From Patescibacteria group bacterium (lineage in GTDB: Bacteria; Patescibacteriota; Minisyncoccia; Phycocordibacterales; JACZSL01): DNA of 53,872 nucleotides. The position numbers were made by a program, and so were the translations under genes. Under the pieces are notes generated by a model that did not search any database, was not told the DNA's origin, and saw only the letters and a program-made list of their open reading frames with translations. Below are positions 1 through 53,872 of this stretch, in pieces. The stretch lies in assembly GCA_022574205.1 (NCBI GenBank), contig JACZSL010000003.1:1-53872 (forward strand), given 5' to 3'. Numbering within the stretch: position 1 is the first letter of the stretch; the number at the start of each line of letters is the position of its first letter.

Positions 1-408
1 GACCCCAGCTCCTCGCAAAAAAGTGATTTTCTCCACGTCGAAAAATTGTGGAATGAAATATGCGAGTATCGGAGCGAGTATGATAATTATCGCTATGTTT
101 CCACTGATTATTGCAATTGGAAACCCTGGATTAGGCGCAACAACCATGGATTGGCCGAGTAAGATATTCGCAGCTGCACCAAATACAATTCCCATCAATA
201 GCACCAAAAGCGCAGGCGCCTTGATAGACAATATCTCCAGTTGGTTTGTGTAGAGACTCCACACAACAATACCAACCACTGTTCCAAAGAACCACATCAA
301 CATCCCAGTTTCAGACCTTAGTCCGAAGTGTTTACTGAGTGTTGGAATTAGCAAAAAAAACGGCACAAGCAGGAACATCGCAATGATGCTTTTAGTAGTC
401 CAATGCAT
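1..408 (-). CDS. Multi-pass membrane protein, DMT/EamA-like (runs off the window; not in the ORF track)
   Basis: Hand translation from ATG at 408: MHWTTKSIIAMFLLVPFFLLIPTLSKHFGLRSETGMLMWFFGTVVGIVVWSLY...APNPGFPIAIISGN..., open to position 1; GGAGG SD upstream; several hydrophobic helices. Confidence 0.6.
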   Translation of the reverse strand, partial: MHWTTKSIIAMFLLVPFFLLIPTLSKHFGLRSETGMLMWFFGTVVGIVVWSLYTNQLEILSIKAPALLVLLMGIVFGAAANILLGQSMVVAPNPGFPIAIISGNIAIIIILAPILAYFIPQFFDVEKITFLRGAGV

Positions 409-445
409 GACACCTCCCGATATCTGTTGCTAAGAAACTACAGCA

Positions 446-474
446 ACAATACCATTGTCATATGATATTGTCAA
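446..474 (-). promoter_or_regulatory. Sigma70-type promoter for the DMT-like gene
   Basis: TTGACA (474-469), 17 nt, TATTGT (451-446) with TGn extension. Confidence 0.55.
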
Positions 475-479
475 TAGTT

Positions 480-494
480 GTGGACCGCACGGAC
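480..494. repeat. Degenerate copy of the tRNA-Ala 3' end (att-like direct repeat, copy 1)
   Basis: gtggaccgcacggac matches 1316-1330 (gtggaccccacggac) at 14/15 and resembles the tRNA end at 1428-1442. Confidence 0.6.
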
Positions 495-632
495 GAAACT
501 TGCCATAGGTGCTGAGTTAAACGAAGTAGAACCGCCTGCATGAATGGATATTCGAGGCGTCAGAGGTGATTCTGGGGCTAAACAGCAAAAAACAGCCTTG
601 GTTTAGCTGTTTGTTATCACATGGTGAATAAT

Positions 633-661
633 TTGACTCGCTAACTAGCGTTTGATAGAGT
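633..661 (+). promoter_or_regulatory. Promoter of the toxin-antitoxin pair with an operator-like palindrome
   Basis: TTGACT (633-638), 17 nt, TAGAGT (656-661); palindrome CGCTA-ac-TAGCG at 639-650 in the spacer. Confidence 0.5.
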
Positions 662-672
662 ACAATGTCAAT

Positions 673-804
673 ATGAAGAAGTGGTTATTACAATTCAAAC
701 AGATATTCTCTAATTCAAAAAAGAGCCCCAGAGATATGCAGGAGGTTATGAAGCGCGTAGACGATCAAGTTGGACGTGCCGTAACTCGTTTGTCTGAGCG
801 GTAA
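673..804 (+). CDS. Putative 43-aa antitoxin of the Doc toxin (not in the ORF track)
   Basis: MKKWLLQFKQIFSNSKKSPRDMQEVMKRVDDQVGRAVTRLSER*; stop overlaps the toxin start (TAATG at 802-806). Confidence 0.6.
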   Translation: MKKWLLQFKQIFSNSKKSPRDMQEVMKRVDDQVGRAVTRLSER

Positions 805-1304
805 TGGTTTATTATCTCTCTGAAGATCATCTCAATCTAATTTTTGAACTTCTCTCAAAGCGTTATGCCCGTGTAGAGGAAGTCCCCCATTATAAACTAG
901 AAACTACAGGTTTTGATAGTTTGTGTGGGGTGCTCAAACGAGTCCAAGCAGATACTTACTATCCACTGCTTTTCGAAAAAGCTGTGTATCTTCTGATAAA
1001 TATTAACAAAGGACATTTTTTCTCAAACGGAAATAAACGATTAGCACTCGTTACCATGACGACTTTTCTTGATATAAACCAATACAAACTTAAAAAAGAA
1101 AGTAAAGATTGGTACAGAGAATTTTTAACTAAACTATTTCCAGAGTATAAACAGTGGCAAGATTTTGAAGATTTTAGGTCAACAGACTTCGCAACATACA
1201 ACTTATCAATTATGATCGCAGATAGTGGCGTATATAACATTTCGCATGACGAATTGAAGGAAAGAGTACTAAGCTTCCTTAAAAACGCAACGGAACCGTT
1301 GTGA
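804..1304 (+). CDS. doc: Fic/Doc family toxin (death-on-curing type)
   Basis: Doc motif HFFSNGNKRLA preceded by YPLLFEKAVYLL, typical of the family. Confidence 0.85.
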   Translation: MVYYLSEDHLNLIFELLSKRYARVEEVPHYKLETTGFDSLCGVLKRVQADTYYPLLFEKAVYLLININKGHFFSNGNKRLALVTMTTFLDINQYKLKKESKDWYREFLTKLFPEYKQWQDFEDFRSTDFATYNLSIMIADSGVYNISHDELKERVLSFLKNATEPL

Positions 1305-1313
1305 TCGTACACT

Positions 1314-1330
1314 TGGTGGACCCCACGGAC
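1314..1330. repeat. Degenerate copy of the tRNA-Ala 3' end with CCA (att-like direct repeat, copy 2)
   Basis: Minus strand reads GTCCGTGGGGTCCACCA; shares GGGTCCAC with the tRNA 3' end. Confidence 0.65.
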
Positions 1331-1387
1331 TGTCCGGGGGACAGTTCGTGCCGAGCCCGAAGGGATCGGGCATCACGGGTCCAATAC

Positions 1388-1420
1388 CACAATCAGCTAC
1401 CTTTATGGTAGGTGATTGTG
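1388..1420. terminator. Strong hairpin between convergent doc and tRNA-Ala, probable terminator
   Basis: cacaatca-g-ctacc-tttat-ggtag-g-tgattgtg inverted repeat; no clear U-tract. Confidence 0.5.
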
Positions 1421-1428
1421 TGTATCTG

Positions 1429-1502
1429 TGGACCCGACAGGAATCGAACCTGCGACCTCCTGAGTGCAAAACAGGTGCTCTAGCCAACTGAGCTACGGGC
1501 CC
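1429..1502 (-). tRNA. tRNA-Ala (UGC), CCA not encoded
   Basis: GGGCCCG TA GCTC AGTTGGCTA GAGC A CCTGT TTTGCAC TCAGG AGGTC GCAGG TTCGATT CCTGT CGGGTCC A; G3:U70 alanine identity pair; U31-U39 mismatch. Confidence 0.95.
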
Positions 1503-1691
1503 AAATATGCTAGGAGCATATTTTGGCAAATTTTAACTAAACCGAAATTTGCACAATTGTCACTACTTTATAACACATTAGCTCCTCATAGCAAGTTGTT
1601 TAGCCACAAAATCGTCCATACCCTGCCTATTAATAATACCCTGTTCTAGAAGCTCTTATCATAGTTGGTGTTTTAATGTATAAATAACAGT

Positions 1692-1823
1692 ATGGATAAT
1701 AATGTAATTTATAAATGTGAAGGAACTTGTGGTGGTGAATCTACAGAACCCAAAAACTGTGGAGACCCGAACTGTACTCGTCACGGTAAGCCACTTACAA
1801 AGAACGACAAAAAAGAAAGCTAA
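1692..1823 (+). CDS. 43-aa Cys/His-rich microprotein, putative metal-binding (not in the ORF track)
   Basis: MDNNVIYKCEGTCGGESTEPKNCGDPNCTRHGKPLTKNDKKES*; C-x3-C-x9-C-x4-C-x2-H. Confidence 0.7.
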   Translation: MDNNVIYKCEGTCGGESTEPKNCGDPNCTRHGKPLTKNDKKES

Positions 1824-1899
1824 ACGCAACTTTACTGTTCCATTATCACTAGACTCCATAAAAGAATGCATGCATTCTTTTTTTAATGAGTGAAAAATA

Positions 1900-2865
1900 T
1901 TAACCCTTTATGGCAAGCTGTACAATGTGATCCAGAAAATCTGGAAATTCTATGCCGACTGCCCTGAGACTCTTAGGAATGAGCGATTTATCTGTGAGAC
2001 CGGGGAGAGTGTTCACTTCTAGAAAATAGACATCCCTCGGCGTCATAATGAAATCGGAACACGAGTAGTGTGAAAGACCAAGTGCTTTATGCACAATCTT
2101 GGCAAGTTTTTGAATATACATACTTTCATCATTAGTAAAGTTTCCGGGACATAGTTCTTTACTTCCCCCTTTATACTTTGCTTCATAATCAAAAAAAACT
2201 CTTCCATCCTTTGGAATAATCTCAATGGGAAGCAGGGTGTAATATCTCTTTCCACGAAAATCATCAATAACGCCACATGTTACTTCCCTACCCACAATAA
2301 ACTCTTCAATTATTACTTCACCAAATAATTCAAGTGCTGTCTCCAAATTCTCCAAAAATTCCTTGGGGTTGTAAGAGATTGTGACGCCAACTGATGATCC
2401 TCCGAAAGTCGGCTTTATGACATGTGGTGCTGCAAACGTTTTATATGCGCGTGTGCACAATACTTTTGGATTGTCATCGCTTGAGGCGACGATAAATTTT
2501 GGCGTCTTAATACCTGTACTCCACAGGGCCGCCTTCGTCTGCGCCTTGTTCATACATATTGCTGACTCAATCACTTGAGAGCCGGTGTATGGAATGCCAA
2601 GATCCGTGAGAATTTTTTGTACACGGCCATCCTCGCCGTATTCCCCATGAAGTGCATTGAAAACAACGTCTACATGGGCGAAAAAACTGCTTAGCTTAAG
2701 TGGGAGACCTCGATGGTACCACACACCATCTTTGTCAATCAGAATGTCCTCAACGTCATATTTATCTTGCGGGAGATTTCTTAAAACAGCCTCGCCGCTT
2801 AAGAGTGAGATGTCGTATTCGTTGCTTATTCCGCCGCGAAGAACGCCGACTCGAACTTTTTGCAT
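1900..2865 (-). CDS. ddl: D-alanine--D-alanine ligase
   Basis: GGISNEYDIS, NALHGEYGEDG, GSSVG, FFDYEAKY and LEVNTLPG motifs. Confidence 0.95.
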   Translation of the reverse strand: MQKVRVGVLRGGISNEYDISLLSGEAVLRNLPQDKYDVEDILIDKDGVWYHRGLPLKLSSFFAHVDVVFNALHGEYGEDGRVQKILTDLGIPYTGSQVIESAICMNKAQTKAALWSTGIKTPKFIVASSDDNPKVLCTRAYKTFAAPHVIKPTFGGSSVGVTISYNPKEFLENLETALELFGEVIIEEFIVGREVTCGVIDDFRGKRYYTLLPIEIIPKDGRVFFDYEAKYKGGSKELCPGNFTNDESMYIQKLAKIVHKALGLSHYSCSDFIMTPRDVYFLEVNTLPGLTDKSLIPKSLRAVGIEFPDFLDHIVQLAIKG

Positions 2866-2884
2866 GCAAATAGTATATCATGCG

Positions 2885-4126
2885 CTATCGTATGGAATCT
2901 CTTTTTTTCCGGTGGTATGCAATGGCAAAGCGATGTGCTTCGGCGTTGGCAAGAAGAATGTCCTTTTCATACTTTATACGAAGAGCCGCATTTCCGATGA
3001 TTTCCTTGGGTCTGTGATATTCGTCTTTTACAACACCAACTATTGGTATTTTAACTCCTGCATCAAGCAACACCTTTTTTGCTGCATTTATTTGAGCTTT
3101 ACCGCCGTCTACAACGAAGAGCATGGGGAGCGGCCACTCTGGGTGTGCAAGGCGTCTCTCAAGGATTTCCCGGAGTCCGGCGACATCGTTCGCCCCTGTA
3201 TAGCTTTTAATCTTGAATTTCCTATACCCATCTTGCTTTATTTGGCCACTTTCCACGACTGTCATAACACCGACTGTATCCTTACCTTGCATGTGCGACA
3301 CGTCATAGGCCTCAATGCGGAACGTCCTTCCGGTTATATTTCCTCCAAGCTTCCGGAATTCTTCCTTCAACAATGAGACGTCCTGAATATGCGTGAGCGC
3401 AAAAATGCGGCGTTTTATCTCCCCTGCTTTTTCAAATTCCTCGCTTTTTACATATTCTTTCATCTCCTTTTTTAACTGTGAAAGCAATTGTTTTTTCTTG
3501 CCGTCAAAAAACATCCTCAAGTGCCTTATGGTACGCGCGTAATCCCTTTTACTGGTTAGGGCGCTCGGATAGAGACCGATTTGCCGATTGAAATCAATTC
3601 TTATCTTTCCCGAACCTTTTAACATTTTCTCGACAGGTTGCTTTGTATCGTAGTATGGAAAAATCTTGCGTATGAGCTTTATCGCCTCTTTAAACAATCC
3701 TGTCTGCACAAACGGACCAAAGAGATGTTTGATATCTTCACTCGCAAATTTTTGGTAGAGCTCGCGGCCACGAACCACTAAAACACGTGGATACGTCTCG
3801 TTTGTTATCACAACATAGTTGAAGCTTTTGTCGTCTTTGCCCTCAGTGTTGTAATAAGGTTTATAGCTTTTTATGAGACTTGCCTCCAATAAGAGAGCTT
3901 CAAGCACAGAATCGGTCTCTCTATAGTCCACCGTCTTCGTTTTATCCACCATCTCGGAAATAAGCGGACTTCGTTTTTCGATTATGTCGTCTGAAAAATA
4001 ACTCATTACACGACTTTTAAGCGATGTTGCTTTTCCTATATACAAAATCTTCTTGTGTGATTCTAGGAAAAAATACACGCCTGGTTTCTGTGGAAACTTT
4101 TTTATTTTTTCTCTAATGGTTGACAT
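2885..4126 (-). CDS. uvrC: Excinuclease ABC subunit C, short form (GIY-YIG + UVR + RNase H-like; no HhH tail)
   Basis: PGVYFF...YIGKATSL, EEFEKAGEIKR, RIEAYDVSH, VVDGGKAQ; ends at FAIAYHRKKR; start reassigned to MSTIREK (TATAAT 6 nt upstream). Confidence 0.9.
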   Translation of the reverse strand: MSTIREKIKKFPQKPGVYFFLESHKKILYIGKATSLKSRVMSYFSDDIIEKRSPLISEMVDKTKTVDYRETDSVLEALLLEASLIKSYKPYYNTEGKDDKSFNYVVITNETYPRVLVVRGRELYQKFASEDIKHLFGPFVQTGLFKEAIKLIRKIFPYYDTKQPVEKMLKGSGKIRIDFNRQIGLYPSALTSKRDYARTIRHLRMFFDGKKKQLLSQLKKEMKEYVKSEEFEKAGEIKRRIFALTHIQDVSLLKEEFRKLGGNITGRTFRIEAYDVSHMQGKDTVGVMTVVESGQIKQDGYRKFKIKSYTGANDVAGLREILERRLAHPEWPLPMLFVVDGGKAQINAAKKVLLDAGVKIPIVGVVKDEYHRPKEIIGNAALRIKYEKDILLANAEAHRFAIAYHRKKRDSIR

Positions 4127-4161
4127 ATGCTCATTATAATGTATAATTCTATGTATTGCAA
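4120..4161. promoter_or_regulatory. Overlapping divergent promoters (uvrC leaderless on minus; accessory ORF on plus)
   Basis: Minus: TTGCAA (4161-4156), 17 nt, TATAAT (4138-4133), 6 nt, ATG 4126. Plus: TTGACA (4120-4125), 16 nt, TATAAT (4142-4147). Confidence 0.7.
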
Positions 4162-4182
4162 CAAACAAAGGAGTTCTTTCAA

Positions 4183-4482
4183 GTGAAAACAAATAACGCT
4201 CTACCTGACGAGCCTGAAAGTGAAAAATGGCGGTCGAACATGGTCCGTGATTCGCTCGTTTCGTTTACTGTTCTTATTCCTCCGTCTTTCCTGCTACTAA
4301 TCTTCGCAATACCGTCCGTAAAGCACAGTATAACTATAGTCGCGATCATGATTGTGCTGTTGTGGTATAGCGGTCTCTGCTGGACCTGGGCCCGCAAGCC
4401 TTATCACTATAAGCTCGAGCGCAGGTTAAAAGAGAACAAAGTATTACTCGACGAAATTCTGAAGAAGCTGGAGGATTTATAG
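4183..4482 (+). CDS. Hypothetical membrane protein (2 TM + C-terminal coiled coil)
   Basis: ORF-track frame; GTG start at 4183 chosen because AAAGGAG lies 9 nt upstream; followed by a terminator. Confidence 0.6.
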   Translation: MKTNNALPDEPESEKWRSNMVRDSLVSFTVLIPPSFLLLIFAIPSVKHSITIVAIMIVLLWYSGLCWTWARKPYHYKLERRLKENKVLLDEILKKLEDL

Positions 4483-4499
4483 CGGAGTTCTTCATCCAC

Positions 4500-4526
4500 A
4501 CCCCGCCCCCAAAAAGGCGGGGTTTT
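4500..4526 (+). terminator. Intrinsic terminator
   Basis: accccgcc-cccaaaaa-ggcggggt followed by ttt. Confidence 0.7.
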
Positions 4527-4614
4527 ACTTATCCACGTTTTTATTTTGGTATTCCTGAAATTCAAGCTATAATTATACTTTAGAAGTACTCATACATAAC
4601 CAAAGGAGGGCGCT

Positions 4615-5031
4615 ATGAAGCTCAGCCGCTTTCTAGTATGGTATATCGCGGGATATACTTTAAAGCATGCGTTACAATTGCGCATTCTTTTAATGCGATC
4701 CGTTTCAAGGCACTTTTCTGTAAGCGAAAGAGAGTATGCTGAACGTGTCTATATGCTCTATTACAAAACACACATAGGGAGTGTCGACACGTATTGGAAT
4801 CCTCTCTTCAAAAAAATGAAACCGAAGATACTTAAGCGAGGATGTGGTTGTACTGACGATGAAATTTGGGACATGATTTTACCGGTTGGTCTGGCTCAAA
4901 TCCGGAAGATAAAAAAGAAGCTTCCAAGTCACTCGGGAAAATTTAAATTACTTATACCAAATCTCCTTGAAACAACGGCTAGTGCGACGAAACCTATCTT
5001 GCACGACGTGATTATGTATTTCCGTTGGTGA
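4615..5031 (+). CDS. Hypothetical protein, 138 aa
   Basis: AAAGGAGG SD, TATAAT at 4568-4573, fills the gap before convergent uvrA. Confidence 0.6.
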   Translation: MKLSRFLVWYIAGYTLKHALQLRILLMRSVSRHFSVSEREYAERVYMLYYKTHIGSVDTYWNPLFKKMKPKILKRGCGCTDDEIWDMILPVGLAQIRKIKKKLPSHSGKFKLLIPNLLETTASATKPILHDVIMYFRW

Positions 5032-5046
5032 GCGTGGACATTGTGT

Positions 5047-7638
5047 CTACGCTTTCTTTTTTAACACTCTTCTTAAATATTTTGCCGTATGTGAATTTTT
5101 AACGAGAGCAACTTCTTCAGGAGTACCCTTAGCTATTACTCGCCCACCGCCTACACCACCATCCGGACCCATGTCGAATACGTAATCAGAGTTTTTAATG
5201 ATATCCATATTGTGCTCTATAACCATAACAGTATTCCCGCGAGTAACTAGTTTATCCAGAATTTCGATTAATTTTTTGACATCCTCGTAGTGAAGTCCAA
5301 TTGTTGGCTCATCAAGAAGATAGAGTGTTTTTTGTATATTCACTCTAAAAAGCTCTGAAGAAATTTTTACGCGCTGTGCCTCCCCACCGGAAAGCGTCGT
5401 TGCCGATTGTCCAAGTCCAAGATACCCAAGTCCTACATCATTTAATGTTTTCAATCGGTCATATATGGCAGGAATTTCTTCAAAGAACGCGAGTGCCTCT
5501 TCGACCGTCATATTAAGAACGTCGTGAATATTTTTCTTCTTATATTTTATTTCGAGTGTTTCTTTCATAAAACGCTTGCCGAAACATATGTCACACTCCA
5601 CGTAAACGGTTGGCAAAAAGTGCATTTCAACGGCAATGGTACCGTTGCCGTGACAGGCTTCGCAACGACCTCCTTTGACGTTAAAGGAGAATCTGCCCGG
5701 TTTCCACCCTCGGACACGTGCTTCGCTAGTCTGGGCAAAAAGCTCCCTAATAAACGTAAAAGCGCCAGTGTAGGTTGCCGGATTTGAGCGTGGTGTTCGC
5801 CCGATTGGTGACTGGTTGATTAGTATGCTGCGCGAGATGTATTCGGTTCCGGAGATTCTTTTTGCATTGTATGTTTTAGCGGTACGATATTTTTTTTCGA
5901 GTCGAGCGCGTAGATTTTTGTGCAGAATCTCATACATAAGCGTTGATTTACCACTTCCTGAAACACCAGTGATGGCGATAAATTTTCCGAGCGGAATATC
6001 TATATTGAGATTTTGAATATTATATACCCTGCCACCACGAATCTTTATACTCCCTTTATTGGATGTTCGTCTCTTTTCTGGAACGGGAATTTTGATCTCT
6101 TCTCGTAAGTACGAGAGTGTTTTTGACTTTGATGCATTCGTTTTTGCGGTCAAAAGCTTGTCGAGATAATCTGCGACAACGATTTTCCCGCCGTGCTTTC
6201 CTGCTCCAGGACCAAGGTCTATGATGTAATCTGACGCGTAGATAGTATCCTCATCATGCTCTACTATGATAATGGTGTTGCCAAGATCGCGCAGACGTAA
6301 AAGTGTGCTTATCAAACGTTCGTTGTCGCGTTGATGTAGACCAATAGTAGGCTCATCCAAAACGTAGAGCGCCCCAACGAGTCCGCTTCCAAGTTGGCTG
6401 GCCAAACGGATACGTTGTGCTTCCCCGCCCGAGAGAGTATTCGCTCGTCTGTCTAGCGTTAGATAATCGATGCCAACATTTAACATGAAAGTTAAGCGAG
6501 ACTCAATCTCCTTAAGAATAACTTTTGAGATTTCCTGTTCTTTCTTTGTTAATTCCAGTTCGTAGAGAAAGTCTCTGGCATCATCTATTGAGAACGAGAC
6601 AAAATCAACTATGTTGGTTTTTTTCTTACCAAGATACACGTGGAGGGCTTCTGGTCGAAGCCTCGCCCCAGAGCAATCTGAACAGGCATCACTCCCAAAG
6701 AAGTACTTAGTGCCAAGTCCGTTACAACCAGTACAAGCGCCATAGGGTGAGTTGAACGAGAAAAGTCGTGGTTCCATTTCCGGAAAGGAAAAACCGTCGT
6801 ACGGACACATAAATTTTGCCGATATGAGGCGTTCTTTGCCCTCGGAGTCTTCAAGTCGAATAAGGCCGTCTGACTCCTCTAGGGCCCTCTCTATGGCCTC
6901 TCCAAGGCGTTCGGTACTGCCCTTGGAGTCTGCCTCAAATTCGCTGATAAATATTTCATCAACCAAGACATCGATATCATGTTTTTTTGTTTTTGTAAGA
7001 ATAATCTGTTCACGTAGCTTGTGTAATTTACCGTCAACCTTCACACGCTCATAACCCTTGCCCAAAAGGTCATAGAGGAGCTGATAATATTCTCCTTTTC
7101 GTCCCATAACAACCGGAGAAAAGATTCTTAGTTTTTTATCCTTACTAGTTACTTTTTTTGTTTTTTTCTGGACACTCTTGGCACCGCTAACTTTCACAGT
7201 CGATAAAATTGTGTCCATTATTTCTTCGTTTGTGAGACGCTTAATCGGACGTGCACACTTTAGACATGTCGGTTTGCCGACTCTGGCATACAAAATACGT
7301 AGATAATCATAAATTTCGGTAATTGTTGCCACTGTCGAACGTGGATTATTGGAACGACTTTTTTGATCTATTGAAATAGCAGGAGAGAGGCCAACGATCT
7401 CTTCAACATCCGGTTTCTGCATTTGTCGTAGGAACTGTCGAGCATAGGAAGACAAGCTCTCTACGTATCTACGTTGTCCTTCGGCAAATATTGTATCAAA
7501 TGCAAGCGAGCTCTTTCCGCTTCCTGAAACACCGGTAAAAACAATCATCTTATTTCTCGGCATTTCAACAGTCACATTCTGTAGATTGTGAGTTTTTGCA
7601 CCGCGAACGATTATTAATTCTTTACTTTCTTCTTTCAT
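5047..7638 (-). CDS. uvrA: Excinuclease ABC subunit A (insertion domain absent)
   Basis: Two Walker A motifs (GVSGSGKS), two LSGGEAQR signatures, zinc-finger CxxC motifs. Confidence 0.97.
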   Translation of the reverse strand: MKEESKELIIVRGAKTHNLQNVTVEMPRNKMIVFTGVSGSGKSSLAFDTIFAEGQRRYVESLSSYARQFLRQMQKPDVEEIVGLSPAISIDQKSRSNNPRSTVATITEIYDYLRILYARVGKPTCLKCARPIKRLTNEEIMDTILSTVKVSGAKSVQKKTKKVTSKDKKLRIFSPVVMGRKGEYYQLLYDLLGKGYERVKVDGKLHKLREQIILTKTKKHDIDVLVDEIFISEFEADSKGSTERLGEAIERALEESDGLIRLEDSEGKERLISAKFMCPYDGFSFPEMEPRLFSFNSPYGACTGCNGLGTKYFFGSDACSDCSGARLRPEALHVYLGKKKTNIVDFVSFSIDDARDFLYELELTKKEQEISKVILKEIESRLTFMLNVGIDYLTLDRRANTLSGGEAQRIRLASQLGSGLVGALYVLDEPTIGLHQRDNERLISTLLRLRDLGNTIIIVEHDEDTIYASDYIIDLGPGAGKHGGKIVVADYLDKLLTAKTNASKSKTLSYLREEIKIPVPEKRRTSNKGSIKIRGGRVYNIQNLNIDIPLGKFIAITGVSGSGKSTLMYEILHKNLRARLEKKYRTAKTYNAKRISGTEYISRSILINQSPIGRTPRSNPATYTGAFTFIRELFAQTSEARVRGWKPGRFSFNVKGGRCEACHGNGTIAVEMHFLPTVYVECDICFGKRFMKETLEIKYKKKNIHDVLNMTVEEALAFFEEIPAIYDRLKTLNDVGLGYLGLGQSATTLSGGEAQRVKISSELFRVNIQKTLYLLDEPTIGLHYEDVKKLIEILDKLVTRGNTVMVIEHNMDIIKNSDYVFDMGPDGGVGGGRVIAKGTPEEVALVKNSHTAKYLRRVLKKKA

Positions 7639-7722
7639 TTTTAGCTTTATATATACGCAAAAACAAACCCTCGTCGGGCTTATAGGGTGGTAGTATGCGC
7701 TCTTAGGGTATCAGAACTTTCG

Positions 7723-8541
7723 CTAGGCGGCAACAGTAACGCCCTGATTACCTTTTTCTTGCATTAGCTTGCGCATTTTAGCAACAACTTCGTCAATGCT
7801 AAAGTTTGATTTAATCAAAAATTCGTCTGCACCAATCTTCTTTGCTTTGTCTATGTCGCTCTCTTGTCCTAGGTTTGAGAGAATAATTACAGGAATGTTT
7901 GCGGTATTAGGATCTGCCTTTATCGCAGTGAGAACCTCAAAGCCATCCATTCCGGGCAAAATCAAATCCAGCAGAATAATAGATGGGTGCTCATTCTTTG
8001 CAAGTTCAAGTCCCTCTTCACCATTTGCTGCAATTAGTAAATCGTACTTTTCATGCGTCAGTTTGCGAGCTAAGAGATCACGTAAAAAATTGTCGTCTTC
8101 AACTACTAAGATGCGAAATCCAGTTTCGTGCAACTTGTCATCCTCCACACTGCTTCCCGACGAGTGAAGTTGGTTTTCTACCTTGTGAAGTATCTCCTCT
8201 GGAGAAAAATCGCTTTTGATTATGTAGTCCTTGACGCCAAGAGCAAGAATCTTGCTAACCTCAACATGCTGGCCGGCCTTCAAAAGAGCAATCACTGGAG
8301 GGAATGAGCCGAGTCCTCCTTTTTTATTTAGAGCCTCAAGCACTTCAAAACCATTAAGCGACGGGAGCATCATATCAAGGAGAATGAGATCGGGTGCAAA
8401 GGTGTCAATCTTCTCCAAGCCCTCTTTTCCATCCTTAACTAACTGTGTGACATAGCCCTCATTCTTGAGCTTGTCTACCATAACACTTCCTAAAGCGTCA
8501 TTTTCTTCAAGTATTAGAATACGTTTTGTGCTGTTATCCAT
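7723..8541 (-). CDS. Response regulator made of two receiver domains, no output domain
   Basis: DLILLDMMLPSLNGFE and IILLDLILPGMDGFE; both domains end with the IKS lysine. Confidence 0.9.
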   Translation of the reverse strand: MDNSTKRILILEENDALGSVMVDKLKNEGYVTQLVKDGKEGLEKIDTFAPDLILLDMMLPSLNGFEVLEALNKKGGLGSFPPVIALLKAGQHVEVSKILALGVKDYIIKSDFSPEEILHKVENQLHSSGSSVEDDKLHETGFRILVVEDDNFLRDLLARKLTHEKYDLLIAANGEEGLELAKNEHPSIILLDLILPGMDGFEVLTAIKADPNTANIPVIILSNLGQESDIDKAKKIGADEFLIKSNFSIDEVVAKMRKLMQEKGNQGVTVAA

Positions 8542-8636
8542 TCTGCTAAAAATATATTTTATTAAAATATATTACCTAAGAAAATTATCCGTCCCTCACA
8601 CTGAATATGTAACGTCGCTACATTATAACACCTCTA

Positions 8637-10088
8637 TCATTTCTTTCCCACGTCTATGGGAATGATAAACGTGAACGTGGTACCTTTGCCTTCTTCGCTC
8701 TTAAAACTAACTTCACCGTTATGTTTTTCTACAATACGGCGCATTATATAGAGTCCTAGTCCGGAACCGTCTGCTTGGAGTTTTCGGGCATTGTCCGCTC
8801 TGAAAAATTTGCTAAAGATTTTTTGTTGTTGATCCTTTGGAATACCTATACCTCCGTCTGTAACCGTCGTTACTATTTTATCACCCGCTCGGTCAATGGT
8901 AACCAATACACGACCTCCAGGATATGAATACTTAACTGCGTTATCAATAAGGTTTTGAACGACCTGGCGGAGTTTTGTTGCGTCAGCGTGCACTTGTGGA
9001 ATGCCCTTCTCTTTGCCGGTGAAATTAATACTTACATTGCGTTCGAGTGCGCGTGGAGAGACAAGGTCAATGATATTATCGATGAGCGCTACAAGGTCTG
9101 TCGGTGCAAATTCAAACTGAAGTTTTCCAGAATCAATACGATCGACGTCTAGAAGATCGTTCACTAGACGGATTGAGCGATCATTACTTTCATACCCTTT
9201 CATAAGAATAGTTCTCTGGTCAATGTTTAGTGGTCCAAAATCCTGATCCAAAATAATTTTTACTGACCATTTAACAGCGGAAAGCGGGGTACGCAATTGA
9301 TGTGCGACAGTTGTAATAAAGTCGCTCTTTAGACTAGAAACCATCTCGTTGCGCTCGCGGACTGATGCAATACTTTCAAGCATCAGATTAAACTTTTCAA
9401 AAACCTTACTAAAACCACCGCCTGGACCCTTTGGGAGTTTTTCTGAAAAAGTACCATGACTCACATTTTCCATTGCTATTTTTAGTTTGCTAAGTGGACG
9501 CGCCACAAAATAGAATCCGGCGACATATAGTACCGCTCCTATTATTAAGGTAAGTCCAATGAGAAGTCCAAGCTGCATGCCAATGAGTGAGTTTGTTGAC
9601 AAAATCTCGGCCCTCGAGATACCCATCCATAGTGCGTGTATACTTTCGCTACGATAAGTAATTTCTATTTGGTCTTGAATGCGGTTAATACTAATTTCGC
9701 CGGCCTCCATCGAGAGTTCTGGTAAGCGTGTAAAGTAAAGATTTAGTTCTTCTTCGTTTGCGCTTGCAATGATCTGCTTTGTATTGATGTTTATGAGACG
9801 ATAAAATAAAATACCACTCCGCTCTGGAAGCGTTTCTTTGGCAGTTTCATTGGATTTGTTTAAAGCTGCGCTAATTCTAGGCACTGACAGCACACTTCCA
9901 CCCTGTGCGTAGAAATTCGGCGAGTTGAAGATAATATTGCCTGTTGTCTTGACCTGAGACGCGCGCTCGCCTATAACATTGTTTATGATCGCGTTCTCGG
10001 CGATCCGTGCGGACACGACAGCAAAAAGGCTCGCCAATATAAGAAAAAAGGCAAGTAGACCGATAAAAATGTTGCGTAAGGAGAACAT
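8637..10088 (-). CDS. Membrane sensor histidine kinase (2 TM, HAMP, HisKA, HATPase)
   Basis: H-box VAHQLRTPL, NLIDNAVKY, DGGIGI, GSGLGL; start could be 10109. Confidence 0.93.
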   Translation of the reverse strand: MFSLRNIFIGLLAFFLILASLFAVVSARIAENAIINNVIGERASQVKTTGNIIFNSPNFYAQGGSVLSVPRISAALNKSNETAKETLPERSGILFYRLININTKQIIASANEEELNLYFTRLPELSMEAGEISINRIQDQIEITYRSESIHALWMGISRAEILSTNSLIGMQLGLLIGLTLIIGAVLYVAGFYFVARPLSKLKIAMENVSHGTFSEKLPKGPGGGFSKVFEKFNLMLESIASVRERNEMVSSLKSDFITTVAHQLRTPLSAVKWSVKIILDQDFGPLNIDQRTILMKGYESNDRSIRLVNDLLDVDRIDSGKLQFEFAPTDLVALIDNIIDLVSPRALERNVSINFTGKEKGIPQVHADATKLRQVVQNLIDNAVKYSYPGGRVLVTIDRAGDKIVTTVTDGGIGIPKDQQQKIFSKFFRADNARKLQADGSGLGLYIMRRIVEKHNGEVSFKSEEGKGTTFTFIIPIDVGKK

Positions 10089-10162
10089 TATATGAAAGCT
10101 ATACTTCAAGCGTACTAGAAAATTGGGGATTTGTAAGTCACCACTCCTTAGCGGTGTGGAAA

Positions 10163-12175
10163 CTAAACCCCTTCAAGTGCGCGTATTTCGTCACGGATAA
10201 TTGCTGCAGTTTCGAAATCAAGGATTTTAACAGCTTTCTCCATGGCGAGTTTCTTATCTTTAATAACTCCTTTTGGATTTTTTTTGTAGAGTTCTCTGTC
10301 AACTAAAAGTAATGTAGAAACAGTTTTTTCATGAGAGCTACGTAGTTGATCAGTGATGTCTTCAATTTTTTTTATGATGGTCTTTGGTGTAATTTTATGT
10401 TTCTTGTTGTGCGCTAGTTGTATTTCCCTGCGTCTATTTGTTTCAAGGGTGGCAACCCGCATGCTCTTTGTGACGTTGTCAGCGTATAAAACTACATGAC
10501 CTTCGACATTCCTTGCCGCTCGACCTATAATCTGAATAAGTGCTGTAATAGAGCGAAGAAAACCTTCCTTGTCTGCGTCTAAGATACCTATAAATGAAAC
10601 CTCTGGGAGATCCAACCCTTCGCGAAGCAAGTTCACACCAACAAGGCAATCAAATTTTCCTTTGCGAAAGTCAGTTAAAATCGTGATGCGCTCAATTGTC
10701 TTAATGTCGCTGTGTAGGTATTCTGCTTTGATATTTTTCTGTTTTAAAAAATCGGTAAGATCTTCTGCCATTTTTTTTGTTAGCGTTGTTGCCATTGTTC
10801 TATTTCCGCCTTTAATAACCTTCTCACTTTCCTTAATGAAGTCGGCTACCTGACCTTCATAAGTACCCTTGCTTACAATACCGCGCAAAATAATTTCTGG
10901 GTCAACGAGTCCTGTCGGACGAATTATTTGTTCCACAGTATTTTTGGTTCTCTCTAGCTCATATGGACCTGGGGTCGCCGACGTATAAATTACTTGATTG
11001 ACCCTCTCTTCAAATTCTTCAAAGTTTAAAGGTCTATTATCAACAGCGCTAGGAAGTCGAAATCCGTGTTCTACAAGATTATCTTTCCTCGAGCGATCAC
11101 CTGCATACATTCCACCAAGTTGTGGAACGGTGATGTGCGACTCATCAATTATCGTTAAAAAATCTGCTCTACCGCTTGCTGTGTGAGGAAAATACGAAAG
11201 CAGTGTGTATGGTGGTTCCCCGGGCCTGCGGCCATCAAAATGCCGTGAATAGTTCTCAATGCCGCTACAGTAACCAATCTCTCGAATTAGAGCTATATCG
11301 TGGCGTGTACGCCGTTTTATGCGTTCTGCTTCCAATATCTTGCCGGCTTTTTCAAATTTCTTGATTCTTTCCTTTAGTTCCATCTCGATGTCGGAAATTG
11401 CGCGCTTCCTCTCATCCTCTGGTGTAATAAAATGCTTTGCGGGATATAAGAAAAAGAGATCTATATTTTCGATAATTTTACGACTGATGGCATCAATTTT
11501 TTCTATTACAGAAATAACATTCTTTTCAAGTGTTAAGCGGTAGATTACTTTCTCGTTAGTTGGCATAATCTCTATAGTGTTTCCTACCGCGCGAAATGCC
11601 CCTGGGGAAAGGTCGGCGTTTGTGCGTTCAAAGTAAATGTAAATAAGTTTGCGCAAAAATTCGCCACGCGTGACTGTATCTCCTTTTGCGATCTTTATAT
11701 GAACTTTTTCATACTCCACAGGACTTCCCAACCCATAAATTGCGGAAACACTTGCTACGACAATTACGTCGCTTCGCGTTAAGAGTGCTTGTGTACTCGC
11801 GTGACGCAACCGATCAATCTCCTCGTTTATTTGTGCTTCTTTTTCTATATATGTATCACTGACAGGTAGATACGCTTCAGGTTGATAATAATCATAATAC
11901 GAGACAAAGTAATGAACAGAGTTACTAGGAAAAAAAGTCCTATATTCTTGAGCAAGTTGGGCAGCAAGCGTCTTGTTGTGTGCAATAACGAGTGTTGATT
12001 TTTGAACTTTTTCTATAACGTTTGCCACTGTGAACGTTTTTCCTGAACCAGTCACACCTAAAAGGACCTGGTGATTGAGGCCCTTTTTTATACCTGCCGA
12101 GAGAGATTGTATTGCTTTTGGTTGGTCTCCTGCCGGCTTAAATTCAGATTGTAGTTTAAACTTTTCGTTGTTCAT
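10163..12175 (-). CDS. uvrB: Excinuclease ABC subunit B
   Basis: GVTGSGKT, beta-hairpin YYDYYQPEAY, DESH, C-terminal UVR (DFETAAIIRD); start reassigned to MNNEK. Confidence 0.97.
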   Translation of the reverse strand: MNNEKFKLQSEFKPAGDQPKAIQSLSAGIKKGLNHQVLLGVTGSGKTFTVANVIEKVQKSTLVIAHNKTLAAQLAQEYRTFFPSNSVHYFVSYYDYYQPEAYLPVSDTYIEKEAQINEEIDRLRHASTQALLTRSDVIVVASVSAIYGLGSPVEYEKVHIKIAKGDTVTRGEFLRKLIYIYFERTNADLSPGAFRAVGNTIEIMPTNEKVIYRLTLEKNVISVIEKIDAISRKIIENIDLFFLYPAKHFITPEDERKRAISDIEMELKERIKKFEKAGKILEAERIKRRTRHDIALIREIGYCSGIENYSRHFDGRRPGEPPYTLLSYFPHTASGRADFLTIIDESHITVPQLGGMYAGDRSRKDNLVEHGFRLPSAVDNRPLNFEEFEERVNQVIYTSATPGPYELERTKNTVEQIIRPTGLVDPEIILRGIVSKGTYEGQVADFIKESEKVIKGGNRTMATTLTKKMAEDLTDFLKQKNIKAEYLHSDIKTIERITILTDFRKGKFDCLVGVNLLREGLDLPEVSFIGILDADKEGFLRSITALIQIIGRAARNVEGHVVLYADNVTKSMRVATLETNRRREIQLAHNKKHKITPKTIIKKIEDITDQLRSSHEKTVSTLLLVDRELYKKNPKGVIKDKKLAMEKAVKILDFETAAIIRDEIRALEGV

Positions 12176-12291
12176 CCCGTACGAAATAGGTCGCGGCAAA
12201 ACTATGTTGACCTATAATTAATTTTACTAAATCCGATATTGTGTATGTTACGAATTATATATACATATGCGACCCGCGATTTCGTACGGGA
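12175..12291 (-). mobile_element. Start-codon hairpin element at uvrB (no intact target duplication)
   Basis: Perfect 13-bp terminal IR tcccgtacgaaat/atttcgtacggga plus inner ggtcgc/gcgacc; terminal base is the A of the uvrB ATG. Confidence 0.65.
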
Positions 12292-12296
12292 ACAGC

Positions 12297-12944
12297 TTAG
12301 CTGAAATGATCTTTGATGGAATCCAGCAATTCGTCAGGACTATCAACAACATCAATCACGCTATCAGAAATCTCGGAGTCTTTAAAGTGTCGGCGTTCGT
12401 GAATACCCCACGTGACCCCTATTGATTGCATGCCGGCTTCTTCAGCTTCCATAACATCGCTAGTGGCGTCTGTTATGTAGATTGCGTTTGCTGGATCAAT
12501 GCCGAGTTCGCTCATGATATTTTCAGATTTCTCTGTTTTTGACTGCGCATCTTCTATTGTTAGAATTATTTTAAAGAATTTCTTGAGATTGTGTTTTTCT
12601 AATAACGGTATCGTTCTTTCCTTCCCAGAGTTTGTGTTAAGAGCGAGGATGTATTCGTCACCAAGCATCTTCAGCACTTCTTTCATGCCACTGTGTACTT
12701 GTGCTTTCTCTAGTTTCGTAATTGTGTATTTCTTTGTTCGTTCTTCTTTTTCTTCCTTGGTTTCATCTATGTGCAGATGCTCATATTCTTTTCTTGCTTC
12801 ATCTGGCGTTTTTTTATGCGTGACATTTTGATACATTTCCCATGTAAGCGATGGATGAACGCTTGCTGCGTTCGTAAAAGCCAGTTGCATTGAATCAATA
12901 ATAACCCCGTCAAAATCAAAAATGAGTAGTTTTTTATGCTCCAT
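12297..12944 (-). CDS. HAD-family hydrolase (phosphatase)
   Basis: Motif I FDFDGVI, motif IV-like YITDATSD; start reassigned to MEHKK. Confidence 0.9.
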   Translation of the reverse strand: MEHKKLLIFDFDGVIIDSMQLAFTNAASVHPSLTWEMYQNVTHKKTPDEARKEYEHLHIDETKEEKEERTKKYTITKLEKAQVHSGMKEVLKMLGDEYILALNTNSGKERTIPLLEKHNLKKFFKIILTIEDAQSKTEKSENIMSELGIDPANAIYITDATSDVMEAEEAGMQSIGVTWGIHERRHFKDSEISDSVIDVVDSPDELLDSIKDHFS

Positions 12945-13079
12945 CCCGATAGTTACCCGCCTGCCATCGCTACAAAGCACAGGGGGTTTGTATTATTGCT
13001 TATAAATAATGACTCAACCTTTACGTTCATAATTTCAATGATAATAGCTATAGCTTTGGCGGGCGGGTAACTATCGGGA
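12944..13079 (-). mobile_element. Start-codon hairpin element at the HAD gene
   Basis: About 23-bp terminal IR with one mismatch; TGGA duplicated on both sides (12940-12943, 13080-13083), each as ATGGA on the minus strand. Confidence 0.8.
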
Positions 13080-13134
13080 TCCATAGTTTGTTTAGTATAC
13101 ACCTTTAAATAATCTTATCTTAGACCTAACAGTT

Positions 13135-13164
13135 AAAACGCCAACTTTTTCAAGTTGGCGTTTT
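13135..13164. terminator. Intrinsic terminator downstream of the FKBP gene (likely bidirectional)
   Basis: aaaacgccaact-ttttca-agttggcgtttt. Confidence 0.75.
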
Positions 13165-13204
13165 ATTTTTTTCTTTTTTAGGCGTATTTTACGCACCGAA
13201 AATC

Positions 13205-13696
13205 CTACCTTACAATCTCAATCAGCATTACTTGAAATAGAAGCGTAGAGTTCGCCGGAATTGGCCCCACCACTACGTCACTATAAGCGAGATGAGGAGG
13301 TATAACGAGTGCGCGAACACCCCCCACTTTCATTCCAAGAAGTCCCTGATCCCAACCAGCAATAACTTCTCCTACTCCAAGTGTGAAGGTAAACGGCTTT
13401 CCATTGTCTAGTGAATTATCAAAAGTTGTTCCGTCCAGAAGTTGTCCAACGTAGTGAACTACTATACGCTCACCACCGACAAGCGTGTCCCCATCTCCTA
13501 AGACAACGTCCTCTGTAATCAAATCCTCAAGACTTGGTACATCGATGGCTTCCAAACCCAGAGCCATCGAAGAGTCTCTGCTTGAGAGCGAGTTTTCCGG
13601 AGAAGAAAAGAAAGATGGACTCAAAACAAAAAATATAAGCACAACAACGAGGCTTACGTACATACCAATTTTCTCGTTTCGGTTAAGTGATTTCAT
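13205..13696 (-). CDS. FKBP-type peptidyl-prolyl isomerase with N-terminal anchor
   Basis: VHYVGQLLDGTTFDNS, VIAGWDQG, IPANSTLLF. Confidence 0.92.
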   Translation of the reverse strand: MKSLNRNEKIGMYVSLVVVLIFFVLSPSFFSSPENSLSSRDSSMALGLEAIDVPSLEDLITEDVVLGDGDTLVGGERIVVHYVGQLLDGTTFDNSLDNGKPFTFTLGVGEVIAGWDQGLLGMKVGGVRALVIPPHLAYSDVVVGPIPANSTLLFQVMLIEIVR

Positions 13697-13822
13697 CCCG
13701 ATAGTGAGAAATTATGTTGTAATAAATTACGACTACTAATCAAACAAAGCGATCTCAACATGTTGATACATATACATACACCGCCCCCTGTGCCCCGCAC
13801 CACATAATTTTCTACTACGGGA
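13696..13822 (-). mobile_element. Start-codon hairpin element at the FKBP gene
   Basis: Imperfect ~23-bp terminal IR; TGAA duplication (13692-13695, 13823-13826); outer ATG lies 5 nt after the upstream gene's stop. Confidence 0.75.
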
Positions 13823-13831
13823 TTCATGAGT

Positions 13832-14458
13832 TTATAATAGCGTTAATTGTTTTACTACGCCATAGTATTTAATATGAGTGTTTGTAGGATATATCGAGGC
13901 TTCTTTAAGTCGTCTTCTGAGGATTTTATAATTTTTAAATGTGAGTGAAATAAGTTCCCAAAACTTTTGAGAATGATTCAGTTCTCTAAGGTGGCAAAGT
14001 TCGTGAACGATAAGGTAGTTTTGAAGATCCTCTGGGAGATGGATTAGCCTATAATTAAAATTTAGATTCTTCTTTTCTGTACAACTTCCCCACTGCGCCT
14101 TATGATTTTTCACGTATATTTTGTTGTAAGAAAAACGATAGTTGGTATTAAAGTAGGACACTTTTTGCTCTACAAGCTCCAGTACTTCTTGTTTTCTAGT
14201 TTTATACTCTTTCTCATATGTGTCTCGTTGTTCATCATGTGATCGTAACTTGTCGACGTTAATATACTTTTGAATCCACGAGCGTTTCTCTCGTATAAAA
14301 CGTTCTGCGCCCAGGTGGGTTCCACGCCGTGGAATTGTCACTATAAGCCTACCGTCGTCTAGAAGTGTGAGACTTATCCGCTTTGAGCGCGGATGTCTTT
14401 TCAAAACATATGGAATAGTTATTCCGTCTAAACGTATTTCTTTTTTTACTTGCAACAT
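13832..14458 (-). CDS. M48/YgjP (DUF45)-like metal-dependent hydrolase
   Basis: WGSC...NFNYRL...YLIVHELCHLRELNHS (HExxH). Confidence 0.85.
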   Translation of the reverse strand: MLQVKKEIRLDGITIPYVLKRHPRSKRISLTLLDDGRLIVTIPRRGTHLGAERFIREKRSWIQKYINVDKLRSHDEQRDTYEKEYKTRKQEVLELVEQKVSYFNTNYRFSYNKIYVKNHKAQWGSCTEKKNLNFNYRLIHLPEDLQNYLIVHELCHLRELNHSQKFWELISLTFKNYKILRRRLKEASIYPTNTHIKYYGVVKQLTLL

Positions 14459-14496
14459 TTGAATTTTTTAATGTGGTGATTGGAATATATTTTTAA

Positions 14497-15459
14497 TTAT
14501 ATGCTAATACCCAGTACTTCCTGTATAACACTTCCGATTGCGTATGTAACAATTACTGCTATTGCAAGAATAATAATATTTGTAAGTATGCGCTTTTTAA
14601 CATCCATACCGGAAAGAAAAGCGAGAAAGTATGAGACTATGATAATCATGATTCCAGAAGTTACAATAGATGCTAAAACGCTTTGAGATCCAAAAAATAC
14701 CGGAAGGACTGGGACTAGTGCCCCGATAAAATAAGAACCGCCCACAAATATGGCGCTACTTAAGGGTTTTACGGGATTGTCGGCTACTTTTTCTTCACCT
14801 AAAAATTCTCTTTTTTGCTGCGTGGAATTTTTAACTTCGATTTCAGATCCCATTGCAACAAATGCTCCGGCTGCCATTGAAATACTTCCAGCGACAGCGA
14901 CAGTAAAACTTGCTATAAGAACTGATGACGCCATCCCAAACGCGGCGAAAAATCCACTTACTGCTCCTAGTACTTCAACGAGTCCATCGTTAAAGCCAAG
15001 AAAAATATCTCGAATTCGTGCCGGATGAATTTTGCGTTTAATGGCATTACTTACTATATTGTCTTCGTGTTTAAACTCATCTTCCAAGACACGTCGCACA
15101 GCTTCCCTAAGAGGGTCGTCTTTGTAATGCTCCCACACGTCCAAGTACTTTCTTATGCCATAAATTTCAACAGCTTCAAGAGTTAAATGTATACCTGTAT
15201 CTCTTCCAATTCGGCAAAGAAGAACGATGATGGACATTTTGACTCTCCGAAAAAAGTTAAGTTTAGAAATCTGTATATTAAAGAAATCCTGCCAGAAGGC
15301 AAAGTGCTCATTTTCGATTTTTATTAGCTCGTTTAGAAGTACTTTGGTGTTATTGTTGGAAAATTTTTCTAATTTTGTGTATAAAGTAAGATCAAAAAGC
15401 TCATCTAAAATAAAAGCTCGCGCGAGCTTTTTATCGTAATTATTGGTCTGGCCAGCCAT
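14497..15459 (-). CDS. VIT1/CCC1 iron transporter with N-terminal ferritin/rubrerythrin-like domain
   Basis: ExxH pairs (IENEH, DEFKH) followed by FLGFNDGLVE and AGSISMAAG membrane domain. Confidence 0.85.
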   Translation of the reverse strand: MAGQTNNYDKKLARAFILDELFDLTLYTKLEKFSNNNTKVLLNELIKIENEHFAFWQDFFNIQISKLNFFRRVKMSIIVLLCRIGRDTGIHLTLEAVEIYGIRKYLDVWEHYKDDPLREAVRRVLEDEFKHEDNIVSNAIKRKIHPARIRDIFLGFNDGLVEVLGAVSGFFAAFGMASSVLIASFTVAVAGSISMAAGAFVAMGSEIEVKNSTQQKREFLGEEKVADNPVKPLSSAIFVGGSYFIGALVPVLPVFFGSQSVLASIVTSGIMIIIVSYFLAFLSGMDVKKRILTNIIILAIAVIVTYAIGSVIQEVLGISI

Positions 15460-15653
15460 GAATCAAGTATAGCACTCTAAGAGTAACCTTATCTACAGCA
15501 GATTTTGTGGAATACTAAGGCTGTATAGAGGAGATATGTGATATATTTAGTCTACTTAAATAATGCTATATAGGCCAAAACCTCTATGATTCTGATGACA
15601 TCATAGAGATTGTTGTTTCAGATTAGTTTCAAAGCCGCTCTATTTCCGGCTTT

Positions 15654-16301
15654 TTACACCTTAGGCGTTTCGGGAACTGGCACAAGCTCGCGATGCAGTA
15701 ATTTCCTGTACACGTAGACAGTTGCCATAATCGTTATAGGTATTGTAACAAAGAGTCCAACGAATAGGGCTAGCGCACCAAGAATATTTATTAATGCTAA
15801 GACAAGTCCAAATAGGAAAATATTCCACTTTTCCCCCTCTGTTATATCTCTACTTTTGCGGATCGAATCCATGACTCCTAATTTTTCATCAATAAGCGCG
15901 TATTTATAGAATTTATATTTGATCGCCCATATAATTCCCGGAACTACAAAAAGGATGAGTCCTGCTATTACTATAAGTGTGTAAACTGCTGACGCGCCTA
16001 TAAATCTCCAGAGAAGAGGTGCGGGCTCTAATAAATCCTTATATGCGGCCTTATTCTCGTCATATATTTTAAGTGTTATGTAGATAAGGCCAATACCAAG
16101 TAAGAAACTTATTAGTAGTGAGACTACGAAAAGTGTAAACACTATAAGATTATTACCTGTGGAACTTAAAAGTTCTTCTGCATAACTAAAACCTGCGTTG
16201 ATTGCAAATATTCCAACAACCAGACTCACAAGGAAGACTATGTGTTCTCTTGTCGACTTCCACCCGTATTTAATCGCTTCTTTAATTGAAAATGCCTGCA
16301 T
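15654..16301 (-). CDS. Integral membrane protein (DUF975-like)
   Basis: Hydrophobic helices with a SIRKSRDITEGEKWNIF motif. Confidence 0.7.
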   Translation of the reverse strand: MQAFSIKEAIKYGWKSTREHIVFLVSLVVGIFAINAGFSYAEELLSSTGNNLIVFTLFVVSLLISFLLGIGLIYITLKIYDENKAAYKDLLEPAPLLWRFIGASAVYTLIVIAGLILFVVPGIIWAIKYKFYKYALIDEKLGVMDSIRKSRDITEGEKWNIFLFGLVLALINILGALALFVGLFVTIPITIMATVYVYRKLLHRELVPVPETPKV

Positions 16302-16390
16302 AGATTGAATTAATTATTATATGTAAATTATACCACATGCATTTAGACCAAAACCAACCGTGTTTAACCTAGATTGTCTCTTGGTTATTT

Positions 16391-16912
16391 TTACCGTGCG
16401 GTAATAAAAATAGTAATGATAGATGCGAAAATCCACCAGAAGAAATATTCCGGTGTTGTAAAAAGTGTATCAACCGGTGTTAGTGTTTTAAATCCATATA
16501 TAAGACTTGTTTTAAACGCACCAAGCGATAGAAGGCCTGTCACAAAAAAAGCTAGTACTATTGTTTGGTATAGTCCGCCGAGCCTCGTCAACTCCCACTC
16601 ATAGTCCACCACTCTTCGCATTGCAATAAAAGCGAGAAAAATAAACCCAAAATAAATAAGTAAACTACCAAGGTCAAAGCGCCCCAAAACTACTTTTTCT
16701 CCTACATTTAGGATATCCTTATATGGAAACAATGGCGTTAAGAGGAGCGCGATGTATATGGATAGAATAATACCTATAAGGTTTCCACGACTACTTCGTA
16801 ATCCATAGGCGATAATTAATAAGAAAAAACCTCCTAAAAAGAGGATTTCAATGGAAAGGCTTGTTAAATAGCCGAACGCCTCTTCGGTTATTGATTCAAT
16901 ACTTCCCTTCAT
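16391..16912 (-). CDS. Hypothetical integral membrane protein
   Basis: 173-aa hydrophobic ORF directly after dnaJ. Confidence 0.7.
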   Translation of the reverse strand: MKGSIESITEEAFGYLTSLSIEILFLGGFFLLIIAYGLRSSRGNLIGIILSIYIALLLTPLFPYKDILNVGEKVVLGRFDLGSLLIYFGFIFLAFIAMRRVVDYEWELTRLGGLYQTIVLAFFVTGLLSLGAFKTSLIYGFKTLTPVDTLFTTPEYFFWWIFASIITIFITAR

Positions 16913-16927
16913 ATAATTTAAGTGTCC

Positions 16928-18007
16928 TTATATCCCCTCCTCTTTGAGCTCTTCGACGAGCATTTTCGCTTTCTTCGAGAGTTTTTGCGGGAGTTTGATC
17001 TTTAGCTTTATAAATAGATCCCCACGTCCCCCACCGCGTTTTGGAACACCCTTACCGCGAAGGCGGAGCATTTCTCCGGGTGAAGCACCTTCCGGAACTT
17101 TTACTTGGATTTCGCCGTCTAGTGTCGGTAGTGTGTATTCTTTACCTAATAGCGCGTCTGTGAGTTTTATATTAAGTGTTGTTGTAATGTTGGTACCTTC
17201 GCGCTTAAACCGAGGATCGTCCTCTACGTGGAGCTTTACATACAGATCACCTGGCACACCGCCTGAGAGTGCCTCTCCAGCACCGCTAAGACGAATCATT
17301 TCACCATTATGAATATTTTCTGGAACTGTAATACTAATCTCAACCTCCTGCCTCTTAATACCGATGCCGTGGCAGTCATTACATTTATCGTGCGGGACTT
17401 CCCCCTTTCCATGACATGAATCACACACGCGCATACTCGTGAAAGTCCCAAGAAGTGATCTTTTTGTCTCGTGAATATTTCCCTTGCCGTTGCATGTAGG
17501 GCAAGTGTCCATGCTTGAACCAGCTTTTGCACCCGTTCCTTTACACTTCTTGCATTCGGACACTTTCGTTATGAGTACTTTTCTCTTTGTACCAAAAACT
17601 GCTTCAGTAAACGGAAGCTCGAGATCAATAGAAATGTCACGACCTCGCTTTACACGTCGTGCACCGCCTCCACCATTGAAGAATTCAGTAAAAATGTCTC
17701 CGAGATCGAAATTCTGAAAATCTTGTGCGTTGAATCCAGAGCCTCCAAAATCAAACCCTTCAAAGCCGGCTCCTGGTGCGCCTGGCGCACCAGCACCATT
17801 AAACACCCTTCCGTAGGAATCGTATTCAGCGCGTCTTTTATCATCTGATAAGATGTTGTACGCTTCGCTTATTTCCTTAAACTTCGCGTCGTCGGTGTTT
17901 CCTTTATCTGGGTGGTGTTTGTGCGCAAGCTTGCGAAACGCTTTTTTTATATCGTCTTTAGTGGCATTACGTTCAATGCCGAGGATTGTGTAATAGTCTT
18001 TATTCAT
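16928..18007 (-). CDS. dnaJ: Chaperone DnaJ
   Basis: HPD J-domain, G/F region, four CxxCxGxG repeats. Confidence 0.97.
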   Translation of the reverse strand: MNKDYYTILGIERNATKDDIKKAFRKLAHKHHPDKGNTDDAKFKEISEAYNILSDDKRRAEYDSYGRVFNGAGAPGAPGAGFEGFDFGGSGFNAQDFQNFDLGDIFTEFFNGGGGARRVKRGRDISIDLELPFTEAVFGTKRKVLITKVSECKKCKGTGAKAGSSMDTCPTCNGKGNIHETKRSLLGTFTSMRVCDSCHGKGEVPHDKCNDCHGIGIKRQEVEISITVPENIHNGEMIRLSGAGEALSGGVPGDLYVKLHVEDDPRFKREGTNITTTLNIKLTDALLGKEYTLPTLDGEIQVKVPEGASPGEMLRLRGKGVPKRGGGRGDLFIKLKIKLPQKLSKKAKMLVEELKEEGI

Positions 18008-18159
18008 CCCGTTAGAGAATTATCCTTTCAATATATAAGTGTAGTAATATATTAATATTGTCATCTCTCCCTCTCCACATCATCCAATCTATCCGTAATT
18101 CCTAACGGGACTTGTCCCGTTTAAAAAATTAGCCGTCTCTTATACATCCCCGTGGCGGA
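18007..18159 (-). mobile_element. Composite start-codon hairpin element at dnaJ
   Basis: Inner arm pair tcccgttag..ctaacggga (18007-18110), extra CCCG/CGGG arms at 18106-18119 and 18147-18159; TGAA duplication (18003-18006, 18160-18163). Confidence 0.65.
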
Positions 18160-18243
18160 ATTCATTGTGGTGTGGGCTTCTCAAGATTTGACTCTATTGT
18201 ATCACGGTGGGTAGAGGCTAGTAGAAAGAAAGGTGGATATTAG

Positions 18244-20166
18244 TTAGCCCTTATTTTCCGGGCCTTTAGAGGAATCTTCGTCATCTCCTGATGCGTCTTT
18301 TTCTTTGTATTCTACGTCGCGGACACCTTCCTCTCCTCCTTTGGGATCACTTCCTTCCGATTTAGCCGCAGTGCTCATTGCTTCTCCAATTTTTTGCAAT
18401 TCGCCAGATAACGCCTCTGTTGCTGCCTTTACAACTTTAATATCCTTGTCGTCTTTTACTTTTTTCAACGCTTTGATTTTTTCCTCAACACTCTTCCTCA
18501 CATCTTCTGGAACTTTACCCTTTTGATCTTTGAGTGCTTTTTCCGAAGTGTAAACCATCTGGTCAGCAAGGTTTCTCGCCTCTGCAGATTCTTTTGCCTT
18601 TGCGTCTTCATCAGCGTGTGCTTCTGCATCCTTCTTCATTCGTTCAATATCTTCATCAGTCAGTCCACTAGAAGCCTCGATACGAATTGATTGTTCTTTA
18701 CCGGTTGCTTTGTCCTTTGCCTTGACTTTTAAAATACCGTCAGCGTCCACGTCAAATGAAACTTCAATCTGCGGGATACCGCGCGCCGCTGGTGGAACAC
18801 CGTCTAGCATAAAACGTCCAAGACTTTTGTTGTCACTCGCCATTGCACGCTCTCCCTGAACTACGTGTACTTCAACGGAAGTCTGATTGTCTGCTGCTGT
18901 TGAAAAGCGCTGAGTCGCTGTTGTTGGAATAGTTGTATTTCTTTCAATGAGTTTGGTAGAAACTCCGTGAAGAGTTTCTATTCCTAGAGACAATGGAATA
19001 ACATCCAGAAGAAGAATGTCTTTCACATCCCCTTGCATGATACCTCCCTGAAGAGCAGCGCCGAGGGCTACTACTTCGTCTGGGTTGATTGATTTGTTTA
19101 CATCCTTTCCAAAGAAATCTTTAACTGCTTTTTCGATTGCCGGCATGCGTGTTTGCCCACCAACAAGGATAATTTCATCTATTTCAGATACTTTAAAAGG
19201 AGAAGCTTCAACAGCACGTTTGGTAATTTCAATTGATCGTTCAATGTACGGACGAGCAAGTTCCTCAAGTACTGAACGTGTCATTTTTAGAAGTAAATGT
19301 TTTGGCCCGTCTGCATCGCTAGTGACAAATGGAATATTTATTTCGGTTTCAGTTGCTGTAGATAGTTCGTGCTTTGCCTTTTCTGCGGCTTCATCAAGCC
19401 GTTGTAGAGCAAGTGGGTCCTTTGTTAGATCAATTCCACTCTCTTTTTTAAATTCGTCGGCAATCCATCGAATGATTTTCTGGTCAATATCCTTTCCACC
19501 CATACGATTGTCGCCGTCGGTTGATTTTACTTCAATTGTATCGCCAGAAATTTCTAGAACAGAGATGTCAAACGTTCCTCCTCCAAAATCAAAGACAACA
19601 ATTTGTTCCTCTTTCTTTTTATTGAACCCGTAAGCAAGCGCTGCGGCTGTGGGTTCATTTATTATTCGCTTTACCTCGAGGCCGGCGATCTGTCCTGCGT
19701 CTCTTGTGGCTTTTCTCTGTGCGTCGTTAAAGTAAGCAGGTACAGTTATAACAGCCTCTGTGATTTTCTCACCAAGCTTGCTCTCTGCGTCGGTCTTCAA
19801 TTTCTGAAGGATCATTGCGGAGATTTCTTCAGGGCGATAGTCTTTTTCTCCCATTTTTATCAACATACCGCCGTCTGGTCCAGCTTTAATGTCGAATGGG
19901 ACAATCTTCATTTCTTCCTGCGCCGCATCCTCCTTAAAATTGTGACCAATAAGTCGCTTGATCCCAAAAATCGTATTACTAGGGTTTGTCACCGCCTGAC
20001 GCTTTGCTACGAGTCCTGAAAGTTGTTCTCCGGCTTTTGAAAAAGCAACTATCGAAGGTGTCGTACGTGCCCCCTCTGCGTTTTCAACAATACGCGGCTC
20101 ACCTCCCTCAACTACTGCTACAGCAGAATTTGTTGTTCCTAAGTCTATACCAATTATTTTTCCCAT
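18244..20166 (-). CDS. dnaK: Chaperone DnaK
   Basis: [39 protein letters not shown]. Confidence 0.98.
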
Positions 20167-20202
20167 ATTATTTTCTGTTACTTGTTTTGAAAATTTGTAA
20201 TG

Positions 20203-20787
20203 CTATTTTTTTGTTAAATGTGCGACTTTAACTTTTGCCGCTCGTATTACCCTTCCATTCATTTCATATCCTTTTTGTAAAACTTTTACTATATGGTTAT
20301 CATCCTTCTTTTTATCTGTATCTATGGTTTCTATTGAATCGTGTTTGGACGTATCAAAAATCTCTCCTTTCGGATTCAACACCACAACATTATGTTCTTT
20401 GAGAATACTTAAAAGCTGTGAGTGTATATTTTGAATTCCAATACTCCATTCTGGAGACTGATCCTTAGCTTTATCACTAAAGGCCATGTCAAAACTATCA
20501 AGGATAGGCAGGATGTCCAGAACCATACTTTCTTTTGAGCGCATAACAGCTGTATCAAGGGTTTTTGCGTCTTGTTTCCGTGCGTTTAGAAAGTCAGCCT
20601 TAGAGCGCTGCCAGCCATCGAGATATTCCTTTTTCTCAGTCTCACAGGCTTTTAACTTATCCCGAACTTTTTTAACAGACAATGTTATCCTAGCCTCTTC
20701 ATCAATATCCTCAAATTCCACATCATTATGCTCCTCTTCCTGAGCATTGTCAAGAGCTTCACTATTCACTAATGATTTTCTTTTCAT
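20203..20787 (-). CDS. grpE: Nucleotide exchange factor GrpE
   Basis: WQRSKADFLN, VLQKGYEMNGRVIRAAKVKV; start reassigned to MKRKS. Confidence 0.9.
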   Translation of the reverse strand: MKRKSLVNSEALDNAQEEEHNDVEFEDIDEEARITLSVKKVRDKLKACETEKKEYLDGWQRSKADFLNARKQDAKTLDTAVMRSKESMVLDILPILDSFDMAFSDKAKDQSPEWSIGIQNIHSQLLSILKEHNVVVLNPKGEIFDTSKHDSIETIDTDKKKDDNHIVKVLQKGYEMNGRVIRAAKVKVAHLTKK

Positions 20788-20815
20788 ATAAATTAATTGT
20801 GGCCCAGTTGTCTTG

Positions 20816-20847
20816 CTATCGCTTCGACCAAATGAGCCAAGCTTTGC
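20816..20847 (-). repeat. Displaced duplicate of the rpsI 3' end (att-like scar)
   Basis: ctatcgcttcgacca at 20816-20830 is identical to 20991-21005; partial match continues (gagc..gctttgc). Confidence 0.75.
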
Positions 20848-20990
20848 ATTTTCGAACCCACGGTTCTCAACATTCGCTCCACTCATTGCTCTCCTACACG
20901 AACTGAAAAGTGGTGGGATTGCTTTTCAGGCCGTTTCCGCGGAAAACAATCCCATTGCTTTTCGCCCTTTCCACAGCACAATGATCTTCT

Positions 20991-21407
20991 CTATCGCTTC
21001 GACCATTGAGCTGCTTTGCGCGCTTTCTTTAGACCAAATTTCTTGCGCTCTTTGACGCGAGGATCTCTCTTCAAAAATCCTGCTTTTTTGAGTTTTGTGC
21101 GAAGTGCTGGTTGAAGCTTAATGAGTGCTCTCGAAATTCCCAAGCGGATTGCCTCTGCTTGGCTGGTCTGTCCTCCACCGCGCACTTTAACACTGACAAA
21201 AAATGTTTTATCAATATCAATATTTCTCAGCGCTTCCTCAACAATTTTCTGAAGAGTTTTAATAGGAAAAAAGTCAACGTGGTCTTTATCATTTACAGTG
21301 AATGTTTCTTTCTTATTTTCAAAAAGACGTACGCGCGCAACAGCCGTTTTTCTCCGGCCGACTGCCTCAATGTATTCTCCTTTTTTCATTGCTGGAGTTG
21401 TTACCAT
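20991..21407 (-). CDS. rpsI: 30S ribosomal protein S9
   Basis: AVGRRKTAVARV...ERKKFGLKKARKAAQWSKR. Confidence 0.97.
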   Translation of the reverse strand: MVTTPAMKKGEYIEAVGRRKTAVARVRLFENKKETFTVNDKDHVDFFPIKTLQKIVEEALRNIDIDKTFFVSVKVRGGGQTSQAEAIRLGISRALIKLQPALRTKLKKAGFLKRDPRVKERKKFGLKKARKAAQWSKR

Positions 21408-21457
21408 GTCTTAGATCTTGTTAATTATTCTGAGCGTAGCGAGAAATAATGTTATTA

Positions 21458-21586
21458 AATCTTAAACCCGCCGCAGTTTTTGAACATACACCAAAATACT
21501 GTGCTAGCATAGCACATGTGTTTTTCTCCCATAATGTATCTTTTTTCCTCATGGTGTTTGTTCAAAAATTTAGGCGGGTAAATTCG
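21458..21586 (-). repeat. 129-bp structured intergenic repeat, copy A (rplM-rpsI)
   Basis: Homologous to 23995-24123; long imperfect stem acccgcc..tttttgaaca / tgttcaaaaa..ggcgggt; adjacent 11-bp hairpin at 21592-21624. Confidence 0.85.
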
Positions 21587-21636
21587 CTTTTCTGTATTCT
21601 ACTTCGATTCCTCGTAGAATACAGGATCTCATTTAG

Positions 21637-21984
21637 TTATTCTCTTACGTTAAGCTTTTTCATGCGTGGTGCACGTAACTTGTTGCCGGGAAGCATACCA
21701 TAAACTGCCTTGCGTACGAGTTCACCAAACCCATGTTTCTCTACAACCTTTTCTCCAGTACGAAATGATAGTCCTCCAGGATATCCTGAATATGAGGGGT
21801 ACTGTTTTTTCTTTAGAAAGTAGTCTCCTATGTCTAGCTTCGAAGCGTTGAGGACCTCAACCTCTACGTTGCTAATTTTCTGTGGCTCGTAATCTGGGCT
21901 GTCTTTACCCATGAGTTTATAAGCCACTTCAGTTGCGATTCGTCCAAGTTTTTTTCCTTTTGCGTCAATCGTGTGTTTTTTCAT
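21637..21984 (-). CDS. rplM: 50S ribosomal protein L13 (short)
   Basis: IDAKGKKLGRIATEVA...SGYPGG...AVYGMLPGNKLR; start MKKHT 1 nt after the rplQ stop. Confidence 0.95.
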   Translation of the reverse strand: MKKHTIDAKGKKLGRIATEVAYKLMGKDSPDYEPQKISNVEVEVLNASKLDIGDYFLKKKQYPSYSGYPGGLSFRTGEKVVEKHGFGELVRKAVYGMLPGNKLRAPRMKKLNVRE

Positions 21985-21985
21985 A

Positions 21986-22336
21986 TTATTCAACGAACTC
22001 AATAACTGCTTTTGATTCGTTACCTCGTCCTGACAGTTGACTTATCCTGGTGTAACCACCACCTCTTTCTTTGAAGCGAGGGGATAGTGTTTCAACAATT
22101 TTCTTAGCCTCGTCTTCACCTCCGCCAAGCCTAGATATTATTGTACGCCGAGAGGCGAGAGTTCCTTTTTTCCCGAGTGTAATTAATTTTTCAACGAAAG
22201 AACTAAGTGCTTTTGCTTTTGCTGGACTTGTCTCAATACGCTCACGTTCCACAAAAACACGTGCAAGGCCTCTAAGCAAAGCTTTTCTTTGTCTTGCTAC
22301 GCGTCCAAATTTTTTGTTGGTGTTGTAGTGTCGCAT
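21986..22336 (-). CDS. rplQ: 50S ribosomal protein L17
   Basis: ERIETSPAKAK, RFKERGGGYTRI. Confidence 0.95.
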   Translation of the reverse strand: MRHYNTNKKFGRVARQRKALLRGLARVFVERERIETSPAKAKALSSFVEKLITLGKKGTLASRRTIISRLGGGEDEAKKIVETLSPRFKERGGGYTRISQLSGRGNESKAVIEFVE

Positions 22337-22345
22337 GTTTCGTTT

Positions 22346-23314
22346 TTATTTGAGAACAATGCCGAAATTGCTCAATGCTCTCTTAATCTCCTGAAGCCCT
22401 TTAGTTCCAAGTCCTTCGAGCGCTAGTACGTCTTCTTCTTTCTTTCGTGCAAGCCCTCCAATCGTACGAATGTTTGCGTTTGAAAGTGCATTTACTGTAC
22501 GTGCTGAAAGATCCAGACTTTCGATACGTGTCTTCAAAGACTCCGAGTTAATCTCGTCCTCGTTTGTTGCGCCATGAGCCTCTTCTACATCGTCTTCTGA
22601 GGTAGGAATCTTAATCTCTTCCTCTTTAAATCCAATAATTGCTTTGAGTTGATTGATCATAATCTCGATTGATTTTTGAAGCGCCTCACGTGGTGTTATT
22701 GTCCCGTCTGTTTCAATAAAAACACGGAGACGATTAAAGTCAGTTCTGTCACCTATACGCATATTCTCTACTTCGTAATTTACCCTTCTTATCGGTGTAA
22801 ATGTTGCGTCGAGTGTAATTGTGCCAATATCTACTTTTTCTTTTCGAAGAACGTCCTTTGACACATACCCGAGTCCTCTCTCTACAGTGAGTTCAATATC
22901 AAGTTTTGTATTAGTTCCTGTTACCTCAACAATTGGTTGATCCGGATTCAAAATCTCAACTTGTGATGGTGCCTCAATGTCACTTGCAGTTATTTTCTTT
23001 GGGCCTTTGGATTTTAGTTGCATTGTCTGCGGTTCATCAGAGTGGACCAAAATACGAATCTTTTTTAAATTCAGCAAAATTGTGATGACGTCTTCTTTTA
23101 CACCAGCAAGTGTTGAGAATTCATGACTGACACCGTCAATCTTTATAGAAGTGATAGCGGCTCCAGGAAGACTCGACAAAATGATACGACGTAGCGAGTT
23201 CCCCAGAGTGTGTCCATACCCTGGATACAAACCATCTATCTCGTAGATGCCTATAAGATCCTCTTCTTTAACAATTCGAGGCTTGGATGGCAATGTTATG
23301 TTGTAATCTGGCAT
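22346..23314 (-). CDS. rpoA: RNA polymerase alpha subunit
   Basis: GYGHTLGNSLRRILLSS, VERGLGY, alpha-CTD LSARTVNAL. Confidence 0.97.
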   Translation of the reverse strand: MPDYNITLPSKPRIVKEEDLIGIYEIDGLYPGYGHTLGNSLRRIILSSLPGAAITSIKIDGVSHEFSTLAGVKEDVITILLNLKKIRILVHSDEPQTMQLKSKGPKKITASDIEAPSQVEILNPDQPIVEVTGTNTKLDIELTVERGLGYVSKDVLRKEKVDIGTITLDATFTPIRRVNYEVENMRIGDRTDFNRLRVFIETDGTITPREALQKSIEIMINQLKAIIGFKEEEIKIPTSEDDVEEAHGATNEDEINSESLKTRIESLDLSARTVNALSNANIRTIGGLARKKEEDVLALEGLGTKGLQEIKRALSNFGIVLK

Positions 23315-23341
23315 AATAGTGTTAATAATTTATTAAAATCC

Positions 23342-23959
23342 CTATCGACTGTAGTATTCCATGACAATTCCTATATCGAAAAGGGCTTCGATAGATTCCC
23401 TAGTTGGAATACTTTTAACCTTACCTTCTAATTTATTACGATTAAAATCTAACCAAGTTGGTACACTGCGCTCTTCTTCACCTTCTTTAATGTGAGCATA
23501 AAGCGGGCTATTTTTGCTTTTTTCTCGAACGGTAATTACATCATTTGCTGAAACGTGATGTGATGGTATGCTCGCTTTTTTATCATTCACACGAACGTGT
23601 CTATGCGAAACCATCTGCCGTGCTCCACGCCTTGTCGTTGCTAGTCCAAGTCGAAAGAGAACATTGTCAAGACGAGTCTCAAGCAGTACCAAAACATTGC
23701 TTCCGGGGTCTCCTTGCTTTTTATTTGCCATACTAACGTAGCGCGACAATTGCTTTTCCGTAATACCATAAGTTGCCCTAACGCGCTGTTTTTCAAGAAG
23801 CTGTTTTCCATAATCGCTAAGGCGACGAGGACGTCCTCGGCCAATTCTCATCCCAGACTGACGCCTCGACTCTCGTAGGGCATACTTCTGTGTCTGACAC
23901 TTTTCGTAGACTGAATTCCCCAACCTTTTACATACTTTGTATCGTGGTCCTACAATCAT
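23342..23959 (-). CDS. rpsD: 30S ribosomal protein S4
   Basis: LSDYGKQLLEKQR, LETRLDNV, ARQMVSH. Confidence 0.97.
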   Translation of the reverse strand: MIVGPRYKVCKRLGNSVYEKCQTQKYALRESRRQSGMRIGRGRPRRLSDYGKQLLEKQRVRATYGITEKQLSRYVSMANKKQGDPGSNVLVLLETRLDNVLFRLGLATTRRGARQMVSHRHVRVNDKKASIPSHHVSANDVITVREKSKNSPLYAHIKEGEEERSVPTWLDFNRNKLEGKVKSIPTRESIEALFDIGIVMEYYSR

Positions 23960-23994
23960 GTTAGATTTTATTAGCGAGCAAGGCGAGATTAGAA

Positions 23995-24123
23995 AATCTT
24001 AAACCCGACAAAGTTTTTGAACACACACCAAAATGCTGTGTTAGCGTAACATGAGTGTTTTGTTCTTTCAATATGTTGTTCTCTGTCATAATGTTTGTTC
24101 AAAAATTTAGGCGGGTAAATTCG
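23995..24123 (-). repeat. 129-bp structured intergenic repeat, copy B (rpsK-rpsD)
   Basis: Same length as copy A, last 32 bp identical; adjacent 12-bp hairpin at 24129-24160. Confidence 0.85.
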
Positions 24124-24168
24124 TACTTCTAGATTTTGTTTTGTTCCTAACAAAATCTAGGTGTTTAT

Positions 24169-24603
24169 TTATACTCTCCTAGGCTTTTTTGCCCGTGGAC
24201 CGTTAAATGGAATAGGTGTCATATCTTTAATGGTTTTTATCTTAATACCTTTTGATGAAAACGCACGAAGCGAACTCTCGCGCCCGCTCCCCACTCCTTT
24301 AATAACAACATCAACATCTTTAACACCGATTAGTGCAGCTTTTTCCCCAACAAGCTCGCCTACTTTTGCTGCGGCAAAAGGAGTCCCTTTTCGTGCCCCA
24401 CTAAAACCGAGAGCTCCACATGATGAAAAAATAACAGCACCACCTTCTTTGTCTGTAAGCATAAGTATTGTGTTGTTGTATGTTGCTTTAATATGTAAAA
24501 TACCTGCCTCCATTCTTTTCTTTGGCACGCGAGAAAGAGACCGACTTTTTAGACCTTGGTTCATTCCACCTCCTTTTTTCTTAACAATTCGTTTCTTTCC
24601 CAT
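24169..24603 (-). CDS. rpsK: 30S ribosomal protein S11
   Basis: ATYNNTI, KGTPFAA, GVGSGRES, PIPFNGPRAKKPRRV. Confidence 0.97.
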   Translation of the reverse strand: MGKKRIVKKKGGGMNQGLKSRSLSRVPKKRMEAGILHIKATYNNTILMLTDKEGGAVIFSSCGALGFSGARKGTPFAAAKVGELVGEKAALIGVKDVDVVIKGVGSGRESSLRAFSSKGIKIKTIKDMTPIPFNGPRAKKPRRV

Positions 24604-24641
24604 TTTAAATTTGGTTGGATATTCTGAGAGTTAATATTTAT

Positions 24642-25022
24642 CTATTTCTTATCAAGTTTACGCTTACCACTTCCCATTGTTTTTCTAACATTTCCACGCA
24701 CCGTGCGAGAGTTCGTCTTTGTTCGCTGACCCCTAGATGGAAGGTGTTTCGTGTGGCGAAAACCGCGATATGATTTTATGTCCTTAAGACGCTTGATGTT
24801 TTCAGAAACTTCTCGCTTTAAGTCTCCTTCTATTTTGTTTATTTCGATAGCTTCGCGTATAGAACCACTCTCGCTTGCTGTGAGTTCGCTTGCTTTTTTC
24901 CCAGCGTCGATCTTGAGGCCAAGGAGTATCTCTCTTGCACGACTTCTTCCAATACCAAAAATCGCTGTCAAGCTGATTTCAAGTCTTTGATTGTCTTGTA
25001 GTGTAATTCCTGCGATGCGCAT
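24642..25022 (-). CDS. rpsM: 30S ribosomal protein S13
   Basis: MRIAGI, GIGRSRA, RGQRTKTNSRT. Confidence 0.97.
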   Translation of the reverse strand: MRIAGITLQDNQRLEISLTAIFGIGRSRAREILLGLKIDAGKKASELTASESGSIREAIEINKIEGDLKREVSENIKRLKDIKSYRGFRHTKHLPSRGQRTKTNSRTVRGNVRKTMGSGKRKLDKK

Positions 25023-25052
25023 GTTTTAAATTTTGCTATTGGCGTAACTCAC

Positions 25053-25166
25053 TTACCCCTGCCTCTGTTTGTGGCGTGGATTCGTACAAATAACATAAAC
25101 GCGGCCTTTCCTCCTCCTAGTTTTACAATTTGGACAAATCCTTTTGACTGATGCTTTTACCTTCAT
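25053..25166 (-). CDS. rpmJ: 50S ribosomal protein L36, zinc-binding form (not in the ORF track)
   Basis: [37 protein letters not shown]. Confidence 0.97.
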
Positions 25167-25278
25167 CCCGATAGTAATAGGACACGGACATTAATTATCC
25201 TTGCCATAAATTTAAACTTTTGTAATTGTTCGACTTTTTCTTCATATATCGTGTTAGTGTCCGTGATTACTATCGGGA
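25166..25278 (-). mobile_element. Start-codon hairpin element at rpmJ
   Basis: Terminal IR tcccgatagtaat/attactatcggga plus inner cacggacaytaa arms; TGAA duplication (25162-25165, 25279-25282); an extra decayed arm CTAATAGG-ATG precedes it. Confidence 0.8.
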
Positions 25279-25420
25279 TTCATCCTATTAGAGAGTTTTC
25301 TCTCTTGAAAAATGTACCAACTCTAATAAAAATACTCCACTCCCTCATTCCCTTTTTATAAACAAAAAAAACTACGAACACGCCTTTGGCGTAAATAACA
25401 AGTAGTTATAGTCTTTTCCC

Positions 25421-25639
25421 CTAAAATCTGCGAATTATTCGCCCCTTACCGCCGTATTGGTCAAGTATAATTTCCACCTTGTCTCCCACAAGTACCCTGA
25501 TTCGATACATTCGCATCTTTCCAGAGAGAAATGTAAGGAGTTTCTCACCATTTTCAAGCGTAACTCGAAAAAGTGTGTTCGGTAGGGCCTCATCGACCGT
25601 TCCGATCACTGTTTCTTGTTGTTTGCTACTATTACTCAT
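25421..25639 (-). CDS. infA: Translation initiation factor IF-1
   Basis: [27 protein letters not shown]. Confidence 0.95.
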
Positions 25640-25771
25640 TCACATTTGGCAAGTTTGCATATATTACCAGAAATGAGTGCGTAGGTCAATATATTTTGCT
25701 CTTTCCCGCCATTTTTTGCGATTATATATAACATGAGCAGTATCGGCTCAGTTATAGCTCTATTTTGCGTT

Positions 25772-26035
25772 TTAATTGGTGGATATTTCTGCCAGTTTAC
25801 TGTGCGTTTTAGGTCCAAACCGACCATGTCCGGTCGTACCCGGTGTTCCGGAAGATACAATACCGTATTTTGCCTGAAACTTTTGTACAGCACGCTCGGT
25901 GAGTGAACCAAAATAATTTGTCTCCAGTCCCGGTGAGCCGGCTCCGCTTTCTGCAACTTGCGTGTCGGGGTCACTGTTCAAGAGCTGTTGGAGACGTTTT
26001 ATATCAAGATTTGACTGTTTGCAAAATATTGACAG
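25772..26035 (-). pseudogene. Isolated peptidoglycan-binding-domain fragment
   Basis: DIKRLQQLLNSDPDT...YFGSLTERAVQKFQAKYGI...GRFGPKT; similarity extends upstream of the only (TTG) start to an in-frame TAG at 26036-26038. Confidence 0.55.
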
Positions 26036-26039
26036 CTAG

Positions 26040-27344
26040 CTACTCTCCTTCAAGTTCAAGAATCTGTTTTATGCTGATTTCTTCTGCGTCATCAGGAAAA
26101 CTCTTGCGCCAGAATGGCCGAACTATCACCTCTGCGCGATCGATGCCAGGATACCCTGAAAGTATAGTATAGATTGCTTCTTTTGCCCTACCTGCGAGGT
26201 CTGCCTTTAGCTGCTCTTCGTCATACAGCCAAACAATTTCGACATTACCTGTAAGTGAGAATAAAAGCGGCGACTCTTCCCACGGATTCACACCTTCATC
26301 ACTCTGCCTAGGAATGAGTGTTAGTGCTGATAGATTCAAAATGTCTACAGGGCTGTCGTCGTAATTTCCGAGTGTATTTTCCGCAAGGTAGCTAGCAAGT
26401 TCGGTACTTGTGAATAAAACGCCGTGAAGTATTCCTTTTTCACTAACAACTGCATCAGTTCCTGACTCCACTATAGGTAATGTTTCAAATTCTACAAAGA
26501 GTGAGTTGTCGAAGAAAACAAAACCTTCGGGTGTTTGTTTTGCAATGTCCGAGCGTAATGTTGTCTCAATCTCCTCGCGAAGAACCTGCCTAGTCGATGC
26601 AAGCAAACTGTCTTCAACAACCAACTGCTCTCCTATAAATCCTCCTGTCATTAACGTTACACTTCGCGCGTAGAAGTTTTCAAATTGCGGCGCACCTTTA
26701 AAACCCGGTATGACAAAGTCTGTGAGTCCCCTGTTATAACTTTCTCCTGCCTCATCTGCGTAGACTGTAACCTCAGCGCTCCCTGGAGTTGTGACACCTC
26801 CCTCTTTCGTCTGGCCTGGTACTACAACAGACTTATCAATACGATAAATTTGTCCGTCTGGTGTTTCAAAACGAGTGTTGCGGATAAGTCGCTGACCGAC
26901 AGTGTTGTAATCGTTGTATATGATTATTTTTCCGCTAGCTTTTTGCTCAACTTGTTCTCTCCCTGTTGCTTGAACTGTATCGGTCTTTGTGACACTCAAC
27001 TCAACTGTCTCATATTTAAGGCCTTCACCTGTCTCTTTAGATGGTATTGCAGAGAATGTGCCATCAACAACTAACCGTTCGTGTTTTGGGTAGATTGTCA
27101 CTTGTGCGCCTGAAAGCACCATAGATATTGCGAGAAAGCCTAGAGCAAGGAATAGGATAACAGCGACACTAACATAAAGAATGGATGGCCTTTTCCCTCG
27201 GCGAGGCATGGGCTCGCGTGGTGGTGCTGGTCTAAACCTGTCTCCTTCTTCGTAAGGTGGACGCTTGATGTTAGAATCCACAGGCGGACGTTTTGGTCTT
27301 CGTCCTCCTGGAATTACTATGTCCCGAATTGTGTTTCTTGCCAT
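26040..27344 (-). CDS. Membrane-anchored protein with a baseplate J/gp47-like domain
   Basis: One TM then KASGKIIIYN, NTRFETPDG, VTVYADEAGESYN, GGF motifs (recalled pattern). Confidence 0.55.
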   Translation of the reverse strand: MARNTIRDIVIPGGRRPKRPPVDSNIKRPPYEEGDRFRPAPPREPMPRRGKRPSILYVSVAVILFLALGFLAISMVLSGAQVTIYPKHERLVVDGTFSAIPSKETGEGLKYETVELSVTKTDTVQATGREQVEQKASGKIIIYNDYNTVGQRLIRNTRFETPDGQIYRIDKSVVVPGQTKEGGVTTPGSAEVTVYADEAGESYNRGLTDFVIPGFKGAPQFENFYARSVTLMTGGFIGEQLVVEDSLLASTRQVLREEIETTLRSDIAKQTPEGFVFFDNSLFVEFETLPIVESGTDAVVSEKGILHGVLFTSTELASYLAENTLGNYDDSPVDILNLSALTLIPRQSDEGVNPWEESPLLFSLTGNVEIVWLYDEEQLKADLAGRAKEAIYTILSGYPGIDRAEVIVRPFWRKSFPDDAEEISIKQILELEGE

Positions 27345-27400
27345 ATAAATAAGTTAATTTAGCTCCAGTATAGCATGGTAATACAGGAATCTAATATTTC

Positions 27401-28633
27401 CTATATGCCCAATTTACGCTTATAAAAAAGGATATCAAGAGCAAGAAATGGGTCAAGTGCCCATTCTCCCCCCAGCCATGTAATGTAGTTAGCAAGATAT
27501 GTACCATCGAGAACTGTTACTTCAAAATGTTGCATATCTGGCATAGTCTCTTGTTCTGATTGTGGTTCGATAATTTTTTTAAACCAACCGGAAAGGTCTT
27601 TATCTGCCAATAGTAAAAGCGTGTTAGGAAGGGGTCGTGTTTGGCGAATTTTATTCAGTGCTAAAGAGAAGGAACTAGTCCACTGTGCTCTAACGGATTC
27701 CATAATAGCAATAAAATCGCTTTCCTGTTTTTGGCTCATTTTCCCGCATAAATATAAATGCAGTAGTGAACGGGTTTCTTCGATAGGTACTTTAAGAACT
27801 TTAGAAATCTCACGGAAAACTAAATGTCGCCCTCCTGTAAACGAGGCCAAATGAACTAGCGTGCCACCATCAACAAGACTTATGTCACTCATCTCGGCAC
27901 TAATGTCCAAGAGTACAAAATCGTCGCTTTGCTCAAAAACATCCCTAGCCGCAAGAAATGATGCAAGTGGAAACGCATGAAAATCCACACTATCGTCAGG
28001 AAGTAATTCTCCTACAATTTCAGATGTTTGGTCGTGAATGTCACGTGAGATGGCGCTAAGTCCTAGATCAATTTTCAGCCTCTTTGTTGGTTTGTCGTAA
28101 GGGTTGCTCGTTTGGTAACCATTTAATGTTGTTCGAATTATCTCACAATCCACTGAAGCCAAGTCTCGATTCCTCGATTTAATAGGGGTGGTTTTGGTAT
28201 CTTCCCCAATAAATTTGGAAATCGCCTCTTTCACAAATCTTTCGGATATTTGCCTCGTCATAGTAAACGGTTCCTCCTTATTTATAGACAACCTTCTTAT
28301 CTCAACTGTAGCCCACGGACTTGAGAATGTGGTTAATACGTGATCTACGAGTTTACCCTTCAGGAAAATGCCTTCATTTTTCAATAGCTGTGTGGTAACA
28401 GATTGCACTTCGAACATAGTGTTCAGTAGTGTTGCAAGCATGGCTTTTGTTAACTTATCTAAACGTGGGGCTGTTTCATGGAAACTAATCGCGTTCCTCG
28501 TGCTGTAAAGAATCTTTGGAAGCTTTTTTGGCGAAAGTATGGCAAGAGCCGCTCCAACACTCCCGCTTCCAATGTCAAAAACAATGAGAGAACGTGTACC
28601 TGTATTCGTCTTTGAAGAAGCTTTGTTTTTCAT
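27401..28633 (-). CDS. Actin-like (FtsA/PilM-like) protein
   Basis: VFDIGSGSV and LLDISAEMSDI phosphate-loop-like motifs, GGRHL; start reassigned to MKNKA. Confidence 0.55.
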   Translation of the reverse strand: MKNKASSKTNTGTRSLIVFDIGSGSVGAALAILSPKKLPKILYSTRNAISFHETAPRLDKLTKAMLATLLNTMFEVQSVTTQLLKNEGIFLKGKLVDHVLTTFSSPWATVEIRRLSINKEEPFTMTRQISERFVKEAISKFIGEDTKTTPIKSRNRDLASVDCEIIRTTLNGYQTSNPYDKPTKRLKIDLGLSAISRDIHDQTSEIVGELLPDDSVDFHAFPLASFLAARDVFEQSDDFVLLDISAEMSDISLVDGGTLVHLASFTGGRHLVFREISKVLKVPIEETRSLLHLYLCGKMSQKQESDFIAIMESVRAQWTSSFSLALNKIRQTRPLPNTLLLLADKDLSGWFKKIIEPQSEQETMPDMQHFEVTVLDGTYLANYITWLGGEWALDPFLALDILFYKRKLGI

Positions 28634-28835
28634 CCCGTTAGAGATAGGAAACGCCAAATAACGAAGTTAAAATAGTGCTTCCTATTTTATTATTTTCTAA
28701 AAATCTTTTCATCGACCTAGGTGTTGTGCCTATTCCGGCGTTTCCGTAAGTTATTTTTTATCTTTATATACATTTACTTATTTTACTATTTTGTTAGTAA
28801 AGGTCATACATAACTATTAACTATCTCTAACGGGA
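28633..28835 (-). mobile_element. 203-bp start-codon hairpin element (twin 1)
   Basis: Perfect 15-bp TIR tcccgttagagatag; TGAA duplication; near-identical to 34198-34403. Confidence 0.9.
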
Positions 28836-28882
28836 TTCATACTACTTATTATATTTGAAGACTATTTTCCCGCAATGATTTT

Positions 28883-30688
28883 TTACTTAAGAACCGCTTT
28901 CACGCGTCTTACACCAGCGCTTGAAGCTTCTTCTTTCGTTATCTTAAATGTTCCTTTGATATCGCCAGTATTTTTCACATGAGGTCCACCACACAGCTCG
29001 CTCGAGTAGACGGTACCATCGGAGGATTTGACCATATAGACATTAACAGTGTCCGGATACCGCTCCCAAAAACTTCCCTCTACACCGCTCTCCATAGCCG
29101 TATTTTTGTCCATCTCCTCAATCACGACGTTACACTTATTCCTAATTACTTCATTAACATAGGCCTCCACTTTATCGAGCGTTCCTCGATCAACCTTCTC
29201 TCCATGAGTAAAGTCAAAACGTGTTCGCTCGGCTGTTATGTTTGAGCCGGCTTGGTGCACATGCTCACCAAGGTACTTTCGAAGTCCGGCAAGCATTAAA
29301 TGTGTGGCAGTATGAAGCATTGTAGTTTCTTCGCTCGCATCCGCTAAGCCTCCCTTAAACTTCTGCTCTGCTCCCGCTCGAGAGGTCTCTCTATGTAACT
29401 CCATTCTTCTATTAAAAGCATCTTCATCTATTCGCAAACCGCGTTCATCAGCTAATTCTTTAACAAGCTCAAAGGGAAATCCATAAGTAGTAACTAAATC
29501 AAAAACTACTTCCGAAGAAAGTTCTGAGTCTACGGTGCTTCTACCAACAGACATATTGTAGGTCCTCTCAAACTGTTTTATTCCACGATCAAGAGTCTTT
29601 CGGAATTTTTTTTCTTCTTCCTCAATTGTTCTCGATATCGTCATTACTTTGCTCCTTAAATATGGGTAATGTTTTTCATAGACGCTGACAATTACCTCGA
29701 TCAAAGAGTGTAGTCCTGAATCCTCTAATCCCAGTCTGTCCTTTGCGATAACTGCCCTTCTTATCAATCTTCTAACGATATATCCATGTTCAGTGTTGCT
29801 TGGCAATACACCCTCAGCGGTTATAAATACGGCACTACGAATATGATCTGCAATAATTCTAAAAGATTTTTGATTATCTGTGTAAGATTTTCCTGAAGTC
29901 TCTTCAAGTTTTTTTATCACTCCGGAAAATAAATCCGTGTCGAATATATTGTCTTTGCCCTGCATTACCATCGCAAGCCTCTCAAGTCCGGCTCCTGTGT
30001 CTACGTTTTGTTGTTTTAGTTTTCCGACGATTCGCCCGTCCTTTTTCTCGTACTCCATAAAAACATCATTCCATATTTCCACAACTTGCTGTTTCTCATC
30101 TGCTTTTTTAAATTCCTCTTTGCTTTTAAGATTCAGATTTCCTACAACATCATAAAACATTTCCGTGTCTGGTCCGCAGGGCCCATTGTCGCCCGGACTC
30201 CACCAATTATCTTTTTCACCAAGAAAATAAATTCTCTCTTTTGGAATACCCAAACTCTCCCAGATCTCAGCGCTTTTTTTATCTTTAGGAGCGTCATCAT
30301 TGCCCTCAAAACATGTTATATAAATACGAGCTTTATCAAGTCCTAATTCATCTATTAAAAATTCATAACTCCATTTGATCGCATCCTCCTTAAAATAATC
30401 TCCTAGGGACCAGTTACCCAGCATCTCAAAAAACGTGACGTGTATGTTGTCGCCAATTTCATCTATATCTTGTGTTCTAACGCACTTCTGAACACTGACC
30501 AATCTCTTACCCTTTGGATGCTCTTCACCTAAAAGATAAGGGGCCAACTGCTGCATTCCAGCCGTTGTAAATAAAACTGATTTATCTGTTTCACTCGGAA
30601 TGAGGGGCGCGCCTTGTATCAATTCGTGTTTGCGCCTAGGGTCGGTAAAAAAAGCTATAAACTTAGCTCTTATGTCGTCTGATTGCAT
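28883..30688 (-). CDS. alaS: Alanine--tRNA ligase, C-terminally truncated (no C-Ala domain)
   Basis: FTTAGMQ, TFFEMLGN, VDTGAGLERL, editing HTATH and ELCGGPHV; ends at 601 aa. Confidence 0.95.
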   Translation of the reverse strand: MQSDDIRAKFIAFFTDPRRKHELIQGAPLIPSETDKSVLFTTAGMQQLAPYLLGEEHPKGKRLVSVQKCVRTQDIDEIGDNIHVTFFEMLGNWSLGDYFKEDAIKWSYEFLIDELGLDKARIYITCFEGNDDAPKDKKSAEIWESLGIPKERIYFLGEKDNWWSPGDNGPCGPDTEMFYDVVGNLNLKSKEEFKKADEKQQVVEIWNDVFMEYEKKDGRIVGKLKQQNVDTGAGLERLAMVMQGKDNIFDTDLFSGVIKKLEETSGKSYTDNQKSFRIIADHIRSAVFITAEGVLPSNTEHGYIVRRLIRRAVIAKDRLGLEDSGLHSLIEVIVSVYEKHYPYLRSKVMTISRTIEEEEKKFRKTLDRGIKQFERTYNMSVGRSTVDSELSSEVVFDLVTTYGFPFELVKELADERGLRIDEDAFNRRMELHRETSRAGAEQKFKGGLADASEETTMLHTATHLMLAGLRKYLGEHVHQAGSNITAERTRFDFTHGEKVDRGTLDKVEAYVNEVIRNKCNVVIEEMDKNTAMESGVEGSFWERYPDTVNVYMVKSSDGTVYSSELCGGPHVKNTGDIKGTFKITKEEASSAGVRRVKAVLK

Positions 30689-30718
30689 TTATAAACAGTA
30701 CTATAGGTTGACTCTAGC

Positions 30719-30958
30719 TCAAAATAGAAAGTCGCTGTCAATGACAATTAGGATATAACCAAGAATGACGAGTAATATACCACTAATAACGTATCGCCTC
30801 TCCTTTCTCATTGCCTTGATCACATACATATCAATGTGTCTCTCGTGAATAATATGCGAATGCACATTCATGACCGTTATGGCAATTAATATCGTTCCCA
30901 ACGTCTCTGCTGTAATACCTAAAAAACCAAGACTTAATGCTGAAAGAAATTCAATCAT
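30719..30958 (-). CDS. Small hypothetical membrane protein
   Basis: 79 aa, 2-3 hydrophobic segments. Confidence 0.6.
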   Translation of the reverse strand: MIEFLSALSLGFLGITAETLGTILIAITVMNVHSHIIHERHIDMYVIKAMRKERRYVISGILLVILGYILIVIDSDFLF

Positions 30959-31031
30959 ATAATAGTACTAGTGTAACATCACTTTAAGGCAAACATAACG
31001 CTCACATGGTACTAATTCATATCAAATCCTA

Positions 31032-31066
31032 CCACTTTGATCGAGATCGGATCTCGATCAAAGTGG
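31032..31066. repeat. Perfect 17-bp inverted repeat containing four GATC
   Basis: ccactttgatcgagatc-g-gatctcgatcaaagtgg. Confidence 0.85.
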
Positions 31067-31107
31067 AAAATTTTCCTTATACTTTCCCCATATACCAATA
31101 CTTATAC

Positions 31108-31371
31108 TTATACTTTATATCTCTCTTTTTCAAGAAGTGCTCGCTTCTTGTTAACGCCGCCATTGTAACCGCCAAGTTTGCCAGTAGAGCAGATAACGCG
31201 ATGACACGGAATTTTAGGATCGTGGTTTTTACTCATTATCATACCTACTGCACGCGCGGCAGCTGGGTTCCCAGCACGCCGCGCAACCTCAGTGTAGCTT
31301 AAGACTTCGCCCATCGGAATATCAGAGACAACCTCCGACACACGAGTTTTAAAAGAGCGTTCCTGTTTCAT
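31108..31371 (-). CDS. Methylated-DNA--protein-cysteine methyltransferase (MGMT DNA-binding domain only)
   Basis: IPMGEVLSYTEVA...AARAVG...IPCHRVI...GGY; start MKQER overlaps the nuclease 3' end by 23 nt. Confidence 0.88.
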   Translation of the reverse strand: MKQERSFKTRVSEVVSDIPMGEVLSYTEVARRAGNPAAARAVGMIMSKNHDPKIPCHRVICSTGKLGGYNGGVNKKRALLEKERYKV

Positions 31372-32200
31372 TCTTTGATACTTTTTTAGATTTGGCTGTG
31401 ACTTTTTCTGCACTCCCTCTTGCTTTTGGAGTATTATTTTCTTGATGTTTCTTCAAAAGTTTTTTCCCAACGAATTCACGATATGTGCAGTAGTCACAAT
31501 CTTTGCCCACGGGAGGAATCTTCTCACTTTCTAACGTCTCTTTTATACTAGCGAGTGTCCCATCTATCCAGCCGTCGTCCCCAACGTAAGCAATCAAGGT
31601 CAGAACAAATTCAAGTTTTCCATCAAACATTTTTTTGTCTCTACCGGCATTTGCATATACGAAGTAACCGGTGTTTGAGACTTTGAAACCTTTCTGTCGC
31701 AACAGCCATTGATACACTTCCATCTGCCGTTTGTAACCTTGGTGCCAATCTTTATCAAGCGTTTCGATCTTCTCGTTTTTGCTGGTTGCCTTGTAGTCAA
31801 CAACAATAATCTCGCCATCGGGGTTCACCCACACATCATCGACTGCGCCGGAAACCGTAAACCCAGTCGGCTCGTGTAACACCCGTACACCCTTAAAGTT
31901 CTCACGCCAAACGTCGAGATCTTTATGTACAAAAGGAATGGCATCTACGCCATACTGCTCCATTAACGGATGTGGTTTACCTTTAGCGCGATAAATATCA
32001 AACTCTTTTTTGAGGAGCGTGTCGACAGCACTATTTAGATTAAATGGAAACCCTGGTGGGCGTGCTGTCCCAAGTTTATTATCTACATAAAAGCATCTGG
32101 GACACGAAACGAATAAATCGATTTTGGAGCGGGAAAGACGCCAGCGTGTTCCTCCATAATTCCAGTCCTTGCTTCGGTCTGGTCTATAAAACTGACTCAT
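31349..32200 (-). CDS. PD-(D/E)XK nuclease family protein (RecB/Cas4-like)
   Basis: LSRSKIDLF..CPRC, GAVDD..VVDYKAT, QMEVY, CDYC. Confidence 0.85.
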   Translation of the reverse strand: MSQFYRPDRSKDWNYGGTRWRLSRSKIDLFVSCPRCFYVDNKLGTARPPGFPFNLNSAVDTLLKKEFDIYRAKGKPHPLMEQYGVDAIPFVHKDLDVWRENFKGVRVLHEPTGFTVSGAVDDVWVNPDGEIIVVDYKATSKNEKIETLDKDWHQGYKRQMEVYQWLLRQKGFKVSNTGYFVYANAGRDKKMFDGKLEFVLTLIAYVGDDGWIDGTLASIKETLESEKIPPVGKDCDYCTYREFVGKKLLKKHQENNTPKARGSAEKVTAKSKKVSKNETGTLF

Positions 32201-32231
32201 GAGAGAAAGTATAGCATGGCTATCTGCCCAG

Positions 32232-32732
32232 CTAGTCCCTGTCGTTTACGACAGCCTCCACTTTCGTATCGTCTTCTTCGTAGTATTTAAGTGATTTAAT
32301 CTTTTGTTCAATAGCCCAAAGGATGGTGAAGACGAGCAATGTCAAAAGTGTCGTAAATATCGCAACTGCATAAAGTCTGAAGCCAACTGCCATACCGATT
32401 CCTGCCGCAACCCAAAGGCTTGCTGCTGTTGTAAGTCCACTTACCCTTGATCCTCGAAATATAATCATGCCGGCACCCAGAAAACCTACCCCTGTTACAA
32501 TACCGCCTGCGACACGAAGGGGGTCAAAATTTAACAGTGGTAGATATACTCCTGTTGCAATAGTGGATGTAATGATAAAGAGTGCGGAGCCTAAAGATAC
32601 AAGCGCATACGTTCGCATACCAGCAGTCTTTCCAGCAATAGATCGTTCAGTGCCAAGAAGCATCCCTAAAAATACAGCTAACACGAGCTGCGAAAAGAGT
32701 GTTACAAGATCTGGATTCACTAATAAATCCAT
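32232..32732 (-). CDS. MgtC/SapB family membrane protein
   Basis: AGMRTYALV, RVAGGIVTGVGFLGAG, GLTTAASLW. Confidence 0.92.
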   Translation of the reverse strand: MDLLVNPDLVTLFSQLVLAVFLGMLLGTERSIAGKTAGMRTYALVSLGSALFIITSTIATGVYLPLLNFDPLRVAGGIVTGVGFLGAGMIIFRGSRVSGLTTAASLWVAAGIGMAVGFRLYAVAIFTTLLTLLVFTILWAIEQKIKSLKYYEEDDTKVEAVVNDRD

Positions 32733-32794
32733 TCAATTAGAAAATTATCCTTTTAATATATAACTAACAATGTGTCCATTAATCTTACAGCAGA

Positions 32795-33304
32795 CTACTG
32801 TGTCTTTCGATCAATTTGCACCGCCATAAACACACCCTCGATAAACCCTCCAAGAGAGTCCTGTAATGGACTGTCATCCCCTAAATTAAACTCTTTATCT
32901 CCGTTGTCATTATATAGAAGTGCGTGGTACGTCTGATTTATTTCGGTGTTCCTCAAAAGTTTTACATATACCTTTTCGCTAACACCAGCATTGAGCCTGT
33001 GTGCGCCAAGTGCATTTCCTAAGACACCATTTACTTCTTCGTGTATAACCACCCACCCATCCTTCTCTATAGACACTGTGTCAATCAATACTCTATCACC
33101 AGACAATTGGTCCGAAATAGCAACGTTGTTATTTTCGGACACAAGTGCGCTATTGCCGCCGGAGCCAGTCATGTTGTCGTCTCCGCCACCACCGTTCAAT
33201 GAGGGAACCCTGTCTCCAATGAGAAACATGATACCAATACCAATTATGAATCCTGCAATAAATGAACCGATTACTTTACTGTTGACTGCTTTGTCTTCAT
33301 CCAT
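32795..33304 (-). CDS. Membrane-anchored surface protein with an Ig-like GWVVIH domain
   Basis: N-terminal TM, Gly-rich linker, DGWVVIHEE...LG motif. Confidence 0.65.
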   Translation of the reverse strand: MDEDKAVNSKVIGSFIAGFIIGIGIMFLIGDRVPSLNGGGGDDNMTGSGGNSALVSENNNVAISDQLSGDRVLIDTVSIEKDGWVVIHEEVNGVLGNALGAHRLNAGVSEKVYVKLLRNTEINQTYHALLYNDNGDKEFNLGDDSPLQDSLGGFIEGVFMAVQIDRKTQ

Positions 33305-33340
33305 ATTCTTTCGTTTCCCTCAGTTATGGCTTATATACAC

Positions 33341-34198
33341 CTATTCTATACGATGATCGCCGGTACACAAGGCTTGACTTTCTGCAATAACCGTGGCTAT
33401 TTTCGCAGGCGCAACACCAGCTTTTTGTAGCGCGGCGGCGTCTTCGCCCAAGTCACGGCATAGCACAATTTTCTGTTCAAGGAGATTCTTCTTTTCCCTA
33501 TCTGACAGCGTTGAAAGACACGTTATAGGATAGATGCGAGTCTGTGTAATGAGGTCGTATAGGCCACGCTTGTTGGGATAGAACCAACTTAGAAGTTTTA
33601 AATCAACGCACTTAGCATACGAAATGGAACTTTTTGTAAATTTAGTATTGGTTATCAACCAAGCTTCACGGACCATGTCCCCTTCTTCCAAGTTTTCTTG
33701 TTTGTGAATATCGAGAAAACGAGCATGCACATAGAGCGCAACTTTTAAGTCCGTTTTAATACCTAGATTGTTGTGAAATTTAATCTCGGCGGAAATTCTT
33801 GTATTGTCCTTCTCCGCAACAAGATCTACTTCGTGGGTTGCACACTTTCCCTGAATCACTTGTTGGATACGCGTGCTATAACCTAATGCGTTAAAAACTT
33901 CTGCAACGTAATTTTCAAACGGGAATCCACTTGGACCAAGAGCGAAAACTCCGCGACGAATTGAGTACCGTGCAGCGACAGTTTTCTCCTTACTTTTTCT
34001 CAGTAGCGAAAAAGCATGTCTGTAGATCTCGCTCGTAGTCATGCCATCCTCAATTTCAGCATTAACGTGATTAACAATTTCCTTGATCAATTTTTGAGAT
34101 GTACCGGTTTTTTTGAGGGACCGCTCAAGTTTACTCTGTAAGAATAATTCTTTCTCGCCATTGGCTTTTATGACATAAATTTCTCGATATTCCTTCAT
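33341..34198 (-). CDS. ATP-cone + Mrr-like restriction endonuclease domain protein
   Basis: VIKANGEKELFLQSKLERSL (ATP-cone), GFPFENYVAE, HEVDLVA...AEIKF; start reassigned to MKEYR. Confidence 0.8.
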   Translation of the reverse strand: MKEYREIYVIKANGEKELFLQSKLERSLKKTGTSQKLIKEIVNHVNAEIEDGMTTSEIYRHAFSLLRKSKEKTVAARYSIRRGVFALGPSGFPFENYVAEVFNALGYSTRIQQVIQGKCATHEVDLVAEKDNTRISAEIKFHNNLGIKTDLKVALYVHARFLDIHKQENLEEGDMVREAWLITNTKFTKSSISYAKCVDLKLLSWFYPNKRGLYDLITQTRIYPITCLSTLSDREKKNLLEQKIVLCRDLGEDAAALQKAGVAPAKIATVIAESQALCTGDHRIE

Positions 34199-34403
34199 CC
34201 CGTTAGAGATAGGAAACGCCAAATAACGAAGTTGAAATGGTGCTTCCTGGTTTATTATTTTCTAAAAATCTTGTCATCGACCTAAAAATGCTGTGCTTAT
34301 TCTGGCGTTTCCGTAGGTTATTTTTTATCTTTGTATACATTTACCCATTCTACTTATTTTGCTCGTTGAGGTCATACATAACTATTAACTATCTCTAACG
34401 GGA
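34198..34403 (-). mobile_element. 206-bp start-codon hairpin element (twin 2)
   Basis: Same TIR and TGAA duplication as 28633-28835; first 38 and last 40 nt (flanks included) identical. Confidence 0.9.
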
Positions 34404-34510
34404 TTCATTATTTCGTACAGTTTTAAATATGGTTTTAAATCTAGATTTAAATGTAAATTTAAAACTATATTTAATTATATGACAGGAATGGGTCTAAACG
34501 AAATAAGTTC

Positions 34511-35578
34511 TTATAAAATCACTCCACCGCCGAGGCATTCGTCCCCATCATAAATAACTAGAGACTGTCCACTTGCAACGCTCGCCTGCTTAGTTTCAAA
34601 TTCGATTTTGACTTCGTCCACACCAGTCCTAACGATGCACCTTACTTGCTTCTGCCTATAGCGATACTGCGCTCTCAATGTCTTACCTTCTTTCGGCGTA
34701 GTAGAAATCCAGTTAACATCTTTAAGTAGAATTTCTTTTTTATTATGCTCTGATTCGGTGGGTGTACTCGAGACAGTTATCGTATTATCCTCCACGTTTC
34801 GATCGACTACGTAAAGTGGTGCCTCGCTAGGTGTTTTTTTATCAGTGATAAAGCCATGACGTTGCCCGAGTGTGTAAAAGAAAGCCCCCTCGTGTGTACC
34901 TATTTTTTCTCCTTTCTCATTTATAACATCGCCCTCCTTAGAGTCGATAAAGTGCTTTAAAAAGTCTCTCAGGTCTATCTTTCCAACAAAACAGAGTCCT
35001 TGGCTGTCTTTCTTGTCAGCCGTTTCCAATCCGAACTCTGAGGCTTTTTTTCTTACATCCTTTTTTTCCATATCTCCAACGGGGAAAATAGTGGATTTTA
35101 AATCGTCTTGCGTAAGCATCCACAAGAAATACGTCTGATCTTTATTTCGATCAATTCCGCGCAATAGCTTATAAGTGCCTGTCTTCTCATCAAACGTTGA
35201 GCGAGCATAGTGTCCCGTGGCAATAAAATTTACACCGCTTTCGCGTACTTTTCTTAGGAACGCACCAAACTTAATGTGTCGGTTGCACATTACGTCTGGG
35301 TTTGGTGTTTTTCCAGCCTTGTATTCGCGCACCATATAATCAACTACATCCTTCTTATACTCACTCTCAAAATCAAACGTCATAAACGGTATGTTGAGCT
35401 TGACGCAGACACGCATGGCGTCGCGTCGCTCAGTCTTCCACTCGCATGGCAAAAAATCAGGGTGCCAGACTTTTATGAAAACACCTGTAACATCATACCC
35501 TTCTTTTTTGAGCAGTGCCGCGGACACACTAGAGTCCACACCACCAGAGAGTGCTACAAATACTTTTTTTCTTTCCAT
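34511..35578 (-). CDS. mnmA: tRNA-specific 2-thiouridylase MnmA
   Basis: ALSGGVDSS, TPNPDVMCN, ATGHYA, KKDSQGLCF; start reassigned to MERKK. Confidence 0.95.
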   Translation of the reverse strand: MERKKVFVALSGGVDSSVSAALLKKEGYDVTGVFIKVWHPDFLPCEWKTERRDAMRVCVKLNIPFMTFDFESEYKKDVVDYMVREYKAGKTPNPDVMCNRHIKFGAFLRKVRESGVNFIATGHYARSTFDEKTGTYKLLRGIDRNKDQTYFLWMLTQDDLKSTIFPVGDMEKKDVRKKASEFGLETADKKDSQGLCFVGKIDLRDFLKHFIDSKEGDVINEKGEKIGTHEGAFFYTLGQRHGFITDKKTPSEAPLYVVDRNVEDNTITVSSTPTESEHNKKEILLKDVNWISTTPKEGKTLRAQYRYRQKQVRCIVRTGVDEVKIEFETKQASVASGQSLVIYDGDECLGGGVIL

Positions 35579-35588
35579 ATACTTATAC

Positions 35589-36626
35589 TTAACGGAGATA
35601 TCTTGTCTTATTGTCCTTATGTTCGTCAAATGTTTCCGCATAATGAACACCCCCTTCTCTGTCATGCAAATAATACAGATAATCACTTTTAGTAGGAGTT
35701 ACAGCTGCAAGTATAGAATCAAGCCCTGGGTTTGCGATAGGACCAACCGGTAGTCCTCGCCTAGTATATGTATTGTATGGTGAATCTATTTTCAAATCGT
35801 CCGTTGAGAGTTTGAACGTGCTCTTGCCGTTTACATACTTAAAGGTAGCATCAACCTGAAGTGCTATACCAAGTTCTAACCTCTCCCACAAAATTCCGGA
35901 AATCAATCTTCTCTCACTTAAACTATCGGCCGACTCCTTCTCAATGAGGGAGGCCATTATAATGACATCCTCTAAAGACTTACCGTGTTTTAGGATTTCT
36001 GTCTCTAGGCTGTCTATTTTTTTTATAAAATTCTTTTCCATGGTCTTCGCCACCTCCTTTGCACGAACGCTTGGAAGGAAAAAATATGTGTCGGGAAATA
36101 AGTACCCCTCTTTATCTTTTGTTATCTCTAAGAACTTTTCTGCATCAAATTTGTTAAACTTTTCTTCATATGAGTCAGCCATCTCCTTCCTAGTTTCTCC
36201 CTCGAAAACGGTAATGCGCACGGGATCAAGTCCGAAATTTCCATTGGTTAGCATGCTTACTACAGCAAAAAGTCCTTCTTTGTCATGGAAATAGTAGTCG
36301 CCAGCTAGCACACCTCGATTTCTATTTTTTAAGACCACGAGTATTTGGAAAACAAACTTAGACCTGATGAATTCGTCCTCTTTCAGCTGAAGTGCCGCCG
36401 ATGCAATACTCTCACCCTCTTCTATCGTGGTAATACTTCTCTCTGGAAATTTATTTGGTGCGCTCGCGACAAAAAAATACATCAACCCTAAAGATAAAAG
36501 AACAATTATAATAAAACACAGAACACGCCTGTCCGCATGTTCTGGAAGGATAGAGTCAACTTTGCTAACATACCAGGATGCTTTGTCCATAAGAATCCCT
36601 TTGTAATATTCAAGTTTTTTATGCAT
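35589..36626 (-). CDS. mltG: Endolytic transglycosylase MltG (YceG family)
   Basis: EGYLFPDTY, MASLIEKE, LQVDAT, SPYNTY...GLPVGPIANPG; start MHKK 1 nt after the upstream stop. Confidence 0.92.
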   Translation of the reverse strand: MHKKLEYYKGILMDKASWYVSKVDSILPEHADRRVLCFIIIVLLSLGLMYFFVASAPNKFPERSITTIEEGESIASAALQLKEDEFIRSKFVFQILVVLKNRNRGVLAGDYYFHDKEGLFAVVSMLTNGNFGLDPVRITVFEGETRKEMADSYEEKFNKFDAEKFLEITKDKEGYLFPDTYFFLPSVRAKEVAKTMEKNFIKKIDSLETEILKHGKSLEDVIIMASLIEKESADSLSERRLISGILWERLELGIALQVDATFKYVNGKSTFKLSTDDLKIDSPYNTYTRRGLPVGPIANPGLDSILAAVTPTKSDYLYYLHDREGGVHYAETFDEHKDNKTRYLR

Positions 36627-36627
36627 T

Positions 36628-37875
36628 TCATTGCGGAATGTTCCTGGGAGCTTCTGCACGACGGCTGGCAATACGTGTTACGCCAGGAGCCTGAGCTGTA
36701 CCTCCGGGAAAGTGGAAAATAGTTGCCAGTTCCTCGGTGTTTAGAACATAAGAAGGTGTCTTGTATGGCGGATAGAACCAAGAACGTCTCCGATACGCAT
36801 CAAGGAGTCTCCTTCTAGTCCGATCTTGCCGTATGTCTTTATAGTCCTGCCACGGGTAATCAAATTTGGCGAGCCAGCGTGTGATGGAAAAGCCATTCAG
36901 TGTGTTTGAATTAAACTGTCTCAAAGAATAAATAAATGCGGGGATTTTTGGACCAACAAATGCATCATTTTTGGCAATGTAAATACCTCGAATACCGCAA
37001 TCAAATCCTAGTTTTGTGATGCTTCGTTCAATGGACTTTATAGTCTCCGCTTGCCCTGGTGTTAACTGCACTAATCCTCCAAACGCATCCCCTGCTTCCA
37101 TAGACGGTTTCACCTCATCTTGAAGTTTTTTAACGAGCTCTTCAGCTTCCTCTCTCCAGTCACGTTTACCAAAGAATGTTCCGGGCTTTTTACGCTCTTT
37201 TCTTGTTTGACGAATAAGAATCTGGTACCACAGCTGTTCACCGGGACCCATTGAACTCAAAAACTCAAGAAGTCCGGAAAGCGGATCAACTTTTTGCTCT
37301 TCTTTAGTGGTTTCTTTATCGAGCCCGTAATCAATATAAGTCTTGATTGGATATGCATCTTGTTTGGTTAACTTAAAGTCACATCCCCACGCGCTCGTTT
37401 TTCCTTTTTCGAAATTTGCGTACAGTGAATAATCCTCTGATTCGACTATTTCCACATCAGGATATTGTGAATAAATAGCCGCTTCAACGACATTTTTAAG
37501 GTTTTTTCTGGTCCATATAAAGAAGTGCACCTTGCCCTCTATTGAAACGAGTTCAAGCGAAAACCACGGACGCATCGTTCCAAGTATTCTTCTTTTTATC
37601 CAAGTTGTTTCTCCGTGTTGCATTTGGAAGCTGGCCAAAACCGCCTCCATTGCAAGTGGTGTCTTTTTGATTTCAGCCGGAAGTCTGATCTCAAGTAATA
37701 CATGTTCTGTATTTTCAATAGTCCTCATTTGAATGTACCTCATCCATAGACGCCCGAGCGCAACAAAGAGGACTATTGGTAGCCACACAGGAGACGCCCA
37801 CTTGAAAATTTGGAAACTAAACAAAAAAGCAGGAGTTTGGAATAAAGCTAGGAATTCTGTTATTAACTCGCTCAT
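36628..37875 (-). CDS. Conserved membrane-anchored hypothetical protein
   Basis: 415 aa, N-terminal TM, LEIRLP...PLAME, YSQYP, LNTEELATIFHFP motifs seen in CPR proteins (recalled). Confidence 0.75.
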   Translation of the reverse strand: MSELITEFLALFQTPAFLFSFQIFKWASPVWLPIVLFVALGRLWMRYIQMRTIENTEHVLLEIRLPAEIKKTPLAMEAVLASFQMQHGETTWIKRRILGTMRPWFSLELVSIEGKVHFFIWTRKNLKNVVEAAIYSQYPDVEIVESEDYSLYANFEKGKTSAWGCDFKLTKQDAYPIKTYIDYGLDKETTKEEQKVDPLSGLLEFLSSMGPGEQLWYQILIRQTRKERKKPGTFFGKRDWREEAEELVKKLQDEVKPSMEAGDAFGGLVQLTPGQAETIKSIERSITKLGFDCGIRGIYIAKNDAFVGPKIPAFIYSLRQFNSNTLNGFSITRWLAKFDYPWQDYKDIRQDRTRRRLLDAYRRRSWFYPPYKTPSYVLNTEELATIFHFPGGTAQAPGVTRIASRRAEAPRNIPQ

Positions 37876-37916
37876 TATGGTCTATGATACTGTAAAAGAA
37901 AGCATGAGACTATACC

Positions 37917-37944
37917 AAAATACCCACATGTATGTGGGTATTTT
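37917..37944. terminator. Bidirectional-type intrinsic terminator
   Basis: aaaatacccaca-tgta-tgtgggtatttt. Confidence 0.75.
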
Positions 37945-37954
37945 AATTTCAAAT

Positions 37955-38983
37955 TTAGGCAAGGCTGTAGGTTCCGTCCTTATGCCGCTTGAATAGCGAG
38001 GAGTCCTGAAGATTAACAACAATCGTGTTGTCCTTTACATAGCGTTCATTCTTGACCTTGTCGATTATCTCATCACGTGTAAGTGGTCCATTTGCCCTCA
38101 CGACGTCTACAATGACATCTTTCACAACACCGCTCGAGTACCCCCACTCCGCAAGTGCGTAGAGCCCACGTCCTACAAGTACAAATCGTGCGTCTTTGAT
38201 GAGTTCGTTGTGGCAAGTTGCAATATGTGCTTTTCGGTTAAAGAGGCTGGAAATAGATTTTGCCACTTCGGAAAAGTGCATAGGTGAACCATGTCGCTTA
38301 ATTGTAAGATACGCATAATCACGCATGCCCTTAGCGCGCACATTTGGTGACGAGCTTCTACCCCATTCACCAAGTGGGTTTTTCCCAATAGTCTTGGACA
38401 ACGCCAACCACCTTCGGATAATTTCGTCATTCTTATATTTTTGGTTTAAATCTTTTACCTCTTTTAGGAATGTATCGATAAGATCGCTTTCCAAAACAAG
38501 CTCGTTATCCTCCAGATTTTTATATAGATTTCTGAGCGATGTGTGTATGCTGTCTGCAAGATCTTTGTCTATGTGCCAATGATGTGTGAATTCATCATTT
38601 TCTCGCTCACGGTTAAACGCGTCGCCAAGAACTAGAAAAAAGTACACATGGTTTTGAGTACCTTTGTCCGACGCAATCTCATTCAAAAGTTCAGCTTCCG
38701 GGACAATGCCACCGAGAGAATCAACGACGCTTTCAAGATCGTCGAAAGTAACCTGCTCTTTTTTGAATGTGTCAGATTTACGAATAGTGCCGAGTGCGTA
38801 GTTTTCAATCTGTCGAACACGCTCTCTCGTTATGTCGTACTTTTGTCCAATGATCTCAAGTGTCAGTTTTTTGGCATCTTTACCAAGACCGAAACGGCCA
38901 ACTAGAATAGCTCTTGCACGCGTAGGAAGTTCTGACAGGAGTCTTTTAGTTACTTGTTTTGGCTTAAATGTAATTTTCGTCAT
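37955..38983 (-). CDS. Sigma70 region 4-like HTH + C-terminal winged-HTH (RNAP delta/HARE-HTH-like) protein
   Basis: GRFGL...TLEIIGQKYDITRERVRQIE; GSPMHFSEVA...HNELIKDARFVLVGRGLYAL; no sigma region 2 seen. Confidence 0.75.
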   Translation of the reverse strand: MTKITFKPKQVTKRLLSELPTRARAILVGRFGLGKDAKKLTLEIIGQKYDITRERVRQIENYALGTIRKSDTFKKEQVTFDDLESVVDSLGGIVPEAELLNEIASDKGTQNHVYFFLVLGDAFNRERENDEFTHHWHIDKDLADSIHTSLRNLYKNLEDNELVLESDLIDTFLKEVKDLNQKYKNDEIIRRWLALSKTIGKNPLGEWGRSSSPNVRAKGMRDYAYLTIKRHGSPMHFSEVAKSISSLFNRKAHIATCHNELIKDARFVLVGRGLYALAEWGYSSGVVKDVIVDVVRANGPLTRDEIIDKVKNERYVKDNTIVVNLQDSSLFKRHKDGTYSLA

Positions 38984-39071
38984 ATGTCCATACCCACTAG
39001 TCAAAAGCTAGTTTTAATATTGTAATTTCTATCATATTAAAACTTGTACGTCAAGCACGTTCCTTATCTCC

Positions 39072-41909
39072 TCAAATGACTATGTTTATAAGCTTTTTTG
39101 GAACATAGATTAATCTTTTTGGTTTCTTGCTATTAGTCCACTTCAAAATATTTGGAATGAGGAGCGCCTTCTCGAGCGCCTGCTCCTTGGTCAACCCACC
39201 CTCACCCTCAAACTCTCCCCTAAGTTTTCCATTAACCTGAACAGCCACAGTGTATGTATTCTCATTTATTTTACTCGCGTCATAACTGGGCCACGGTGCT
39301 TTATGAATCGACTCTCCTTCTCCGATATTTTCCCAGAGTTCTTCTGTAATGTGGGGGGCAAACGGAGCGAGTAATTGAAGAAATGTTCTGTATGCGCCCC
39401 TCGACACGCGCCCCTCTTTTTCGATTTCATTTATAAAGATCATAAGAGAAGAAACTGCGGTATTGAATTTCATCGCTTCAACATCTTCGCTAACTTTTTT
39501 TATAGTCTTATGTAATAGAGCGTCTATGGACTCCACGTCTCTCTTGTCGTCGACAATATCCATTACCCTCCACACTCGATCGAGAAACCTTCGTGAGCCA
39601 ACCATGTTGTCAGTGCTCCAGCTGATCGCCTGCTCAAATGGTCCCATAAACATTTCGTAGACACGTAGTGTGTCTGCACCGACGTTGTCTATGACTTCGT
39701 CTGGATTTACTACATTCCCCTTTGATTTGCTCATTTTTCCCCCTCCTTCGGCGAGAATTAGTCCATGTGATGTTCGTTTTTTGTATGGCTCGCTGGAGGA
39801 TACCAACTTCTGATCATATAAAAACTTGTGCCAAAAGCGGGAATAAAGCAGGTGGAGTGTTGTGTGCTCCATCCCGCCGTTGTACCAATCAACCGGCATC
39901 CATTCTTTTAGCAACTTCTTATTTGCAAACTCCTTAGCGTTTGTTGGATCAGCATATCGAAGGAAGTACCAACTCGAGCCGGCCCAGTTTGGCATGGTGT
40001 CTGTCTCGCGACGAGCGCGCCCTCCACACTTCGGACATTTAACATTAACGAAGTCCGAAATGTTTGCTAAGGGTGACTCGCCGCTGTCAGTCGGCTCGTA
40101 TTTTTCAACTTCTGGAAGTTCGACTGGAAGTTGGTCTTCCGGCACAGGTACCCAACCGTCGACTTTGCAGTGGATCATTGGTATCGGCTCACCCCAATAC
40201 CTCTGGCGCGAGAAGACCCAATCACGAAGTTTGTAGGTTGTAACCATCTTCCCGCCAACCTTTTTTATGATCTTTTCCTTAGCCCCCTCTGACTCCATTC
40301 CATCAAATTTGCCAGAGTTCATTAAAAAACCAGTCCCGATTAGCGCTTCCTCATTTTGCAAAATGTGCCAAACTTGCCTCTGGTGATATGGGGTTAGTCT
40401 GTTCAAAATCTCTTTTTTATCTACCCACGTTAGTGTATGAAGAGACTGTTCATGCTCGTTAATCTTACCTTGGGAGATTAGATCGTCGACTTCTGCCATA
40501 AATGCGTGGACAATAGCACAGCGATTCTGTTTTTTGTGGGATGCACAATATTTGGCGGCTGTAATCCAACGTGATCTGCTAACAATTTTGGCATTTGGAA
40601 TAGCTGCCTCCTCCTCTATTTCGGTAAGTGCAGCTTCTTCGGGTGTTTGTCTTTTTTCAATTCCTCCCATAATTGCGGTGGTAATACCTTCTAATGATCC
40701 GTGCCAGTCAAGTAATGCAAATTTACCAGTTGATTTATTACGCAAGTGCACAATAATCATGTCGCGTGACACCTCGTCAAATCTTTCCTGAGGTGGATTT
40801 GTGACATCCTCTGCACATGTAACTAAAACTTGGCGTATTTCAAGATTGTACTTTTTTGCAAAAGCAAAGTCGCGCTCATCGTGAGCGGGGACGGCCATAA
40901 TCGCTCCCGTTCCATAGTGGGCCATTACATAGTCCGCAATGTAAATAGGAATCTCTTCATTGTTTGCCGGATTAATAGCTTTCACTCCCTTAAGTTCCAC
41001 CCCCGTCTTTCCTTTAGTGTCGTCAGTCCTTTCGATCTCACTCCTCTTCGCCGATACTTCGATATATCGCAGTACTTCGTCGAGGTTTGTAATTGAGTCT
41101 TTAAGTTCTTTAACTAAGGAGTGCTCCGGTGCAAGAACCATGTAGGTTGCTCCAAACAAAGTGTCGGGACGAGTTGTGAATGTTTTAATTTCTTTGTCAC
41201 TACCCTTTATTTTAAAAGTTATCTCCGCCCCCTCACTTTTACCAATCCAGTTGCGCTGTCCTACTTTTATAGCTTCTGTATAGTCGAGCTCCTCCAGATC
41301 ATCATGGAGGCGGTCAGCGTACTTTGTGATCGAAAGCATCCACTGTTCCTTTTCTCGCATATCTATCTCGCCACCACAGCGCTCGCATTTACCGTCAATA
41401 ACCTCTTCATTTGCTAGGCCAATCTTACACGTTAAGCACCAGTTTATAGACATCTTAGCCTTATATGCCAAACCTTTTTTATAGAGCTGTAAAAAAATCC
41501 ACTGTGTCCATTTGTAATAAGTTGGATCAGTGGTATTAATCTCGCGCGACCAATCAAAAGAGATGCCGATAGATTTTATCTGCGCCCTGAATTTGTCTGT
41601 ATTGTTTTTTGTTACATCCTTCGGATGCGTGCCGGTTTTTATCGCATAGTTTTCTGTTGGCAGTCCAAAAGCATCCCACCCAATCGGGAATAGTACATTT
41701 TTACCCTCTGCGCGTCGTTTGCGCGCAACGATATCCATCGCCGTATATGGCCTGGCGTGACCGACGTGTAAACCGTCACCAGAAGGATACGGAAATTCTA
41801 CAAGAATATATTCTTTGTCGCTCTTTTTGTCGTCCGCTTTATATAACTCTTTCTTTTCCCAAACATCCTGCCACTTTCTTTCTATGCGCTTGTGGTCATA
41901 CTTTTTCAT
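39072..41909 (-). CDS. leuS: Leucine--tRNA ligase with an inserted Nudix-like domain
   Basis: HVGH, editing-domain TTRPDT and GTGAIMAVPAHD, KMSKS; ATG overlaps the upstream TGA. Confidence 0.97.
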   Translation of the reverse strand: MKKYDHKRIERKWQDVWEKKELYKADDKKSDKEYILVEFPYPSGDGLHVGHARPYTAMDIVARKRRAEGKNVLFPIGWDAFGLPTENYAIKTGTHPKDVTKNNTDKFRAQIKSIGISFDWSREINTTDPTYYKWTQWIFLQLYKKGLAYKAKMSINWCLTCKIGLANEEVIDGKCERCGGEIDMREKEQWMLSITKYADRLHDDLEELDYTEAIKVGQRNWIGKSEGAEITFKIKGSDKEIKTFTTRPDTLFGATYMVLAPEHSLVKELKDSITNLDEVLRYIEVSAKRSEIERTDDTKGKTGVELKGVKAINPANNEEIPIYIADYVMAHYGTGAIMAVPAHDERDFAFAKKYNLEIRQVLVTCAEDVTNPPQERFDEVSRDMIIVHLRNKSTGKFALLDWHGSLEGITTAIMGGIEKRQTPEEAALTEIEEEAAIPNAKIVSRSRWITAAKYCASHKKQNRCAIVHAFMAEVDDLISQGKINEHEQSLHTLTWVDKKEILNRLTPYHQRQVWHILQNEEALIGTGFLMNSGKFDGMESEGAKEKIIKKVGGKMVTTYKLRDWVFSRQRYWGEPIPMIHCKVDGWVPVPEDQLPVELPEVEKYEPTDSGESPLANISDFVNVKCPKCGGRARRETDTMPNWAGSSWYFLRYADPTNAKEFANKKLLKEWMPVDWYNGGMEHTTLHLLYSRFWHKFLYDQKLVSSSEPYKKRTSHGLILAEGGGKMSKSKGNVVNPDEVIDNVGADTLRVYEMFMGPFEQAISWSTDNMVGSRRFLDRVWRVMDIVDDKRDVESIDALLHKTIKKVSEDVEAMKFNTAVSSLMIFINEIEKEGRVSRGAYRTFLQLLAPFAPHITEELWENIGEGESIHKAPWPSYDASKINENTYTVAVQVNGKLRGEFEGEGGLTKEQALEKALLIPNILKWTNSKKPKRLIYVPKKLINIVI
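40350..40820 (-). other. Nudix-like domain inserted in LeuRS (boundaries approximate)
   Basis: GGIEKRQTPEEAALTEIEEEAAI aligns to GX5EX7REUXEEXGU. Confidence 0.75.
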
Positions 41910-42853
41910 CACCTGATTCGACTTGGTATCTCTTTACGTGGTGGAAATCGATCAGGGTCAATAGTTCTTTCAAAACATGTTTCACCTTCGGAGTGCGCCC
42001 AGCTGGTCCCTTCCGTACTGAACTGTGGATATCGTAAGCTTTCACTCTTACCACTACTTTCAAGATTAAACTCTGCGCATAGTGCAAACGATCGCGCGCC
42101 AGTGACACGATAAGTGTAAGCCTCTCTGGTCTCAGGGTCATTTGGCGCAACGTATCCGGTAATGGAATCTTCAAGGTCGGTTAAAGTTTTTGGTAAGACT
42201 TCTTTGCTTTGCCAGTGATCCACAATCTGCCATTGTATGTTTTGAAGGTCAGACACTCTTTCTCTATCGATTCGAAGCTCGCGTTGGCTCGCTGGGGAGC
42301 CTGTGATGAAGAAGCCGCCCACTATAGAAATAAATACCACTAGAGCAACGGCAATACTCACGCTACGTGCAGCTTTTGGGTTACCGGCCCAGCGACCCTT
42401 AAGGTCATAAAAGTAATAACTAAAACCTCCCCCTATAACAACAAAGATTGAGAGTACTTTAAGAATAAATCGTGTCGTTAAATCTCCACCAAGAAATGTA
42501 TTAACGAGCACTATAAGGTCTATTGCAACGGTTGCCCCTCCAATAAAAAGTGTCAAATATATAAGCCATCGTCTTATGCCAAGATCGCTTTTGCGCGAAT
42601 CTCTCCTTATCTCCCTGTTTACATAGCGTGATAGATAAATGAAGAGTGGAAAAACTATGATGAGAGCCGCCATCGATGAGCGGATAGCACCAGAAAAGGG
42701 ATCAACGAAACTATTTAAAGTGCTTGGAAATAGAAGGTTGATATATTGAAACCACAGCACAAGGAGACTAACTGCACTTATGTACAGCGTTATCATTACA
42801 CCCACATAAAGGAAGAAGTCCTTTGGGGTCATTTTCACTTTTGTTTCTACCAT
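41909..42853 (-). CDS. Multi-TM protein (DUF5671-like) with a pilin-like C-terminal domain
   Basis: PKDFFLY...WLIYLTLF TM block; DRERVSDLQNI...LP...DPET...YTY...LCAEF tail. Confidence 0.7.
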   Translation of the reverse strand: MVETKVKMTPKDFFLYVGVMITLYISAVSLLVLWFQYINLLFPSTLNSFVDPFSGAIRSSMAALIIVFPLFIYLSRYVNREIRRDSRKSDLGIRRWLIYLTLFIGGATVAIDLIVLVNTFLGGDLTTRFILKVLSIFVVIGGGFSYYFYDLKGRWAGNPKAARSVSIAVALVVFISIVGGFFITGSPASQRELRIDRERVSDLQNIQWQIVDHWQSKEVLPKTLTDLEDSITGYVAPNDPETREAYTYRVTGARSFALCAEFNLESSGKSESLRYPQFSTEGTSWAHSEGETCFERTIDPDRFPPRKEIPSRIR

Positions 42854-42917
42854 AGTTTAAAGTTATTAAGGGTTATTTCAAAATCATACAACAAAAAAGA
42901 GGTACAGCCAATAGAGA

Positions 42918-42938
42918 TTAAATCTTAAATTCAACAAC
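42918..42938 (-). repeat. Displaced duplicate of the ychF 3' end
   Basis: GTT GTT GAA TTT AAG ATT TAA (VVEFKI*) versus the gene's GTC ATC GAG TTT AAA ATC TAA (VIEFKI*). Confidence 0.7.
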
Positions 42939-42959
42939 CCCGAACCAAAGCGGAGCTTG
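42938..42959. repeat. REP-like palindrome copy 1 (truncated)
   Basis: ccccgaaccaaagcggagcttg is the reverse complement of part of 44244-44273. Confidence 0.75.
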
Positions 42960-43000
42960 TGTCCAAGATGTCCGAGGTCGAACCTCGGACATCTTGGACA
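42960..43000. repeat. Perfect 19-bp hairpin
   Basis: tgtccaagatgtccgaggt-cga-acctcggacatcttggaca. Confidence 0.9.
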
Positions 43001-43068
43001 ATTTGGCTATATTTTTTGGCTATATCCTAAATTCAATTACGACGAGATACTGCGATATATCGAAGTCA

Positions 43069-43115
43069 CGGCGAACCTGAACCAAGGCGGAGCTTGGTAC
43101 GGGCAGGCGTCGCCG
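43069..43115. repeat. REP-like palindrome copy 2 inside a hairpin abutting the ychF stop
   Basis: cggcga..cctg-aaccaaggcggagcttggtacggg-cagg..tcgccg. Confidence 0.75.
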
Positions 43116-44219
43116 TTAGATTTTAAACTCGATGACGTCGCCGTCTTGTACTATGTAGTCTTTTCCCACTGTTTTTATGAGTCCCTTTTCGCGCGCAGCG
43201 GCGTACGAACCGACCTCTAATAAAGTGTTCCAAGGTATCACATCAGCGCGGATAAATTTATCTTTAAAGTCAGTGTGTATGGCGGCTCCAGCAACAGGCG
43301 CGATAGATCCATTTTTTATTGTCCAACCACGCGTTTCATCTTCTCCCGTTGTGAAAAAAGTTATGAGATCTAGCATCCCATATCCTTTTTTTATAAGGTC
43401 ATCAATGCCACCATCAATAGCTCCGAGTTCTCGCCTTAGTTCTTCTTTGTCACCGATCGCCACATCATTTAGCTCGCCCTCAATACTTGCATCTATATAT
43501 ACATACTCCATGTTCTCTTTTTCAAAGTATTCCATGCAATTAATGAATCTTTCTGAATTTTCTTCGTCTATATTGTGTCCACCACTTTTTTTATTTAGCA
43601 CGTAGAGCATCGGTTTTGCTGTCAGTAGGTGAAGCCCTTTAATAGTCTCACGCTCTTTCTCGTTAAGTATAAGAGTTGAAACAAGTTTTCCGCCCTCTAG
43701 GTGCTGTAGTAATCTTTGTAAAAGATCGTTTTCTTTGATTTTAATAGAGTCTTTATTTCCTTTCTTTATTTCCTTTTCCGTTGAAGCGATTCTCTTCTGA
43801 AGTGTCTGCACATCTGCCATAATGAGTTCTATATTGATAACCTGTATGTCGTCTACAGGACAAACTTCACCGTGTACGTGGGCAATATCTGTATCGTCAA
43901 AAAAGCGAACGACGTGAGCGATGACGTCAACTTCTCGAATGTTTGAAAGAAATTGATTGCCAAGCCCTTCTCCTTCGCTCGCCCCCTTAACGAGGCCTGC
44001 AATGTCTACAAACTCAACCACAGCCGGAAGAGTTTTTTTAGAGTGCGAAAAATCCGACAATTTTTGTATGCGGTCGTCAGGAACAGGAACAACACCAACG
44101 GACGGATCGATGGTACAAAAAGGATAATTCTCGGTCGGGACCGATTTTTTTGTTAGTGCATTAAAAAGCGTCGACTTGCCGACGTTCGGTAATCCTACAA
44201 TTCCTATGCTAAGTGACAT
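43116..44219 (-). CDS. ychF: Redox-regulated ATPase YchF
   Basis: GIVGLPNVGKST, NYPFCTIDP, DIAGLVKGAS, FFTTGEDETRGW; start MSLSIG. Confidence 0.97.
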   Translation of the reverse strand: MSLSIGIVGLPNVGKSTLFNALTKKSVPTENYPFCTIDPSVGVVPVPDDRIQKLSDFSHSKKTLPAVVEFVDIAGLVKGASEGEGLGNQFLSNIREVDVIAHVVRFFDDTDIAHVHGEVCPVDDIQVINIELIMADVQTLQKRIASTEKEIKKGNKDSIKIKENDLLQRLLQHLEGGKLVSTLILNEKERETIKGLHLLTAKPMLYVLNKKSGGHNIDEENSERFINCMEYFEKENMEYVYIDASIEGELNDVAIGDKEELRRELGAIDGGIDDLIKKGYGMLDLITFFTTGEDETRGWTIKNGSIAPVAGAAIHTDFKDKFIRADVIPWNTLLEVGSYAAAREKGLIKTVGKDYIVQDGDVIEFKI

Positions 44220-44230
44220 ATTATTATTTA

Positions 44231-44282
44231 TTACCAACACCTGCCCCGTACCAAGCTCCGCTTTGGTTCGGGGTTTGGTAAG
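44231..44282. repeat. REP-like palindrome copy 3 upstream of ychF
   Basis: Core ccccgtaccaagctccgctttggttcgggg (44244-44273) nested in ttaccaa/ttggtaa. Confidence 0.8.
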
Positions 44283-44311
44283 CCAACTATGCCGATAGAA
44301 AGTGATATTTG

Positions 44312-44533
44312 TTACATCAATCCCTTTAACTCGCTTTGATACTTGCTCATAACTTCCACAGTGGCAGCCATTTGGTCTTTTCCGCTCTTTTGGAGTGCTT
44401 TAATTTCAGTAGCGATCTTTTGGAAAAGTGCTGGATTTTTCTCTACCATATCGAAAAGCTTGTCCTGATCTGCCTCAGGAATTCCTTGAAGTTTCTTGCC
44501 AAGCATTTTCTTCATCAACACTCGTTTAAACAT
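44312..44533 (-). CDS. Small conserved hypothetical protein, 73 aa
   Basis: MFKRVLMKKML...VEKNPALFQKIA...KDQMAA; TACCAT 7 nt before the ATG. Confidence 0.75.
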   Translation of the reverse strand: MFKRVLMKKMLGKKLQGIPEADQDKLFDMVEKNPALFQKIATEIKALQKSGKDQMAATVEVMSKYQSELKGLM

Positions 44534-44602
44534 GCACACAATGGTATCCTGTTCAGGTTGATGAAGCAACTATAAAATCTGGCCAAGGCCACTAGGCTTA
44601 AT

Positions 44603-44631
44603 TTGACTTATCGTAATTTTAGTACTATAAT
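44603..44631 (+). promoter_or_regulatory. Sigma70 promoter of the RND operon
   Basis: TTGACT, 17 nt, TATAAT. Confidence 0.75.
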
Positions 44632-44646
44632 CCACGAACTTAAAGT

Positions 44647-46305
44647 ATGTTTAAAAAAAATAAAAATTTGATATTTTGGCCTTACAGAGCTGTTAAAACA
44701 AGGCTAAAGGAAGCGACACAATTGCAATTAATACGAGATGGCGTTGCCCTCTTTTTGGTGATTGCTCTTGTAGCGCTCATTGCCTCTAGGAGCGGAACTC
44801 TGGAAGATATTCCATTTGATACAACACGCGAGGTAATGGTTTCAAACGTTGCTCTTCTTTCTACACAGTACGATCCCCTATCAATAACTGGAAATGTACG
44901 ATCAACGTCGCAAGCAAATCTCCGTGCAGAGTCGCAAGGAGAGATTGTTGGTGTGTACCGCTCTGTTGGTGATTTTATTTTTGCTGGCACGGTAATCGCG
45001 GAAATAAAAAATAATGCAGAGCGAGCGGCAGTTTTATCTGCAGAGGGTGCTGTTGAACAAGCCGAAGCTCAACTAAAAAAATTAGAAGGAGGTACGCGCG
45101 AAGAACAACTTGCTATCCTAGAGTTAACTAGAGATGGTGCGGCTCAAAGTTTTAATAATACAAAAATATCCACGCTGAGTAGCTTACTTTCTGTATACGC
45201 AACAATTAATGACGCAATATTACAAAAAGCTGATCAAATGTTCTCGAACCCTCGAACAAACAATCCGAACTTTAGTGTGGTGACTTCGGATTCTCAATTA
45301 CAGAATACTCTTGAATTAAAACGATTAGAGATAAACGTGATAATAGAAAGGCAGAAAGATAAGCAAAACACTTTGTCTGAAGATGATGATTTATCCAAAG
45401 AGATAGATACGGTTCGTGACGAAATAAGGTTTGTCTCAAGTTTTCTTGACGACTTAAACATTGCGTTAAACAAAGCGTTACCGACGCCGAGCATCACACT
45501 CTCTACCATCGCTCTATATAAGATAGACGCCTCGAGCGCGCGCGTAAGTGTGAACTCTTCTCTGTCAGCGGTTACAGCTGCGCGAAATACTTTAAATAAT
45601 TCTGAGACTCTATTAAAAGTGGCAGAAAAGAATCTCGAACAAGGAGTGACTGGCGAGCGAAGTGAGGACATCGCTGTGGCGCAGGCCAGTCTTAAACAAG
45701 CGCAAGGCGCGCTAAGGTCTACTCTGGCCAACCTTTCAAAGAAACTTATACGCACTCCCATTAACGGCACTATAAATACGCTAAACGTTGACCGCGGCGA
45801 CTTTATTGGAGCGTTCGAACTTGTTGCGGTTATCTCAAACAACAACACACTCGAGATACAAGCGTTCATAACAGAAACTGAAAAAGACCAAATCAAGGTT
45901 GGATCATCTGCTTTGATTTCGGGGCGCTACGCTGGCGTTGTCACAAGTGTCTCCCCCGGCCTCGACCCTATAACTAAAAAGATTGAGATTAGAGTCGCAC
46001 TCGCTGGGGACGCATCGACTCTTACACACGGTGGATCTGTACGAGTCCTTATAGACCGCAATGGATTCGATATTAATCCGGAAGAGATAGAGACTATAAC
46101 GATCCCGATTAAAGCGCTAAAGGTAGAGACAGACAGGATAATCGTGTTTACTGTCTCACGTGATAGAACGCTTGTTCCTCACGAAATAGAAGTAGGGTTG
46201 CTCTTAGGCGACAATATCATCATTACGGAAGGTCTATCGGCCGACATGGATATTGTCATCGACGCACGAGGTCTCCGCGCTGGGGATAGGGTGATCGTAA
46301 AGTAA
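44647..46305 (+). CDS. RND efflux periplasmic-adaptor (HlyD-like) protein with long coiled coil
   Basis: LRAESQGEIV lipoyl half, IRTPINGTI, VTSVSPGLD. Confidence 0.88.
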   Translation: MFKKNKNLIFWPYRAVKTRLKEATQLQLIRDGVALFLVIALVALIASRSGTLEDIPFDTTREVMVSNVALLSTQYDPLSITGNVRSTSQANLRAESQGEIVGVYRSVGDFIFAGTVIAEIKNNAERAAVLSAEGAVEQAEAQLKKLEGGTREEQLAILELTRDGAAQSFNNTKISTLSSLLSVYATINDAILQKADQMFSNPRTNNPNFSVVTSDSQLQNTLELKRLEINVIIERQKDKQNTLSEDDDLSKEIDTVRDEIRFVSSFLDDLNIALNKALPTPSITLSTIALYKIDASSARVSVNSSLSAVTAARNTLNNSETLLKVAEKNLEQGVTGERSEDIAVAQASLKQAQGALRSTLANLSKKLIRTPINGTINTLNVDRGDFIGAFELVAVISNNNTLEIQAFITETEKDQIKVGSSALISGRYAGVVTSVSPGLDPITKKIEIRVALAGDASTLTHGGSVRVLIDRNGFDINPEEIETITIPIKALKVETDRIIVFTVSRDRTLVPHEIEVGLLLGDNIIITEGLSADMDIVIDARGLRAGDRVIVK

Positions 46306-46306
46306 T

Positions 46307-49300
46307 ATGTACAATTTCTGGAGCTTTTTTATACGAAAAAAGATTTTCAGCTATCTTGTAATGATAGCTTTGATTGTCTTTGGGTTAGTTTCTTTAATAA
46401 CTCTCCCGAAGGAATCAAATCCTGAAGTAGATATTCCTATTGGTATAGTCTCGACCGGTCTTGCTGGCGCAAGCGCCGCTGACATCGAGAAGTTAATAAC
46501 CAATAAACTTGAGGAAGGGATAAAGAACAATCTCGATAATATTAAGAAGTTGACCTCGACTTCGAGAGAGGGTTTTTCATCAATCGTTGTAGAGTTTGAC
46601 GCAAAAGCGAATGTCGATAAATCCATCCAAGAGCTAAAGGATGAAGTAGATAAAATAAAACCCGAACTTCCGAGCGAGGCAACTGATCCGGTTGTCTTGA
46701 ATGTTGATTTCAGTAGCGAGCCAGTCCTCACTTTTTCTGTTTCGAGCGAACTTCCTGAAAAAGTGTTTGGGGCTATCGCTAGACAACTCGAGGAAGAAAT
46801 AAAAGCCATACGAGGTGTCTCTGACGTCTCGGTCGCGGGTCTACGGAGTCGTGAAGTCCAAGTCATAGTGAGCAAAGAGTCGCTAAACACATTTGGTATT
46901 AATATTACAGATGTTATAGGCGCGATCGCGGCAACAAACAGTACTCTTCCGGCCGGAAACATAGTCATAGATAACGTTAAGTACAATGTACAGTTTGAGG
47001 GCGACATAAATGACCCCAGTGAGATCGCCGACATAGCGATACTCGACCGCGGTGGTCTGCCGATTTATGTGCGCGACATAGCGACAGTCATAGATGGTTT
47101 TGAGGAGAGGACTACCCTTTCAAGAATAAGCATAGACGGTGAGCCGTCAAGATCATCTCTTTCATTTAATGTTTTTAAGAAAAGCGGTGGCGACATTACA
47201 GAGATAACGGGTTCTGTACAAGAACGTCTCGAGGAGCTGAAAGCGCCGGGAGAATTATTGTTCGGCCTCGACACACTTATCATTTTCGACACGGGCGAAT
47301 TTCTACTTAAGGACCTCAAGAGTCTGTCTCGGACCGGTTTGACCACAGTCTTTCTTGTAATGTTCGTACTTTTCATATCGATCGGGTGGCGCGAAGCGCT
47401 TATAGCAGGAAGTGCCATTCCACTTTCGTTTTTGATAGCTTTTATCGGTCTATCTGTCAGTGGCAATACATTAAACTTTGTTAGCCTCTTCTCGCTTATA
47501 TTAGCAATTGGTATTTTAGTGGATACGGGGATCGTTATAGTTGAAGGAATAAATACGCGATTGGCACGCTATGGGAGTAAGGTTGAAGCCGCTAAAAGCA
47601 CCATACACGAGTTCCATACACCTCTAACTAGCGGCACAATGACGACTATTGCGGTCTTCGCTCCCCTCTTTTTCATCTCCGGCATTGTAGGAGAGTTCAT
47701 TAAGAGCATTCCGTTTACAGTAATATCTGTACTCCTTGCTTCACTCTTGGTTGCGCTAGGATTCATCCCGCTCATCGCGTCTATATTTATGCGTGAACAT
47801 AAAAAGTCGACGAAGCTAGACGAACTACAGACTCGCTATACATCCAAGCTCCAAAATTGGTATCGTAATTATCTTGAAGTATTTCTCTCTTCAAAACGTC
47901 GAAAAAAAATATTTGCTTACGGGCTTGTGATACTTTTGGTTACTGCTGTAGCTCTCCCTATATCCGGATTAGTTAAAACAGAATTTTTTGGTGCGGGTGA
48001 CGAAGACTTTTTGATCGCAGAGATCGAACTTCCTGAAGGCACGGTTCTTGGAACTACTGACATAGAGGCGCGCAAACTTGAAGAGATTTTATACACGCAG
48101 AAAGAAATCGAGGCGTTCACTATAACGGTGGGTGCTGGGAGCGCATTTACAAACGGCGGCCAAAATACAAAAATTGCAAACGCCTTCCTTCTCTTGGATC
48201 CTGATCGCGAAATTACAAGTCGCGAAGTTATGAATGAACTTCGCGACAAACTTAGAGACGTTCACTCTAGCATTATACGTATCGTTCAACTTAGCGATGG
48301 ACCTCCTGTAGGAAAGCCTGTCGTAATAACATTCTTCGGGGACGACCTAAGTCTTCTCGAGAGTGTTGCCGAAGACGCTTCAAAAATTCTATCGTCTATT
48401 TCCGGAACGAGCGATGTCACTACAAGTACAAAAAACGACGGAACACAATTCATACTAAAAATCGACAAAGCGAAAGCAACCGAACTTGGTCTAAACTCAA
48501 ATGTGGTTTCGCAAATTCTCCGTGCCTCTGTTAACGGTATCGAAGCAACGACGATTAAGAGCGCCAGCGAAGACATCGACGTTTTGGTTAAGCTTGATCT
48601 AAATCCTGATTTTATAACTCCTCACGACACCAACCGTGTAAACCTCGACGCTCTGCGACAGATTGAAATCCACACACCAAAAGGTTCTATTCTACTTGGT
48701 TCCATCTTAGAGCCTAGTATTGCAAAGAGTAATACAGTGATTGCGCACGAGGATGGTAAACGCCACTCGACAGTTGAAAGTGAGTTGACCGAAAATGGCA
48801 ATACGCGCAATATCGTGAAAGAGTTTGCAAAGCGTGCAAAAACGGAGAATCTTGTACCTCTAGGAGTTACTATGGTTGTTGGTGGAGAAAACCAAGAGAC
48901 TGACGAGAGCTTTGCTGACATGGGTAAAGCGTTTGTCATTGGTATAATTTTAATGTTTGCGATCTTAGTACTTCAGTTTAACTCTTTCAGACATGCTATT
49001 TACACACTGTCTGTAGTACCGACGGCGCTTATTGGACTCTTCTTTGGTCTATTGTTTACAGGAAAAGCTCTTTCGTTCCCATCTTTAATGGGACTGATCG
49101 CGCTTTCCGGAATAGTGGTTAATAACTCGATTATTCTTATCGATACTATTAATCATCTTCGGATTAATAATCCTCTTATGAAGCATATCGACGCAGTGAT
49201 AGAAGGCTCTGTTCAGCGCCTTCGCCCAATCCTTTTGACGACAATAACTACCATAATCGGTATTGCTCCCCTTACGTTAGCGACAGAACTATGGGCGCCA

Positions 49301-49414
49301 CTCGCATGGAGCGTCATCTTCGGTTTGTCATTTACAGTATTTGCAACACTACTTTTGATCCCACTTCTCTACAACCGAAAACCAGGCACGCTTGGGAACG
49401 ATAAAAAAGTATAA
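46307..49414 (+). CDS. RND efflux permease (AcrB/AcrD/AcrF family)
   Basis: 1035 aa; LAIGILVD, GIVVNNSIIL, RLRPILLTT. Confidence 0.95.
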   Translation: MYNFWSFFIRKKIFSYLVMIALIVFGLVSLITLPKESNPEVDIPIGIVSTGLAGASAADIEKLITNKLEEGIKNNLDNIKKLTSTSREGFSSIVVEFDAKANVDKSIQELKDEVDKIKPELPSEATDPVVLNVDFSSEPVLTFSVSSELPEKVFGAIARQLEEEIKAIRGVSDVSVAGLRSREVQVIVSKESLNTFGINITDVIGAIAATNSTLPAGNIVIDNVKYNVQFEGDINDPSEIADIAILDRGGLPIYVRDIATVIDGFEERTTLSRISIDGEPSRSSLSFNVFKKSGGDITEITGSVQERLEELKAPGELLFGLDTLIIFDTGEFLLKDLKSLSRTGLTTVFLVMFVLFISIGWREALIAGSAIPLSFLIAFIGLSVSGNTLNFVSLFSLILAIGILVDTGIVIVEGINTRLARYGSKVEAAKSTIHEFHTPLTSGTMTTIAVFAPLFFISGIVGEFIKSIPFTVISVLLASLLVALGFIPLIASIFMREHKKSTKLDELQTRYTSKLQNWYRNYLEVFLSSKRRKKIFAYGLVILLVTAVALPISGLVKTEFFGAGDEDFLIAEIELPEGTVLGTTDIEARKLEEILYTQKEIEAFTITVGAGSAFTNGGQNTKIANAFLLLDPDREITSREVMNELRDKLRDVHSSIIRIVQLSDGPPVGKPVVITFFGDDLSLLESVAEDASKILSSISGTSDVTTSTKNDGTQFILKIDKAKATELGLNSNVVSQILRASVNGIEATTIKSASEDIDVLVKLDLNPDFITPHDTNRVNLDALRQIEIHTPKGSILLGSILEPSIAKSNTVIAHEDGKRHSTVESELTENGNTRNIVKEFAKRAKTENLVPLGVTMVVGGENQETDESFADMGKAFVIGIILMFAILVLQFNSFRHAIYTLSVVPTALIGLFFGLLFTGKALSFPSLMGLIALSGIVVNNSIILIDTINHLRINNPLMKHIDAVIEGSVQRLRPILLTTITTIIGIAPLTLATELWAPLAWSVIFGLSFTVFATLLLIPLLYNRKPGTLGNDKKV

Positions 49415-49433
49415 TTAAAACCCATTATTATAG

Positions 49434-49469
49434 AAAAGAATCCTTGCTTTAAAGCAAGGATTCTTTTTT
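49434..49469 (+). terminator. Terminator of the RND operon (34-bp perfect palindrome)
   Basis: aaaagaatccttgcttt/aaagcaaggattctttt followed by T-run. Confidence 0.75.
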
Positions 49470-49471
49470 AC

Positions 49472-49496
49472 ACGCAAGGCACGTCGTGCCTTGCGT
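49472..49496. repeat. Perfect 11-bp hairpin
   Basis: acgcaaggcac-gtc-gtgccttgcgt. Confidence 0.8.
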
Positions 49497-49509
49497 CACA
49501 GATTTCGCA

Positions 49510-49548
49510 TAAAAAAACCACAGTGGGGAGAAAGCTCTCCACTGCGGT
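49510..49548 (-). terminator. Intrinsic terminator of the 91-aa gene
   Basis: Minus strand accgcagtggagag-cttt-ctccccactgtggt then TTTTTT. Confidence 0.8.
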
Positions 49549-49577
49549 AACTGTTTGATCGTGTCGCTCATTTGGTC

Positions 49578-49853
49578 TTAGTCTGGGCGGTTGTGGTCCT
49601 GCAACTCTGCTATTGTGTAGACCCCTTCAGCCCAGAGGCAGCCCTGTATAAAACCAAGCCACCTGAAAGTTTTCTCTACCCTTCCTTCTTGGATGAAATC
49701 CAGCATTTTGTCGAGCATGCCGTGGCAATGACCAAGCGTGTCTTGGGGTGAATAAACTATTTGCTCATGGTGATATTCTATTTCCTCTATATCATGCTCT
49801 ACAAAGTAAGCTCGATATAGGCTAATGTCCTCTCGTACCTTATCGGGTGTCAT
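49578..49853 (-). CDS. 91-aa hypothetical protein (RWLGFIQG family)
   Basis: SD-like GGAG/AGGTG upstream, own terminator; LGHCHGM...EKTFRWLGFIQGCL motif. Confidence 0.75.
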   Translation of the reverse strand: MTPDKVREDISLYRAYFVEHDIEEIEYHHEQIVYSPQDTLGHCHGMLDKMLDFIQEGRVEKTFRWLGFIQGCLWAEGVYTIAELQDHNRPD

Positions 49854-49950
49854 TTCACCTACTCCTGTGTAGCGATTTCTGGCTCTAATTTATAGGTTTA
49901 TGCGAGAAAAGTAAAGGGTTGCCGCGATAAGTCAGCGATGTACAATAATA

Positions 49951-50031
49951 GGTGAACCATCACGTAGAATGGTGGTTCATAGAACCACATTCACTGGGGG
50001 TATTTCTCTGTATTTCCCCAGGATTTTTTAT
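49951..50031 (+). ncRNA. Candidate small RNA, unit 1
   Basis: TACAAT (49941-49946), GTGAACC..GGTTCA stem, CACATTC linker, GC stem + U-tract. Confidence 0.6.
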
Positions 50032-50083
50032 TTGAAAAAGATAGGTTGTCGCACAGATAGAATTAATGGTGTACAATAAGTAA

Positions 50084-50160
50084 GTGAACCTTCCCCAAAT
50101 TAGGTTCAAGTGCACCAGCACACATTCCCGGGGTTGCGTAAGCTCCCCGGGTTTTTTTTA
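50084..50160 (+). ncRNA. Candidate small RNA, unit 2
   Basis: TACAAT (50072-50077), GTGAACC..GGTTCA stem, CACATTC linker, cccgggg/ccccggg stem + T8. Confidence 0.6.
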
Positions 50161-50192
50161 TTTTGATGATCTCCCGTAGTCTCCCTCGTATT

Positions 50193-50243
50193 TATCCCGT
50201 ATGAAATAGGACGTAAACGTCCGTAATTTCGTTCGGGGCTCAT
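50193..50243 (-). mobile_element. Short decayed relative of the uvrB-type hairpin element
   Basis: tcccgtatgaaatagg..atttcgttcgggg resembles tcccgtacgaaatagg..atttcgtacggga; flanks ATGAG / ATAAA. Confidence 0.5.
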
Positions 50244-50279
50244 ACTCTATACTTATACTTTAGGTGCTACAATACACTC

Positions 50280-51323
50280 ATGCGGTTTACTACAATACAG
50301 CAATCAGTATTTTTTGGTTTACTTATTATAGTCACTGTAGGATTTTTATTTCTGATTCGTGATTTCCTTATGCCTGTATTTTGGGCGATAGTTTTTGCGA
50401 TTATCTTCTACCCACTCTATAGCTGGTGGCTTAGCGCCACTCGCGACCGTGCCTCGCTTTCTTCCTTTTTGACGATTATAACTATAACTTTGCTCATATT
50501 TACGCCTCTTTTCTTTCTAGGAAGCATGGTAGTAAAGGAATCTGTAGACTATTATCAGCAGTTTGCGGCGGGAGGAACTGTCAATGTCCTAGCCAAAGCT
50601 ACTGTAGCTACGGACTACCTCCAACAACTAGGTATTGAGCGCGAGCAGATTCAAGACGGCGTGGCAAGTGCCGCAAAAGCCGCAAGTAGCTGGCTTGCCA
50701 CGCAAGCTATAAGCTTCGGACAGAACACATTCAAGATAACGCTATCGTTCTTCTTCATGTTGTATCTATTGTTCTTCACACTGCGTGACGGAATTAAACT
50801 TAAGAAACGGCTTATCGAAATTTTGCCACTTGGCTACAGTAAAGAGAAAAGATTATTTAGAAAATTTGCATCCACAACTCGCGCGACCATAAAAGGCACG
50901 TTCCTCATCGCACTTATTCAGGGAGCGCTCGGTGGTATATTGTTCTTTGCAGTAGGAATAAGCGCGCCGTTTTTGTGGGGTTCCATCATGGGAGTGCTAT
51001 CTGTGATCCCCGCTATAGGTCCAGGCATTATCTGGCTTCCTGCCGGAATAATACTTCTCGTAAGTGGAAGTATTTGGCAGGGAATCTTTGTGCTTGTCGC
51101 CGGCGGACTTGTGATAAGTCTTATAGACAATGCACTTAGACCTATCTTTGTAGGAAAAGATACGGAGATGCCAGACTTTCTAATACTGCTTTCAACTTTT
51201 GGTGGACTATCTGTCTTTGGTATCACAGGTTTTATAATAGGCCCGATCATTGCCGCATTCTTCTTATCCATGTGGAACATGTTCGAAGAAGAATACAAAA
51301 AAGACCTCAAACTCAGAGGCTAA
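50280..51323 (+). CDS. AI-2E family transporter
   Basis: Multi-TM; DNALRPIFVG, GFIIGPII; leaderless TGC-TACAAT-6nt-ATG. Confidence 0.9.
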   Translation: MRFTTIQQSVFFGLLIIVTVGFLFLIRDFLMPVFWAIVFAIIFYPLYSWWLSATRDRASLSSFLTIITITLLIFTPLFFLGSMVVKESVDYYQQFAAGGTVNVLAKATVATDYLQQLGIEREQIQDGVASAAKAASSWLATQAISFGQNTFKITLSFFFMLYLLFFTLRDGIKLKKRLIEILPLGYSKEKRLFRKFASTTRATIKGTFLIALIQGALGGILFFAVGISAPFLWGSIMGVLSVIPAIGPGIIWLPAGIILLVSGSIWQGIFVLVAGGLVISLIDNALRPIFVGKDTEMPDFLILLSTFGGLSVFGITGFIIGPIIAAFFLSMWNMFEEEYKKDLKLRG

Positions 51324-51346
51324 GTCGCCTATAAAACCAAAGAAAA

Positions 51347-51814
51347 TTAGAGCTCGAGCTCCTCGATGTCGTGAAGAACTTCTTTTGCGTGCTCCGCTGG
51401 TTTTACCTTACGGTAGATTTTGGCTATGTTCCCTTTTGGATCGATAAGAAATGAATCGCGAAGTGTTCCCATATATTTTTTGCCCATAAAGTTTTTCTTT
51501 CCCCAGACCCCATATTTTTCTACCACTTCTTTACTCTCGTCGGATAGAATATTAAATGGGAATTTAAATTTCTCCGAGAACTTTTTATGGCTTTCGATTG
51601 AGTCAATGCTTACTCCAAATATAACAGCGTTAAGCTTTTCAAAATCAGAAAATGCGTCGCGCAGAGTCTCACCCTCTGTGGTACACCCTGGCGTATCGTC
51701 CTTTGGATAAAAATACAAGAGCACCCACTTGCCCAAGTAGTCATTGAGTGCGTGCGTCTTGCCGTCTTGATCAGGAAGACTAAATTCTGGAGCTTTATCC
51801 CCTACTTTAATCAT
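51347..51814 (-). CDS. bcp: Peroxiredoxin BCP (1-Cys type)
   Basis: [14 protein letters not shown]. Confidence 0.93.
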
Positions 51815-51821
51815 AGGGGAA

Positions 51822-52750
<929 letters not shown>

Positions 52751-52805
52751 TTAGATTATGTTAGTAAATTTGAGCATGTCGATAATTTGCGTTACAGAAT
52801 GTTAG

Positions 52806-52848
52806 ATCCTGTGATTTGTGCTCATGAAATGAGCACCAAACACAGGAT
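52806..52848. other. Intergenic hairpin between atpG and atpD
   Basis: atcctgtg-atttgtgctcat-gaa-atgagcaccaaa-cacaggat. Confidence 0.6.
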
Positions 52849-52881
52849 TAAGTAAAATATATTTGTTTATAAATTCGCTCA

Positions 52882-53796
52882 TTATTTTTCTAAACTTTCC
52901 ATTCCACCAATAATTTCACTAACCTCACGTGTAATAAGCGCCTGACGGGCTTTATTAAACTTAAGATTTAACTCTTTCGAAATCTCCTCTGCTTTGTCCG
53001 AAGCATTCTTCATTGCAACCATTCTGGCTGAATGCTCGCTGGCTTTTGCCTCAATCAATGAGTGAAATACCTGAATGTTTATTAAAAAAGGTAAAAGTTC
53101 TTTGAAGATTTCATCAGAATCCGGCTCGAGCGTATATGATTGCACTTTTGTGTCATGCTCTTCGTCGGAGAATTTTCCAGTCTTCGGAACTATACCTTCT
53201 ATAACATCTTCCACTGCGCCATATGAGATAGGAAGGAGTCTTCGTATAACTGCCTCTTGTTCAAATGTGGAAAGAAACTGCGTGTAGAAAACATCACATC
53301 TGTCTATCTCACTGTCTTCAAACATTTTTATCAGCTTATTAGTAATCTCTTTCATATCATCAGTAGATACGTCATCGTTTATGTTGTCATAAGATTCGAT
53401 CACATTGAAGCCACGCTTTTTAAAGAATTCGCTACCTTTCTTTCCAATACATATAAACTTAGTATTTTCCTTAGTAAGCCCCCTTTCCTCCATATGCGCT
53501 TGAACTTTCTTTAAAATAGCGTTGTTTAAGTTTCCAGCAAGCCCTTTGTCACTGGTTACAACTAAAAAGCAACTAATTTTAGCATCCCTTTTTGCACGCA
53601 AAGGTGTGTTATCAAGTGTTCCACTTTCGCTCACGCGATGCAATATGTTTAGCGCAGAGTATGCATATGGCCTTGCCTGCAAAGCCCATTCCTGACTTTT
53701 GCGCATCTTAACTGCCGAAACTGCCTCCATAGCCTTCGTCACTTTATGCGTCTTATCAACAGAACGTATTTTGCTTTTAATAGTTTTGAGTGACAT
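52882..53796 (-). CDS. atpG: ATP synthase gamma subunit
   Basis: KVTKAMEAVS, TSDKGLAG, SEHSARMVAM, RQALITREVSEI. Confidence 0.95.
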   Translation of the reverse strand: MSLKTIKSKIRSVDKTHKVTKAMEAVSAVKMRKSQEWALQARPYAYSALNILHRVSESGTLDNTPLRAKRDAKISCFLVVTSDKGLAGNLNNAILKKVQAHMEERGLTKENTKFICIGKKGSEFFKKRGFNVIESYDNINDDVSTDDMKEITNKLIKMFEDSEIDRCDVFYTQFLSTFEQEAVIRRLLPISYGAVEDVIEGIVPKTGKFSDEEHDTKVQSYTLEPDSDEIFKELLPFLINIQVFHSLIEAKASEHSARMVAMKNASDKAEEISKELNLKFNKARQALITREVSEIIGGMESLEK

Positions 53797-53809
53797 GGTG
53801 ATTTAGTCA

Positions 53810-53836
53810 AAAGTTGAAAGTTGAAAGTTGAAAGTG
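53810..53836. repeat. Heptamer tandem repeat (AAAGTTG)x3.8
   Basis: aaagttg aaagttg aaagttg aaagtg. Confidence 0.85.
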
Positions 53837-53872
53837 ATGATTAATAATGTTATCGGTTTTTCGTTCATGACT

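Follow-up and report, generated by a model that had tools for sequence, protein, structure and literature searches.

Elements on Start Codons

A family of small hairpin elements that rebuild start codons was found in a marine-sediment Patescibacteria genome, and it probably consists of non-autonomous, MITE-type DNA transposons, for which a route of expression is proposed below. The stretch analysed (the window, 53,872 nucleotides) holds seven of them, E1 to E7 (Table 1), which have the form TCCCG(T/A)..(A/T)CGGGA, measure 104–206 bp and belong to minus-strand genes, coordinates being given on the plus strand. Every one terminates on the A of an ATG, that of uvrB, HAD, FKBP, dnaJ, rpmJ, a 410-aa protein or an ATP-cone/Mrr nuclease; the gene identities were checked with Pfam, where the 410-aa protein downstream of E6 found no match. 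An earlier reading of the letters alone (the sequence-only reading) had placed seven elements on these start codons, which the window sequence confirms, and had given their length as 113–206 bp, of which the upper bound stands while the lower is 104 bp (E4). Each window element folds into a single long hairpin (-22 to -57 kcal/mol), and six pairs in the window pass a strict test that asks for TCCCG/CGGGA, complementarity at 8 or more of the 9 terminal bases and a spacing of 60–300 bp, whereas dinucleotide shuffles average 0.26 pairs and reach 2 at most. E7 is ~90% identical to E6. The eighth, decayed copy reads ..GGATAATTTTCTAATTGA before ATGGA, compared with ..GGATAATTCTCTAACGGGA before TGAA in E4 (repeat D11, 84% over 37 nt), and E4 together with the 46-nt remnant (18115-18160, or 18115..18165 with the ATGAA that precedes it) is a decayed tandem pair.

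Table 1. Hairpin elements, decayed copies and joints of element-free forms, in window coordinates.
Feature	Position	Strand	Length	Site and remarks
E1	12175..12291	-	117 bp	uvrB start; type II core: P1 TCCCGTACGAAAT, spacer CGC, P2 GGGTCGC..GCGACC, bulged T
E2	12944..13079	-	136 bp	HAD hydrolase start; repeat I4
E3	13696..13822	-	127 bp	FKBP isomerase start
E4	18007..18110	-	104 bp	dnaJ start; outer flank CAAG, without repeat
Remnant of older element	18115-18160	-	46 nt	TTCCGCC..AAACGGGA; preceded by ATGAA (18165-18161)
E5	25166..25278	-	113 bp	rpmJ (L36) start within infA-rpmJ-rpsM operon; type II core: P1 TCCCGATAGTAAT, spacer CAC, P2 GGACAC..GTGTCC, bulged T
E6	28633..28835	-	203 bp	Start of 410-aa protein; repeats D2, D4, D6
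Eighth, decayed copy	32733..32795	-		3' half, E4-like; directly upstream of MgtC-family gene
E7	34198..34403	-	206 bp	ATP-cone/Mrr_cat nuclease start
E1 absent in relatives	12164>12295			11 diverged letters between
E2 empty allele	12941>13082		skips 140 bp	Logan DNA assemblies
E3 empty allele	13691>13823		skips 131 bp	Logan DNA assemblies
E4 absent in relatives	18008>18191/18196			L004; few diverged letters
E5 empty allele	25161>25279		skips 117 bp	Several runs
E6 absent in relatives	28633>28843			Few diverged letters

Two scans of GTDB species genomes, one of them without specified flanks, gave at least 120 stretches each, and nearly all matches listed are Patescibacteria MAGs, with titles that include Saccharibacteria, Parcubacteria/Paceibacterota, Kaiserbacteria, Yanofskybacteria, Levyibacteriota, Kazan and others; a few listed MAGs are labelled Omnitrophota, Sedimentisphaerales, Elusimicrobia or WOR-3. 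The insertions are ~105–135 bp long, some ~205 bp, with conserved termini TCCCG(T/A)TAGAR ... YTCTA(A/T)CGGGA that form a terminal helix, P1, of 13 bp. Among the matches listed, a bulged T is present in 90 of 96 elements and a GG..CC hairpin, P2, in 86 of the 96; P2 occurs in 40 different stem sequences, and in 5 of 7 pairs both of its sides changed, that is, in a compensatory way. An AT-rich variable segment of ~65 nt lies either 5' of P2 or within the P2 loop (in E6, P2 is GGAAACGCC..GGCGTTTCC with a large loop), and the interiors are unrelated between copies, falling into 102 clusters among the 109 elements listed. Orientation relative to the gene is 88 versus 8 among the matches listed (92% bias). 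A bias this strong is unusual given symmetrical inverted ends.

Rebuilt ATG and Target Duplication

In gene orientation, TCCCG...CGGGA is followed directly by TG, and the final A of the element is the A of ATG. With A as the final base of the element, the junction CGGGA-TGRR creates an in-frame ATG for an ORF that is itself unaltered, and the proteins therefore stay intact; the N-termini read from the rebuilt ATG look native in UvrB (MNNEKFKLQSEF..), DnaJ (MNKDYYTILGI..) and likewise L36. The duplicated target comprises the TG of the start codon and the two bases that follow it, (A/G)TG RR, mostly TGAA, TGGA or TGAG, and the duplication is 4 bp long, sometimes 3 bp. A 4-mer on both sides had been claimed for six window elements; it is present in five, namely as TGGA in E2 (12940-12943 and 13080-13083) and as TGAA in E3 (13692-13695 and 13823-13826), E5 (25162-25165 and 25279-25282), E6 (28629-28632 and 28836-28839) and E7 (34194-34197 and 34404-34407). 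E1 and E4 are the copies without a perfect repeat: E1 has none, its 5' end lying 5 nt past the HAD stop codon, and E4 is preceded by CAAG.

The outer ATG, which was taken for the original start, lies at 13084-13082 in E2, 9 nt downstream of TGtTATACT; at 13827-13825 in E3, 4 nt past the upstream stop; at 25283-25281 in E5; at 28840-28838 in E6, 7 nt downstream of TATAAT (28853-28848); and at 34408-34406 in E7. The promoter and stop spacings described earlier for E2, E3 and E6 are borne out.

Empty Sites and Mobility

A direct empty site is found at rpmJ in contig L001 of the same species, which reads ..CTCTAATAGGATGAAGGTAAAAGC.. where the window has ATGAA, 113 bp and TGAA. In Logan contigs from other marine-sediment metagenomes, exactly the element plus 4 bp is missing at E2, E3 and E5, so that single ATGRA sites exist at these places too, and closely related populations differ in which element copies they carry. 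Judged from these assemblies, the window elements are recent DNA insertions and not introns. It is very improbable, and already largely refuted, that the element is an intervening sequence, be it a small intron or a segment that ribosomes hop over from the outer AUGRA to the inner one, which is identical. In its favour, a stable hairpin lies between two copies of the same five bases, much as matched codons flank the hairpin of bypass elements (T4 gene 60, the yeast mitochondrial 'byps'); however, DNA assemblies and RNA libraries alike contain the skipped forms, and RNA contigs retain the element joined to the gene. Moreover, the uvrB and dnaJ elements have no outer ATG, 8 of the 96 listed copies lie in the opposite orientation, and neither a conserved catalytic core nor a match to a ribozyme or intron family was found. 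The likeness to bypass elements, and to mobile introns and inteins, is that of a selfish insertion leaving the gene product intact, but here the repair is in DNA (a new ATG with three-frame stops or fusion) rather than by splicing or hopping, and unlike bypass elements, copies without an outer ATG still occupy essential genes.

The flanking repeats bear on the mode of insertion. Within one subfamily in locus L108, TGAG is duplicated three times and TGAA once, each concordant on both sides, which argues for copying of the target and not for a tetranucleotide borne by the element; in L057 a composite of two elements of that locus, E1-rmlD-E2, has TGAG/TGAG as outer and TGAA/TGAA as inner flanks. 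It is improbable, for this family, that a single-strand HUH (Y1/RAYT-like) element of the REPIN or IS200/IS605 kind is involved, in which a folded strand would unite both ends, the transposase would take hold of the bulged-T hairpin and the 'duplication' would be a tetranucleotide at the 3' end of the element matched to the target. Such a reading would suit an element that is one hairpin with adjacent cut sites, the subterminal hairpin with an extra-helical T beside one end only, the oriented insertion, the Y1 transposase genes (PF01797) in four element-bearing loci, and a few copies with unequal outer and inner tetranucleotides, e.g., TGAG/TGAA. Yet the repeats covary on both sides (TGAA, TGGA, TGAG, TGCG, TGCA, TATG, TAAA, CTTA), even within one subfamily in L108; the Y1 genes are flanked by palindromes of their own (ACTTGG..CCAAGT and similar), not by TCCCG ends; their frequency is no higher than the background of one to three per genome; and a search of the window gave no Y1 gene.

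Profile checks of the window gave no transposase, and the elements themselves contain no long ORF, which fits the earlier description of the family as non-autonomous. A transposase with ends matching TCCCG, which the sequence-only reading had proposed to look for, was found neither in the window nor in ~1.2 Mb of related loci (ends of the type TCCCGTTAGA). We infer that the elements move in trans by means of a transposase.

Transcription and uORFs

RNA-seq contigs, assembled and carrying neither strand nor ends, join the gene to the element interior: from dnaJ they extend 63–68 nt into E4, and one at 28368-28736 links the gene with 103 nt of E6. This agrees with the earlier suggestion that the element is part of a 5' leader. 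The contigs show no transcription start, processing site or translated product. The conserved 3' end CTAACGGGATGA / CUAACGGGAUGA gives a stop or an in-frame fusion beside the rebuilt ATG in all three frames, depending on the frame: a UAA that precedes the new AUG by 4 nt, a UGA that shares bases with it (AUGA), or the fusion. In E2 the uORF from the outer ATG has 43 codons and stops 9 nt upstream of the rebuilt ATG; in E3 it is 44 codons long and ends in a TGA that overlaps the rebuilt ATG (ATGA); in E6 it is MNPVRDS followed by a stop. Among the 109 elements listed, the interior is stop-free in the outer-ATG frame in 36, versus 15 and 10 for the remaining two sense frames (cluster-weighted, 33.8 versus 12.5 and 10.0 of 102; Fisher p = 8e-6), so this frame is open ~3 times as often as the others. 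Since the uORF stops early in two thirds of copies, translating through is not required. In related loci, -10 boxes 4–9 nt before ATG occur at 28% of gene starts versus 7.5% inside genes, and SD-like motifs are no richer at gene starts than in gene interiors.

These features have also been weighed as those of a domesticated 5' module, kept as useful where Shine-Dalgarno sites are rarely used and with mobility secondary, which is a doubtful reading; the module could be a cassette coupling the AUG to the upstream signal by passing ribosomes on, a site to which a conserved protein binds, or a processing site giving near-leaderless mRNA. The lack of SD enrichment beside the -10 enrichment, the three-frame design together with the excess of open uORFs, the orientation bias among the matches listed, the invariant bulged T and the occupation of more than half of the eligible window starts speak for it, and the terminal sequence, conserved across classes and even phyla, and the covarying P2 would also fit a selected host function. 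Against it, near-identical strains differ in presence, neither state being evidently needed; interiors are unrelated among the elements listed, two copies have decayed (32733-32795; 18115-18160), target genes are arbitrary, and no processing or regulation was observed.

Enrichment at Start Codons

Among the matches listed from the flank-free scan, CGGGA followed by TG stands on exactly one side in 84 of 91 elements (chance ~12%, p = 1.5e-68), an ORF of at least 60 codons follows 78 of the 91, and a perfect 4-bp repeat is present in 65 of the 91, the preceding base being A in 62 and G in 3. Among the matches listed in GTDB loci, an ORF of at least 80 codons lies downstream of 128 of 145 elements. 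Starts make up only 4% of unoccupied ATGRA sites in the GTDB loci listed; non-start ATGRA sites are ~20-fold commoner than starts, and a 5-bp target alone cannot tell them apart. In the window, ATGRA sites are occupied at 7 of 13 start codons versus 0 of 22 intergenic positions (Fisher p = 2.6e-4). The GTDB loci listed contain 722 intergenic versus ~313 start ATGRA sites, the intergenic count resting on a crude ORF model and hence an overestimate, and intergenic sites hold ~5–10% of copies. Three findings had been named beforehand as refuting the interpretation (no single-ATGRA empty sites, no enrichment at starts, and duplications at chance frequency); all three checks were run and all favoured it, the duplications lying far above chance.

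The family is tied neither to one gene family, the 120 downstream proteins among the matches listed having 132 Pfam families, nor to promoters, as 45% of the occupied starts listed are <20 nt from the upstream ORF. Five copies lie within one S10/spc ribosomal-protein operon (L108), and tandem arrays on one start are common (L027, L030, L074, L098, L112, L118). Rare copies elsewhere occupy TAAA, TAAG and CTGA sites at stop codons or between genes.

It is possible, though unlikely, that selection alone produces this pattern, with insertion at any (A)TGRR and the start codon itself unrecognised: intragenic copies would be lost because the gene is broken, untranslated intergenic copies because a stable hairpin is harmful (polarity or cleavage), and the survivors would be those whose 5' arm is melted by ribosomes from the old ATG. 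A flank logo without conservation beyond ATGRR, the ordinary -10 and SD content of occupied starts, the rare copies at other sites and the open-uORF excess, which suggests that ribosome passage matters, are in line with this, as is the tight packing of the genome almost wholly on one strand, which places nearly every intergenic site within an operon transcript. However, intergenic ATGRA sites outnumber starts and hold few copies, E1 and E4 persist although they lack an outer ATG, and same-start arrays are common. Other hairpin insertion families occupy intergenic DNA in the same operons of the window (e.g., 21407-21637, 23959-24169), so simple tolerance is not an obvious explanation. We infer that the restriction to start codons exceeds a 5-bp target preference combined with the loss of intragenic insertions.

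Comparison with Known Elements

No Rfam family and no IMG/VR entry matched the element, and literature searches found no description of a start-codon-rebuilding hairpin family. Bacterial MITEs (Correia of Neisseria, ERIC, RUP, Nezha) measure 100–200 bp, have TIRs and short target duplications, occur in many copies without a transposase gene and in filled and empty sites between relatives, and form long RNA stem-loops transcribed with neighbouring genes; a promoter, RBS and ATG are present in Neisseria REP2 and in Borrelia inverted repeats, and Rickettsia palindromic elements (RPE) are listed as well (PMC3184786). The hairpin family shares with MITEs its size, inverted ends, duplications, lack of a transposase gene, empty sites and transcribed stem-loops. 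MITEs, however, are scattered intergenically on targets such as TA, whereas this family sits on the start codon, of which it duplicates a part, and restores the ATG, and it differs further in its strong orientation bias, unrelated interiors and termini common to a whole phylum. As in REP2 and the Borrelia repeats, a repeated element supplies the initiation codon of the downstream gene, but there the repeat delivers the complete expression signal and a new N-terminus is fused to the protein, whereas the hairpin family gives one base (A), keeps the native N-terminus and shows a clear target duplication.

RPE are palindromic mobile elements of ~105–146 bp that a reduced genome tolerates inside its genes, essential ones included, where they are inserted in frame and translated within the protein; the hairpin family, unlike RPE, is not part of the protein, since the start codon is restored downstream of the element. 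REP/REPIN with RAYT and IS200/IS605-derived palindromes are extragenic and without target duplication. They resemble the family in their hairpins, in structure kept over sequence, in an unpaired T near one end and in Y1 transposase genes in the same genomes, but the family has real, variable duplications, and the local Y1 genes carry other palindromes. DDE transposons of the piggyBac/IS1380 type make a 4-bp duplication (4–5 bp in IS1380; the piggyBac target is TTAA), have ends CCC...GGG followed by TAGA-like bases, and carry 13-bp terminal and asymmetric subterminal repeats. Their likeness to the hairpin family is a lead in which the end similarity spans only ~7 bases, and seamless excision of such a kind would restore the gene; unlike piggyBac, the family targets ATGRR, and neither the window nor the related loci gave a transposase of this type.

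Proposed Mechanism

Under the preferred reading of start-codon-rebuilding DNA transposons, a trans-acting DDE-type transposase making staggered cuts would bind P1/P2 and move the element, and two element copies may be able to move the gene between them. The element would then be transcribed within the mRNA, and ribosomes initiating at the old outer ATG would translate into the hairpin and melt it. A stop or fusion near the new AUG would therefore make a translation restart on the real gene possible, and the inner AUG can also work alone, as suggested by the copies at uvrB and dnaJ that have no outer ATG.

Hairpin Elements on Start Codons

The window is gene-dense (about 41% G+C, nearly all genes on the minus strand) and comes from a population of marine-sediment Patescibacteria (CPR); the sequence occurs in runs from marine-sediment metagenomes, and its DnaJ is just 61% identical to that of the closest GTDB representative. 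In gene orientation, seven segments of the window run from TCCCG to CGGGA with complementary arms, and the terminal A of each is the A of the host gene's ATG. They precede uvrB (E1), HAD (E2), FKBP (E3), dnaJ (E4), rpmJ (E5), the gene of a 410-aa protein (E6) and an ATP-cone/Mrr_cat gene (E7), and the N-termini of UvrB, DnaJ and L36 read from this rebuilt, inner ATG are the usual ones. The inverted arms are 9-22 bp long and perfect or near-perfect in 7/7 copies. A 4-bp target duplication (TGGA or TGAA) flanks five copies (E2, E3, E5, E6 and E7), each with an A before the outer repeat, which gives the outer ATG, the old start. E1 and E4 have no flanking repeat; E4 is preceded by a 46-nt remnant, itself preceded by ATGAA, and an eighth, decayed copy lies before the MgtC gene. 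The sequence-only reading had placed hairpin elements on seven start codons with repeats at six; all seven copies were verified and the repeats are present at five, which confirms the observation apart from minor corrections. The false N-terminus MAFPISNGM.., which it had ascribed to the elements, reads from a TTG within E6/E7. Chance or artefact was rejected, since a strict end test was passed by six window pairs against 0.26 expected from shuffles, independent assemblies contain identical elements, and hundreds of copies occur in other genomes.

An alternative outer flank, (A)CTTG directly before TCCCG instead of ATGRA (R being A or G), is found in about seven copies. These copies often lie 7 nt past TATAAT, with the geometry kept and neither outer ATG nor repeat.

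The elements of the window are recent DNA insertions. In a contig of the same species, rpmJ reads ..TAATAGGATGAAGGTAAAAGC.., which is the window minus 117 bp (E5 and one TGAA). Other sediment assemblies contain precise skips of 140 bp (E2), 131 bp (E3) and 117 bp (E5), each corresponding to the element plus 4 bp, and E1, E4 and E6 are also skipped, with a few diverged letters between. DNA runs show identical joints, which are therefore alleles at the DNA level and not spliced RNA. RNA splicing was rejected: the 'metatranscriptomic WGA' runs are DNA-like and have the same joints as DNA runs, and among assembled contigs the skipped forms are in DNA runs whereas RNA contigs keep the element. From the arms of E5 and E6, many contigs continue into different flanking sequence, and in some the arms are joined over different interiors, which indicates many more copies in these populations.

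Several further insertions were noticed in the window. A second, unrelated family has two copies that are 77% alike, with the core GAATTTACCCGCC..GGCGGGTTTAAGATTT and a side hairpin; at its sites, relatives carry just ATTAAA/TAAA or GATT, and it lies before the ATG with no ATG duplication. Five more stretches are skipped by related populations. In addition, GC-rich palindromes of 24 nt and 100% complementarity, CCCCGAACCAAAGCGGAGCTTGGTACGGG, flank a ychF-like GTPase gene and resemble ACTTGG..CCAAGT palindromes near Y1 transposase genes in other CPR loci. The coordinates of all these features are collected in the table.

Coordinates of features in the window and in related loci (L-numbers)
Feature	Sequence	Position	Remark
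Outer flank CAAG	Window	18111-18114	E4
(A)CTTG flank	L055	4800-4811	
(A)CTTG flank	L139	~1050-1063	
(A)CTTG flank	L037		
(A)CTTG flank	L108	5089-5100	
(A)CTTG flank	L105	664-690	
(A)CTTG flank	L026	7240-7262	
Five elements in 5 kb	L108	2972-7888	Starts of rpsS, rpmC, rpsQ, rplX, rpsH
Extended -10 (TGnTATAMT), no SD site	Window	2865, 15459, 32200, 51323, 51814, 52747	Examples of starts
Fold-back of RNA contigs	Window	12943-13081	E2 arms
Second insertion family	Window	21407-21637	rplM/rpsI
Second insertion family	Window	23959-24169	rpsK/rpsD
Skipped stretch	Window	18630-18701	70 bp
Skipped stretch	Window	19352-20117	764 bp
Skipped stretch	Window	20815-20991	175 bp
Skipped stretch	Window	25689-26098	408 bp; spans 112-aa ORF, no Pfam match, between infA and 434-aa gene
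Skipped stretch	Window	30959-31104	144 bp
GC-rich palindromes	Window	42936-43103	One side of ychF-like gene
GC-rich palindromes	Window	44245-44275	Other side of ychF-like gene
Y1 transposase gene (PF01797), IS200-like	L031	238-1037	CPR MAG
Y1 transposase gene (PF01797), IS200-like	L050	3541-4266	CPR MAG
Y1 transposase gene (PF01797), IS200-like	L096	2253-2530	CPR MAG
Y1 transposase gene (PF01797), IS200-like	L122	6912-7669	CPR MAG
Reverse transcriptase gene (PF00078)	L065	6162-7079	

Distribution and Target Sites

GTDB species genomes were scanned with TCCCGWTAG-N(86-116)-CTAWCGGGATGRA, the outer flank being unspecified, and with TCCCGTTAGAR-N(84-114)-YTCTAACGGGA, which contains no flanking bases; each pattern matched at least 120 stretches. 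Among the matches listed, the record titles are almost all Patescibacteria of many classes, with a small number of MAGs assigned to Omnitrophota, Sedimentisphaerales/Planctomycetia, Elusimicrobia, WOR-3 or Gammaproteobacteria; binning errors may account for part of the latter, but two of the non-Patescibacteria matches are on contigs of 80-210 kb. Carriage by phages was rejected, as IMG/VR contained no match to the elements.

In 110 of 145 elements among the matches listed for the first scan, an outer flank of ATGAA or ATGGA agrees with the inner repeat; the outer repeat follows an A in 106 cases and a G in 3. Where an outer GTGAA accompanies an inner ATGAA, a GTG start was turned into ATG. 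Among those listed for the flank-free scan, the ATG is rebuilt on exactly one side in 84 of 91 elements (about 12% by chance), an ORF of at least 60 codons follows in 78, and a perfect 4-bp repeat of several different sequences is present in 65; the inner 4-mers are TGAA (47), TGGA (14), TGAG (14) and others (9). The seven exceptions among these listed matches mostly have TAAA, TAAG or CTGA repeats at stop codons or between genes, several of them in non-CPR MAGs. Some repeats are 3 bp long (ATGG..TGGC) or shifted by one base (TATG).

The elements are enriched at starts. Unoccupied ATGRA sites in the loci are distributed as 4% at ORF starts, 16% intergenic (an overestimate) and 80% within ORFs; 128 of the 145 elements among the matches listed precede an ORF of at least 80 codons, and several of the remainder either belong to a tandem array, in an upstream position, or stand before the gene of a small ribosomal protein. 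In the window, 7/13 ATGRA sites at starts and 0/22 intergenic ones are occupied (Fisher p = 2.6e-4), and the excess is still extreme even if 45-60% of tolerated sites are starts. The downstream genes are of all kinds, with 132 Pfam families among 120 genes, including topoisomerase I, ClpP, SSB, SecDF and EF-Tu-family GTPases as well as S19, L29, S17, L24 and S8 of one ribosomal-protein operon. A gene-specific cis-regulatory leader (riboswitch, attenuator or operator) does not agree with so many gene families, nor with a presence that differs between strains. Four of the five elements in that operon belong to a subfamily with other arms (TCCCGCACCTTTAG..), the same TCCCG/CGGGA tips and the same site.

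Flank conservation stops at ATGRR, and occupied starts are ordinary in their -10 and SD content. Nearly half of them lie less than 20 nt from an upstream ORF, so a promoter is not what marks the site. That the elements target the transcription bubble at leaderless promoters was rejected for the same reason, nearly half of the occupied starts being operon-internal, and the -10 frequency at occupied starts equals that at other starts. It seems rather unlikely that start codons are themselves recognised, either through integration tied to a promoter-independent mark of the initiation site, for which the initiating ribosome, an RNA guide or a structure are candidates, or because the element acts as a mobile 'translation hand-over cassette', distributed by Patescibacteria, in which SD sites are hardly used, to much of their gene set as part of its expression. 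Either reading, if true, would link mobile DNA to the translation start in a new way.

Structure of the Elements

Elements are 76-206 bp long, and their longest reading frame is the uORF of 6-44 codons that starts at the outer ATG. The terminal 13-bp consensus of 145 copies among the matches listed is TCCCGTTAGARNN; within this terminal helix (P1), the outermost 10 bases at both ends are nearly invariant, and the following three are paired but variable. Among the matches listed, AGG or AGA follows one arm in 96/145 copies and marks a second helix, P2, which always starts with GG and ends with CC; a single T stands between P2 and the 3' strand of P1 in 90 of these 96, and at least 3 nt separate P2 from the 5' strand. 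Two arrangements occur among the matches listed. In type I (55 copies), P2 is a local hairpin with a loop of 3-5 nt, preceded by an AT-rich variable segment; in type II (31 copies), all of the variable segment is enclosed by P2, whose 5' strand keeps a constant offset of 16. E1 and E5 are of type II, and E6 and E7 have inserts in both places. P2 lies on the gene side in 88 copies and on the opposite side in 8, and 40 different P2 stem sequences were counted (both among the matches listed). In 16 copies with 4-nt loops, 5/7 P2 pairs are changed on both sides; since this set was picked for pairing, the compensatory changes alone count as evidence.

The interiors, already seen to differ mostly within the window, are unrelated (102 clusters for 109 copies among the matches listed). 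A known structured RNA, self-splicing intron or ribozyme does not fit the elements: Rfam gave just tRNAs and noise, both at the gathering threshold (window and eight loci) and at E<=10 (E1-E3), and the junctions have 1-3 conserved bases.

Expression Across the Elements

Sediment metatranscriptome contigs run from the coding region into the element for 103 nt (E6) and 63-68 nt (E4), and element interiors occur in RNA at depths similar to those of downstream genes. RNA contigs thus span gene and element, and the element belongs to the mRNA, in line with the earlier suggestion of a 5' leader. At many window genes the ATG follows a (TGn)TATAMT box at a distance of 6-8 nt, which marks their transcripts as leaderless, and in related loci SD-like motifs are not commoner before starts than inside genes. 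A promoter borne by the element and starting at the inner A was rejected: the 3' arm offers TRYYTC, 7 nt and ATG, lacking the final T of a -10 box, a consensus promoter scan was not above shuffles, TAnnnT motifs have no sharp position within the element, and the RNA contigs reach 63-103 nt upstream of the inner ATG. Some RNA contigs (runs X25, X29 and X28; depth 69-110) fold back on the opposite strand at the E2 arms, most simply a snap-back artefact of strongly paired RNA; an inverted interior is conceivable.

The outer ATG opens a short frame, M-N/D-P-V-R.., that closes within the element in 103/106 copies among the matches listed. An in-frame N-terminal extension was rejected, as it occurs in 3/106 of these listed copies and frame-keeping lengths are not preferred. 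The conserved 3' end CTAACGGGATGA serves all frames: the first meets a TAA ending 4 nt before the new ATG, the second a TGA overlapping it (ATGA), and the third is fused in frame to the gene. Among the matches listed, 36/109 copies have a stop-free interior in the outer-ATG frame; the two remaining sense frames are open in 15 and 10 copies and the antisense frames in 11-22, and this difference persists after cluster weighting. In the window, the uORF of E2 has 43 codons and ends 9 nt before the new ATG, that of E3 has 44 codons and overlaps it, and those of E5, E6 and E7 stop after 7-9 codons. Ribosomes from the old signal may often read through, melt the hairpin and begin again on the gene's rebuilt AUG. 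Initiation at the inner AUG must also be possible without them, since E1 and E4 lack an outer ATG and early stops occur in two thirds of the copies.

Mobility and Comparison with Known Systems

Repeats that vary among copies and match on both sides would suggest staggered target cuts of the kind made by DDE transposases. At one locus, two elements flank an rmlD-like gene with outer flanks TGAG/TGAG and inner flanks TGAA/TGAA, a pattern expected if the pair had carried the gene as a composite. Tandem arrays (element-TGAA-element) indicate that the rebuilt ATGAA is targeted again. A single-strand mechanism, the minority view, would accord with the orientation bias, the bulged-T hairpin and the bringing together of both ends by a folded strand. 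IS200/IS605 and REPIN/RAYT, however, use a fixed tetranucleotide without duplication, whereas here the repeats vary and agree on both sides; the four Y1 genes, at four loci, are surrounded by different palindromes and not by the hairpins of the elements. Palindrome copies also lie inside the Y1 ORF and are translated in frame (for instance, QLGSSASKL and QLGCGAPKL in L031).

No transposase was found in the window, and an autonomous IS with the same ends was found neither there nor in 160 loci of 8 kb (pattern scan, ends up to 600 bp apart), so that the transposase with TCCCG-like ends sought by the sequence-only reading did not appear in either. End pairs up to 4 kb apart in the loci all proved to be separate small elements around ordinary genes, and no long ORF starts from an outer ATG in the loci. 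Reverse transcriptase genes (57% alike) that recur in three element-bearing CPR loci are probably diversity-generating retroelements; no link between them and the hairpin elements was seen.

In every feature tested, the family agrees with the definition of MITEs (PMC3184786): TIRs, target duplication, empty sites, small size, no transposase ORF and many copies, as the first reading had proposed. The three tests that this reading had set for itself all support it, namely single-ATGRA empty alleles (rpmJ and the exact skips at E2, E3 and E5), enrichment at starts in window and loci, and 4-bp repeats above chance in the listed flank-free matches. Their size, folding and co-transcription are similar to those of the Correia and ERIC elements. 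Neisseria REP2 repeats provide an ATG together with the whole expression signal (PMC3184786), and in importing that signal they differ from the start-codon elements. Rickettsia RPEs, unlike them, are translated into protein, and with bypass elements and introns the repair takes place at the RNA or ribosome level. Integron attC sites have R''/R' core sites, RYYYAAC...GTTRRRY, in cassette arrays beside intI; the elements have the reverse order, GTTAGAR...YTCTAAC, and lie at gene starts, not after cassettes, and no integrase was found in the window. The duplication length and the CCC..GGG ends agree with the piggyBac/IS1380 superfamily, which has a DDE transposase, a 4-5 bp duplication and CC(C) termini. 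The elements are a new variant of MITE-type mobile DNA, differing from every described family known or found in that they are oriented, sit on the start codon and restore the ATG with their own last base, have a 3' end that serves all three frames, and share termini phylum-wide over unrelated interiors. A literature search that included the terminal sequences found no description of the family, a report in subscription journals being possible, and we know of no other transposon family that inserts on the start codon and repairs it with its own end.

Implications

For annotation, the elements shift gene starts, create false N-termini, break assemblies at repeats and inflate 'intergenic' DNA in thousands of Patescibacteria MAGs. 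They show one way for selfish DNA to colonise a genome with almost no spare DNA, including ribosomal-protein operons, with the genes left unbroken. If excision is seamless, the element would be a natural reversible switch at gene starts. Translation starts at an AUG that adjoins the base of a stable hairpin, about 13 bp long or longer, without an SD site; how initiation works there is a question that can be tested directly, and it concerns a vast and little-known branch of the bacteria.

Follow-up and report, generated by a model that had tools for sequence, protein, structure and literature searches.

The hairpins that stand at gene starts along this stretch of DNA are mobile DNA, not fixed regulatory RNA. 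They share one anatomy, move at the DNA level, are located at start codons, encode in their full-length form a nuclease whose ORF overlaps the host start, and carry an excess of ORFs that terminate in the element arm. We put a probability of roughly 70% on the joint explanation that they are copies of a Patescibacteria-specific mobile element that inserts at start codons, has a nuclease-coding full form, and hands translation on to the host gene. Here, the window is the whole 53,872-nt stretch of contig JACZSL010000003.1 that was analysed, and element features are read on its minus strand. By sequence, the window set comprises five ORF-less miniatures (104-136 nt), which hold short unconserved ORFs only, and two frameshifted nuclease-gene remnants, the twins.

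The element at the FKBP gene (13696..13822, minus strand) is a 127-nt miniature running from the T of TCCCG to the A of CGGGA, and this final base is the A of the gene's own ATG. The outer ATG (13827-13825, as read from the translation) lies inside the upstream copy of a duplicated TGAA and opens a 44-codon ORF (13693..13827, minus strand), which ends in a TGA (13695-13693) that overlaps the FKBP start ATG (13696-13694). The downstream protein matches Pfam FKBP_C, and the contig index held no record of this exact protein. The element at the HAD gene (12944..13079, minus strand) is a 136-nt miniature of the GATAG arm subtype with TGGA flanks on both sides; it corresponds to inverted repeat I3 (30 nt, 90% complementary) and has a predicted fold of -59.7 kcal/mol (z -6.6). 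Its 43-codon upstream ORF (12953..13084, minus strand) runs from an outer ATG at 13084-13082 to a TAA at 12955-12953, 8 nt ahead of the HAD start ATG (12944-12942). The uvrB gene carries a 117-nt miniature (12175..12291, minus strand) with a TGAA inner flank; the outer ATG has been lost, and the flank there reads GCTGT. At dnaJ, a composite (18007..18160, minus strand) consists of a 104-nt copy (18007-18110), a 4-nt CAAG junction, and a 46-nt degenerate copy (18115-18160) that ends at the outer ATGAA. Finally, the rpmJ (L36) gene has a 113-nt miniature (25166..25278, minus strand) flanked by TGAA, with an internal 14-codon ORF, from 25207 onward, that ends in ATGA. Directly upstream of it lies an older degenerate copy (25283..25340, minus strand, outer end approximate) with the arm CTCTAATAGGATGAA, which its sequence identifies as a tandem insertion that took the duplicated ATGAA as its target. 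Tandem arrays of this kind also occur in loci L005, L033, L044 and L050.

Twin 1 (28633..28835, minus strand, 203 nt) spans repeats D2, D4 and D7 and stands at the start of a 410-aa gene without a Pfam match, and twin 2 (34198..34403, minus strand, 206 nt) stands at the start of an ATP-cone/Mrr-like gene. Both contain a 24-codon ORF ending CTC-TAA-CGGG-ATG, and the same frame is open for 45 codons in twin 2. Two further traces are weaker parts of the set. A degenerate inner arm (32733..32763, minus strand, repeat D15), 84% like that of dnaJ, lies at the ATGGA start of an MgtC-family gene (Pfam MgtC), and the weakest part, a short degenerate remnant (50195..50257, minus strand), sits in a divergent intergenic region away from gene starts. 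When a covariance model trained on foreign copies alone was run on the window, it scored the rpmJ element at 77.9 bits (E 1e-12), HAD at 41.9, uvrB at 33.3, the dnaJ composite at 30.6, and FKBP at 21.7 (E 0.05, minus strand); the intergenic remnant, at 50091-50243, reached only 11.6 bits (E 4.4). The scores of the twins, 18.6 and 15.0 bits (E 0.2 and 1), are not significant because the twins are longer than the model.

The initial annotation had described the arm CTAACGGGATGA as closed by stops in two frames and open in the third, and the sequence reads just so: a TAA lies 4 nt ahead of the ATG, a TGA overlaps it, and the third frame gives S-N-G-M. The upstream ORFs it listed for the FKBP, HAD, rpmJ and twin copies are likewise present, and its placement of the downstream ATG at the base of the terminal helix agrees with predicted RNA folds and a 70-sequence alignment, in which the A and U of the AUG would form the last two pairs of a 14-bp helix. 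Across the window, stop and start meet in an ATGA overlap at FKBP and rpmJ, follow each other as TAA-CGGG-ATG at dnaJ and both twins, and stand 8 nt apart at HAD. Numbered from the inner ATG, the first residue covered by a Pfam domain falls between 1 and 7 in DnaJ, L36, the ATP-cone protein and the HAD protein (HAD_2, residue 7), which makes this ATG the true start of the gene; for HAD, uvrB and the two twin genes, calling the longest ORF carries the gene into the element. The arm 12-mer, allowing up to 2 mismatches, occurs 11 times in the window against 3.4 expected, a count reached in 0 of 100 shuffles, and the paired-arm pattern occurs twice against 0 expected. A search of Rfam at gathering thresholds returned a single tRNA in the window and nothing relevant, intron families included, and a permissive search of 12000-14000 gave sub-threshold chance matches only.

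The same element, with 13-bp inverted ends TCCCGTTAGAG and a 4-bp duplication, is present in at least 119 genome stretches. It almost always occupies an ATGAA start codon. The named carriers are all Patescibacteria, the ultra-small CPR bacteria, except two labelled Gammaproteobacteria, and the paired-arm pattern had no match among viral contigs. The 119 miniatures fall into 111 sequence clusters and are therefore nearly independent copies; their interiors are unrelated to each other. Perfect inverted ends have a median length of 13 nt (range 9-18), and the mean helix energy is -41 kcal/mol. In the alignment of 70 sequences, the arms form a 14-pair helix in which positions 12-14 covary between arms in many combinations; A-C mismatches are as frequent as G-U, which points to constraint on the DNA rather than on the RNA. 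Matching flanks on both sides read TGAA, TGGA, TGAG, TCAA or, in one copy, TTAA. In the 17 arms that the search pattern did not select, TGRR is preceded by A 16 times and by G once. About 97% of copies have an inner ATG that opens a long ORF, and 114 of 121 (94%) share one orientation; as an independent measure of orientation, the local hairpin is -7.6 kcal/mol beside the inner arm versus -2.8 beside the outer arm. Within the window, copies occupy 6 of about 10-11 genes that start with ATGAA, more than half, and are absent from all remaining ATGAA sites, roughly 130 in number. The occupied genes are unrelated (L36, DnaJ, UvrB, MurG, TopA, SSB, RNase H). An IS200/IS605-like insertion, raised by the orientation bias, was rejected on the flanks, which match on both sides for TGAG, TGGA, TCAA and TTAA, and attC-like sites, raised by the GTTAGAG core, were dropped since copies lie outside cassette arrays and the core fits the attC consensus only loosely. 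A literature search found no description of these elements.

Empty sites record the movement of single copies. At FKBP, a DNA contig from run X3 skips 13692-13822, which is 131 nt, the 127 of the element plus 4, and 5 letters fit both sides of the joint. At rpmJ, DNA contigs from runs X1, X3 and X5, and also X26, skip 25162-25278 (117 nt, or 113 plus 4) and are 99.6-99.8% identical to the window. Thus, in near-identical strains a single copy is precisely absent, leaving one TGAA. The uvrB element is missing in related strains, with 11 to 24 other letters in its place, twin 1 is gone from more divergent strains, and twin 2 from one divergent strain. In DNA runs the HAD element has 4-6 times the depth of its flanks and joins several different flanks; it and the twins are multicopy in the source community, next to flanks that vary. 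The initial annotation had proposed a host regulatory switch. This part does not stand: a mobile DNA element has the arms as its inverted ends, and its insertion duplicates the start codon. The coupling reading itself is largely right, with the probable coupling built into a selfish element rather than evolved as a host switch. The copies have the features of MITEs (terminal inverted repeats, a 4-bp duplication with empty sites, small size, many copies), and longer relatives with the same ends exist, which encode a GIY-YIG nuclease only.

These full-length copies are rare. They measure 274-280 bp, are coding from end to end for an 86-95-aa GIY-YIG nuclease of UPF0213/SLX1-like type, and contain the 13-bp inverted ends (TCCCGTTAGAG...CTCTAACGGGA) and the nuclease ORF, nothing else. 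The domain is PF01541 (E 1e-16, 61 bits against a cut-off of 22.6), and the nearest solved structures are UPF0213 BH0048 and SLX1. In 22 of 47 elements with recognisable ends, the nuclease ORF runs from the outer ATG, which is the host's original one, to the TGA at +1, and 40 of 71 ORFs end in a TGA that overlaps the ATG opening a host ORF no shorter than 60 aa. Some 40% of full-length copies lie away from gene starts. Relatives of the nuclease occur at no fewer than 490 metagenome loci; the protein clusters number at least 4000, mostly of 94-95 aa. The window has no intact nuclease ORF, and frameshifted remnants were found in the twins only: the full-length profile matches twin 1 at E 8e-5, and twin 2 matches its positions 10-41 in one reading frame and 34-94 in another. 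The short copy at locus L047 retains the N-terminal 25 residues of the nuclease (E 1e-8). Neither unpaired arms nor arm pairs 400-3500 nt apart yielded a candidate for a DDE-type autonomous partner in 0.9 Mb of loci, and by eye the window's ORF list held no transposase-like ORF; a Pfam scan covered nine window proteins. We infer both that the GIY-YIG nuclease mobilises the element and the chemistry of its cut.

By this anatomy, TGAA is duplicated when the element enters at A|TGAA. The element ends in an A, which rebuilds ATGAA on the gene side and leaves the host start codon intact, while the upstream TGAA copy retains the host's original ATG as the start codon of the nuclease (M-N-P-V-R...). 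The first three bases of the downstream copy supply the nuclease stop (GGA-TGA), overlapping the host ATG. We propose that the element thus borrows the initiation site of the host and hands ribosomes back to the host gene by termination and reinitiation at ATGA or TAA-CGGG-ATG. The window copies are derivatives in which the nuclease is lost, and the five miniatures among them (104-136 bp) probably arose by deletion between an internal inverted repeat. Their two ends would form a 13-14-bp helix with the start codon hidden inside it, a short ORF from the outer or an internal ATG to the stops of the arm would be held open by selection, and ribosomes on this ORF would open the helix and reinitiate on the gene. 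Anatomy and statistics together point to such coupling, in which translation of the host gene would depend on the upstream ORF.

If upstream ORFs matter, their stops should cluster in the arm more often than in shuffled interiors, a comparison suggested by the initial annotation. Such ORFs proved threefold commoner than in shuffles. The 119 miniatures contain 72 ATG-initiated ORFs of at least 20 codons that terminate in the arm. Shuffling lowered this count to 18 (mononucleotide) or 21 (dinucleotide), reverse-complementing the interior to 23, and shuffling the centre alone to 23.5 (maximum 36). At thresholds of at least 10, 20 and 35 codons the counts are 80, 72 and 37 of 119, versus 34, 21 and 13 in dinucleotide shuffles. 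Central regions hold 1.01 stops each in the TAA frame versus 1.68 in the gene frame (p = 1.4e-4). Roughly 40% of miniatures are without an arm-terminating ORF of at least 20 codons. The open ORFs could be recent relics of the nuclease frame, a candidate that we rejected. The 5' interiors of miniatures align with full-length coding sequence no better than shuffled versions do (score 13.2 versus 12.8), equally in open and closed copies, so recent inheritance does not explain the open ORFs; in addition, the favoured frame in miniatures is TAA and the ancestral nuclease frame is TGA. No Shine-Dalgarno sequence precedes the inner ATG, and enrichment before the outer ATG was not seen (-1.4 kcal/mol versus -1.8 at random positions), so "native initiation signals" cannot be pinned down. 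Thus, the idea of a coupling cassette is upheld in part. The arm looks built for stop/start coupling, with TGA/ATG overlaps in full-length copies and an excess of arm-terminating ORFs in miniatures, but the outer ATG opens an ORF that reaches the arm in only 2 of 7 window copies (HAD and FKBP), and that of uvrB is gone.

The miniatures could instead be inert, with host genes escaping through transcription and not translation: an internal promoter or processing site would yield mRNAs that lack the outer arm, so that the start codon is never buried. Open upstream ORFs would then matter little, or would only prevent Rho-type polarity. For example, dnaJ RNA-seq contigs (0 mismatches) run from the coding region to 18070-18075 and end inside the element, about 65 nt upstream of the inner ATG, where depth falls from 36-68 to about 1-2. 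Depth over dnaK is 3-7, and the gene after twin 1 has 85-103 with 0-6 over the upstream alaS. A dnaJ mRNA starting at the contig end would lack the outer arm and outer ATG, and a leader cut at 18075 has a weak predicted fold of -10 kcal/mol. This resembles the internal start at the inner ATG that the initial annotation had itself set against coupling, although the contigs put the dnaJ 5' end within the element and upstream of that ATG. However, a contig end says little about where an mRNA begins, the twin contigs are interrupted where repeat sequence is shared, and neither sigma-70-like promoters above chance within elements nor a conserved -10-like box in aligned copies was found. Inert miniatures would also leave the threefold excess of arm-terminating ORFs and the frame asymmetry unexplained, and the nuclease ORF of full-length copies starts at the outer ATG, so full-length transcripts must include it. 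We consider this explanation unlikely. A role as host-adopted cis-regulatory RNA, such as terminators, 3'-end stabilisers, insulators, or helices that repress translation (RNA thermometers on dnaJ and FKBP), would fit the strong helices with a paired start codon, and RNA depth stays at 70-110 from the FKBP 3' end to the far side of the HAD element, dropping roughly ten-fold, to 0.7-8, within the coding region of HAD. The HAD hairpin may mainly be an RNA 3' end; fold-back contigs, whose opposite-strand joints share 19 letters, appear in RNA libraries, are not listed for DNA runs, and are expected from self-priming at an RNA 3' hairpin. RNA contig depths are only partly usable, being patchy (values for one and the same FKBP gene vary from 70 to 0) and broken at repeats, and a terminator scan inside the elements gave nothing above chance. 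Against a regulatory role, copies come and go between near-identical strains, the host genes and the interiors are unrelated, and A-C mismatches between arms are as common as G-U. It thus seems quite improbable.

Inverted ends with a short target duplication are a hallmark of DDE transposition, and piggyBac/IS1380-like elements have CCC...GGG ends and a 4-bp TNAA duplication. The ends and duplication might therefore belong to a DDE-type transposon of this kind encoded elsewhere, with the GIY-YIG gene a passenger or a secondary invader of the loop. One copy is indeed flanked by TTAA, and our literature search found no GIY-YIG transposase on record. However, the 274-280-bp element is the nuclease ORF alone, with its ends serving as first and last codons, no longer element with these ends was found in the 0.9 Mb of loci or the window, and covariation at arm positions 12-14 fits recognition of a folded structure, as by SLX1-like nucleases, better than a single sequence-specific transposase. 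To us this makes a DDE origin highly improbable. The initial annotation had also suggested that the elements are bypassed or excised, and the identical ATGAA on either side of the hairpin does resemble the matched take-off and landing codons of T4 gene 60 or mitochondrial byps. In programmed bypassing, a stop follows the take-off codon, the landing codon matches it across a gap of some 27-55 nt, and the nascent peptide provides a signal. Of these, the element shows only the matched codons: AAT rather than a stop comes next, 113-206 nt separate the two sites, and at codon 1 a nascent peptide cannot yet exist. Intron-like removal from RNA fares no better, as intron families gave no Rfam match, all skips were seen in DNA runs, and in true RNA-seq contigs arm and gene stay together. 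The lone skip in an "RNA?" run comes from one of two "RNA" libraries that are whole-genome-amplified, and from a strain 2.4% divergent. In relatives, moreover, the sequence is a translated protein gene. We find removal or hopping barely credible, and we favour a mobile element with translational handover.

How does such an element compare with known systems? Known settings of GIY-YIG enzymes include homing endonucleases, UvrC, SLX1 and Penelope retroelements; none is known to act as a transposase that leaves target duplications. The full-length relatives share their catalytic domain with GIY-YIG homing endonuclease genes, UPF0213/YhbQ and SLX1-like proteins. Like homing endonuclease genes, of which the T4 seg genes and I-TevI are free-standing GIY-YIG examples, the element is selfish, tiny, multicopy and prone to decay. 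Homing endonuclease genes spread when the cognate empty allele is cut and recombination copies the gene in, a route that involves neither inverted ends nor a target duplication. Unlike them, the element encodes just the 86-95-aa catalytic domain, which lacks a DNA-binding extension, has inverted ends and a 4-bp target duplication, and occupies many unrelated genes rather than one cognate allele, taking its start and stop from the target. Correia elements of Neisseria are bacterial MITEs co-transcribed with genes, and they resemble our copies in size (~100-150 bp), inverted ends, target duplication, many decayed copies and mRNA hairpins; in both, hairpins could affect expression of the neighbouring gene. 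The target here is ATGAA at start codons and not TA, however, orientation is fixed in 94%, the arms carry two-frame stops at the gene start, and the longer relative encodes a GIY-YIG nuclease in place of a DDE transposase. IS200/IS605-derived elements have subterminal hairpins in place of inverted ends and duplication and insert 3' of a fixed tetra- or pentanucleotide, whereas this element has true inverted ends and flanks that match on both sides despite varied targets.

The junction with the host gene has parallels of its own. Coupled gene pairs overlap by ATGA or TAANNNNATG, and starts are unmasked by upstream translation at trp operon junctions and in the MS2 coat-replicase pair. Likewise, the upstream ORF of the element stops 0-7 nt from the downstream ATG (8 nt in HAD), with the start predicted to be paired in a helix that could be opened, but here that ORF belongs to, or descends from, the mobile element that made the junction by inserting. 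Other insertions are tolerated because Rickettsia palindromic elements are read through in frame, inteins and introns are removed, and byps and the T4 gene 60 insert are bypassed. Like Rickettsia palindromic elements, inteins, introns and byps, the element is a selfish insertion in essential genes that is made harmless, with a hairpin between direct repeats; unlike them, it sits at codon 1, duplicates the start codon and would relay ribosomes, being neither translated into the host protein, spliced nor hopped. We regard it as an evenly balanced question whether this is an unrecognised class of prokaryotic element, a "minimal transposon" of about 277 bp in which a structure-specific GIY-YIG gene lies between inverted ends. 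Such a class would home to start codons across the whole Patescibacteria radiation, have its ORF completed by the start and stop of its target, have evolved an ATGA relay to remain harmless, and have left miniatures on many of the genes that begin with ATGAA. Also in CPR bacteria, rRNA genes carry non-intron insertions that encode GIY-YIG proteins, as well as short uncharacterised ORF-less insertions, mostly at the tops or bases of stem-loops (PMC11270868). These share the organism group and the nuclease superfamily with our element, but the paper reports neither inverted ends nor a target duplication for them, nor any connection with start codons.

These elements point to a new route by which selfish DNA can live in essential genes, in which codon 1 is taken over and ribosomes are passed to the host gene, and possibly to a new transposition chemistry, as no bacterial element that has inverted ends and target duplications is known to encode a GIY-YIG enzyme. 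A nuclease of 90 residues, a 5-bp target and a hairpin substrate would lend themselves to simple work in vitro. Annotation is affected as well: thousands of CPR proteins of 94 aa labelled "GIY-YIG family" or "excinuclease ABC subunit C" are parts of elements, and gene calling may place many CPR start codons at the wrong ATG. Even strains of 99.8% identity differ in their copies, which makes these useful strain markers, and the family offers a natural replicated experiment on translation start where Shine-Dalgarno sequences are few. If these elements do form a new class, translational handover would be a third stealth strategy beside splicing, as in introns and inteins, and bypassing, and ORF-less miniatures may shape translation initiation and operon structure in reduced genomes.

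On the minus strand, the elements of the window share one layout: an outer ATGAA, an arm beginning TCCCG(T/A)TAG, a variable interior, a second arm ending CTA(A/T)CGGGA, and TGAA. The arm motif occurs in the window well above chance expectation. Because matches to Pfam profiles begin at residues 1-7 when numbered from the second (inner) ATG, this inner ATG is the real start codon of each gene. The initial annotation had proposed that the arm makes translation of the gene depend on an upstream ORF, or else that the element is bypassed or excised. The ORFs on which it relied were exact on translation: 44 codons with a terminal ATGA overlap at the FKBP copy, 43 codons stopping 8 nt ahead of the ATG at the HAD copy, an internal 14-codon ORF ending in ATGA at the rpmJ copy, and 24 codons ending CTC-TAA-CGGG-ATG at the two remnant copies, twins 1 and 2. 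Its placement of the downstream ATG at the base of the terminal helix also agrees with predicted folds and a 70-sequence alignment, in which the final two pairs of a 14-bp helix involve the start codon's A and U. Behind twin 2, the gene at 33341-34198 joins an ATP-cone domain to an Mrr-type restriction-endonuclease fold and a C-terminus resembling AF1548; Pfam gave no match for the 410-aa gene behind twin 1.

Contigs from public marine-sediment metagenomes were aligned to the window. One contig is missing precisely 13692-13822, which amounts to the FKBP copy and 4 further nt; contigs 99.6-99.8% identical to the window, from three DNA runs, are missing precisely 25162-25278, the rpmJ copy with 4 further nt. 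More divergent strains have neither twin nor the uvrB copy. The HAD and twin copies occur in metagenome contigs at several-fold excess depth and with many different flanks. Thus, it is the DNA itself that gains or loses copies, with a TGAA duplication of 4 bp, and the terminal A of the element restores the ATG on the gene side. The window copies pass structural tests for MITEs. Programmed bypassing, introns and IS200/IS605-type elements each have defining features that are missing here, and neither bypassing nor excision is supported. Several DNA runs also skip two strain-level indels outside the element family, 25690-26097 (408 nt) and 30960-31103 (144 nt), the latter including a perfect 17-bp hairpin (31032-31066) directly upstream of a small gene.

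Three loci carry longer copies (277-285 nt) that share the element ends, each spanned end to end by a single ORF encoding a GIY-YIG catalytic domain (PF01541, 61 bits where the cut-off is 22.6, E 1e-16). When an alignment of the three was used as a metagenome query, at least 490 confirmed loci were found to encode a relative. A protein search returned at least 4000 clusters, mostly of 94-95 aa, with names such as 'GIY-YIG nuclease family protein', 'excinuclease ABC subunit C' and 'putative endonuclease'; most of the named organisms are Patescibacteria. Among solved structures, the closest are those of the UPF0213 protein BH0048 and of the structure-specific nuclease SLX1. Eighty loci were kept, with recognizable ends in 47; their spacing was 274-280 nt in 46 of the 47, with ATGAA/TGAA flanks in 25. 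Of the 47, 22 have a nuclease ORF running from the outer ATG (M-N-P-V-R, with codons 2-5 supplied by the arm) to a TGA overlapping the inner ATG. Of the 71 nuclease ORFs found in total, 40 terminate in a TGA that overlaps a host start ATG, where the host ORF spans 60 aa or more. The nuclease takes its start codon from the upstream target copy and its stop codon from the downstream one; the element proper contains neither. In a second variant, shared by the twins, the outer ORF ends right past the arm (MNPVRD-stop), with the nuclease restarting after another 6-10 nt.

The case for a coupling device is strong for full-length copies, because a conserved, and hence translated, protein gene terminates in ATGA on the host start. 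Among the miniatures, the short copies without a nuclease gene, the ORF from the outer ATG extends to the arm stops in 37 of 122, versus 10 ± 2.9 in shuffles. We also counted any ATG-initiated ORF ending at the TAA or TGA of the arm in 119 miniatures, and the predicted excess of upstream stops near gene starts over shuffled interiors was borne out. ORFs of at least 10 codons were present in 80 of 119, versus 31.5 in mononucleotide shuffles, 34.1 in dinucleotide shuffles and 35 with the interior reverse-complemented. At 20 codons or more the count was 72, versus 18.1, 20.9 and 23 in the same controls and 23.5 (maximum 36) when only the centre was shuffled; at 35 or more it was 37, versus 10.3, 12.9, 20 and 13.9. 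The frames that stop in the arm carry 1.01 and 1.36 stops per central region versus 1.68 in the gene frame (TAA frame versus gene frame, p = 1.4e-4). The 119 miniatures fall into 111 sequence clusters, their interiors retain no similarity to the nuclease gene in open and closed copies alike, and the favoured open frame differs from the ancestral nuclease frame. Considering the ORF excess and frame asymmetry across so many clusters, with neither nuclease similarity nor the ancestral frame to account for them, we read these sequence patterns as selection for translation across the element, terminating beside the start codon.

Several observations weigh against simple coupling. Such an arm-terminating ORF is missing in about 40% of miniatures, the uvrB copy in the window has lost its outer ATG, and the outer ATG is not preceded by an excess of Shine-Dalgarno motifs. 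RNA depths are contig-level, patchy and broken at repeats, and are therefore taken as leads. In true RNA-seq libraries, dnaJ contigs with 0 mismatches stop at 18070-18075 (minus strand), within the element and about 65 nt ahead of the ATG, where contig-level depth falls from 36-68 to about 1-2, with upstream dnaK at 3-7; the pattern suggests that a promoter or a processing site generates a 5' end here. Promoter scans found no sigma-70-like promoter standing out in the elements. Immediately downstream of 18070-18075 are a GGAGAGGGAGAG stretch and a 14-codon ORF. At the HAD copy (12943-13084 plus flanks), contig-level RNA depth holds at 70-110 between the FKBP 3' end and the far side of the element, then falls about ten-fold, to 0.7-8 within HAD coding sequence. 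RNA libraries also contain fold-back contigs at this element, which share 19 letters and are not listed for DNA runs. The drop and the fold-back contigs fit an RNA 3' end at the HAD hairpin, which may mark such ends.

A profile of the full-length nuclease proteins detected no intact copy in the window. The twins match this profile in two different frames and are thus frameshifted, partly deleted nuclease genes, and one short copy from another genome still encodes the first 25 nuclease residues. In the full-length gene, the counterpart of the local hairpin by the miniatures' gene-side end is a long-range inverted repeat, in which ACGGAAACG (DLRKR codons) pairs with CGTTTCCT (KRFL codons). From the sequences we infer that miniatures arose through a deletion of about 155 nt between the two repeats.

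The paired-arm pattern was found in at least 119 stretches among species-representative genomes and in none of the viral contigs searched; an Rfam search found no matching family. Informatively named carriers are all Patescibacteria, mostly Parcubacteria lineages plus Kerfeldbacteria and Kazan, with the exception of two element-bearing contigs (L024 and L028) labelled 'uncultured Gammaproteobacteria'. A rare transfer into Gammaproteobacteria could explain these labels, but since every other such carrier is a Patescibacterium, they are probably mislabelled Patescibacteria bins. A typical copy is 115-135 nt long with a perfect inverted end of 13 nt, and tandem and nested copies with one ATGAA in common are frequent, as at rpmJ and dnaJ in the window. 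For arms not selected by the search pattern, the flanks still agree between the two sides (TGAA, TGAG, TGGA, TTAA and TCAA), and the base preceding TGRR is A in 16 of 17 and G in one. The inner ATG begins a long recognizable gene in about 97% of copies, and recurrent host genes include MurG, DnaJ, L36, L31, TopA, SSB and RNase H. In the window, copies sit on 6 of about 10-11 genes starting ATGAA and 2 of 4 starting ATGGA, and on none of about 130 other ATGAA sites. The elements are asymmetric, with a bulge and local hairpin at one end, which in 114 of 121 copies is the end towards the gene; an independent energy measure and strand-specific scores of a covariance model built from copies in other genomes confirm the asymmetry.

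A recurrent flank, CTAACGGGA-CAAG(T), stands where TGAA is expected at 18111-18114 and at three loci elsewhere (L048, L082 and L098). At dnaJ two element ends meet across CAAG, and at L098 one element lies inside the hairpin loop of another; CAAG could represent a secondary target, or else mark where two ends join. A second foldback repeat of about 125-147 nt, unrelated to the element, occurs on the minus strand at 21452-21598 and 23989-24135 (copies 77% alike, ends TTTACCCGCC...GGCGGGTTTAA, no match in Rfam), about 45 nt upstream of rpsI and rpsD and both times right after a terminator-like hairpin. The HAD element carries a subterminal ACCCGCC/GGCGGGT resembling that of this repeat.

Positions 12-14 of the inverted ends vary among copies in many combinations while remaining complementary within each copy, and A-C mismatches in the arms are as common as G-U. 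This pattern suggests that the constraint acts on the folded form of the DNA, and not on RNA or on a single sequence bound by a protein, and it fits an SLX1-like, structure-specific nuclease. We propose that the nuclease would cut A|TGAA targets with a 4-nt stagger, and that it may act at the base of an extruded hairpin.

The long relatives share a GIY-YIG gene with classical homing endonuclease genes but differ from them in their inverted ends, target duplication and many unrelated targets, and so are not of that kind. A literature search found no description of these elements. The nearest report describes GIY-YIG proteins encoded by non-intron insertions in CPR rRNA genes, together with many short (<200 bp) insertions without ORFs at the tips or bases of stem-loops (PMC11270868); these may be the same family landed in rRNA genes. 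The elements combine known kinds, a MITE and a nuclease gene, and there is a fair chance that they deserve the status of a new class of element. They also affect how genes are called in these genomes. The longest-ORF calls for uvrB (10163-12199), HAD (12297-12980) and the genes behind the twins (27401-28657 and 33341-34222) all begin within the element, at TTG or GTG starts (for example 'MAFPISNGM...'). The N-termini of such genes are likely mis-called by automatic annotation of these genomes.

Follow-up and report, generated by a model that had tools for sequence, protein, structure and literature searches.

Several kinds of small repeat (MITEs, ERIC/IRU, Correia/NEMIS, RUP and BOX) are non-coding, multi-copy and hairpin-forming, and lie in transcribed gaps within operons. 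MITE-type repeats are also polymorphic for insertion, and have longer, ORF-bearing relatives with the same arms. Free-standing homing genes of the GIY-YIG type, such as seg and mob of T4, sit in gaps between highly conserved genes and are present or absent at one locus among close relatives; the DNA-binding module of a homing enzyme confers long targets. REP/BIME palindromes are abundant in intergenic positions, occur in operons and, with RAYT genes (REPtrons), flank a single-domain nuclease gene. The double-hairpin elements of chytrid and fungal mitochondria (Allomyces) are mobile, multi-hairpin and intergenic, and have been reported beside a mobile endonuclease ORF. The prokaryotic Slx1-family/UPF0213 proteins are a minimal, stand-alone GIY-YIG domain for which mainly vertical descent has been inferred, and the question of further GIY-YIG members as molecular parasites was left open (Dunin-Horkawicz et al. 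2006, PMC1564403).

The DNA analysed here (the window, 53,872 nt from a Patescibacteria group bacterium) contains three intergenic elements that are probably, at roughly two chances in three, ORF-less members of a lineage-specific, nuclease-associated mobile cassette of Paceibacteria/Kaiserbacteria-like CPR bacteria. The cassette shares the features listed above for the small repeats, the ORF of its longer relatives being a predicted nuclease, but it lacks the terminal inverted repeats and target-site duplications of MITEs, has one orientation only with its 3' end flush with a start codon, and encodes a minimal GIY-YIG nuclease instead of a known transposase. As in homing genes, the ORF lies between highly conserved genes and its locus is filled or empty among close relatives; whole gaps are replaced together with a flanking SNP (24178), as repair-mediated copying would give. 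Unlike homing genes, the ORF (∼85 aa) is a catalytic domain only, without a DNA-binding module, the cassette occupies many gaps, ORF-less copies greatly outnumber ORF-bearing ones, and conserved hairpins flank the ORF. The likeness to REPtrons lies in abundant palindromes within operons around a single-domain nuclease gene, but the enzyme is not an HUH Y1 transposase, and the cassette is much larger than REP/BIME, with three hairpins, a fixed orientation and a junction with the start codon. The double-hairpin elements differ in being organellar, unrelated in sequence and without a fixed relation to start codons. The ORF is like the Slx1/UPF0213 proteins (1zg2, 1ywl) by sequence, but in contrast to their picture of vertical descent it sits in a repeated, polymorphic hairpin cassette. 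The element, a mobile intergenic one of Paceibacteria (CPR bacteria), is apparently undescribed, and no paper matching it came up in literature searches that paired GIY-YIG with inverted repeats, with UPF0213, with MITEs or with Patescibacteria.

Copies in the window

The rplM-rpsI and rpsK-rpsD gaps each hold one 129-nt core on the minus (coding) strand. An ungapped alignment of the two cores (21458-21586 and 23995-24123) has 79% identity, or 78% over the 122-nt span from TTTACCC to GGGTTTAAG. Both copies fold far better than dinucleotide shuffles (z = -5.7 for W1 and -3.5 for W2, with 0 of 200 shuffles equalling either). The complete unit is the entire gap from stop codon to start codon, 229 nt and 209 nt respectively; the full intergenic regions show 84% column identity, and the 5' arm is exact over 31 nt. 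From its 5' end, the unit consists of hairpin 1, a long hairpin 2, and a conserved tail, itself folding weakly as hairpin 3, which ends 0–5 nt before the ATG. The features are as follows.

21408..21636, minus strand: copy W1, a full ORF-less element forming the whole rplM(L13)-rpsI(S9) gap, 229 nt
21592..21624, minus strand: W1 hairpin 1, perfect 11-bp stem CTGTATTCTAC/GTAGAATACAG, loop GAGGAATCGAA
21466..21579, minus strand: W1 hairpin 2, ACCCGCC..TTTTTGAACA // TGTTCAAAAA..GGCGGGT, with inner hairpin GTGCTA/TAGCAC
21408..21465, minus strand: W1 tail (hairpin 3), TTAAGATTT ... AAGATCTAAG AC; rpsI ATG at 21405-21407
23960..24168, minus strand: copy W2, a full ORF-less element forming the whole rpsK(S11)-rpsD(S4) gap, 209 nt
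24129..24160, minus strand: W2 hairpin 1, perfect 12-bp stem CTAGATTTTGTT/AACAAAATCTAG
24003..24116, minus strand: W2 hairpin 2
23960..24002, minus strand: W2 tail (hairpin 3), TTAAGATTTT CTAATCTCGCCTTGCTCGCTAAT AAAATCTAAC; rpsD ATG at 23957-23959
24604..24641, minus strand: 38-nt rpsM(S13)-rpsK(S11) gap, solo-tail-like (..CTCAGAATA..AAATTTAAA), likeness to the W1 tail judged by eye
52748..52881, minus strand: third, diverged copy, forming the whole atpG-atpD gap, matched by covariance model R1

ATGAG lies on one side of W1 hairpin 1 and GCGAATTT on the other, each being one half of the conserved family motif TTATGAGCGAAGCGAATTA; the W1 tail has additional bases relative to the family consensus. 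In W2, the 5' arm of hairpin 1 can pair alternatively with the tail end AATAAAATCTAAC. Both copies end at the ATG in the family tail, GGGTNTAAGATTTTCTAA..CTCGC..GCTCG.TAA.AAAATCTAAS, and have the family form of hairpin 2 (TTACCC-stem...stem-GGGT), preceded by a hairpin 1 with ATGAGCGAA/GCGAAT. Their hairpin-2 arm type, ACCCGCCTAAATTT, is common to loci L129, L182, L143, L136 and L141, and occurs in Kaiserbacteria copies.

Covariance model R1, trained with other genomes only and with no window sequence, matches W2 (64 bits, E = 1.3e-10), the atpG-atpD gap (31.9 bits, E = 2.6e-4, over 52747-52897) and W1 (26 bits, E = 0.0035), and nothing else in the window below E = 0.9. A profile HMM of the tail also matches W2 (E = 1.3e-13) and W1 (E = 3.7e-6). 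The atpG-atpD copy reads TGAGCGAATTTA.., then a hairpin TCCTGTG..CACAGGA, then TCTAAC...CTAACATAATCTAAGAT before the atpD ATG. The 38-nt S13-S11 gap of the window is replaced by a 195-nt full element in L082, L090-L093 and L096.

The first-pass annotation had described two equal-length copies of about 75–80% identity with a long stem, perfect 11–12-bp hairpins upstream of them without a U-tract, and a shared tcgc..gctc..tctaa tract before the ATG, all of which are present in both copies. Its limits were too narrow: the 129-nt core is indeed repeated, but the upstream hairpin and the pre-ATG tract are parts of the same unit. The compensatory change it reported in the inner hairpin is real as a C-G to T-A switch (GTGCTA/TAGCAC versus TGTTA/TAACA), although the neighbouring pair is lost in the second copy. 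The element at the start of the HAD gene (12953-13070) does contain, nested within it, the arm TTACCCGCC and its complement (4 matches against 0.21 expected), as that annotation stated. The kinship that it proposed with such start-codon elements is not established, since only the 9-nt arm and CTAAC beside the ATG are common to both, and that family, in contrast to this one, has a clean ATGAA/ATGGA direct repeat. The earlier reading contained neither the link to a GIY-YIG nuclease nor the third (tail) hairpin.

The family in other genomes

The searches retrieved 118 distinct copies from about 40 Paceibacteria/Kaiserbacteria genomes, not counting the strain set or the window itself. Scanning for the tail pattern gave 81 loci; CPR MAGs, from about 39 species, account for 78 of these, and distinct tail matches number 124 in total. 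A cassette takes up the entire gap between two co-directional genes. In cassette order, the parts are an AT-rich hairpin 1 with GAGCGAAGCGA in its loop, TTACCC, a long hairpin 2 in which both the arms and the loop vary (loops of about 13, 25–30 or 70–90 nt in the short copies), GGGT, and the conserved tail with weak hairpin 3 (GTAAGATTTT / AAAATCTAAC). The orientation is strictly sense, and the great majority are flush with the downstream start codon: an ORF begins at the end of the tail in 109 of the 118 copies (92%), and upstream stop codons cluster 32–37 nt 5' of hairpin 2. The genes that follow are mainly ribosomal or housekeeping genes, those for L10 (six times), L24 (five), L6 and L17 (four each), and Hsp70 (dnaK), rpoC, def, L20, S11, S14 and S4 (three each), with metK and a T2SS-F gene also present. 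The spc operon of L099 alone has eight copies within 7 kb, filling nearly all of its gaps. The tail is G-poor and A-rich, and SD-like motifs are rare, both before tail-bearing genes (2 of 104) and before ordinary operon genes of these bacteria (20 of 351).

Pairing is conserved across the family by compensatory changes, as the first-pass annotation had supposed from two copies. Pairing holds in 96% of the cells of the hairpin pairs, and both sides vary in 19 of the 20 pairs, a level of covariation that was reached by none of 500 shuffles and that collapses in slid controls. It is found in hairpins 2 and 3, and is strong in hairpin 3, beside the start codon. Searches of Rfam gave no match at the gathering score for the window and six element-rich loci, and none at E <= 10 for the operon.

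Near-identical strains vary in the presence of the element at at least four gaps of the ribosomal-protein operon, which together with its many copies and sites bears out the earlier suggestion of a mobile hairpin family. W1 is present in the window, L081, L083, L087-L089, L091 and L093, with 6 nt (TTTAAT) in its place in L090 and L092; W2 is present in the window, L082, L085, L086, L089 and L097, and 10 strain contigs have 4 nt (GATT) instead. Between contigs with 96–100% identical proteins, the gap lengths are 4 vs 209 nt (S11-S4), 6 vs 229 nt (L13-S9), 38 vs 195 nt (S13-S11) and 9 vs 141 nt (rpoA-L17). Over 10.6 kb, 16 SNPs separate the window from L081, but the S11-S4 element is in one and not in the other, and the SNP at window position 24178 adjoins this replaced gap in an otherwise nearly SNP-free background. 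Single metagenomes, among them marine-sediment samples (runs X1-X5), contain both filled and empty alleles. An empty junction reads, for example, ..TATAAGATTATGATT...

Four filled/empty pairs show neither a target-site duplication nor a clean insertion; the element stands in place of the native spacer of 4–38 nt, and direct repeats are absent. A duplicate of the ATG at the 5' end was considered and rejected, the 5' ATGAG being part of the conserved hairpin-1 loop motif (A/T)TGAGCGAAGCGA. Terminal inverted repeats are not seen in general, as the 5' region is no more complementary to the tail end than in shuffles (90 copies, mean z ∼0), the inverted repeats of the element being internal. W2 is an exception, and a translational-coupling switch in which a hairpin-1 arm pairs with the tail was rejected as a general feature, with z below -2 in 7 of the 90 copies.

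Orthologous conservation was sought and is not seen: the S11-S4 and L13-S9 gaps of 60–70 relatives are without the element, judged from gap lengths at 80 related loci. Most relatives have 1–40 nt at these positions, with medians of 15 nt for S11-S4 (n = 66) and 4 nt for L13-S9 (n = 61), and their sporadic large gaps elsewhere contain family members. An exact 21-mer of the arm has no match in the GTDB genomes, from whose representatives the window species is absent (closest S4 identity 59%). The metagenome scan found the window-type arm at 5 loci only, with no full-length copy from the window species.

The full-length members carry an ORF of 84–92 aa, Slx1/UPF0213-like and of the GIY-YIG type, inside the loop of hairpin 2. 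It consists of the catalytic domain only (profile positions 1-77/78 on residues 3-76), and the nearest solved structures are UPF0213 1zg2 and 1ywl, and SLX1. The example in L099 matches Pfam PF01541 (E = 3e-16) and lies between AGCACCTTGTTTGT and ACAAACAAGGTGCT. Family arms and tail flank or adjoin 10 of 17 GIY-YIG relatives, and the loci retrieved by the tail include further ORF-bearing members (L141, L145, L177 and L195), of which L141 has the window arm TTACC.GCC.AAATTTTTGAAC and the tail in common with the window copies. The ORF follows a short copy in L119 and L121, and is encoded on the other strand in L201. There is no GIY-YIG gene within the 54-kb window, and the loops of W1 and W2 have no detectable similarity to the nuclease ORF outside the arms. 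Short copies resemble deletion derivatives of the full-length members. A group I intron with a GIY-YIG ORF was rejected as an identity for the element, which is intergenic, has three hairpins only and does not match Rfam Intron_gpI.

Origin and spread of the element

If W1, W2 and the atpG-atpD copy are non-autonomous derivatives of a nuclease-associated cassette, a nuclease resembling structure-specific ones would drive or maintain its spread, for example by making breaks that are repaired from a filled copy. We propose that such repair would lead to whole gaps being swapped and not cleanly inserted. The ORF-less copies would then rely on a nuclease encoded elsewhere. The element would be co-transcribed, and its G-poor, A-rich tail may sustain SD-independent initiation of the downstream gene; a tail that preserves initiation would in turn account for the single orientation, the position flush with the ATG, and the occurrence in highly expressed operons. 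Several points count against this cassette reading. No GIY-YIG gene was found in the window or shown for its species, the filled and empty alleles lack a target-site duplication and a clean insertion, the element ends are not generally inverted repeats, and the W1 and W2 loops do not resemble the ORF detectably. The 85-aa GIY-YIG domain is without a DNA-binding domain for recognising many stop-start junctions, and the ORF may be an invader of a pre-existing host hairpin and not the hairpin's ancestor, in keeping with its positions in L119, L121 and L201. More tentatively, and at somewhat less than an even chance, the minimal Slx1/UPF0213-type GIY-YIG nuclease of CPR bacteria could power a selfish element of a new class, a three-hairpin intercistronic cassette that colonises stop-start junctions in the operons of highest expression, brings its own SD-less initiation hairpin to keep the downstream gene expressed, and decays to abundant ORF-less copies.

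An unlikely but substantial alternative is that the element is an intercistronic RNA module co-opted by the host, serving as punctuation for mRNA processing or stabilisation and as an SD-less initiation hairpin, spread by recombination, with the GIY-YIG gene as a secondary invader. Homing-endonuclease ORFs use intron loops as a safe harbour in an analogous way, and the ORF here is likewise looped out, at a place where it would leave the folding undisturbed. The strictly sense orientation with 92% of copies flush with the ATG, the strong covariation of hairpin 3 beside the start codon, and the enrichment in the most highly expressed operons, as in the nearly filled spc operon of L099, are all consistent with such a module. 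A metatranscriptome contig runs continuously from rpoA through rpsD into the element, although this is contig-level evidence in which DNA contamination is possible. However, the element is dispensable, given near-identical strains without it at each site and the short gaps of most relatives. As RNA, hairpin 3 has very little stability (-2 to -8 kcal/mol, z = -0.4 to -2.8). The sense strand has slightly more G-T than A-C (75 vs 55), an excess that would favour an RNA-level role but is not significant (p = 0.095) and does not separate RNA- from DNA-level selection. The family copies also contain C-GNA-G triloops, which are typical of stable DNA mini-hairpins and not of RNA.

Three other explanations are far less probable. 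The first-pass annotation had raised a feedback element for S4, S9 or L13, and an autoregulatory leader at which one of these proteins represses translation of rpsD or rpsI would suit a structured RNA directly upstream of both genes; it is highly improbable, as orthologous sites lack the element, it is polymorphic within the species, unrelated genes follow it elsewhere (before L10, L24, L6, L17, dnaK, rpoC, def and metK), and no Rfam leader, such as Alpha_RBS, L13_leader or the S4 leaders, matches even at E <= 10. Just as implausible is an encoded small protein, of 42–63 aa, starting at an ATG of the element and stopping beside the downstream ATG. A 63-aa ORF does fill the S13-S11 copy, frames end within ∼12 nt of the next ATG in W1, W2, the S13-S11 and rpoA-L17 copies, L019, L031 and L066, and a gene caller annotated one of them (L092 733-924). 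The frames in L099, however, have 1-nt indels that break them or have no start codon, the conserved nucleotides fall in differing frames between copies, the conserved 107-nt class has a variability of 34/37/44 at the three codon positions with no third-position excess, and there is no Pfam match. Strong intercistronic hairpins might also suggest an intrinsic terminator, an attenuator or an internal promoter that subdivides the operon, but on the coding strand no U-tract follows hairpins 1 and 2 and scanning of the elements gave no sigma-70-like promoter, leaving this with very little to recommend it. Also set aside was a possible boxA-like reading of GCTCGCTAATAA.

Should the copies belong to a mobile cassette associated with a nuclease, the widespread stand-alone GIY-YIG (UPF0213/YhbQ-like) proteins would acquire a concrete role, as a nuclease tied to a structured repeat; minimal Slx1/UPF0213-type nucleases have until now been regarded as housekeeping enzymes that descend vertically and have no known role. 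It would also mean that CPR bacteria, with their tiny and streamlined genomes, put up with active repeats in ribosomal-protein, ATP-synthase and chaperone operons. As natural insertions, the elements place ∼200 structured nt between normally tightly coupled cistrons, and are ready probes for SD-independent initiation and coupling in uncultivated bacteria. In genome data, gaps with elements break assemblies because contigs end in the repeats; they also yield spurious small ORF calls and could pass for regulatory RNAs.

Gap-filling elements in the window and in other genomes

The minus-strand operon infA-rpmJ-rpsM-rpsK-rpsD-rpoA-rplQ-rplM-rpsI, followed by grpE-dnaK, has gaps of 1–38 nt with two exceptions, rpsK-rpsD (S11-S4) and rplM-rpsI (L13-S9). 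Each of these is filled by an element consisting of hairpin 1, a long hairpin 2 (arms TTACCC...GGGT) and a tail that ends at the next ATG.

Elements of the family in the window
23960-24168, minus strand: W2, the rpsK-rpsD gap, 209 nt
21408-21636, minus strand: W1, the rplM-rpsI gap, 229 nt
52747-52897: a third, diverged copy in the atpG-atpD gap (covariance model, 32 bits)

The first-pass annotation had described a 129-nt repeat in two copies. The copies are real but this extent is too narrow, the repeated unit being the entire gap: W1 and W2 align over their full length with 84% column identity, and a 31-nt 5' arm is exactly common to both. The 129-nt cores are alike (79% identity, ungapped), folding is far stronger than in shuffles (z = −5.7 and −3.5), and the perfect 11- and 12-bp hairpins upstream of the cores, the common tract ahead of the ATG, a single compensatory pair within the inner hairpin and a TTACCCGCC arm nested within the HAD-gene start element were all found as claimed; the observation is therefore confirmed.

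For comparison of the gaps, 80 loci around S4 homologues were retrieved. The nearest GTDB species has an S4 identity of just 59%, and the near relatives are all Paceibacteria/Parcubacteria with unchanged gene order and median gaps of 15 nt (S11-S4) and 4 nt (L13-S9). A few genomes have large gaps elsewhere in the operon, built like W1 and W2 and with a 3' tract strikingly close to theirs.

Large-gap relatives
L019: S13-S11 and rpoA-L17
L031: S13-S11
L066: rpoA-L17 and S11-S4
L001: L36-S13

No Rfam family matched elements of this type, and literature searches found no description of them. Searching with a tail pattern, either alone or combined with the 5' arm, gave true copies solely in CPR MAGs (78/81 loci, ~39 species), often with many loci per genome; L099 has eight copies within 7 kb of its spc operon, nearly every gap being occupied. 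A tail HMM recovered 124 distinct copies. Setting aside the strain set and the window leaves 118, and in 109 of these the end of the tail coincides with the start of an ORF (at least 35 aa). The downstream genes are mostly those for ribosomal proteins, together with other housekeeping genes. Co-directional upstream genes usually stop 32–37 nt ahead of hairpin 2, a distance equal to the length of hairpin 1 plus linker. A covariance model trained on 23 copies, all from other genomes, has just three matches in the window: W2 (64 bits), the gap between atpG and atpD (32 bits) and W1 (26 bits). The window therefore contains a third, diverged copy. Copies may also be nested or tandem: in the S8-L6 gap of L099 (2412-2679) an additional long hairpin is inserted within the tail, and at ~1030-1185 in L195 the truncated tail of an ORF-bearing copy is fused to another copy, a short one, at the latter's hairpin 1.

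Pairing in the hairpins

The proposal that selection acts on structure is upheld, as the hairpin pairs covary. When 146 sequences are aligned to the model, 96% of cells are paired and both sides change in 19 of 20 pairs, a level reached by none of 500 shuffles, and the signal is lost when the partners are slid. Counted independently on ungapped arms, positions 5–14 show 3–4 Watson-Crick pair types, and in 103 of the 118 copies at least 12 of 14 positions pair at the base of hairpin 2. The tail forms a third hairpin, GTAAGATTTT pairing with AAAATCTAAC, and the base 3' of GGGT covaries with the −1 base before the ATG (G-C 78, C-G 31, A-U 18, U-A 5). As RNA this helix is weak (−2 to −8 kcal/mol). 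C-GNA-G triloops (GCGAAGC, GCGCAGC, GCGTAGC, ACGGAGT) are abundant in hairpin-1 loops and in the inner hairpins of hairpin 2; motifs such as GCGAAGC form unusually stable DNA mini-hairpins. In W1 (21592-21624) a new 11-bp hairpin lies in place of the triloop mini-hairpin, between ATGAG and GCGAAT. With regard to RNA- versus DNA-level selection, mismatches are G-T in 75 cases and A-C in 55, a difference too small to separate the two (p = 0.095).

Strain polymorphism, a nuclease ORF and the nature of the elements

Exact-protein look-ups yielded 17 contigs of the window's species group (protein identity 96–100%), in which the states of four gaps combine differently from contig to contig.

Empty and filled gaps among strains
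S13-S11: empty 38 nt; filled 195 nt
S11-S4: empty 4 nt (GATT); filled 209 nt
rpoA-L17: empty 9 nt; filled 141 nt
L13-S9: empty 6 nt (TTTAAT); filled 229 nt

Only 16 SNPs in 10.6 kb separate the window from strain contig L081, yet the S11-S4 element is present in one and absent in the other, and the pair also differs by a 117-nt element of the start-codon family, the window's other hairpin repeat, at rpmJ. L081 carries an extra 155 nt at window position ~26153. Single marine-sediment metagenomes contain both filled and empty alleles. Logan contigs added one more copy, with different flanks, and in metagenome X2, one of three runs compared (X1-X3), they join hairpin 1 of W1 to a W2-like core and tail at L13-S9 (window 21380-21660), a combination that points to recombination or gene conversion among copies. 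Filled alleles have the short native spacer replaced, not a clean insertion, and comparison with empty alleles revealed no target-site duplication.

A full cassette occurs before rpsN in L099, where an 86-aa ORF lies exactly between the arms (..ACCCAGCACCTTGTTTGTTT[ATG...TAA]ACAAACAAGGTGCTGGGTATAAGATTTTCTAAC..). It is a GIY-YIG domain (PF01541, E = 3e-16) with SLX1 and two UPF0213 structures, 1zg2 and 1ywl, as its nearest matches, and represents the minimal stand-alone Slx1-family form that Dunin-Horkawicz et al. 2006 (PMC1564403) described. A genome search with this protein gave 17 loci, and in 10 of them, upstream of S14, L10, L11 or a membrane protein, the family's arms and tail flank or adjoin the ORF. 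Loci found by the tail alone also yield ORF-bearing copies (L141, L145, L177, L195); in L141 the arms are of the type seen in the window (TTACCTGCCCAAATTTTTGAACG ... CGTTCAAAATTTAGGCGGGTGTAAGATTTTCTAAC) and the ORF is interrupted by one in-frame TAG. Hairpin-2 loops fall into size classes of about 13, 25–30, 70–90 and 265 nt, with the ORF confined to the last. More distant small GIY-YIG ORFs adjoin tRNA genes in L110, L113, L116 and L118, without cassette arms or tail.

W1 and W2 are best read as non-autonomous copies of a mobile cassette associated with a nuclease. The main rival, plausible though less probable, takes the hairpins for a host RNA module in whose hairpin-2 loop the nuclease gene settled later as a guest; it accounts for the identical mobility facts and departs from the cassette reading solely on which part came first and whether the RNA is useful. 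The G-poor, A-rich tail and the scarcity of Shine-Dalgarno motifs (20/351 genes in these operons generally, 2/104 tail-bearing genes) fit a tail that preserves the local initiation context of the downstream gene.

A ribosomal-protein feedback leader, as suggested initially, is contradicted by non-conservation, strain polymorphism and the varied downstream genes. The alternative suggestion, a mobile hairpin family related to the start-codon elements, stands as to mobility, given gain and loss among strains, but the only signs of kinship are a 9-nt arm and a CTAAC motif; the start-codon family shows a clean duplication (direct repeat ATGAA/ATGGA), whereas the W1/W2 family does not. A small-protein reading is rejected: reading frames are broken or shifted from copy to copy, and no codon-position signal is seen. 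Neither a general hairpin-1/tail switch nor a terminator or promoter found support.

Other repeats in the same gaps

The element at the rpmJ start (25169-25285, minus strand, 117 nt; arms CCCGATAG.. / ..CTATCGGG) is bracketed by the direct repeat ATGAA. It is missing from near-identical strains (infA-rpmJ gap 254 vs 137 nt), so the start-codon family is also currently mobile. The dnaK-dnaJ gap (17990-18243), 236 nt in strain contigs L081 and L089 vs 92 nt in L090, terminates in TCTAACGGGATG, the 3' end of this family. Another polymorphic gap, outside the W1/W2 family, is rpsI-grpE (20887-20990, 104 nt), with a long hairpin GAAAAGCAATGGGATTG..CAATCCCACCACTTTTC; L090 has ~30 nt instead. In a Kaiserbacteria MAG (L038, 3275-6790) a different repeat, CCACTAG...CTAGTGGCTAATCACTAT, occupies every gap of the same operon (98–148 nt each). 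Several unrelated repeat families appear to have moved into the operon gaps of this clade. Beside the GIY-YIG cassette of L099, between rplE and rpsN (4700-5400), an opposite-strand 195-aa ORF, bordered by a ~38-nt direct repeat (CCTTATATTATAGCTATAGCCACTGGATAGGGA.ATGG), and a 199-aa ORF suggest that the spc operon has taken up a second insertion.

Follow-up and report, generated by a model that had tools for sequence, protein, structure and literature searches.

Elements with some of the features that we describe here are known from several systems. The Correia elements of Neisseria (CREE/NEMIS) are, like the present elements, non-coding, 100-200 bp in length, bounded by TIRs and flanked by a short target duplication; they are also numerous, adjoin gene starts and form hairpins in transcripts shared with adjacent genes. 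However, the duplication made by Correia elements is TA, their placement with respect to the start codon is not fixed and no coding partner is known for them, while the present elements have a 275-bp GIY-YIG partner cassette, insert at the start codon itself and keep a fixed orientation. IS200/IS605 and their PATE/REP derivatives share with them subterminal hairpins, a 4-5-nt adjoining site, a fixed orientation and miniature derivatives, and no smaller insertion sequences are known. Their transposase is of the HUH Y1 type, though, and they lack TIRs and target duplications, unlike the present elements, with their perfect TIRs and flanking repeats that change along with the site. In the phage T4 seg genes and I-TevI (free-standing GIY-YIG homing genes), the selfish insertion, located between or at host genes, likewise contains no gene other than that for a GIY-YIG nuclease. 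These enzymes exceed 200 aa, have separate DNA-binding domains, belong to the UvrC-like branch and have one cognate site with no TIRs or target duplication, in contrast to the 86-aa, Slx1/UPF0213-like protein described below, which sits at hundreds of different genes. Rickettsia palindromic elements are selfish palindromic DNA that persists because it is read through along with host coding sequence; they insert inside ORFs and add peptide segments, whereas the present elements lie at the start codon and do not form part of the mature host protein. The stand-alone Slx1-like/UPF0213 (YhbQ-type) proteins have the same fold, motifs and minimal single-domain size, but the present gene is bounded by TIRs and duplications, multi-copy and polymorphic. 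In a 2006 survey, the Slx1-like/UPF0213 branch was mostly vertically inherited, and the selfish GIY-YIG members were of the UvrC-like lineage (PMC1564403).

We observed seven elements in the window (the whole 53.9-kb stretch of DNA that was analysed), each at a start codon (A, B and E1-E5; Table 1). Their density, ~130/Mb, equals the highest reported for MITEs, 123/Mb (PMC11602168). The window contains 262 ATGRA pentamers, 12 of them at gene starts and 28 intergenic but not at starts; all seven elements are at gene starts (hypergeometric p ~4e-5, calculated from these counts). A preliminary description had reported two ~205-bp copies at unrelated genes 5.5 kb apart, with 85-90% identity, perfect 15-bp TIRs and an inner stem, and we recovered all of these features. 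A and B are spaced by 5565 nt, have the same orientation relative to the downstream gene, and agree in 182 of 204 columns of a global alignment (89.2%; 90.5% once the 3 gap columns are excluded), with the substitutions concentrated mid-element, as had been claimed. The TIRs are perfect over 14 bp (15 bp if the flanking T/A is counted). The terminal 38 and 40 nt had been described as invariant; the ends were indeed identical, but over 35 and 34 nt within the element; when the flanking repeats are included, the runs reach 40 nt at both ends. On the + strand, both copies are preceded by TTCAT and succeeded by ATTCAT. The 14-mer TIR occurs exactly four times in the window, and 12 times with up to 3 mismatches (in comparison to 3.2 +/- 1.7 in shuffles), which is not expected by chance.

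Table 1. Positions of the elements, their parts and their host genes in the window.
Feature	Position	Strand	Sequence	Description
Copy A	28634-28834	-		non-autonomous, 201 nt; remnant of a GIY-YIG cassette (decayed, with internal deletion); immediately 5' of ATG of gene 27401-28633
Gene-proximal TIR of A	28634-28647		CCCGTTAGAGATAG on +	in the full-length form encodes C-terminus ..LSLTG and stop codon
Gene-distal TIR of A	28821-28834		CTATCTCTAACGGG on +	gene sense CCC GTT AGA GAT = PVRD, in frame after duplicated ATG AAT
Proximal target-site duplication of A	28629-28633		TTCAT = ATGAA	real start codon of gene 27401-28633
Distal target-site duplication of A	28836-28840		TTCAT = ATGAA	original start position; now pseudo-start of 7-codon ORF MNPVRDS*
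Extra base beside A	28835		A	one additional base
-10 box	28848-28853	-	TATAAT	7 nt upstream of distal ATG; original leaderless-type promoter of A's host gene
Inner stem of A	28647-28745	-	GGAAACGCC / GGCGTTTCC	arms 28647-28655 / 28737-28745
Host gene of A	27401-28633	-		410 aa; no Pfam family; ATG abuts element
Copy B	34199-34402	-		204-nt non-autonomous element; directly 5' of ATG of gene 33341-34198
Proximal repeat of B	34194-34198		TTCAT	real start codon of gene 33341-34198
Distal repeat of B	34404-34408		TTCAT	pseudo-start ATGAAT; extra A at 34403
Inner stem of B	34212-34312	-	GGAAACGCC / GGCGTTTCC	arms 34212-34220 / 34304-34312
Host gene of B	33341-34198	-		285 aa; ATP-cone + Mrr_cat + AF1548-like C-terminal domain
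E1	12176-12290	-	TIR CCCGTACGAAAT..	115 nt; directly 5' of uvrB
E2	12945-13078	-	TIR CCCGATAGTTACCCGCC..	134 nt; directly 5' of HAD-hydrolase gene; ATGGA duplicated
E3	18008-18109	-	TIR CCCGTTAGAGAATTA / CCCGTTAGGAATTA	102 nt; directly 5' of dnaJ; distal repeat decayed
E4	25167-25277	-	TIR CCCGATAGTAAT..	111 nt; directly 5' of rpmJ; ATGAA duplicated
E5	13697-13821	-		125 nt; directly 5' of FKBP-type PPIase gene; ATGAA duplicated

A longer version with an ORF, of the kind envisaged in the preliminary description, was found. This ~275-bp form has as its sole ORF an intact 86-aa GIY-YIG nuclease of the Slx1/UPF0213 branch (Pfam PF01541, E=1e-17; PDB 1zg2 (UPF0213), E=2e-8). The ORF opens at the duplicated host ATG, so that translation of the distal TIR gives ..PVRD.. 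and with it an N-terminal extension, MNPVRD; the proximal TIR encodes ..LSLTG, and the TGA stop codon shares bases with the host ATG (..CGGGATGA). The AlphaFold model of the protein (pLDDT 88.9) has 1zg2 and Slx1 as its best folds (TM ~0.6), with I-TevI and UvrC as only distant matches. The residues encoded by the distal TIR lie outside the folded domain (pLDDT ~55 for residues 1-10). Among the matches listed, 16 of the 24 long-form ORFs were intact, with a median pairwise dN/dS of 0.18, and at the level of sequence the ORF is under purifying selection. Related proteins form 4228 clusters with lengths of 85-86 or 93-95 aa; the 93-95-aa proteins begin with M[N/S/T]PVRD, and nearly all end in RFLSLTG. 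A and B align collinearly with the long form at ~60% identity, with remnant protein matches, although ~73 nt have been deleted and the frame destroyed. As internally deleted pseudogenes collinear with the long form, they are MITE-like derivatives of it. The inner stem of A is homologous to two codon stretches of the GIY-YIG gene, RKRF and KRF.

The 18-mer terminus was present at >120 loci in GTDB genomes, mostly of Patescibacteria. This count is a lower bound, and the family figures given here are drawn from among the matches listed. Element sizes were bimodal, with 77 elements of 100-135 nt and 26 of 250-290 nt and none between 300 and 1700 nt, corresponding to a non-coding class of ~115 nt and a GIY-YIG-coding class of ~275 nt. 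An ATG was abutted by 78 of 99 complete elements, and 74 of these 78 ATGs begin ORFs that reach 60 aa or more. The orientation had been thought to be fixed, and in these other genomes the hairpin end was gene-proximal in 78 cases and distal in 3; this agrees with the direction of the GIY-YIG ORF, which starts from a borrowed host start codon and terminates on it as well. The orientation may be set by the insertion mechanism or by selection for a coupling arm. The termini were conserved across phyla while the interiors varied, consistent with the earlier suggestion that the ends are under constraint. In Omnitrophota, the copies lie between the SD and the ATG.

The claim that the element moves as a unit was supported by empty sites. 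In a metagenome contig (run X4), 28633 was joined to 28843, with the element and precisely one TTCAT missing; the 6 nt that remain at the junction match the flank variant seen in run X2. A related species (L122, 86% AlaRS identity) also lacks exactly the element and one copy of the 5-nt repeat and reads TATAATaagtaaatagtATGAAAAAC, where the window has TATAATaagtagtATGAAT, the element and then ATGAAAAAC; the TATAAT -10 box is conserved at this element-free site. Sister elements were likewise present or absent among close strains. Over 17.8 kb, the window and GCA_022565145.1 (L121) are 99.5% identical, with E4 as the sole gap; E1 was absent in the strains of runs X2 and X5, and E2 is probably absent in the X5 strain. 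The insertion carries a 5-nt flanking duplication (ATGAA in the gene sense) and one extra T, which may also be parsed as 4 nt with symmetric T...A ends; in a few copies the repeat is 1 nt shorter. A and B are placed exactly between a duplicated original start codon and the functional one, co-oriented with the host gene. E1 and E3 lack the distal ATG.

Together, these results make it likely that A and B belong, as non-autonomous MITE-like copies, to a family of very small mobile elements, the full form of which is a GIY-YIG cassette. We lean slightly towards a mechanism in which the GIY-YIG protein, acting in trans for A and B, would cut the element ends and the target. As its relatives are structure-specific nucleases, it may recognise the TIR cruciform or hairpin together with the conserved subterminal hairpin. 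To our knowledge, no GIY-YIG hydrolase has been shown biochemically or genetically to perform or trigger transposition, and we found no description of a start-codon GIY-YIG mobile element in the searchable literature.

The combination of TIRs and a short (4-5-bp) target duplication classically marks the DDE transposases of IS elements. A and B could therefore be ordinary MITEs moved in trans by such an enzyme encoded elsewhere, with the GIY-YIG gene a cargo or selfish passenger sharing their ends. This would also fit the finding that neither the 54-kb window nor the 17.8-kb L121 has an intact GIY-YIG cassette although insertions there are recent, so that the trans-acting source of the E4 and A events is unseen. 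However, the window has no transposase or integrase either, and among the matches listed the 118 TIR-bounded units fall into two size classes only, none transposase-sized. In each of the 24 long copies (among the matches listed), the TIRs also belong to the nuclease ORF, the distal TIR is conserved even though its residues lie outside the folded domain, and the ORF itself is under selection. We consider a DDE enzyme unlikely.

A homing-like spread appears to us quite improbable as well. GIY-YIG enzymes include homing endonucleases, and such a nuclease could break ATGAA-type gene starts, with repair copying an existing element and ATGAA microhomology priming both sides; the apparent duplication would then be required homology. 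Among the matches listed, 68 elements were flanked by repeats of 4 nt or more, TTCAT in 47 of them, and a few copies had mismatched repeats (e.g. TTCAT/GTCAT and TTCAT/TCCAT), which speaks for such spread. Yet the repeats covary (TTCAT/TTCAT, CTCAT/CTCAT, TCCAT/TCCAT and ATCAGT/ATCAGT), and one subfamily in one genome has different but internally matching repeats (CTCAT/CTCAT at L004 and TTCAT/TTCAT at L059), as expected for a true target duplication. Unrelated repeats, ATCAGT and GTAAAC, also occur, and Pfam and the AlphaFold model gave no DNA-binding domain beyond the 86-aa core.

The elements have a strong predicted RNA structure, with the entire element enclosed by the TIR stem (z of -6.1 in A and -4.0 in B). 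Hairpin stem positions 6-8 show fully compensated changes, and on the gene-sense strand G:T mildly exceeds A:C (11 vs 4). Since they also precede housekeeping genes, they might be a vertically inherited host leader, a structured 5' RNA controlling translation that is not mobile. This is contradicted by the empty sites, both between 99.5%-identical strains and across species, and is very improbable. The downstream genes are moreover unrelated (uvrB, dnaJ, rpmJ, PPIase and others), flanking duplications are present, the element has no Rfam family, and it derives from a protein-coding gene. A segmental duplication or assembly artefact, suggested by the repeat itself and by the breaking of short-read assemblies at these repeats, has a negligible probability and is refuted, since A and B have unrelated flanks (identities of 18% and 32% over 95 nt), independent Logan contigs from four metagenomes span every one of the four junctions, and both copies sit at the same sites in the independent NCBI MAG (GCA_022565145.1).

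Hosts would appear to tolerate these insertions, probably because their translation starts without a Shine-Dalgarno sequence, often on leaderless mRNAs. SD-like motifs preceded 3 of 31 genes, and a -10 box at spacer 6 preceded 7 of 31 (~0.6 expected). In a subgroup of Parcubacteria, the anti-SD motif is missing (PMC9297842). The elements had no significant internal promoter or terminator, and lay inside transcript-library contigs (RNA as assembled contigs only, with no 5' ends). The full-length element would be expressed from the host promoter and start codon, and ribosomes would be passed to the host gene via the ATGA overlap. In the non-coding copies, the upstream short ORF (6-42 codons) usually stops far from the host ATG and its frame is not conserved in short elements, so stop-start coupling cannot be the general mechanism for them. 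In two frames, the proximal TIR would supply a stop codon no more than 7 nt from the host ATG; the third frame would stay open. In phage T4 genes 25 and 38, a stem loops out RNA and brings the initiation signals beside the start codon (hairpin-bridged ribosome-binding sites), and in the MS2 coat/replicase pair upstream translation unmasks a start codon by long-range coupling. By analogy, these offer a possible logic for host-gene expression across the element. The TIRs may pair in the mRNA, loop out the element and bring the original 5' AUG beside the real one, and ribosomes that translate the short ORF, starting at the distal AUG, may cross the 5' arm and unmask the real start; we regard this combined scheme as evenly balanced.

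We infer both that the nuclease moves A and B and that the hairpin or coupling has kept their host genes expressed. The family occurs in many ultra-small bacteria (CPR/Patescibacteria), where its insertions would hijack host start codons; its full form, ~275 bp long, carries one gene, for an 86-residue nuclease.

We observed that copies A and B, the two near-identical repeats, share the same build. On the + strand both start with CCCGTTAGAGATAG and finish with CTATCTCTAACGGG, with TTCAT before and ATTCAT after, and their terminal inverted repeats (TIRs) of 14-15 bp are perfect. The alignment was identical at 182 of 204 columns (89%), which bears out the preliminary description of two near-identical copies with perfect TIRs. 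It had also described invariant ends of 38 and 40 nt and changes concentrated in the middle. The ends are indeed invariant and the substitutions central, but the identical stretches within the element are the first 35 and the last 34 nt. The TIR 14-mer had 12 matches in the window at up to 3 mismatches, as against 3.2 expected.

Two objections had been raised beforehand: that the similarity might run on into the flanking genes, and that one copy might be a mis-assembly. The 95 nt on each side showed identities of 18% and 32%, so the similarity ends at the element boundaries, and a segmental duplication is refuted, the flanking DNA being unrelated. All four junctions were covered by contigs from four independent metagenomes, and the independent MAG GCA_022565145.1 carried A and B at the same sites; these observations refute a mis-assembly.

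In gene sense, both copies are laid out as ATGAAT, then the element running from CCCGTTAGAGAT to ATCTCTAACGGG, then ATGAA. The second, gene-side ATG is the true start of the host gene, and the frame from the distal ATG (away from the host gene) reaches a stop after 7 codons. Nearly all genes in the window lie on the minus strand. A mechanical ORF scan extended the two host genes (27401-28657 and 33341-34222) by 8 codons of element from a TTG (LAFPISNG-M..).

Elements, related repeats and other features located in the window
Feature	Position	Length	Nature	Neighbouring gene or context
Copy A	28634-28834 (+ strand coordinates)	201 nt	non-autonomous element	host gene of a 410-aa protein, family unknown
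Copy B	34199-34402 (+ strand coordinates)	204 nt	non-autonomous element	host gene of an ATP-cone/Mrr-like protein
E1	12176-12290		sister element	abuts true start of uvrB
E2	12945-13078		sister element	abuts true start of HAD hydrolase gene
E5	13697-13821		sister element	abuts true start of FKBP-type PPIase gene
E3	18008-18109		sister element	abuts true start of dnaJ
E4	25167-25277		sister element	abuts true start of rpmJ
Remnant	32733-32763	31 nt	like gene-proximal end of E3	adjoins ATG of MgtC-family gene
Second palindromic family, first copy	21452-21598			intergenic, ribosomal-protein/rpoA region
Second palindromic family, second copy	23989-24135 (block 23960-24168)			intergenic, ribosomal-protein/rpoA region
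Short hairpins	42936-42959, 43076-43103, 44245-44275	~28-30 nt	3 copies of CCCCGAACCAAAGCGGAGCTTGGTACGGGG	flank ychF-type GTPase gene
Palindrome	34407-34481		A/T-rich	just upstream of B
ATP synthase alpha/beta-family ORF	51917-52747	276 aa		peroxiredoxin gene next
Leucyl-tRNA synthetase	39072-41912	946 aa	NUDIX-like segment at residues 413-507	

Five further elements of this build (E1-E5) were present in the window. Their TIRs are related but different (CCCG[A/T]TAG.., CCCGTACG..), the variants of E1-E5 being CCCGTACGAAAT, CCCGATAGTTACC, CCCGTAGTAG/CCCGATAGTG, CCCGTTAGAGAATTA and CCCGATAGTAAT. The products of rpmJ (MKVKASVKR) and dnaJ (MNKDYYTILG) have their expected N-termini. All seven elements in the window stand at gene starts, and six of the eight genes that start with ATGAA are occupied. 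The pentamer ATGRA occurs 262 times in the window, 12 times at gene starts and 28 times in intergenic DNA away from starts. From these counts, the hypergeometric probability of finding all seven at gene starts is ~4e-5, and the pentamer by itself does not account for the choice of start sites. A restriction to transcription start sites was weakened, since no more than 19 of 62 distal ATGs follow a -10 box at the spacing of leaderless transcripts, and E1 and E4 occupy operon-internal positions.

The remnant listed in the table has its CCCG end mutated to TCAA. It belongs to a 37-nt repeat (32727-32763) with 84% identity to 18002-18038, and other contigs match this piece alone (loose ends at 32730 and 32762).

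That the element moves as a unit, as had been proposed, was established from empty sites. A contig of metagenome run X4 passes from 28633 straight to 28843, lacking copy A and one TTCAT; the 6 letters between the two sides match a flank variant of run X2. In a related species (86% identity in AlaRS), the orthologous site reads TATAATaagtaaatagtATGAAAAAC, while in the window it consists of TATAATaagtagtATGAAT, the 201 nt and ATGAAAAAC. This fixes the boundaries of A: ATGAA was duplicated and one T was added. Over 17.8 kb, GCA_022565145.1 matches the window at 99.5% identity, and the single gap is at E4 and the ATGAAT before rpmJ, which the MAG lacks. The strains of runs X2 and X5 lack E1, and the one of run X5 probably also lacks E2. 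This presence and absence between strains, with E4 varying at 99.5% identity, upholds the earlier suggestion of relatively recent copying. In marine-sediment metagenomes many contigs agree with A and B at the element ends before diverging into other sequence, which indicates that further copies exist. A 26-mer of the A/B type gave no further copies in the JGI metagenome contigs, and an 18-mer had no exact match in IMG/VR, so carriage by phage is unsupported. Exact-sequence look-ups of the window proteins returned no record. We are confident that both copies are mobile and non-autonomous and belong to a family, which is widespread and currently active. The rival reading of the elements as vertically inherited regulatory leaders is contradicted by the empty sites.

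We also scanned the GTDB species genomes with the pattern CCCGTTAGAGATAG[G/T][A/T]AA and obtained at least 120 loci. Nearly all of the matches listed came from Patescibacteria (Paceibacteria-type groups and MAGs labelled Saccharibacteria), along with some from Omnitrophota and Planctomycetota; a few are due to chance. Both ends were found for 99 elements among the matches listed, of which 78 abut an ATG, and for 74 of these 78 the ATG begins a reading frame of 60 aa or more. Direct repeats of 4 nt or longer flank 68 of the listed elements and are mostly TTCAT, with other matched pairs being CTCAT/CTCAT, TCCAT/TCCAT, ATCAGT/ATCAGT and GTAAAC/GTAAAC. Within one subfamily of a single genome, the repeats were CTCAT at locus L004 and TTCAT at L059, so they are true target duplications. 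The scan was anchored on the hairpin-bearing end and could detect either orientation; among the matches listed this end was gene-side in 78 and on the far side in 3, in agreement with the fixed orientation relative to the gene noted from A and B. Tandem arrays joined by ATTCAT were seen at L004, L051, L087, L103 and L107.

In the phyla that use Shine-Dalgarno (SD) sequences, the element was not at ATGAA. In 13 of 21 cases it was co-oriented and preceded a start by at most ~60 nt, with the script requiring at least 60 codons; L091, judged by eye outside this count, is a further case in which the ATG opens a shorter ORF. In Omnitrophota and relatives (L008, L064, L068, L072, L062, L091) the element separates the SD from the ATG or lies immediately before the SD, L008 and L072 being one insertion in two species.

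The preliminary description had called for a longer version with an ORF, and such a form was found. Element lengths among the matches listed were bimodal, at 100-135 nt (77 elements) and 250-290 nt (26 elements), with no TIR-bounded units at 300-1700 nt. The long class, of ~275 bp and with the same TIRs, encodes in gene sense a protein of 85-86 aa (e.g. MFYTYVLQS..WYTGYTNDLRKRFNQHN..GPYKLIYYEAC..ARSRE.YLK.GMGKRYLKNRLKRFLSLTG). It matched the Pfam GIY-YIG profile PF01541 at 1e-17 and 64.4 bits (cut-off 22.6), and its closest solved relative by sequence was UPF0213 BH0048 (1zg2, 2e-8). The predicted model (pLDDT 88.9) had 1zg2 and Slx1 (7cq2/7cq3, 4xm5/4xlg, 6seh) as its nearest folds, with a TM of ~0.6 and rmsd from 2.2 Å, while I-TevI and UvrC were at E>1. 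By profile comparison and predicted fold, the putative product is a member of the GIY-YIG superfamily, in the Slx1/UPF0213 branch. Residues Y12, Y14, Y25, G27, R33, R35 and H39 were invariant in 30 proteins and E59 was kept in at least 90%; by analogy, catalytic roles may be assigned to the GIY Tyr, YIG Tyr-x-Gly, Arg and Glu positions. The ORF was intact in 16 of 24 copies, with a median pairwise dN/dS of 0.18.

In most copies, the frame extends 5' across the distal TIR as far as the duplicated host ATG, so that the protein begins M-N/S/T-P-V-R-D. The proximal TIR, near the host gene, codes for ..L-S-L-T-G, and the stop is the TGA of CGGGATGA, which overlaps the host ATG; at L041, in the SD-using phyla, the stop is supplied by a flanking GTAA rather than ATGA. 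The distal TIR is conserved although in the predicted model its encoded residues lie outside the folded domain, which suggests that the DNA sequence itself is constrained. A protein search returned 4228 clusters of 85-86 aa, or of 93-95 aa where the gene caller took the borrowed ATG. They were annotated as 'GIY-YIG nuclease family protein', 'putative endonuclease' or, wrongly, 'excinuclease ABC subunit C'. One AlaRS of a relative (P0123, 689 aa, 65% identical to that of the window) carries an in-frame GIY-YIG domain near its C-terminal part (..DTYYVYVILCNDDSMYIDQTNDLQKRWREH..); related cassettes thus land within coding sequence too.

Copies A and B are collinear with the long elements at ~60% identity. 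The ORF-start region survives in both, as does the ..YTG.T..LRKR.. stretch; ~73 nt are missing from the 3' half, and no frame is open. Since both carry identical deletions, decay came first and the copying followed, with the element then a non-coding unit. The inner stem of A and B, GGAAACGCC/GGCGTTTCC, is the counterpart of the gene's two RKRF/KRF codon stretches, and in the ~115-nt class the DNA between these stretches has shrunk to a loop of 3-5 nt. Stem positions 6-8 of the hairpin showed fully compensated changes (position 6, C-G in 25 and T-A in 43; position 7, G-C in 34 and C-G in 16), with a mild excess of G:T over A:C on the gene-sense strand. The lengths of the short elements showed no 3-nt periodicity and upstream ORFs end anywhere, and on this ground stop/start coupling was rejected as a general rule for the short copies.

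A and B are shorter than ~500 bp without a functional ORF, and have TIRs, a TTCAT duplication and empty orthologous sites; in these features they behave as MITEs. The ~275-bp form with the same TIRs has an intact ORF, whose GIY-YIG product is not a known transposase type. No DDE, HUH or serine/tyrosine recombinase ORF was found between the element ends, where the GIY-YIG ORF is the only one, no TIR-bounded unit among the matches listed exceeds 290 bp, and the window holds no transposase gene; the family therefore fits no insertion-sequence family. We consider it somewhat better than an even chance that the putative GIY-YIG nuclease is the mobilising enzyme. Mobilisation by a DDE transposase supplied in trans appears improbable, as no such gene shares the ends among the matches listed and none is present in the window. 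Homing-like copying through ATGAA microhomology is also less likely, given that the flanking repeats are site-specific and covary. Free-standing GIY-YIG homing endonucleases have extra DNA-binding domain(s) and one cognate site, whereas this protein is a single domain of 86 aa from the Slx1 branch and the insertions are at many unrelated genes; the family is thus not a homing endonuclease gene of a known kind. IS200/IS605 elements and PATEs have no TIRs, no target duplication and a HUH transposase, in contrast to the perfect TIRs and covarying repeats seen here. A model of that type, with the right ATTCAT inside the element and no duplication, was rejected since the repeats covary by site (L004 and L059). 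A group I intron, riboswitch or other known RNA family was likewise rejected: Rfam gave no gathering-score match across the window and none at E<0.8 for copy A, and a 5-nt duplication is present.

A 2006 survey of GIY-YIG proteins found the prokaryotic Slx1-like branch to be mostly vertical and traced selfish members to a UvrC-like lineage (PMC1564403). A large MITE survey makes no mention of Patescibacteria or start codons (PMC11602168). In the openly searchable literature, no GIY-YIG element with TIRs and no start-codon-specific insertions were found described, and this element type appears undescribed there. We tentatively propose, at slightly under an even chance, that the family is a prokaryotic transposable element of a type not previously classified, and at ~275 bp perhaps the smallest that is self-sufficient. 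Its sole protein would be an 86-aa Slx1-like GIY-YIG protein, its TIRs would lie within its own frame, and it would make a 4-5-bp duplication. It would be a start-site parasite using the host promoter and ATG with hand-back at ATGA, and its non-coding derivatives would have taken up much of the stock of ATGAA starts in SD-independent CPR bacteria, six of the eight in the window.

As suggested by its structure-specific Slx1 relatives, the nuclease would act at the junction of a cruciform or hairpin made by the TIRs and the subterminal hairpin; the exact loss of the element with one repeat fits resolution at the base of the stem. The full-length element would rely on the promoter and start codon of the host gene for its expression, and the ATGA overlap would return ribosomes to the host gene. 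In the predicted mRNA fold, the TIR arms pair in a stem that encloses the entire element (z = -6.1 for A and -4.0 for B). This stem would bring the original 5' AUG to its foot, beside the real AUG, and a short ORF beginning at the distal AUG and at least 6 codons long (MNPVRD) would traverse the 5' arm and open the stem. One frame of the proximal TIR would stop at a TAA 7 nt before the ATG, one at the overlapping TGA, and the third would be open into the host ORF, so that, as we propose, incoming translation is never lost. We regard this loop-out and coupling model of host expression as evenly balanced.

The hosts would tolerate the element by not depending on SD pairing. In the window, an SD-like motif precedes only 3 of 31 genes, and a -10 box peak lies 6 nt before the ATG in 7 of 31, as expected for leaderless mRNAs. 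A TATAAT-like box stands 6-7 nt before the ATG at many SD-less gene starts (e.g. 32200, 51814, 50280, 15459, 2865), a spacing that suggests leaderless mRNAs, and operon-internal genes have A-rich, SD-less upstream sequence. The anti-SD motif is absent in a subgroup of Parcubacteria (PMC9297842). Hexamers like the -10 box showed no positional enrichment upstream of the hairpin, which speaks against a fixed internal promoter; promoter-like matches in copy A were at chance level, and no terminator was found on either of its strands.

Other repeats were also seen in the window. The second, unrelated palindromic family has copies that are 77% identical, with ends ..AAACCCGCC..TTTTTGAACA / TGTTCAAAAA..GGCGGGTAAA. 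In three transcript-library runs, a related strain has AATC in place of the whole 209-nt rpsK-rpsD spacer, and in these contigs a similar piece lies before rpsK instead. At L110, two composite elements of 168-169 nt contain an inner palindromic module (..CCTGCCCGCC..GGCGATGGCAGGCGGGTA..) that resembles the inner arms of E2 and the ends of this second family, which suggests nesting or recombination between families. The short hairpins start with CCCG and end with CGGG, and may be minimal relatives of the element or an unrelated terminator-like repeat. For the palindrome upstream of B, contigs from two runs match 34434-34476 only and then continue into other sequence; the 25-nt motif ATTTAAAACTATATTTAATTATATG is also present at 14479, 15355 and 29856, a further short repeat family. 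The ATP synthase alpha/beta-family ORF, with its profile match reaching position 127 of 213, may be truncated or split. The NUDIX-like segment of the leucyl-tRNA synthetase scored 26.7 bits, above the Pfam cut-off.

If the nuclease does mobilise these elements, it would be a new enzyme class beside the DDE, HUH, serine/tyrosine recombinase and Cas1-type enzymes, and autonomous mobile elements would prove possible at a smaller size than known so far. A small nuclease recognising defined hairpin or cruciform ends may also find use as a tool. Gene callers make host genes too long by including element sequence (in the window from TTG starts, 'LAFPISNG'), and automatic annotation likely misplaces such starts; with the mislabelled cassettes, this affects statistics of start codons and protein lengths in CPR. 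The insertions are natural perturbations of start sites, bearing on how start codons are selected without SD pairing in CPR/Patescibacteria. Even uvrB, dnaJ and rpmJ tolerate an element on the start codon. The family shows a new way of life for selfish DNA in very compact genomes, sitting on the start codon, where it would borrow host signals and pass translation on.
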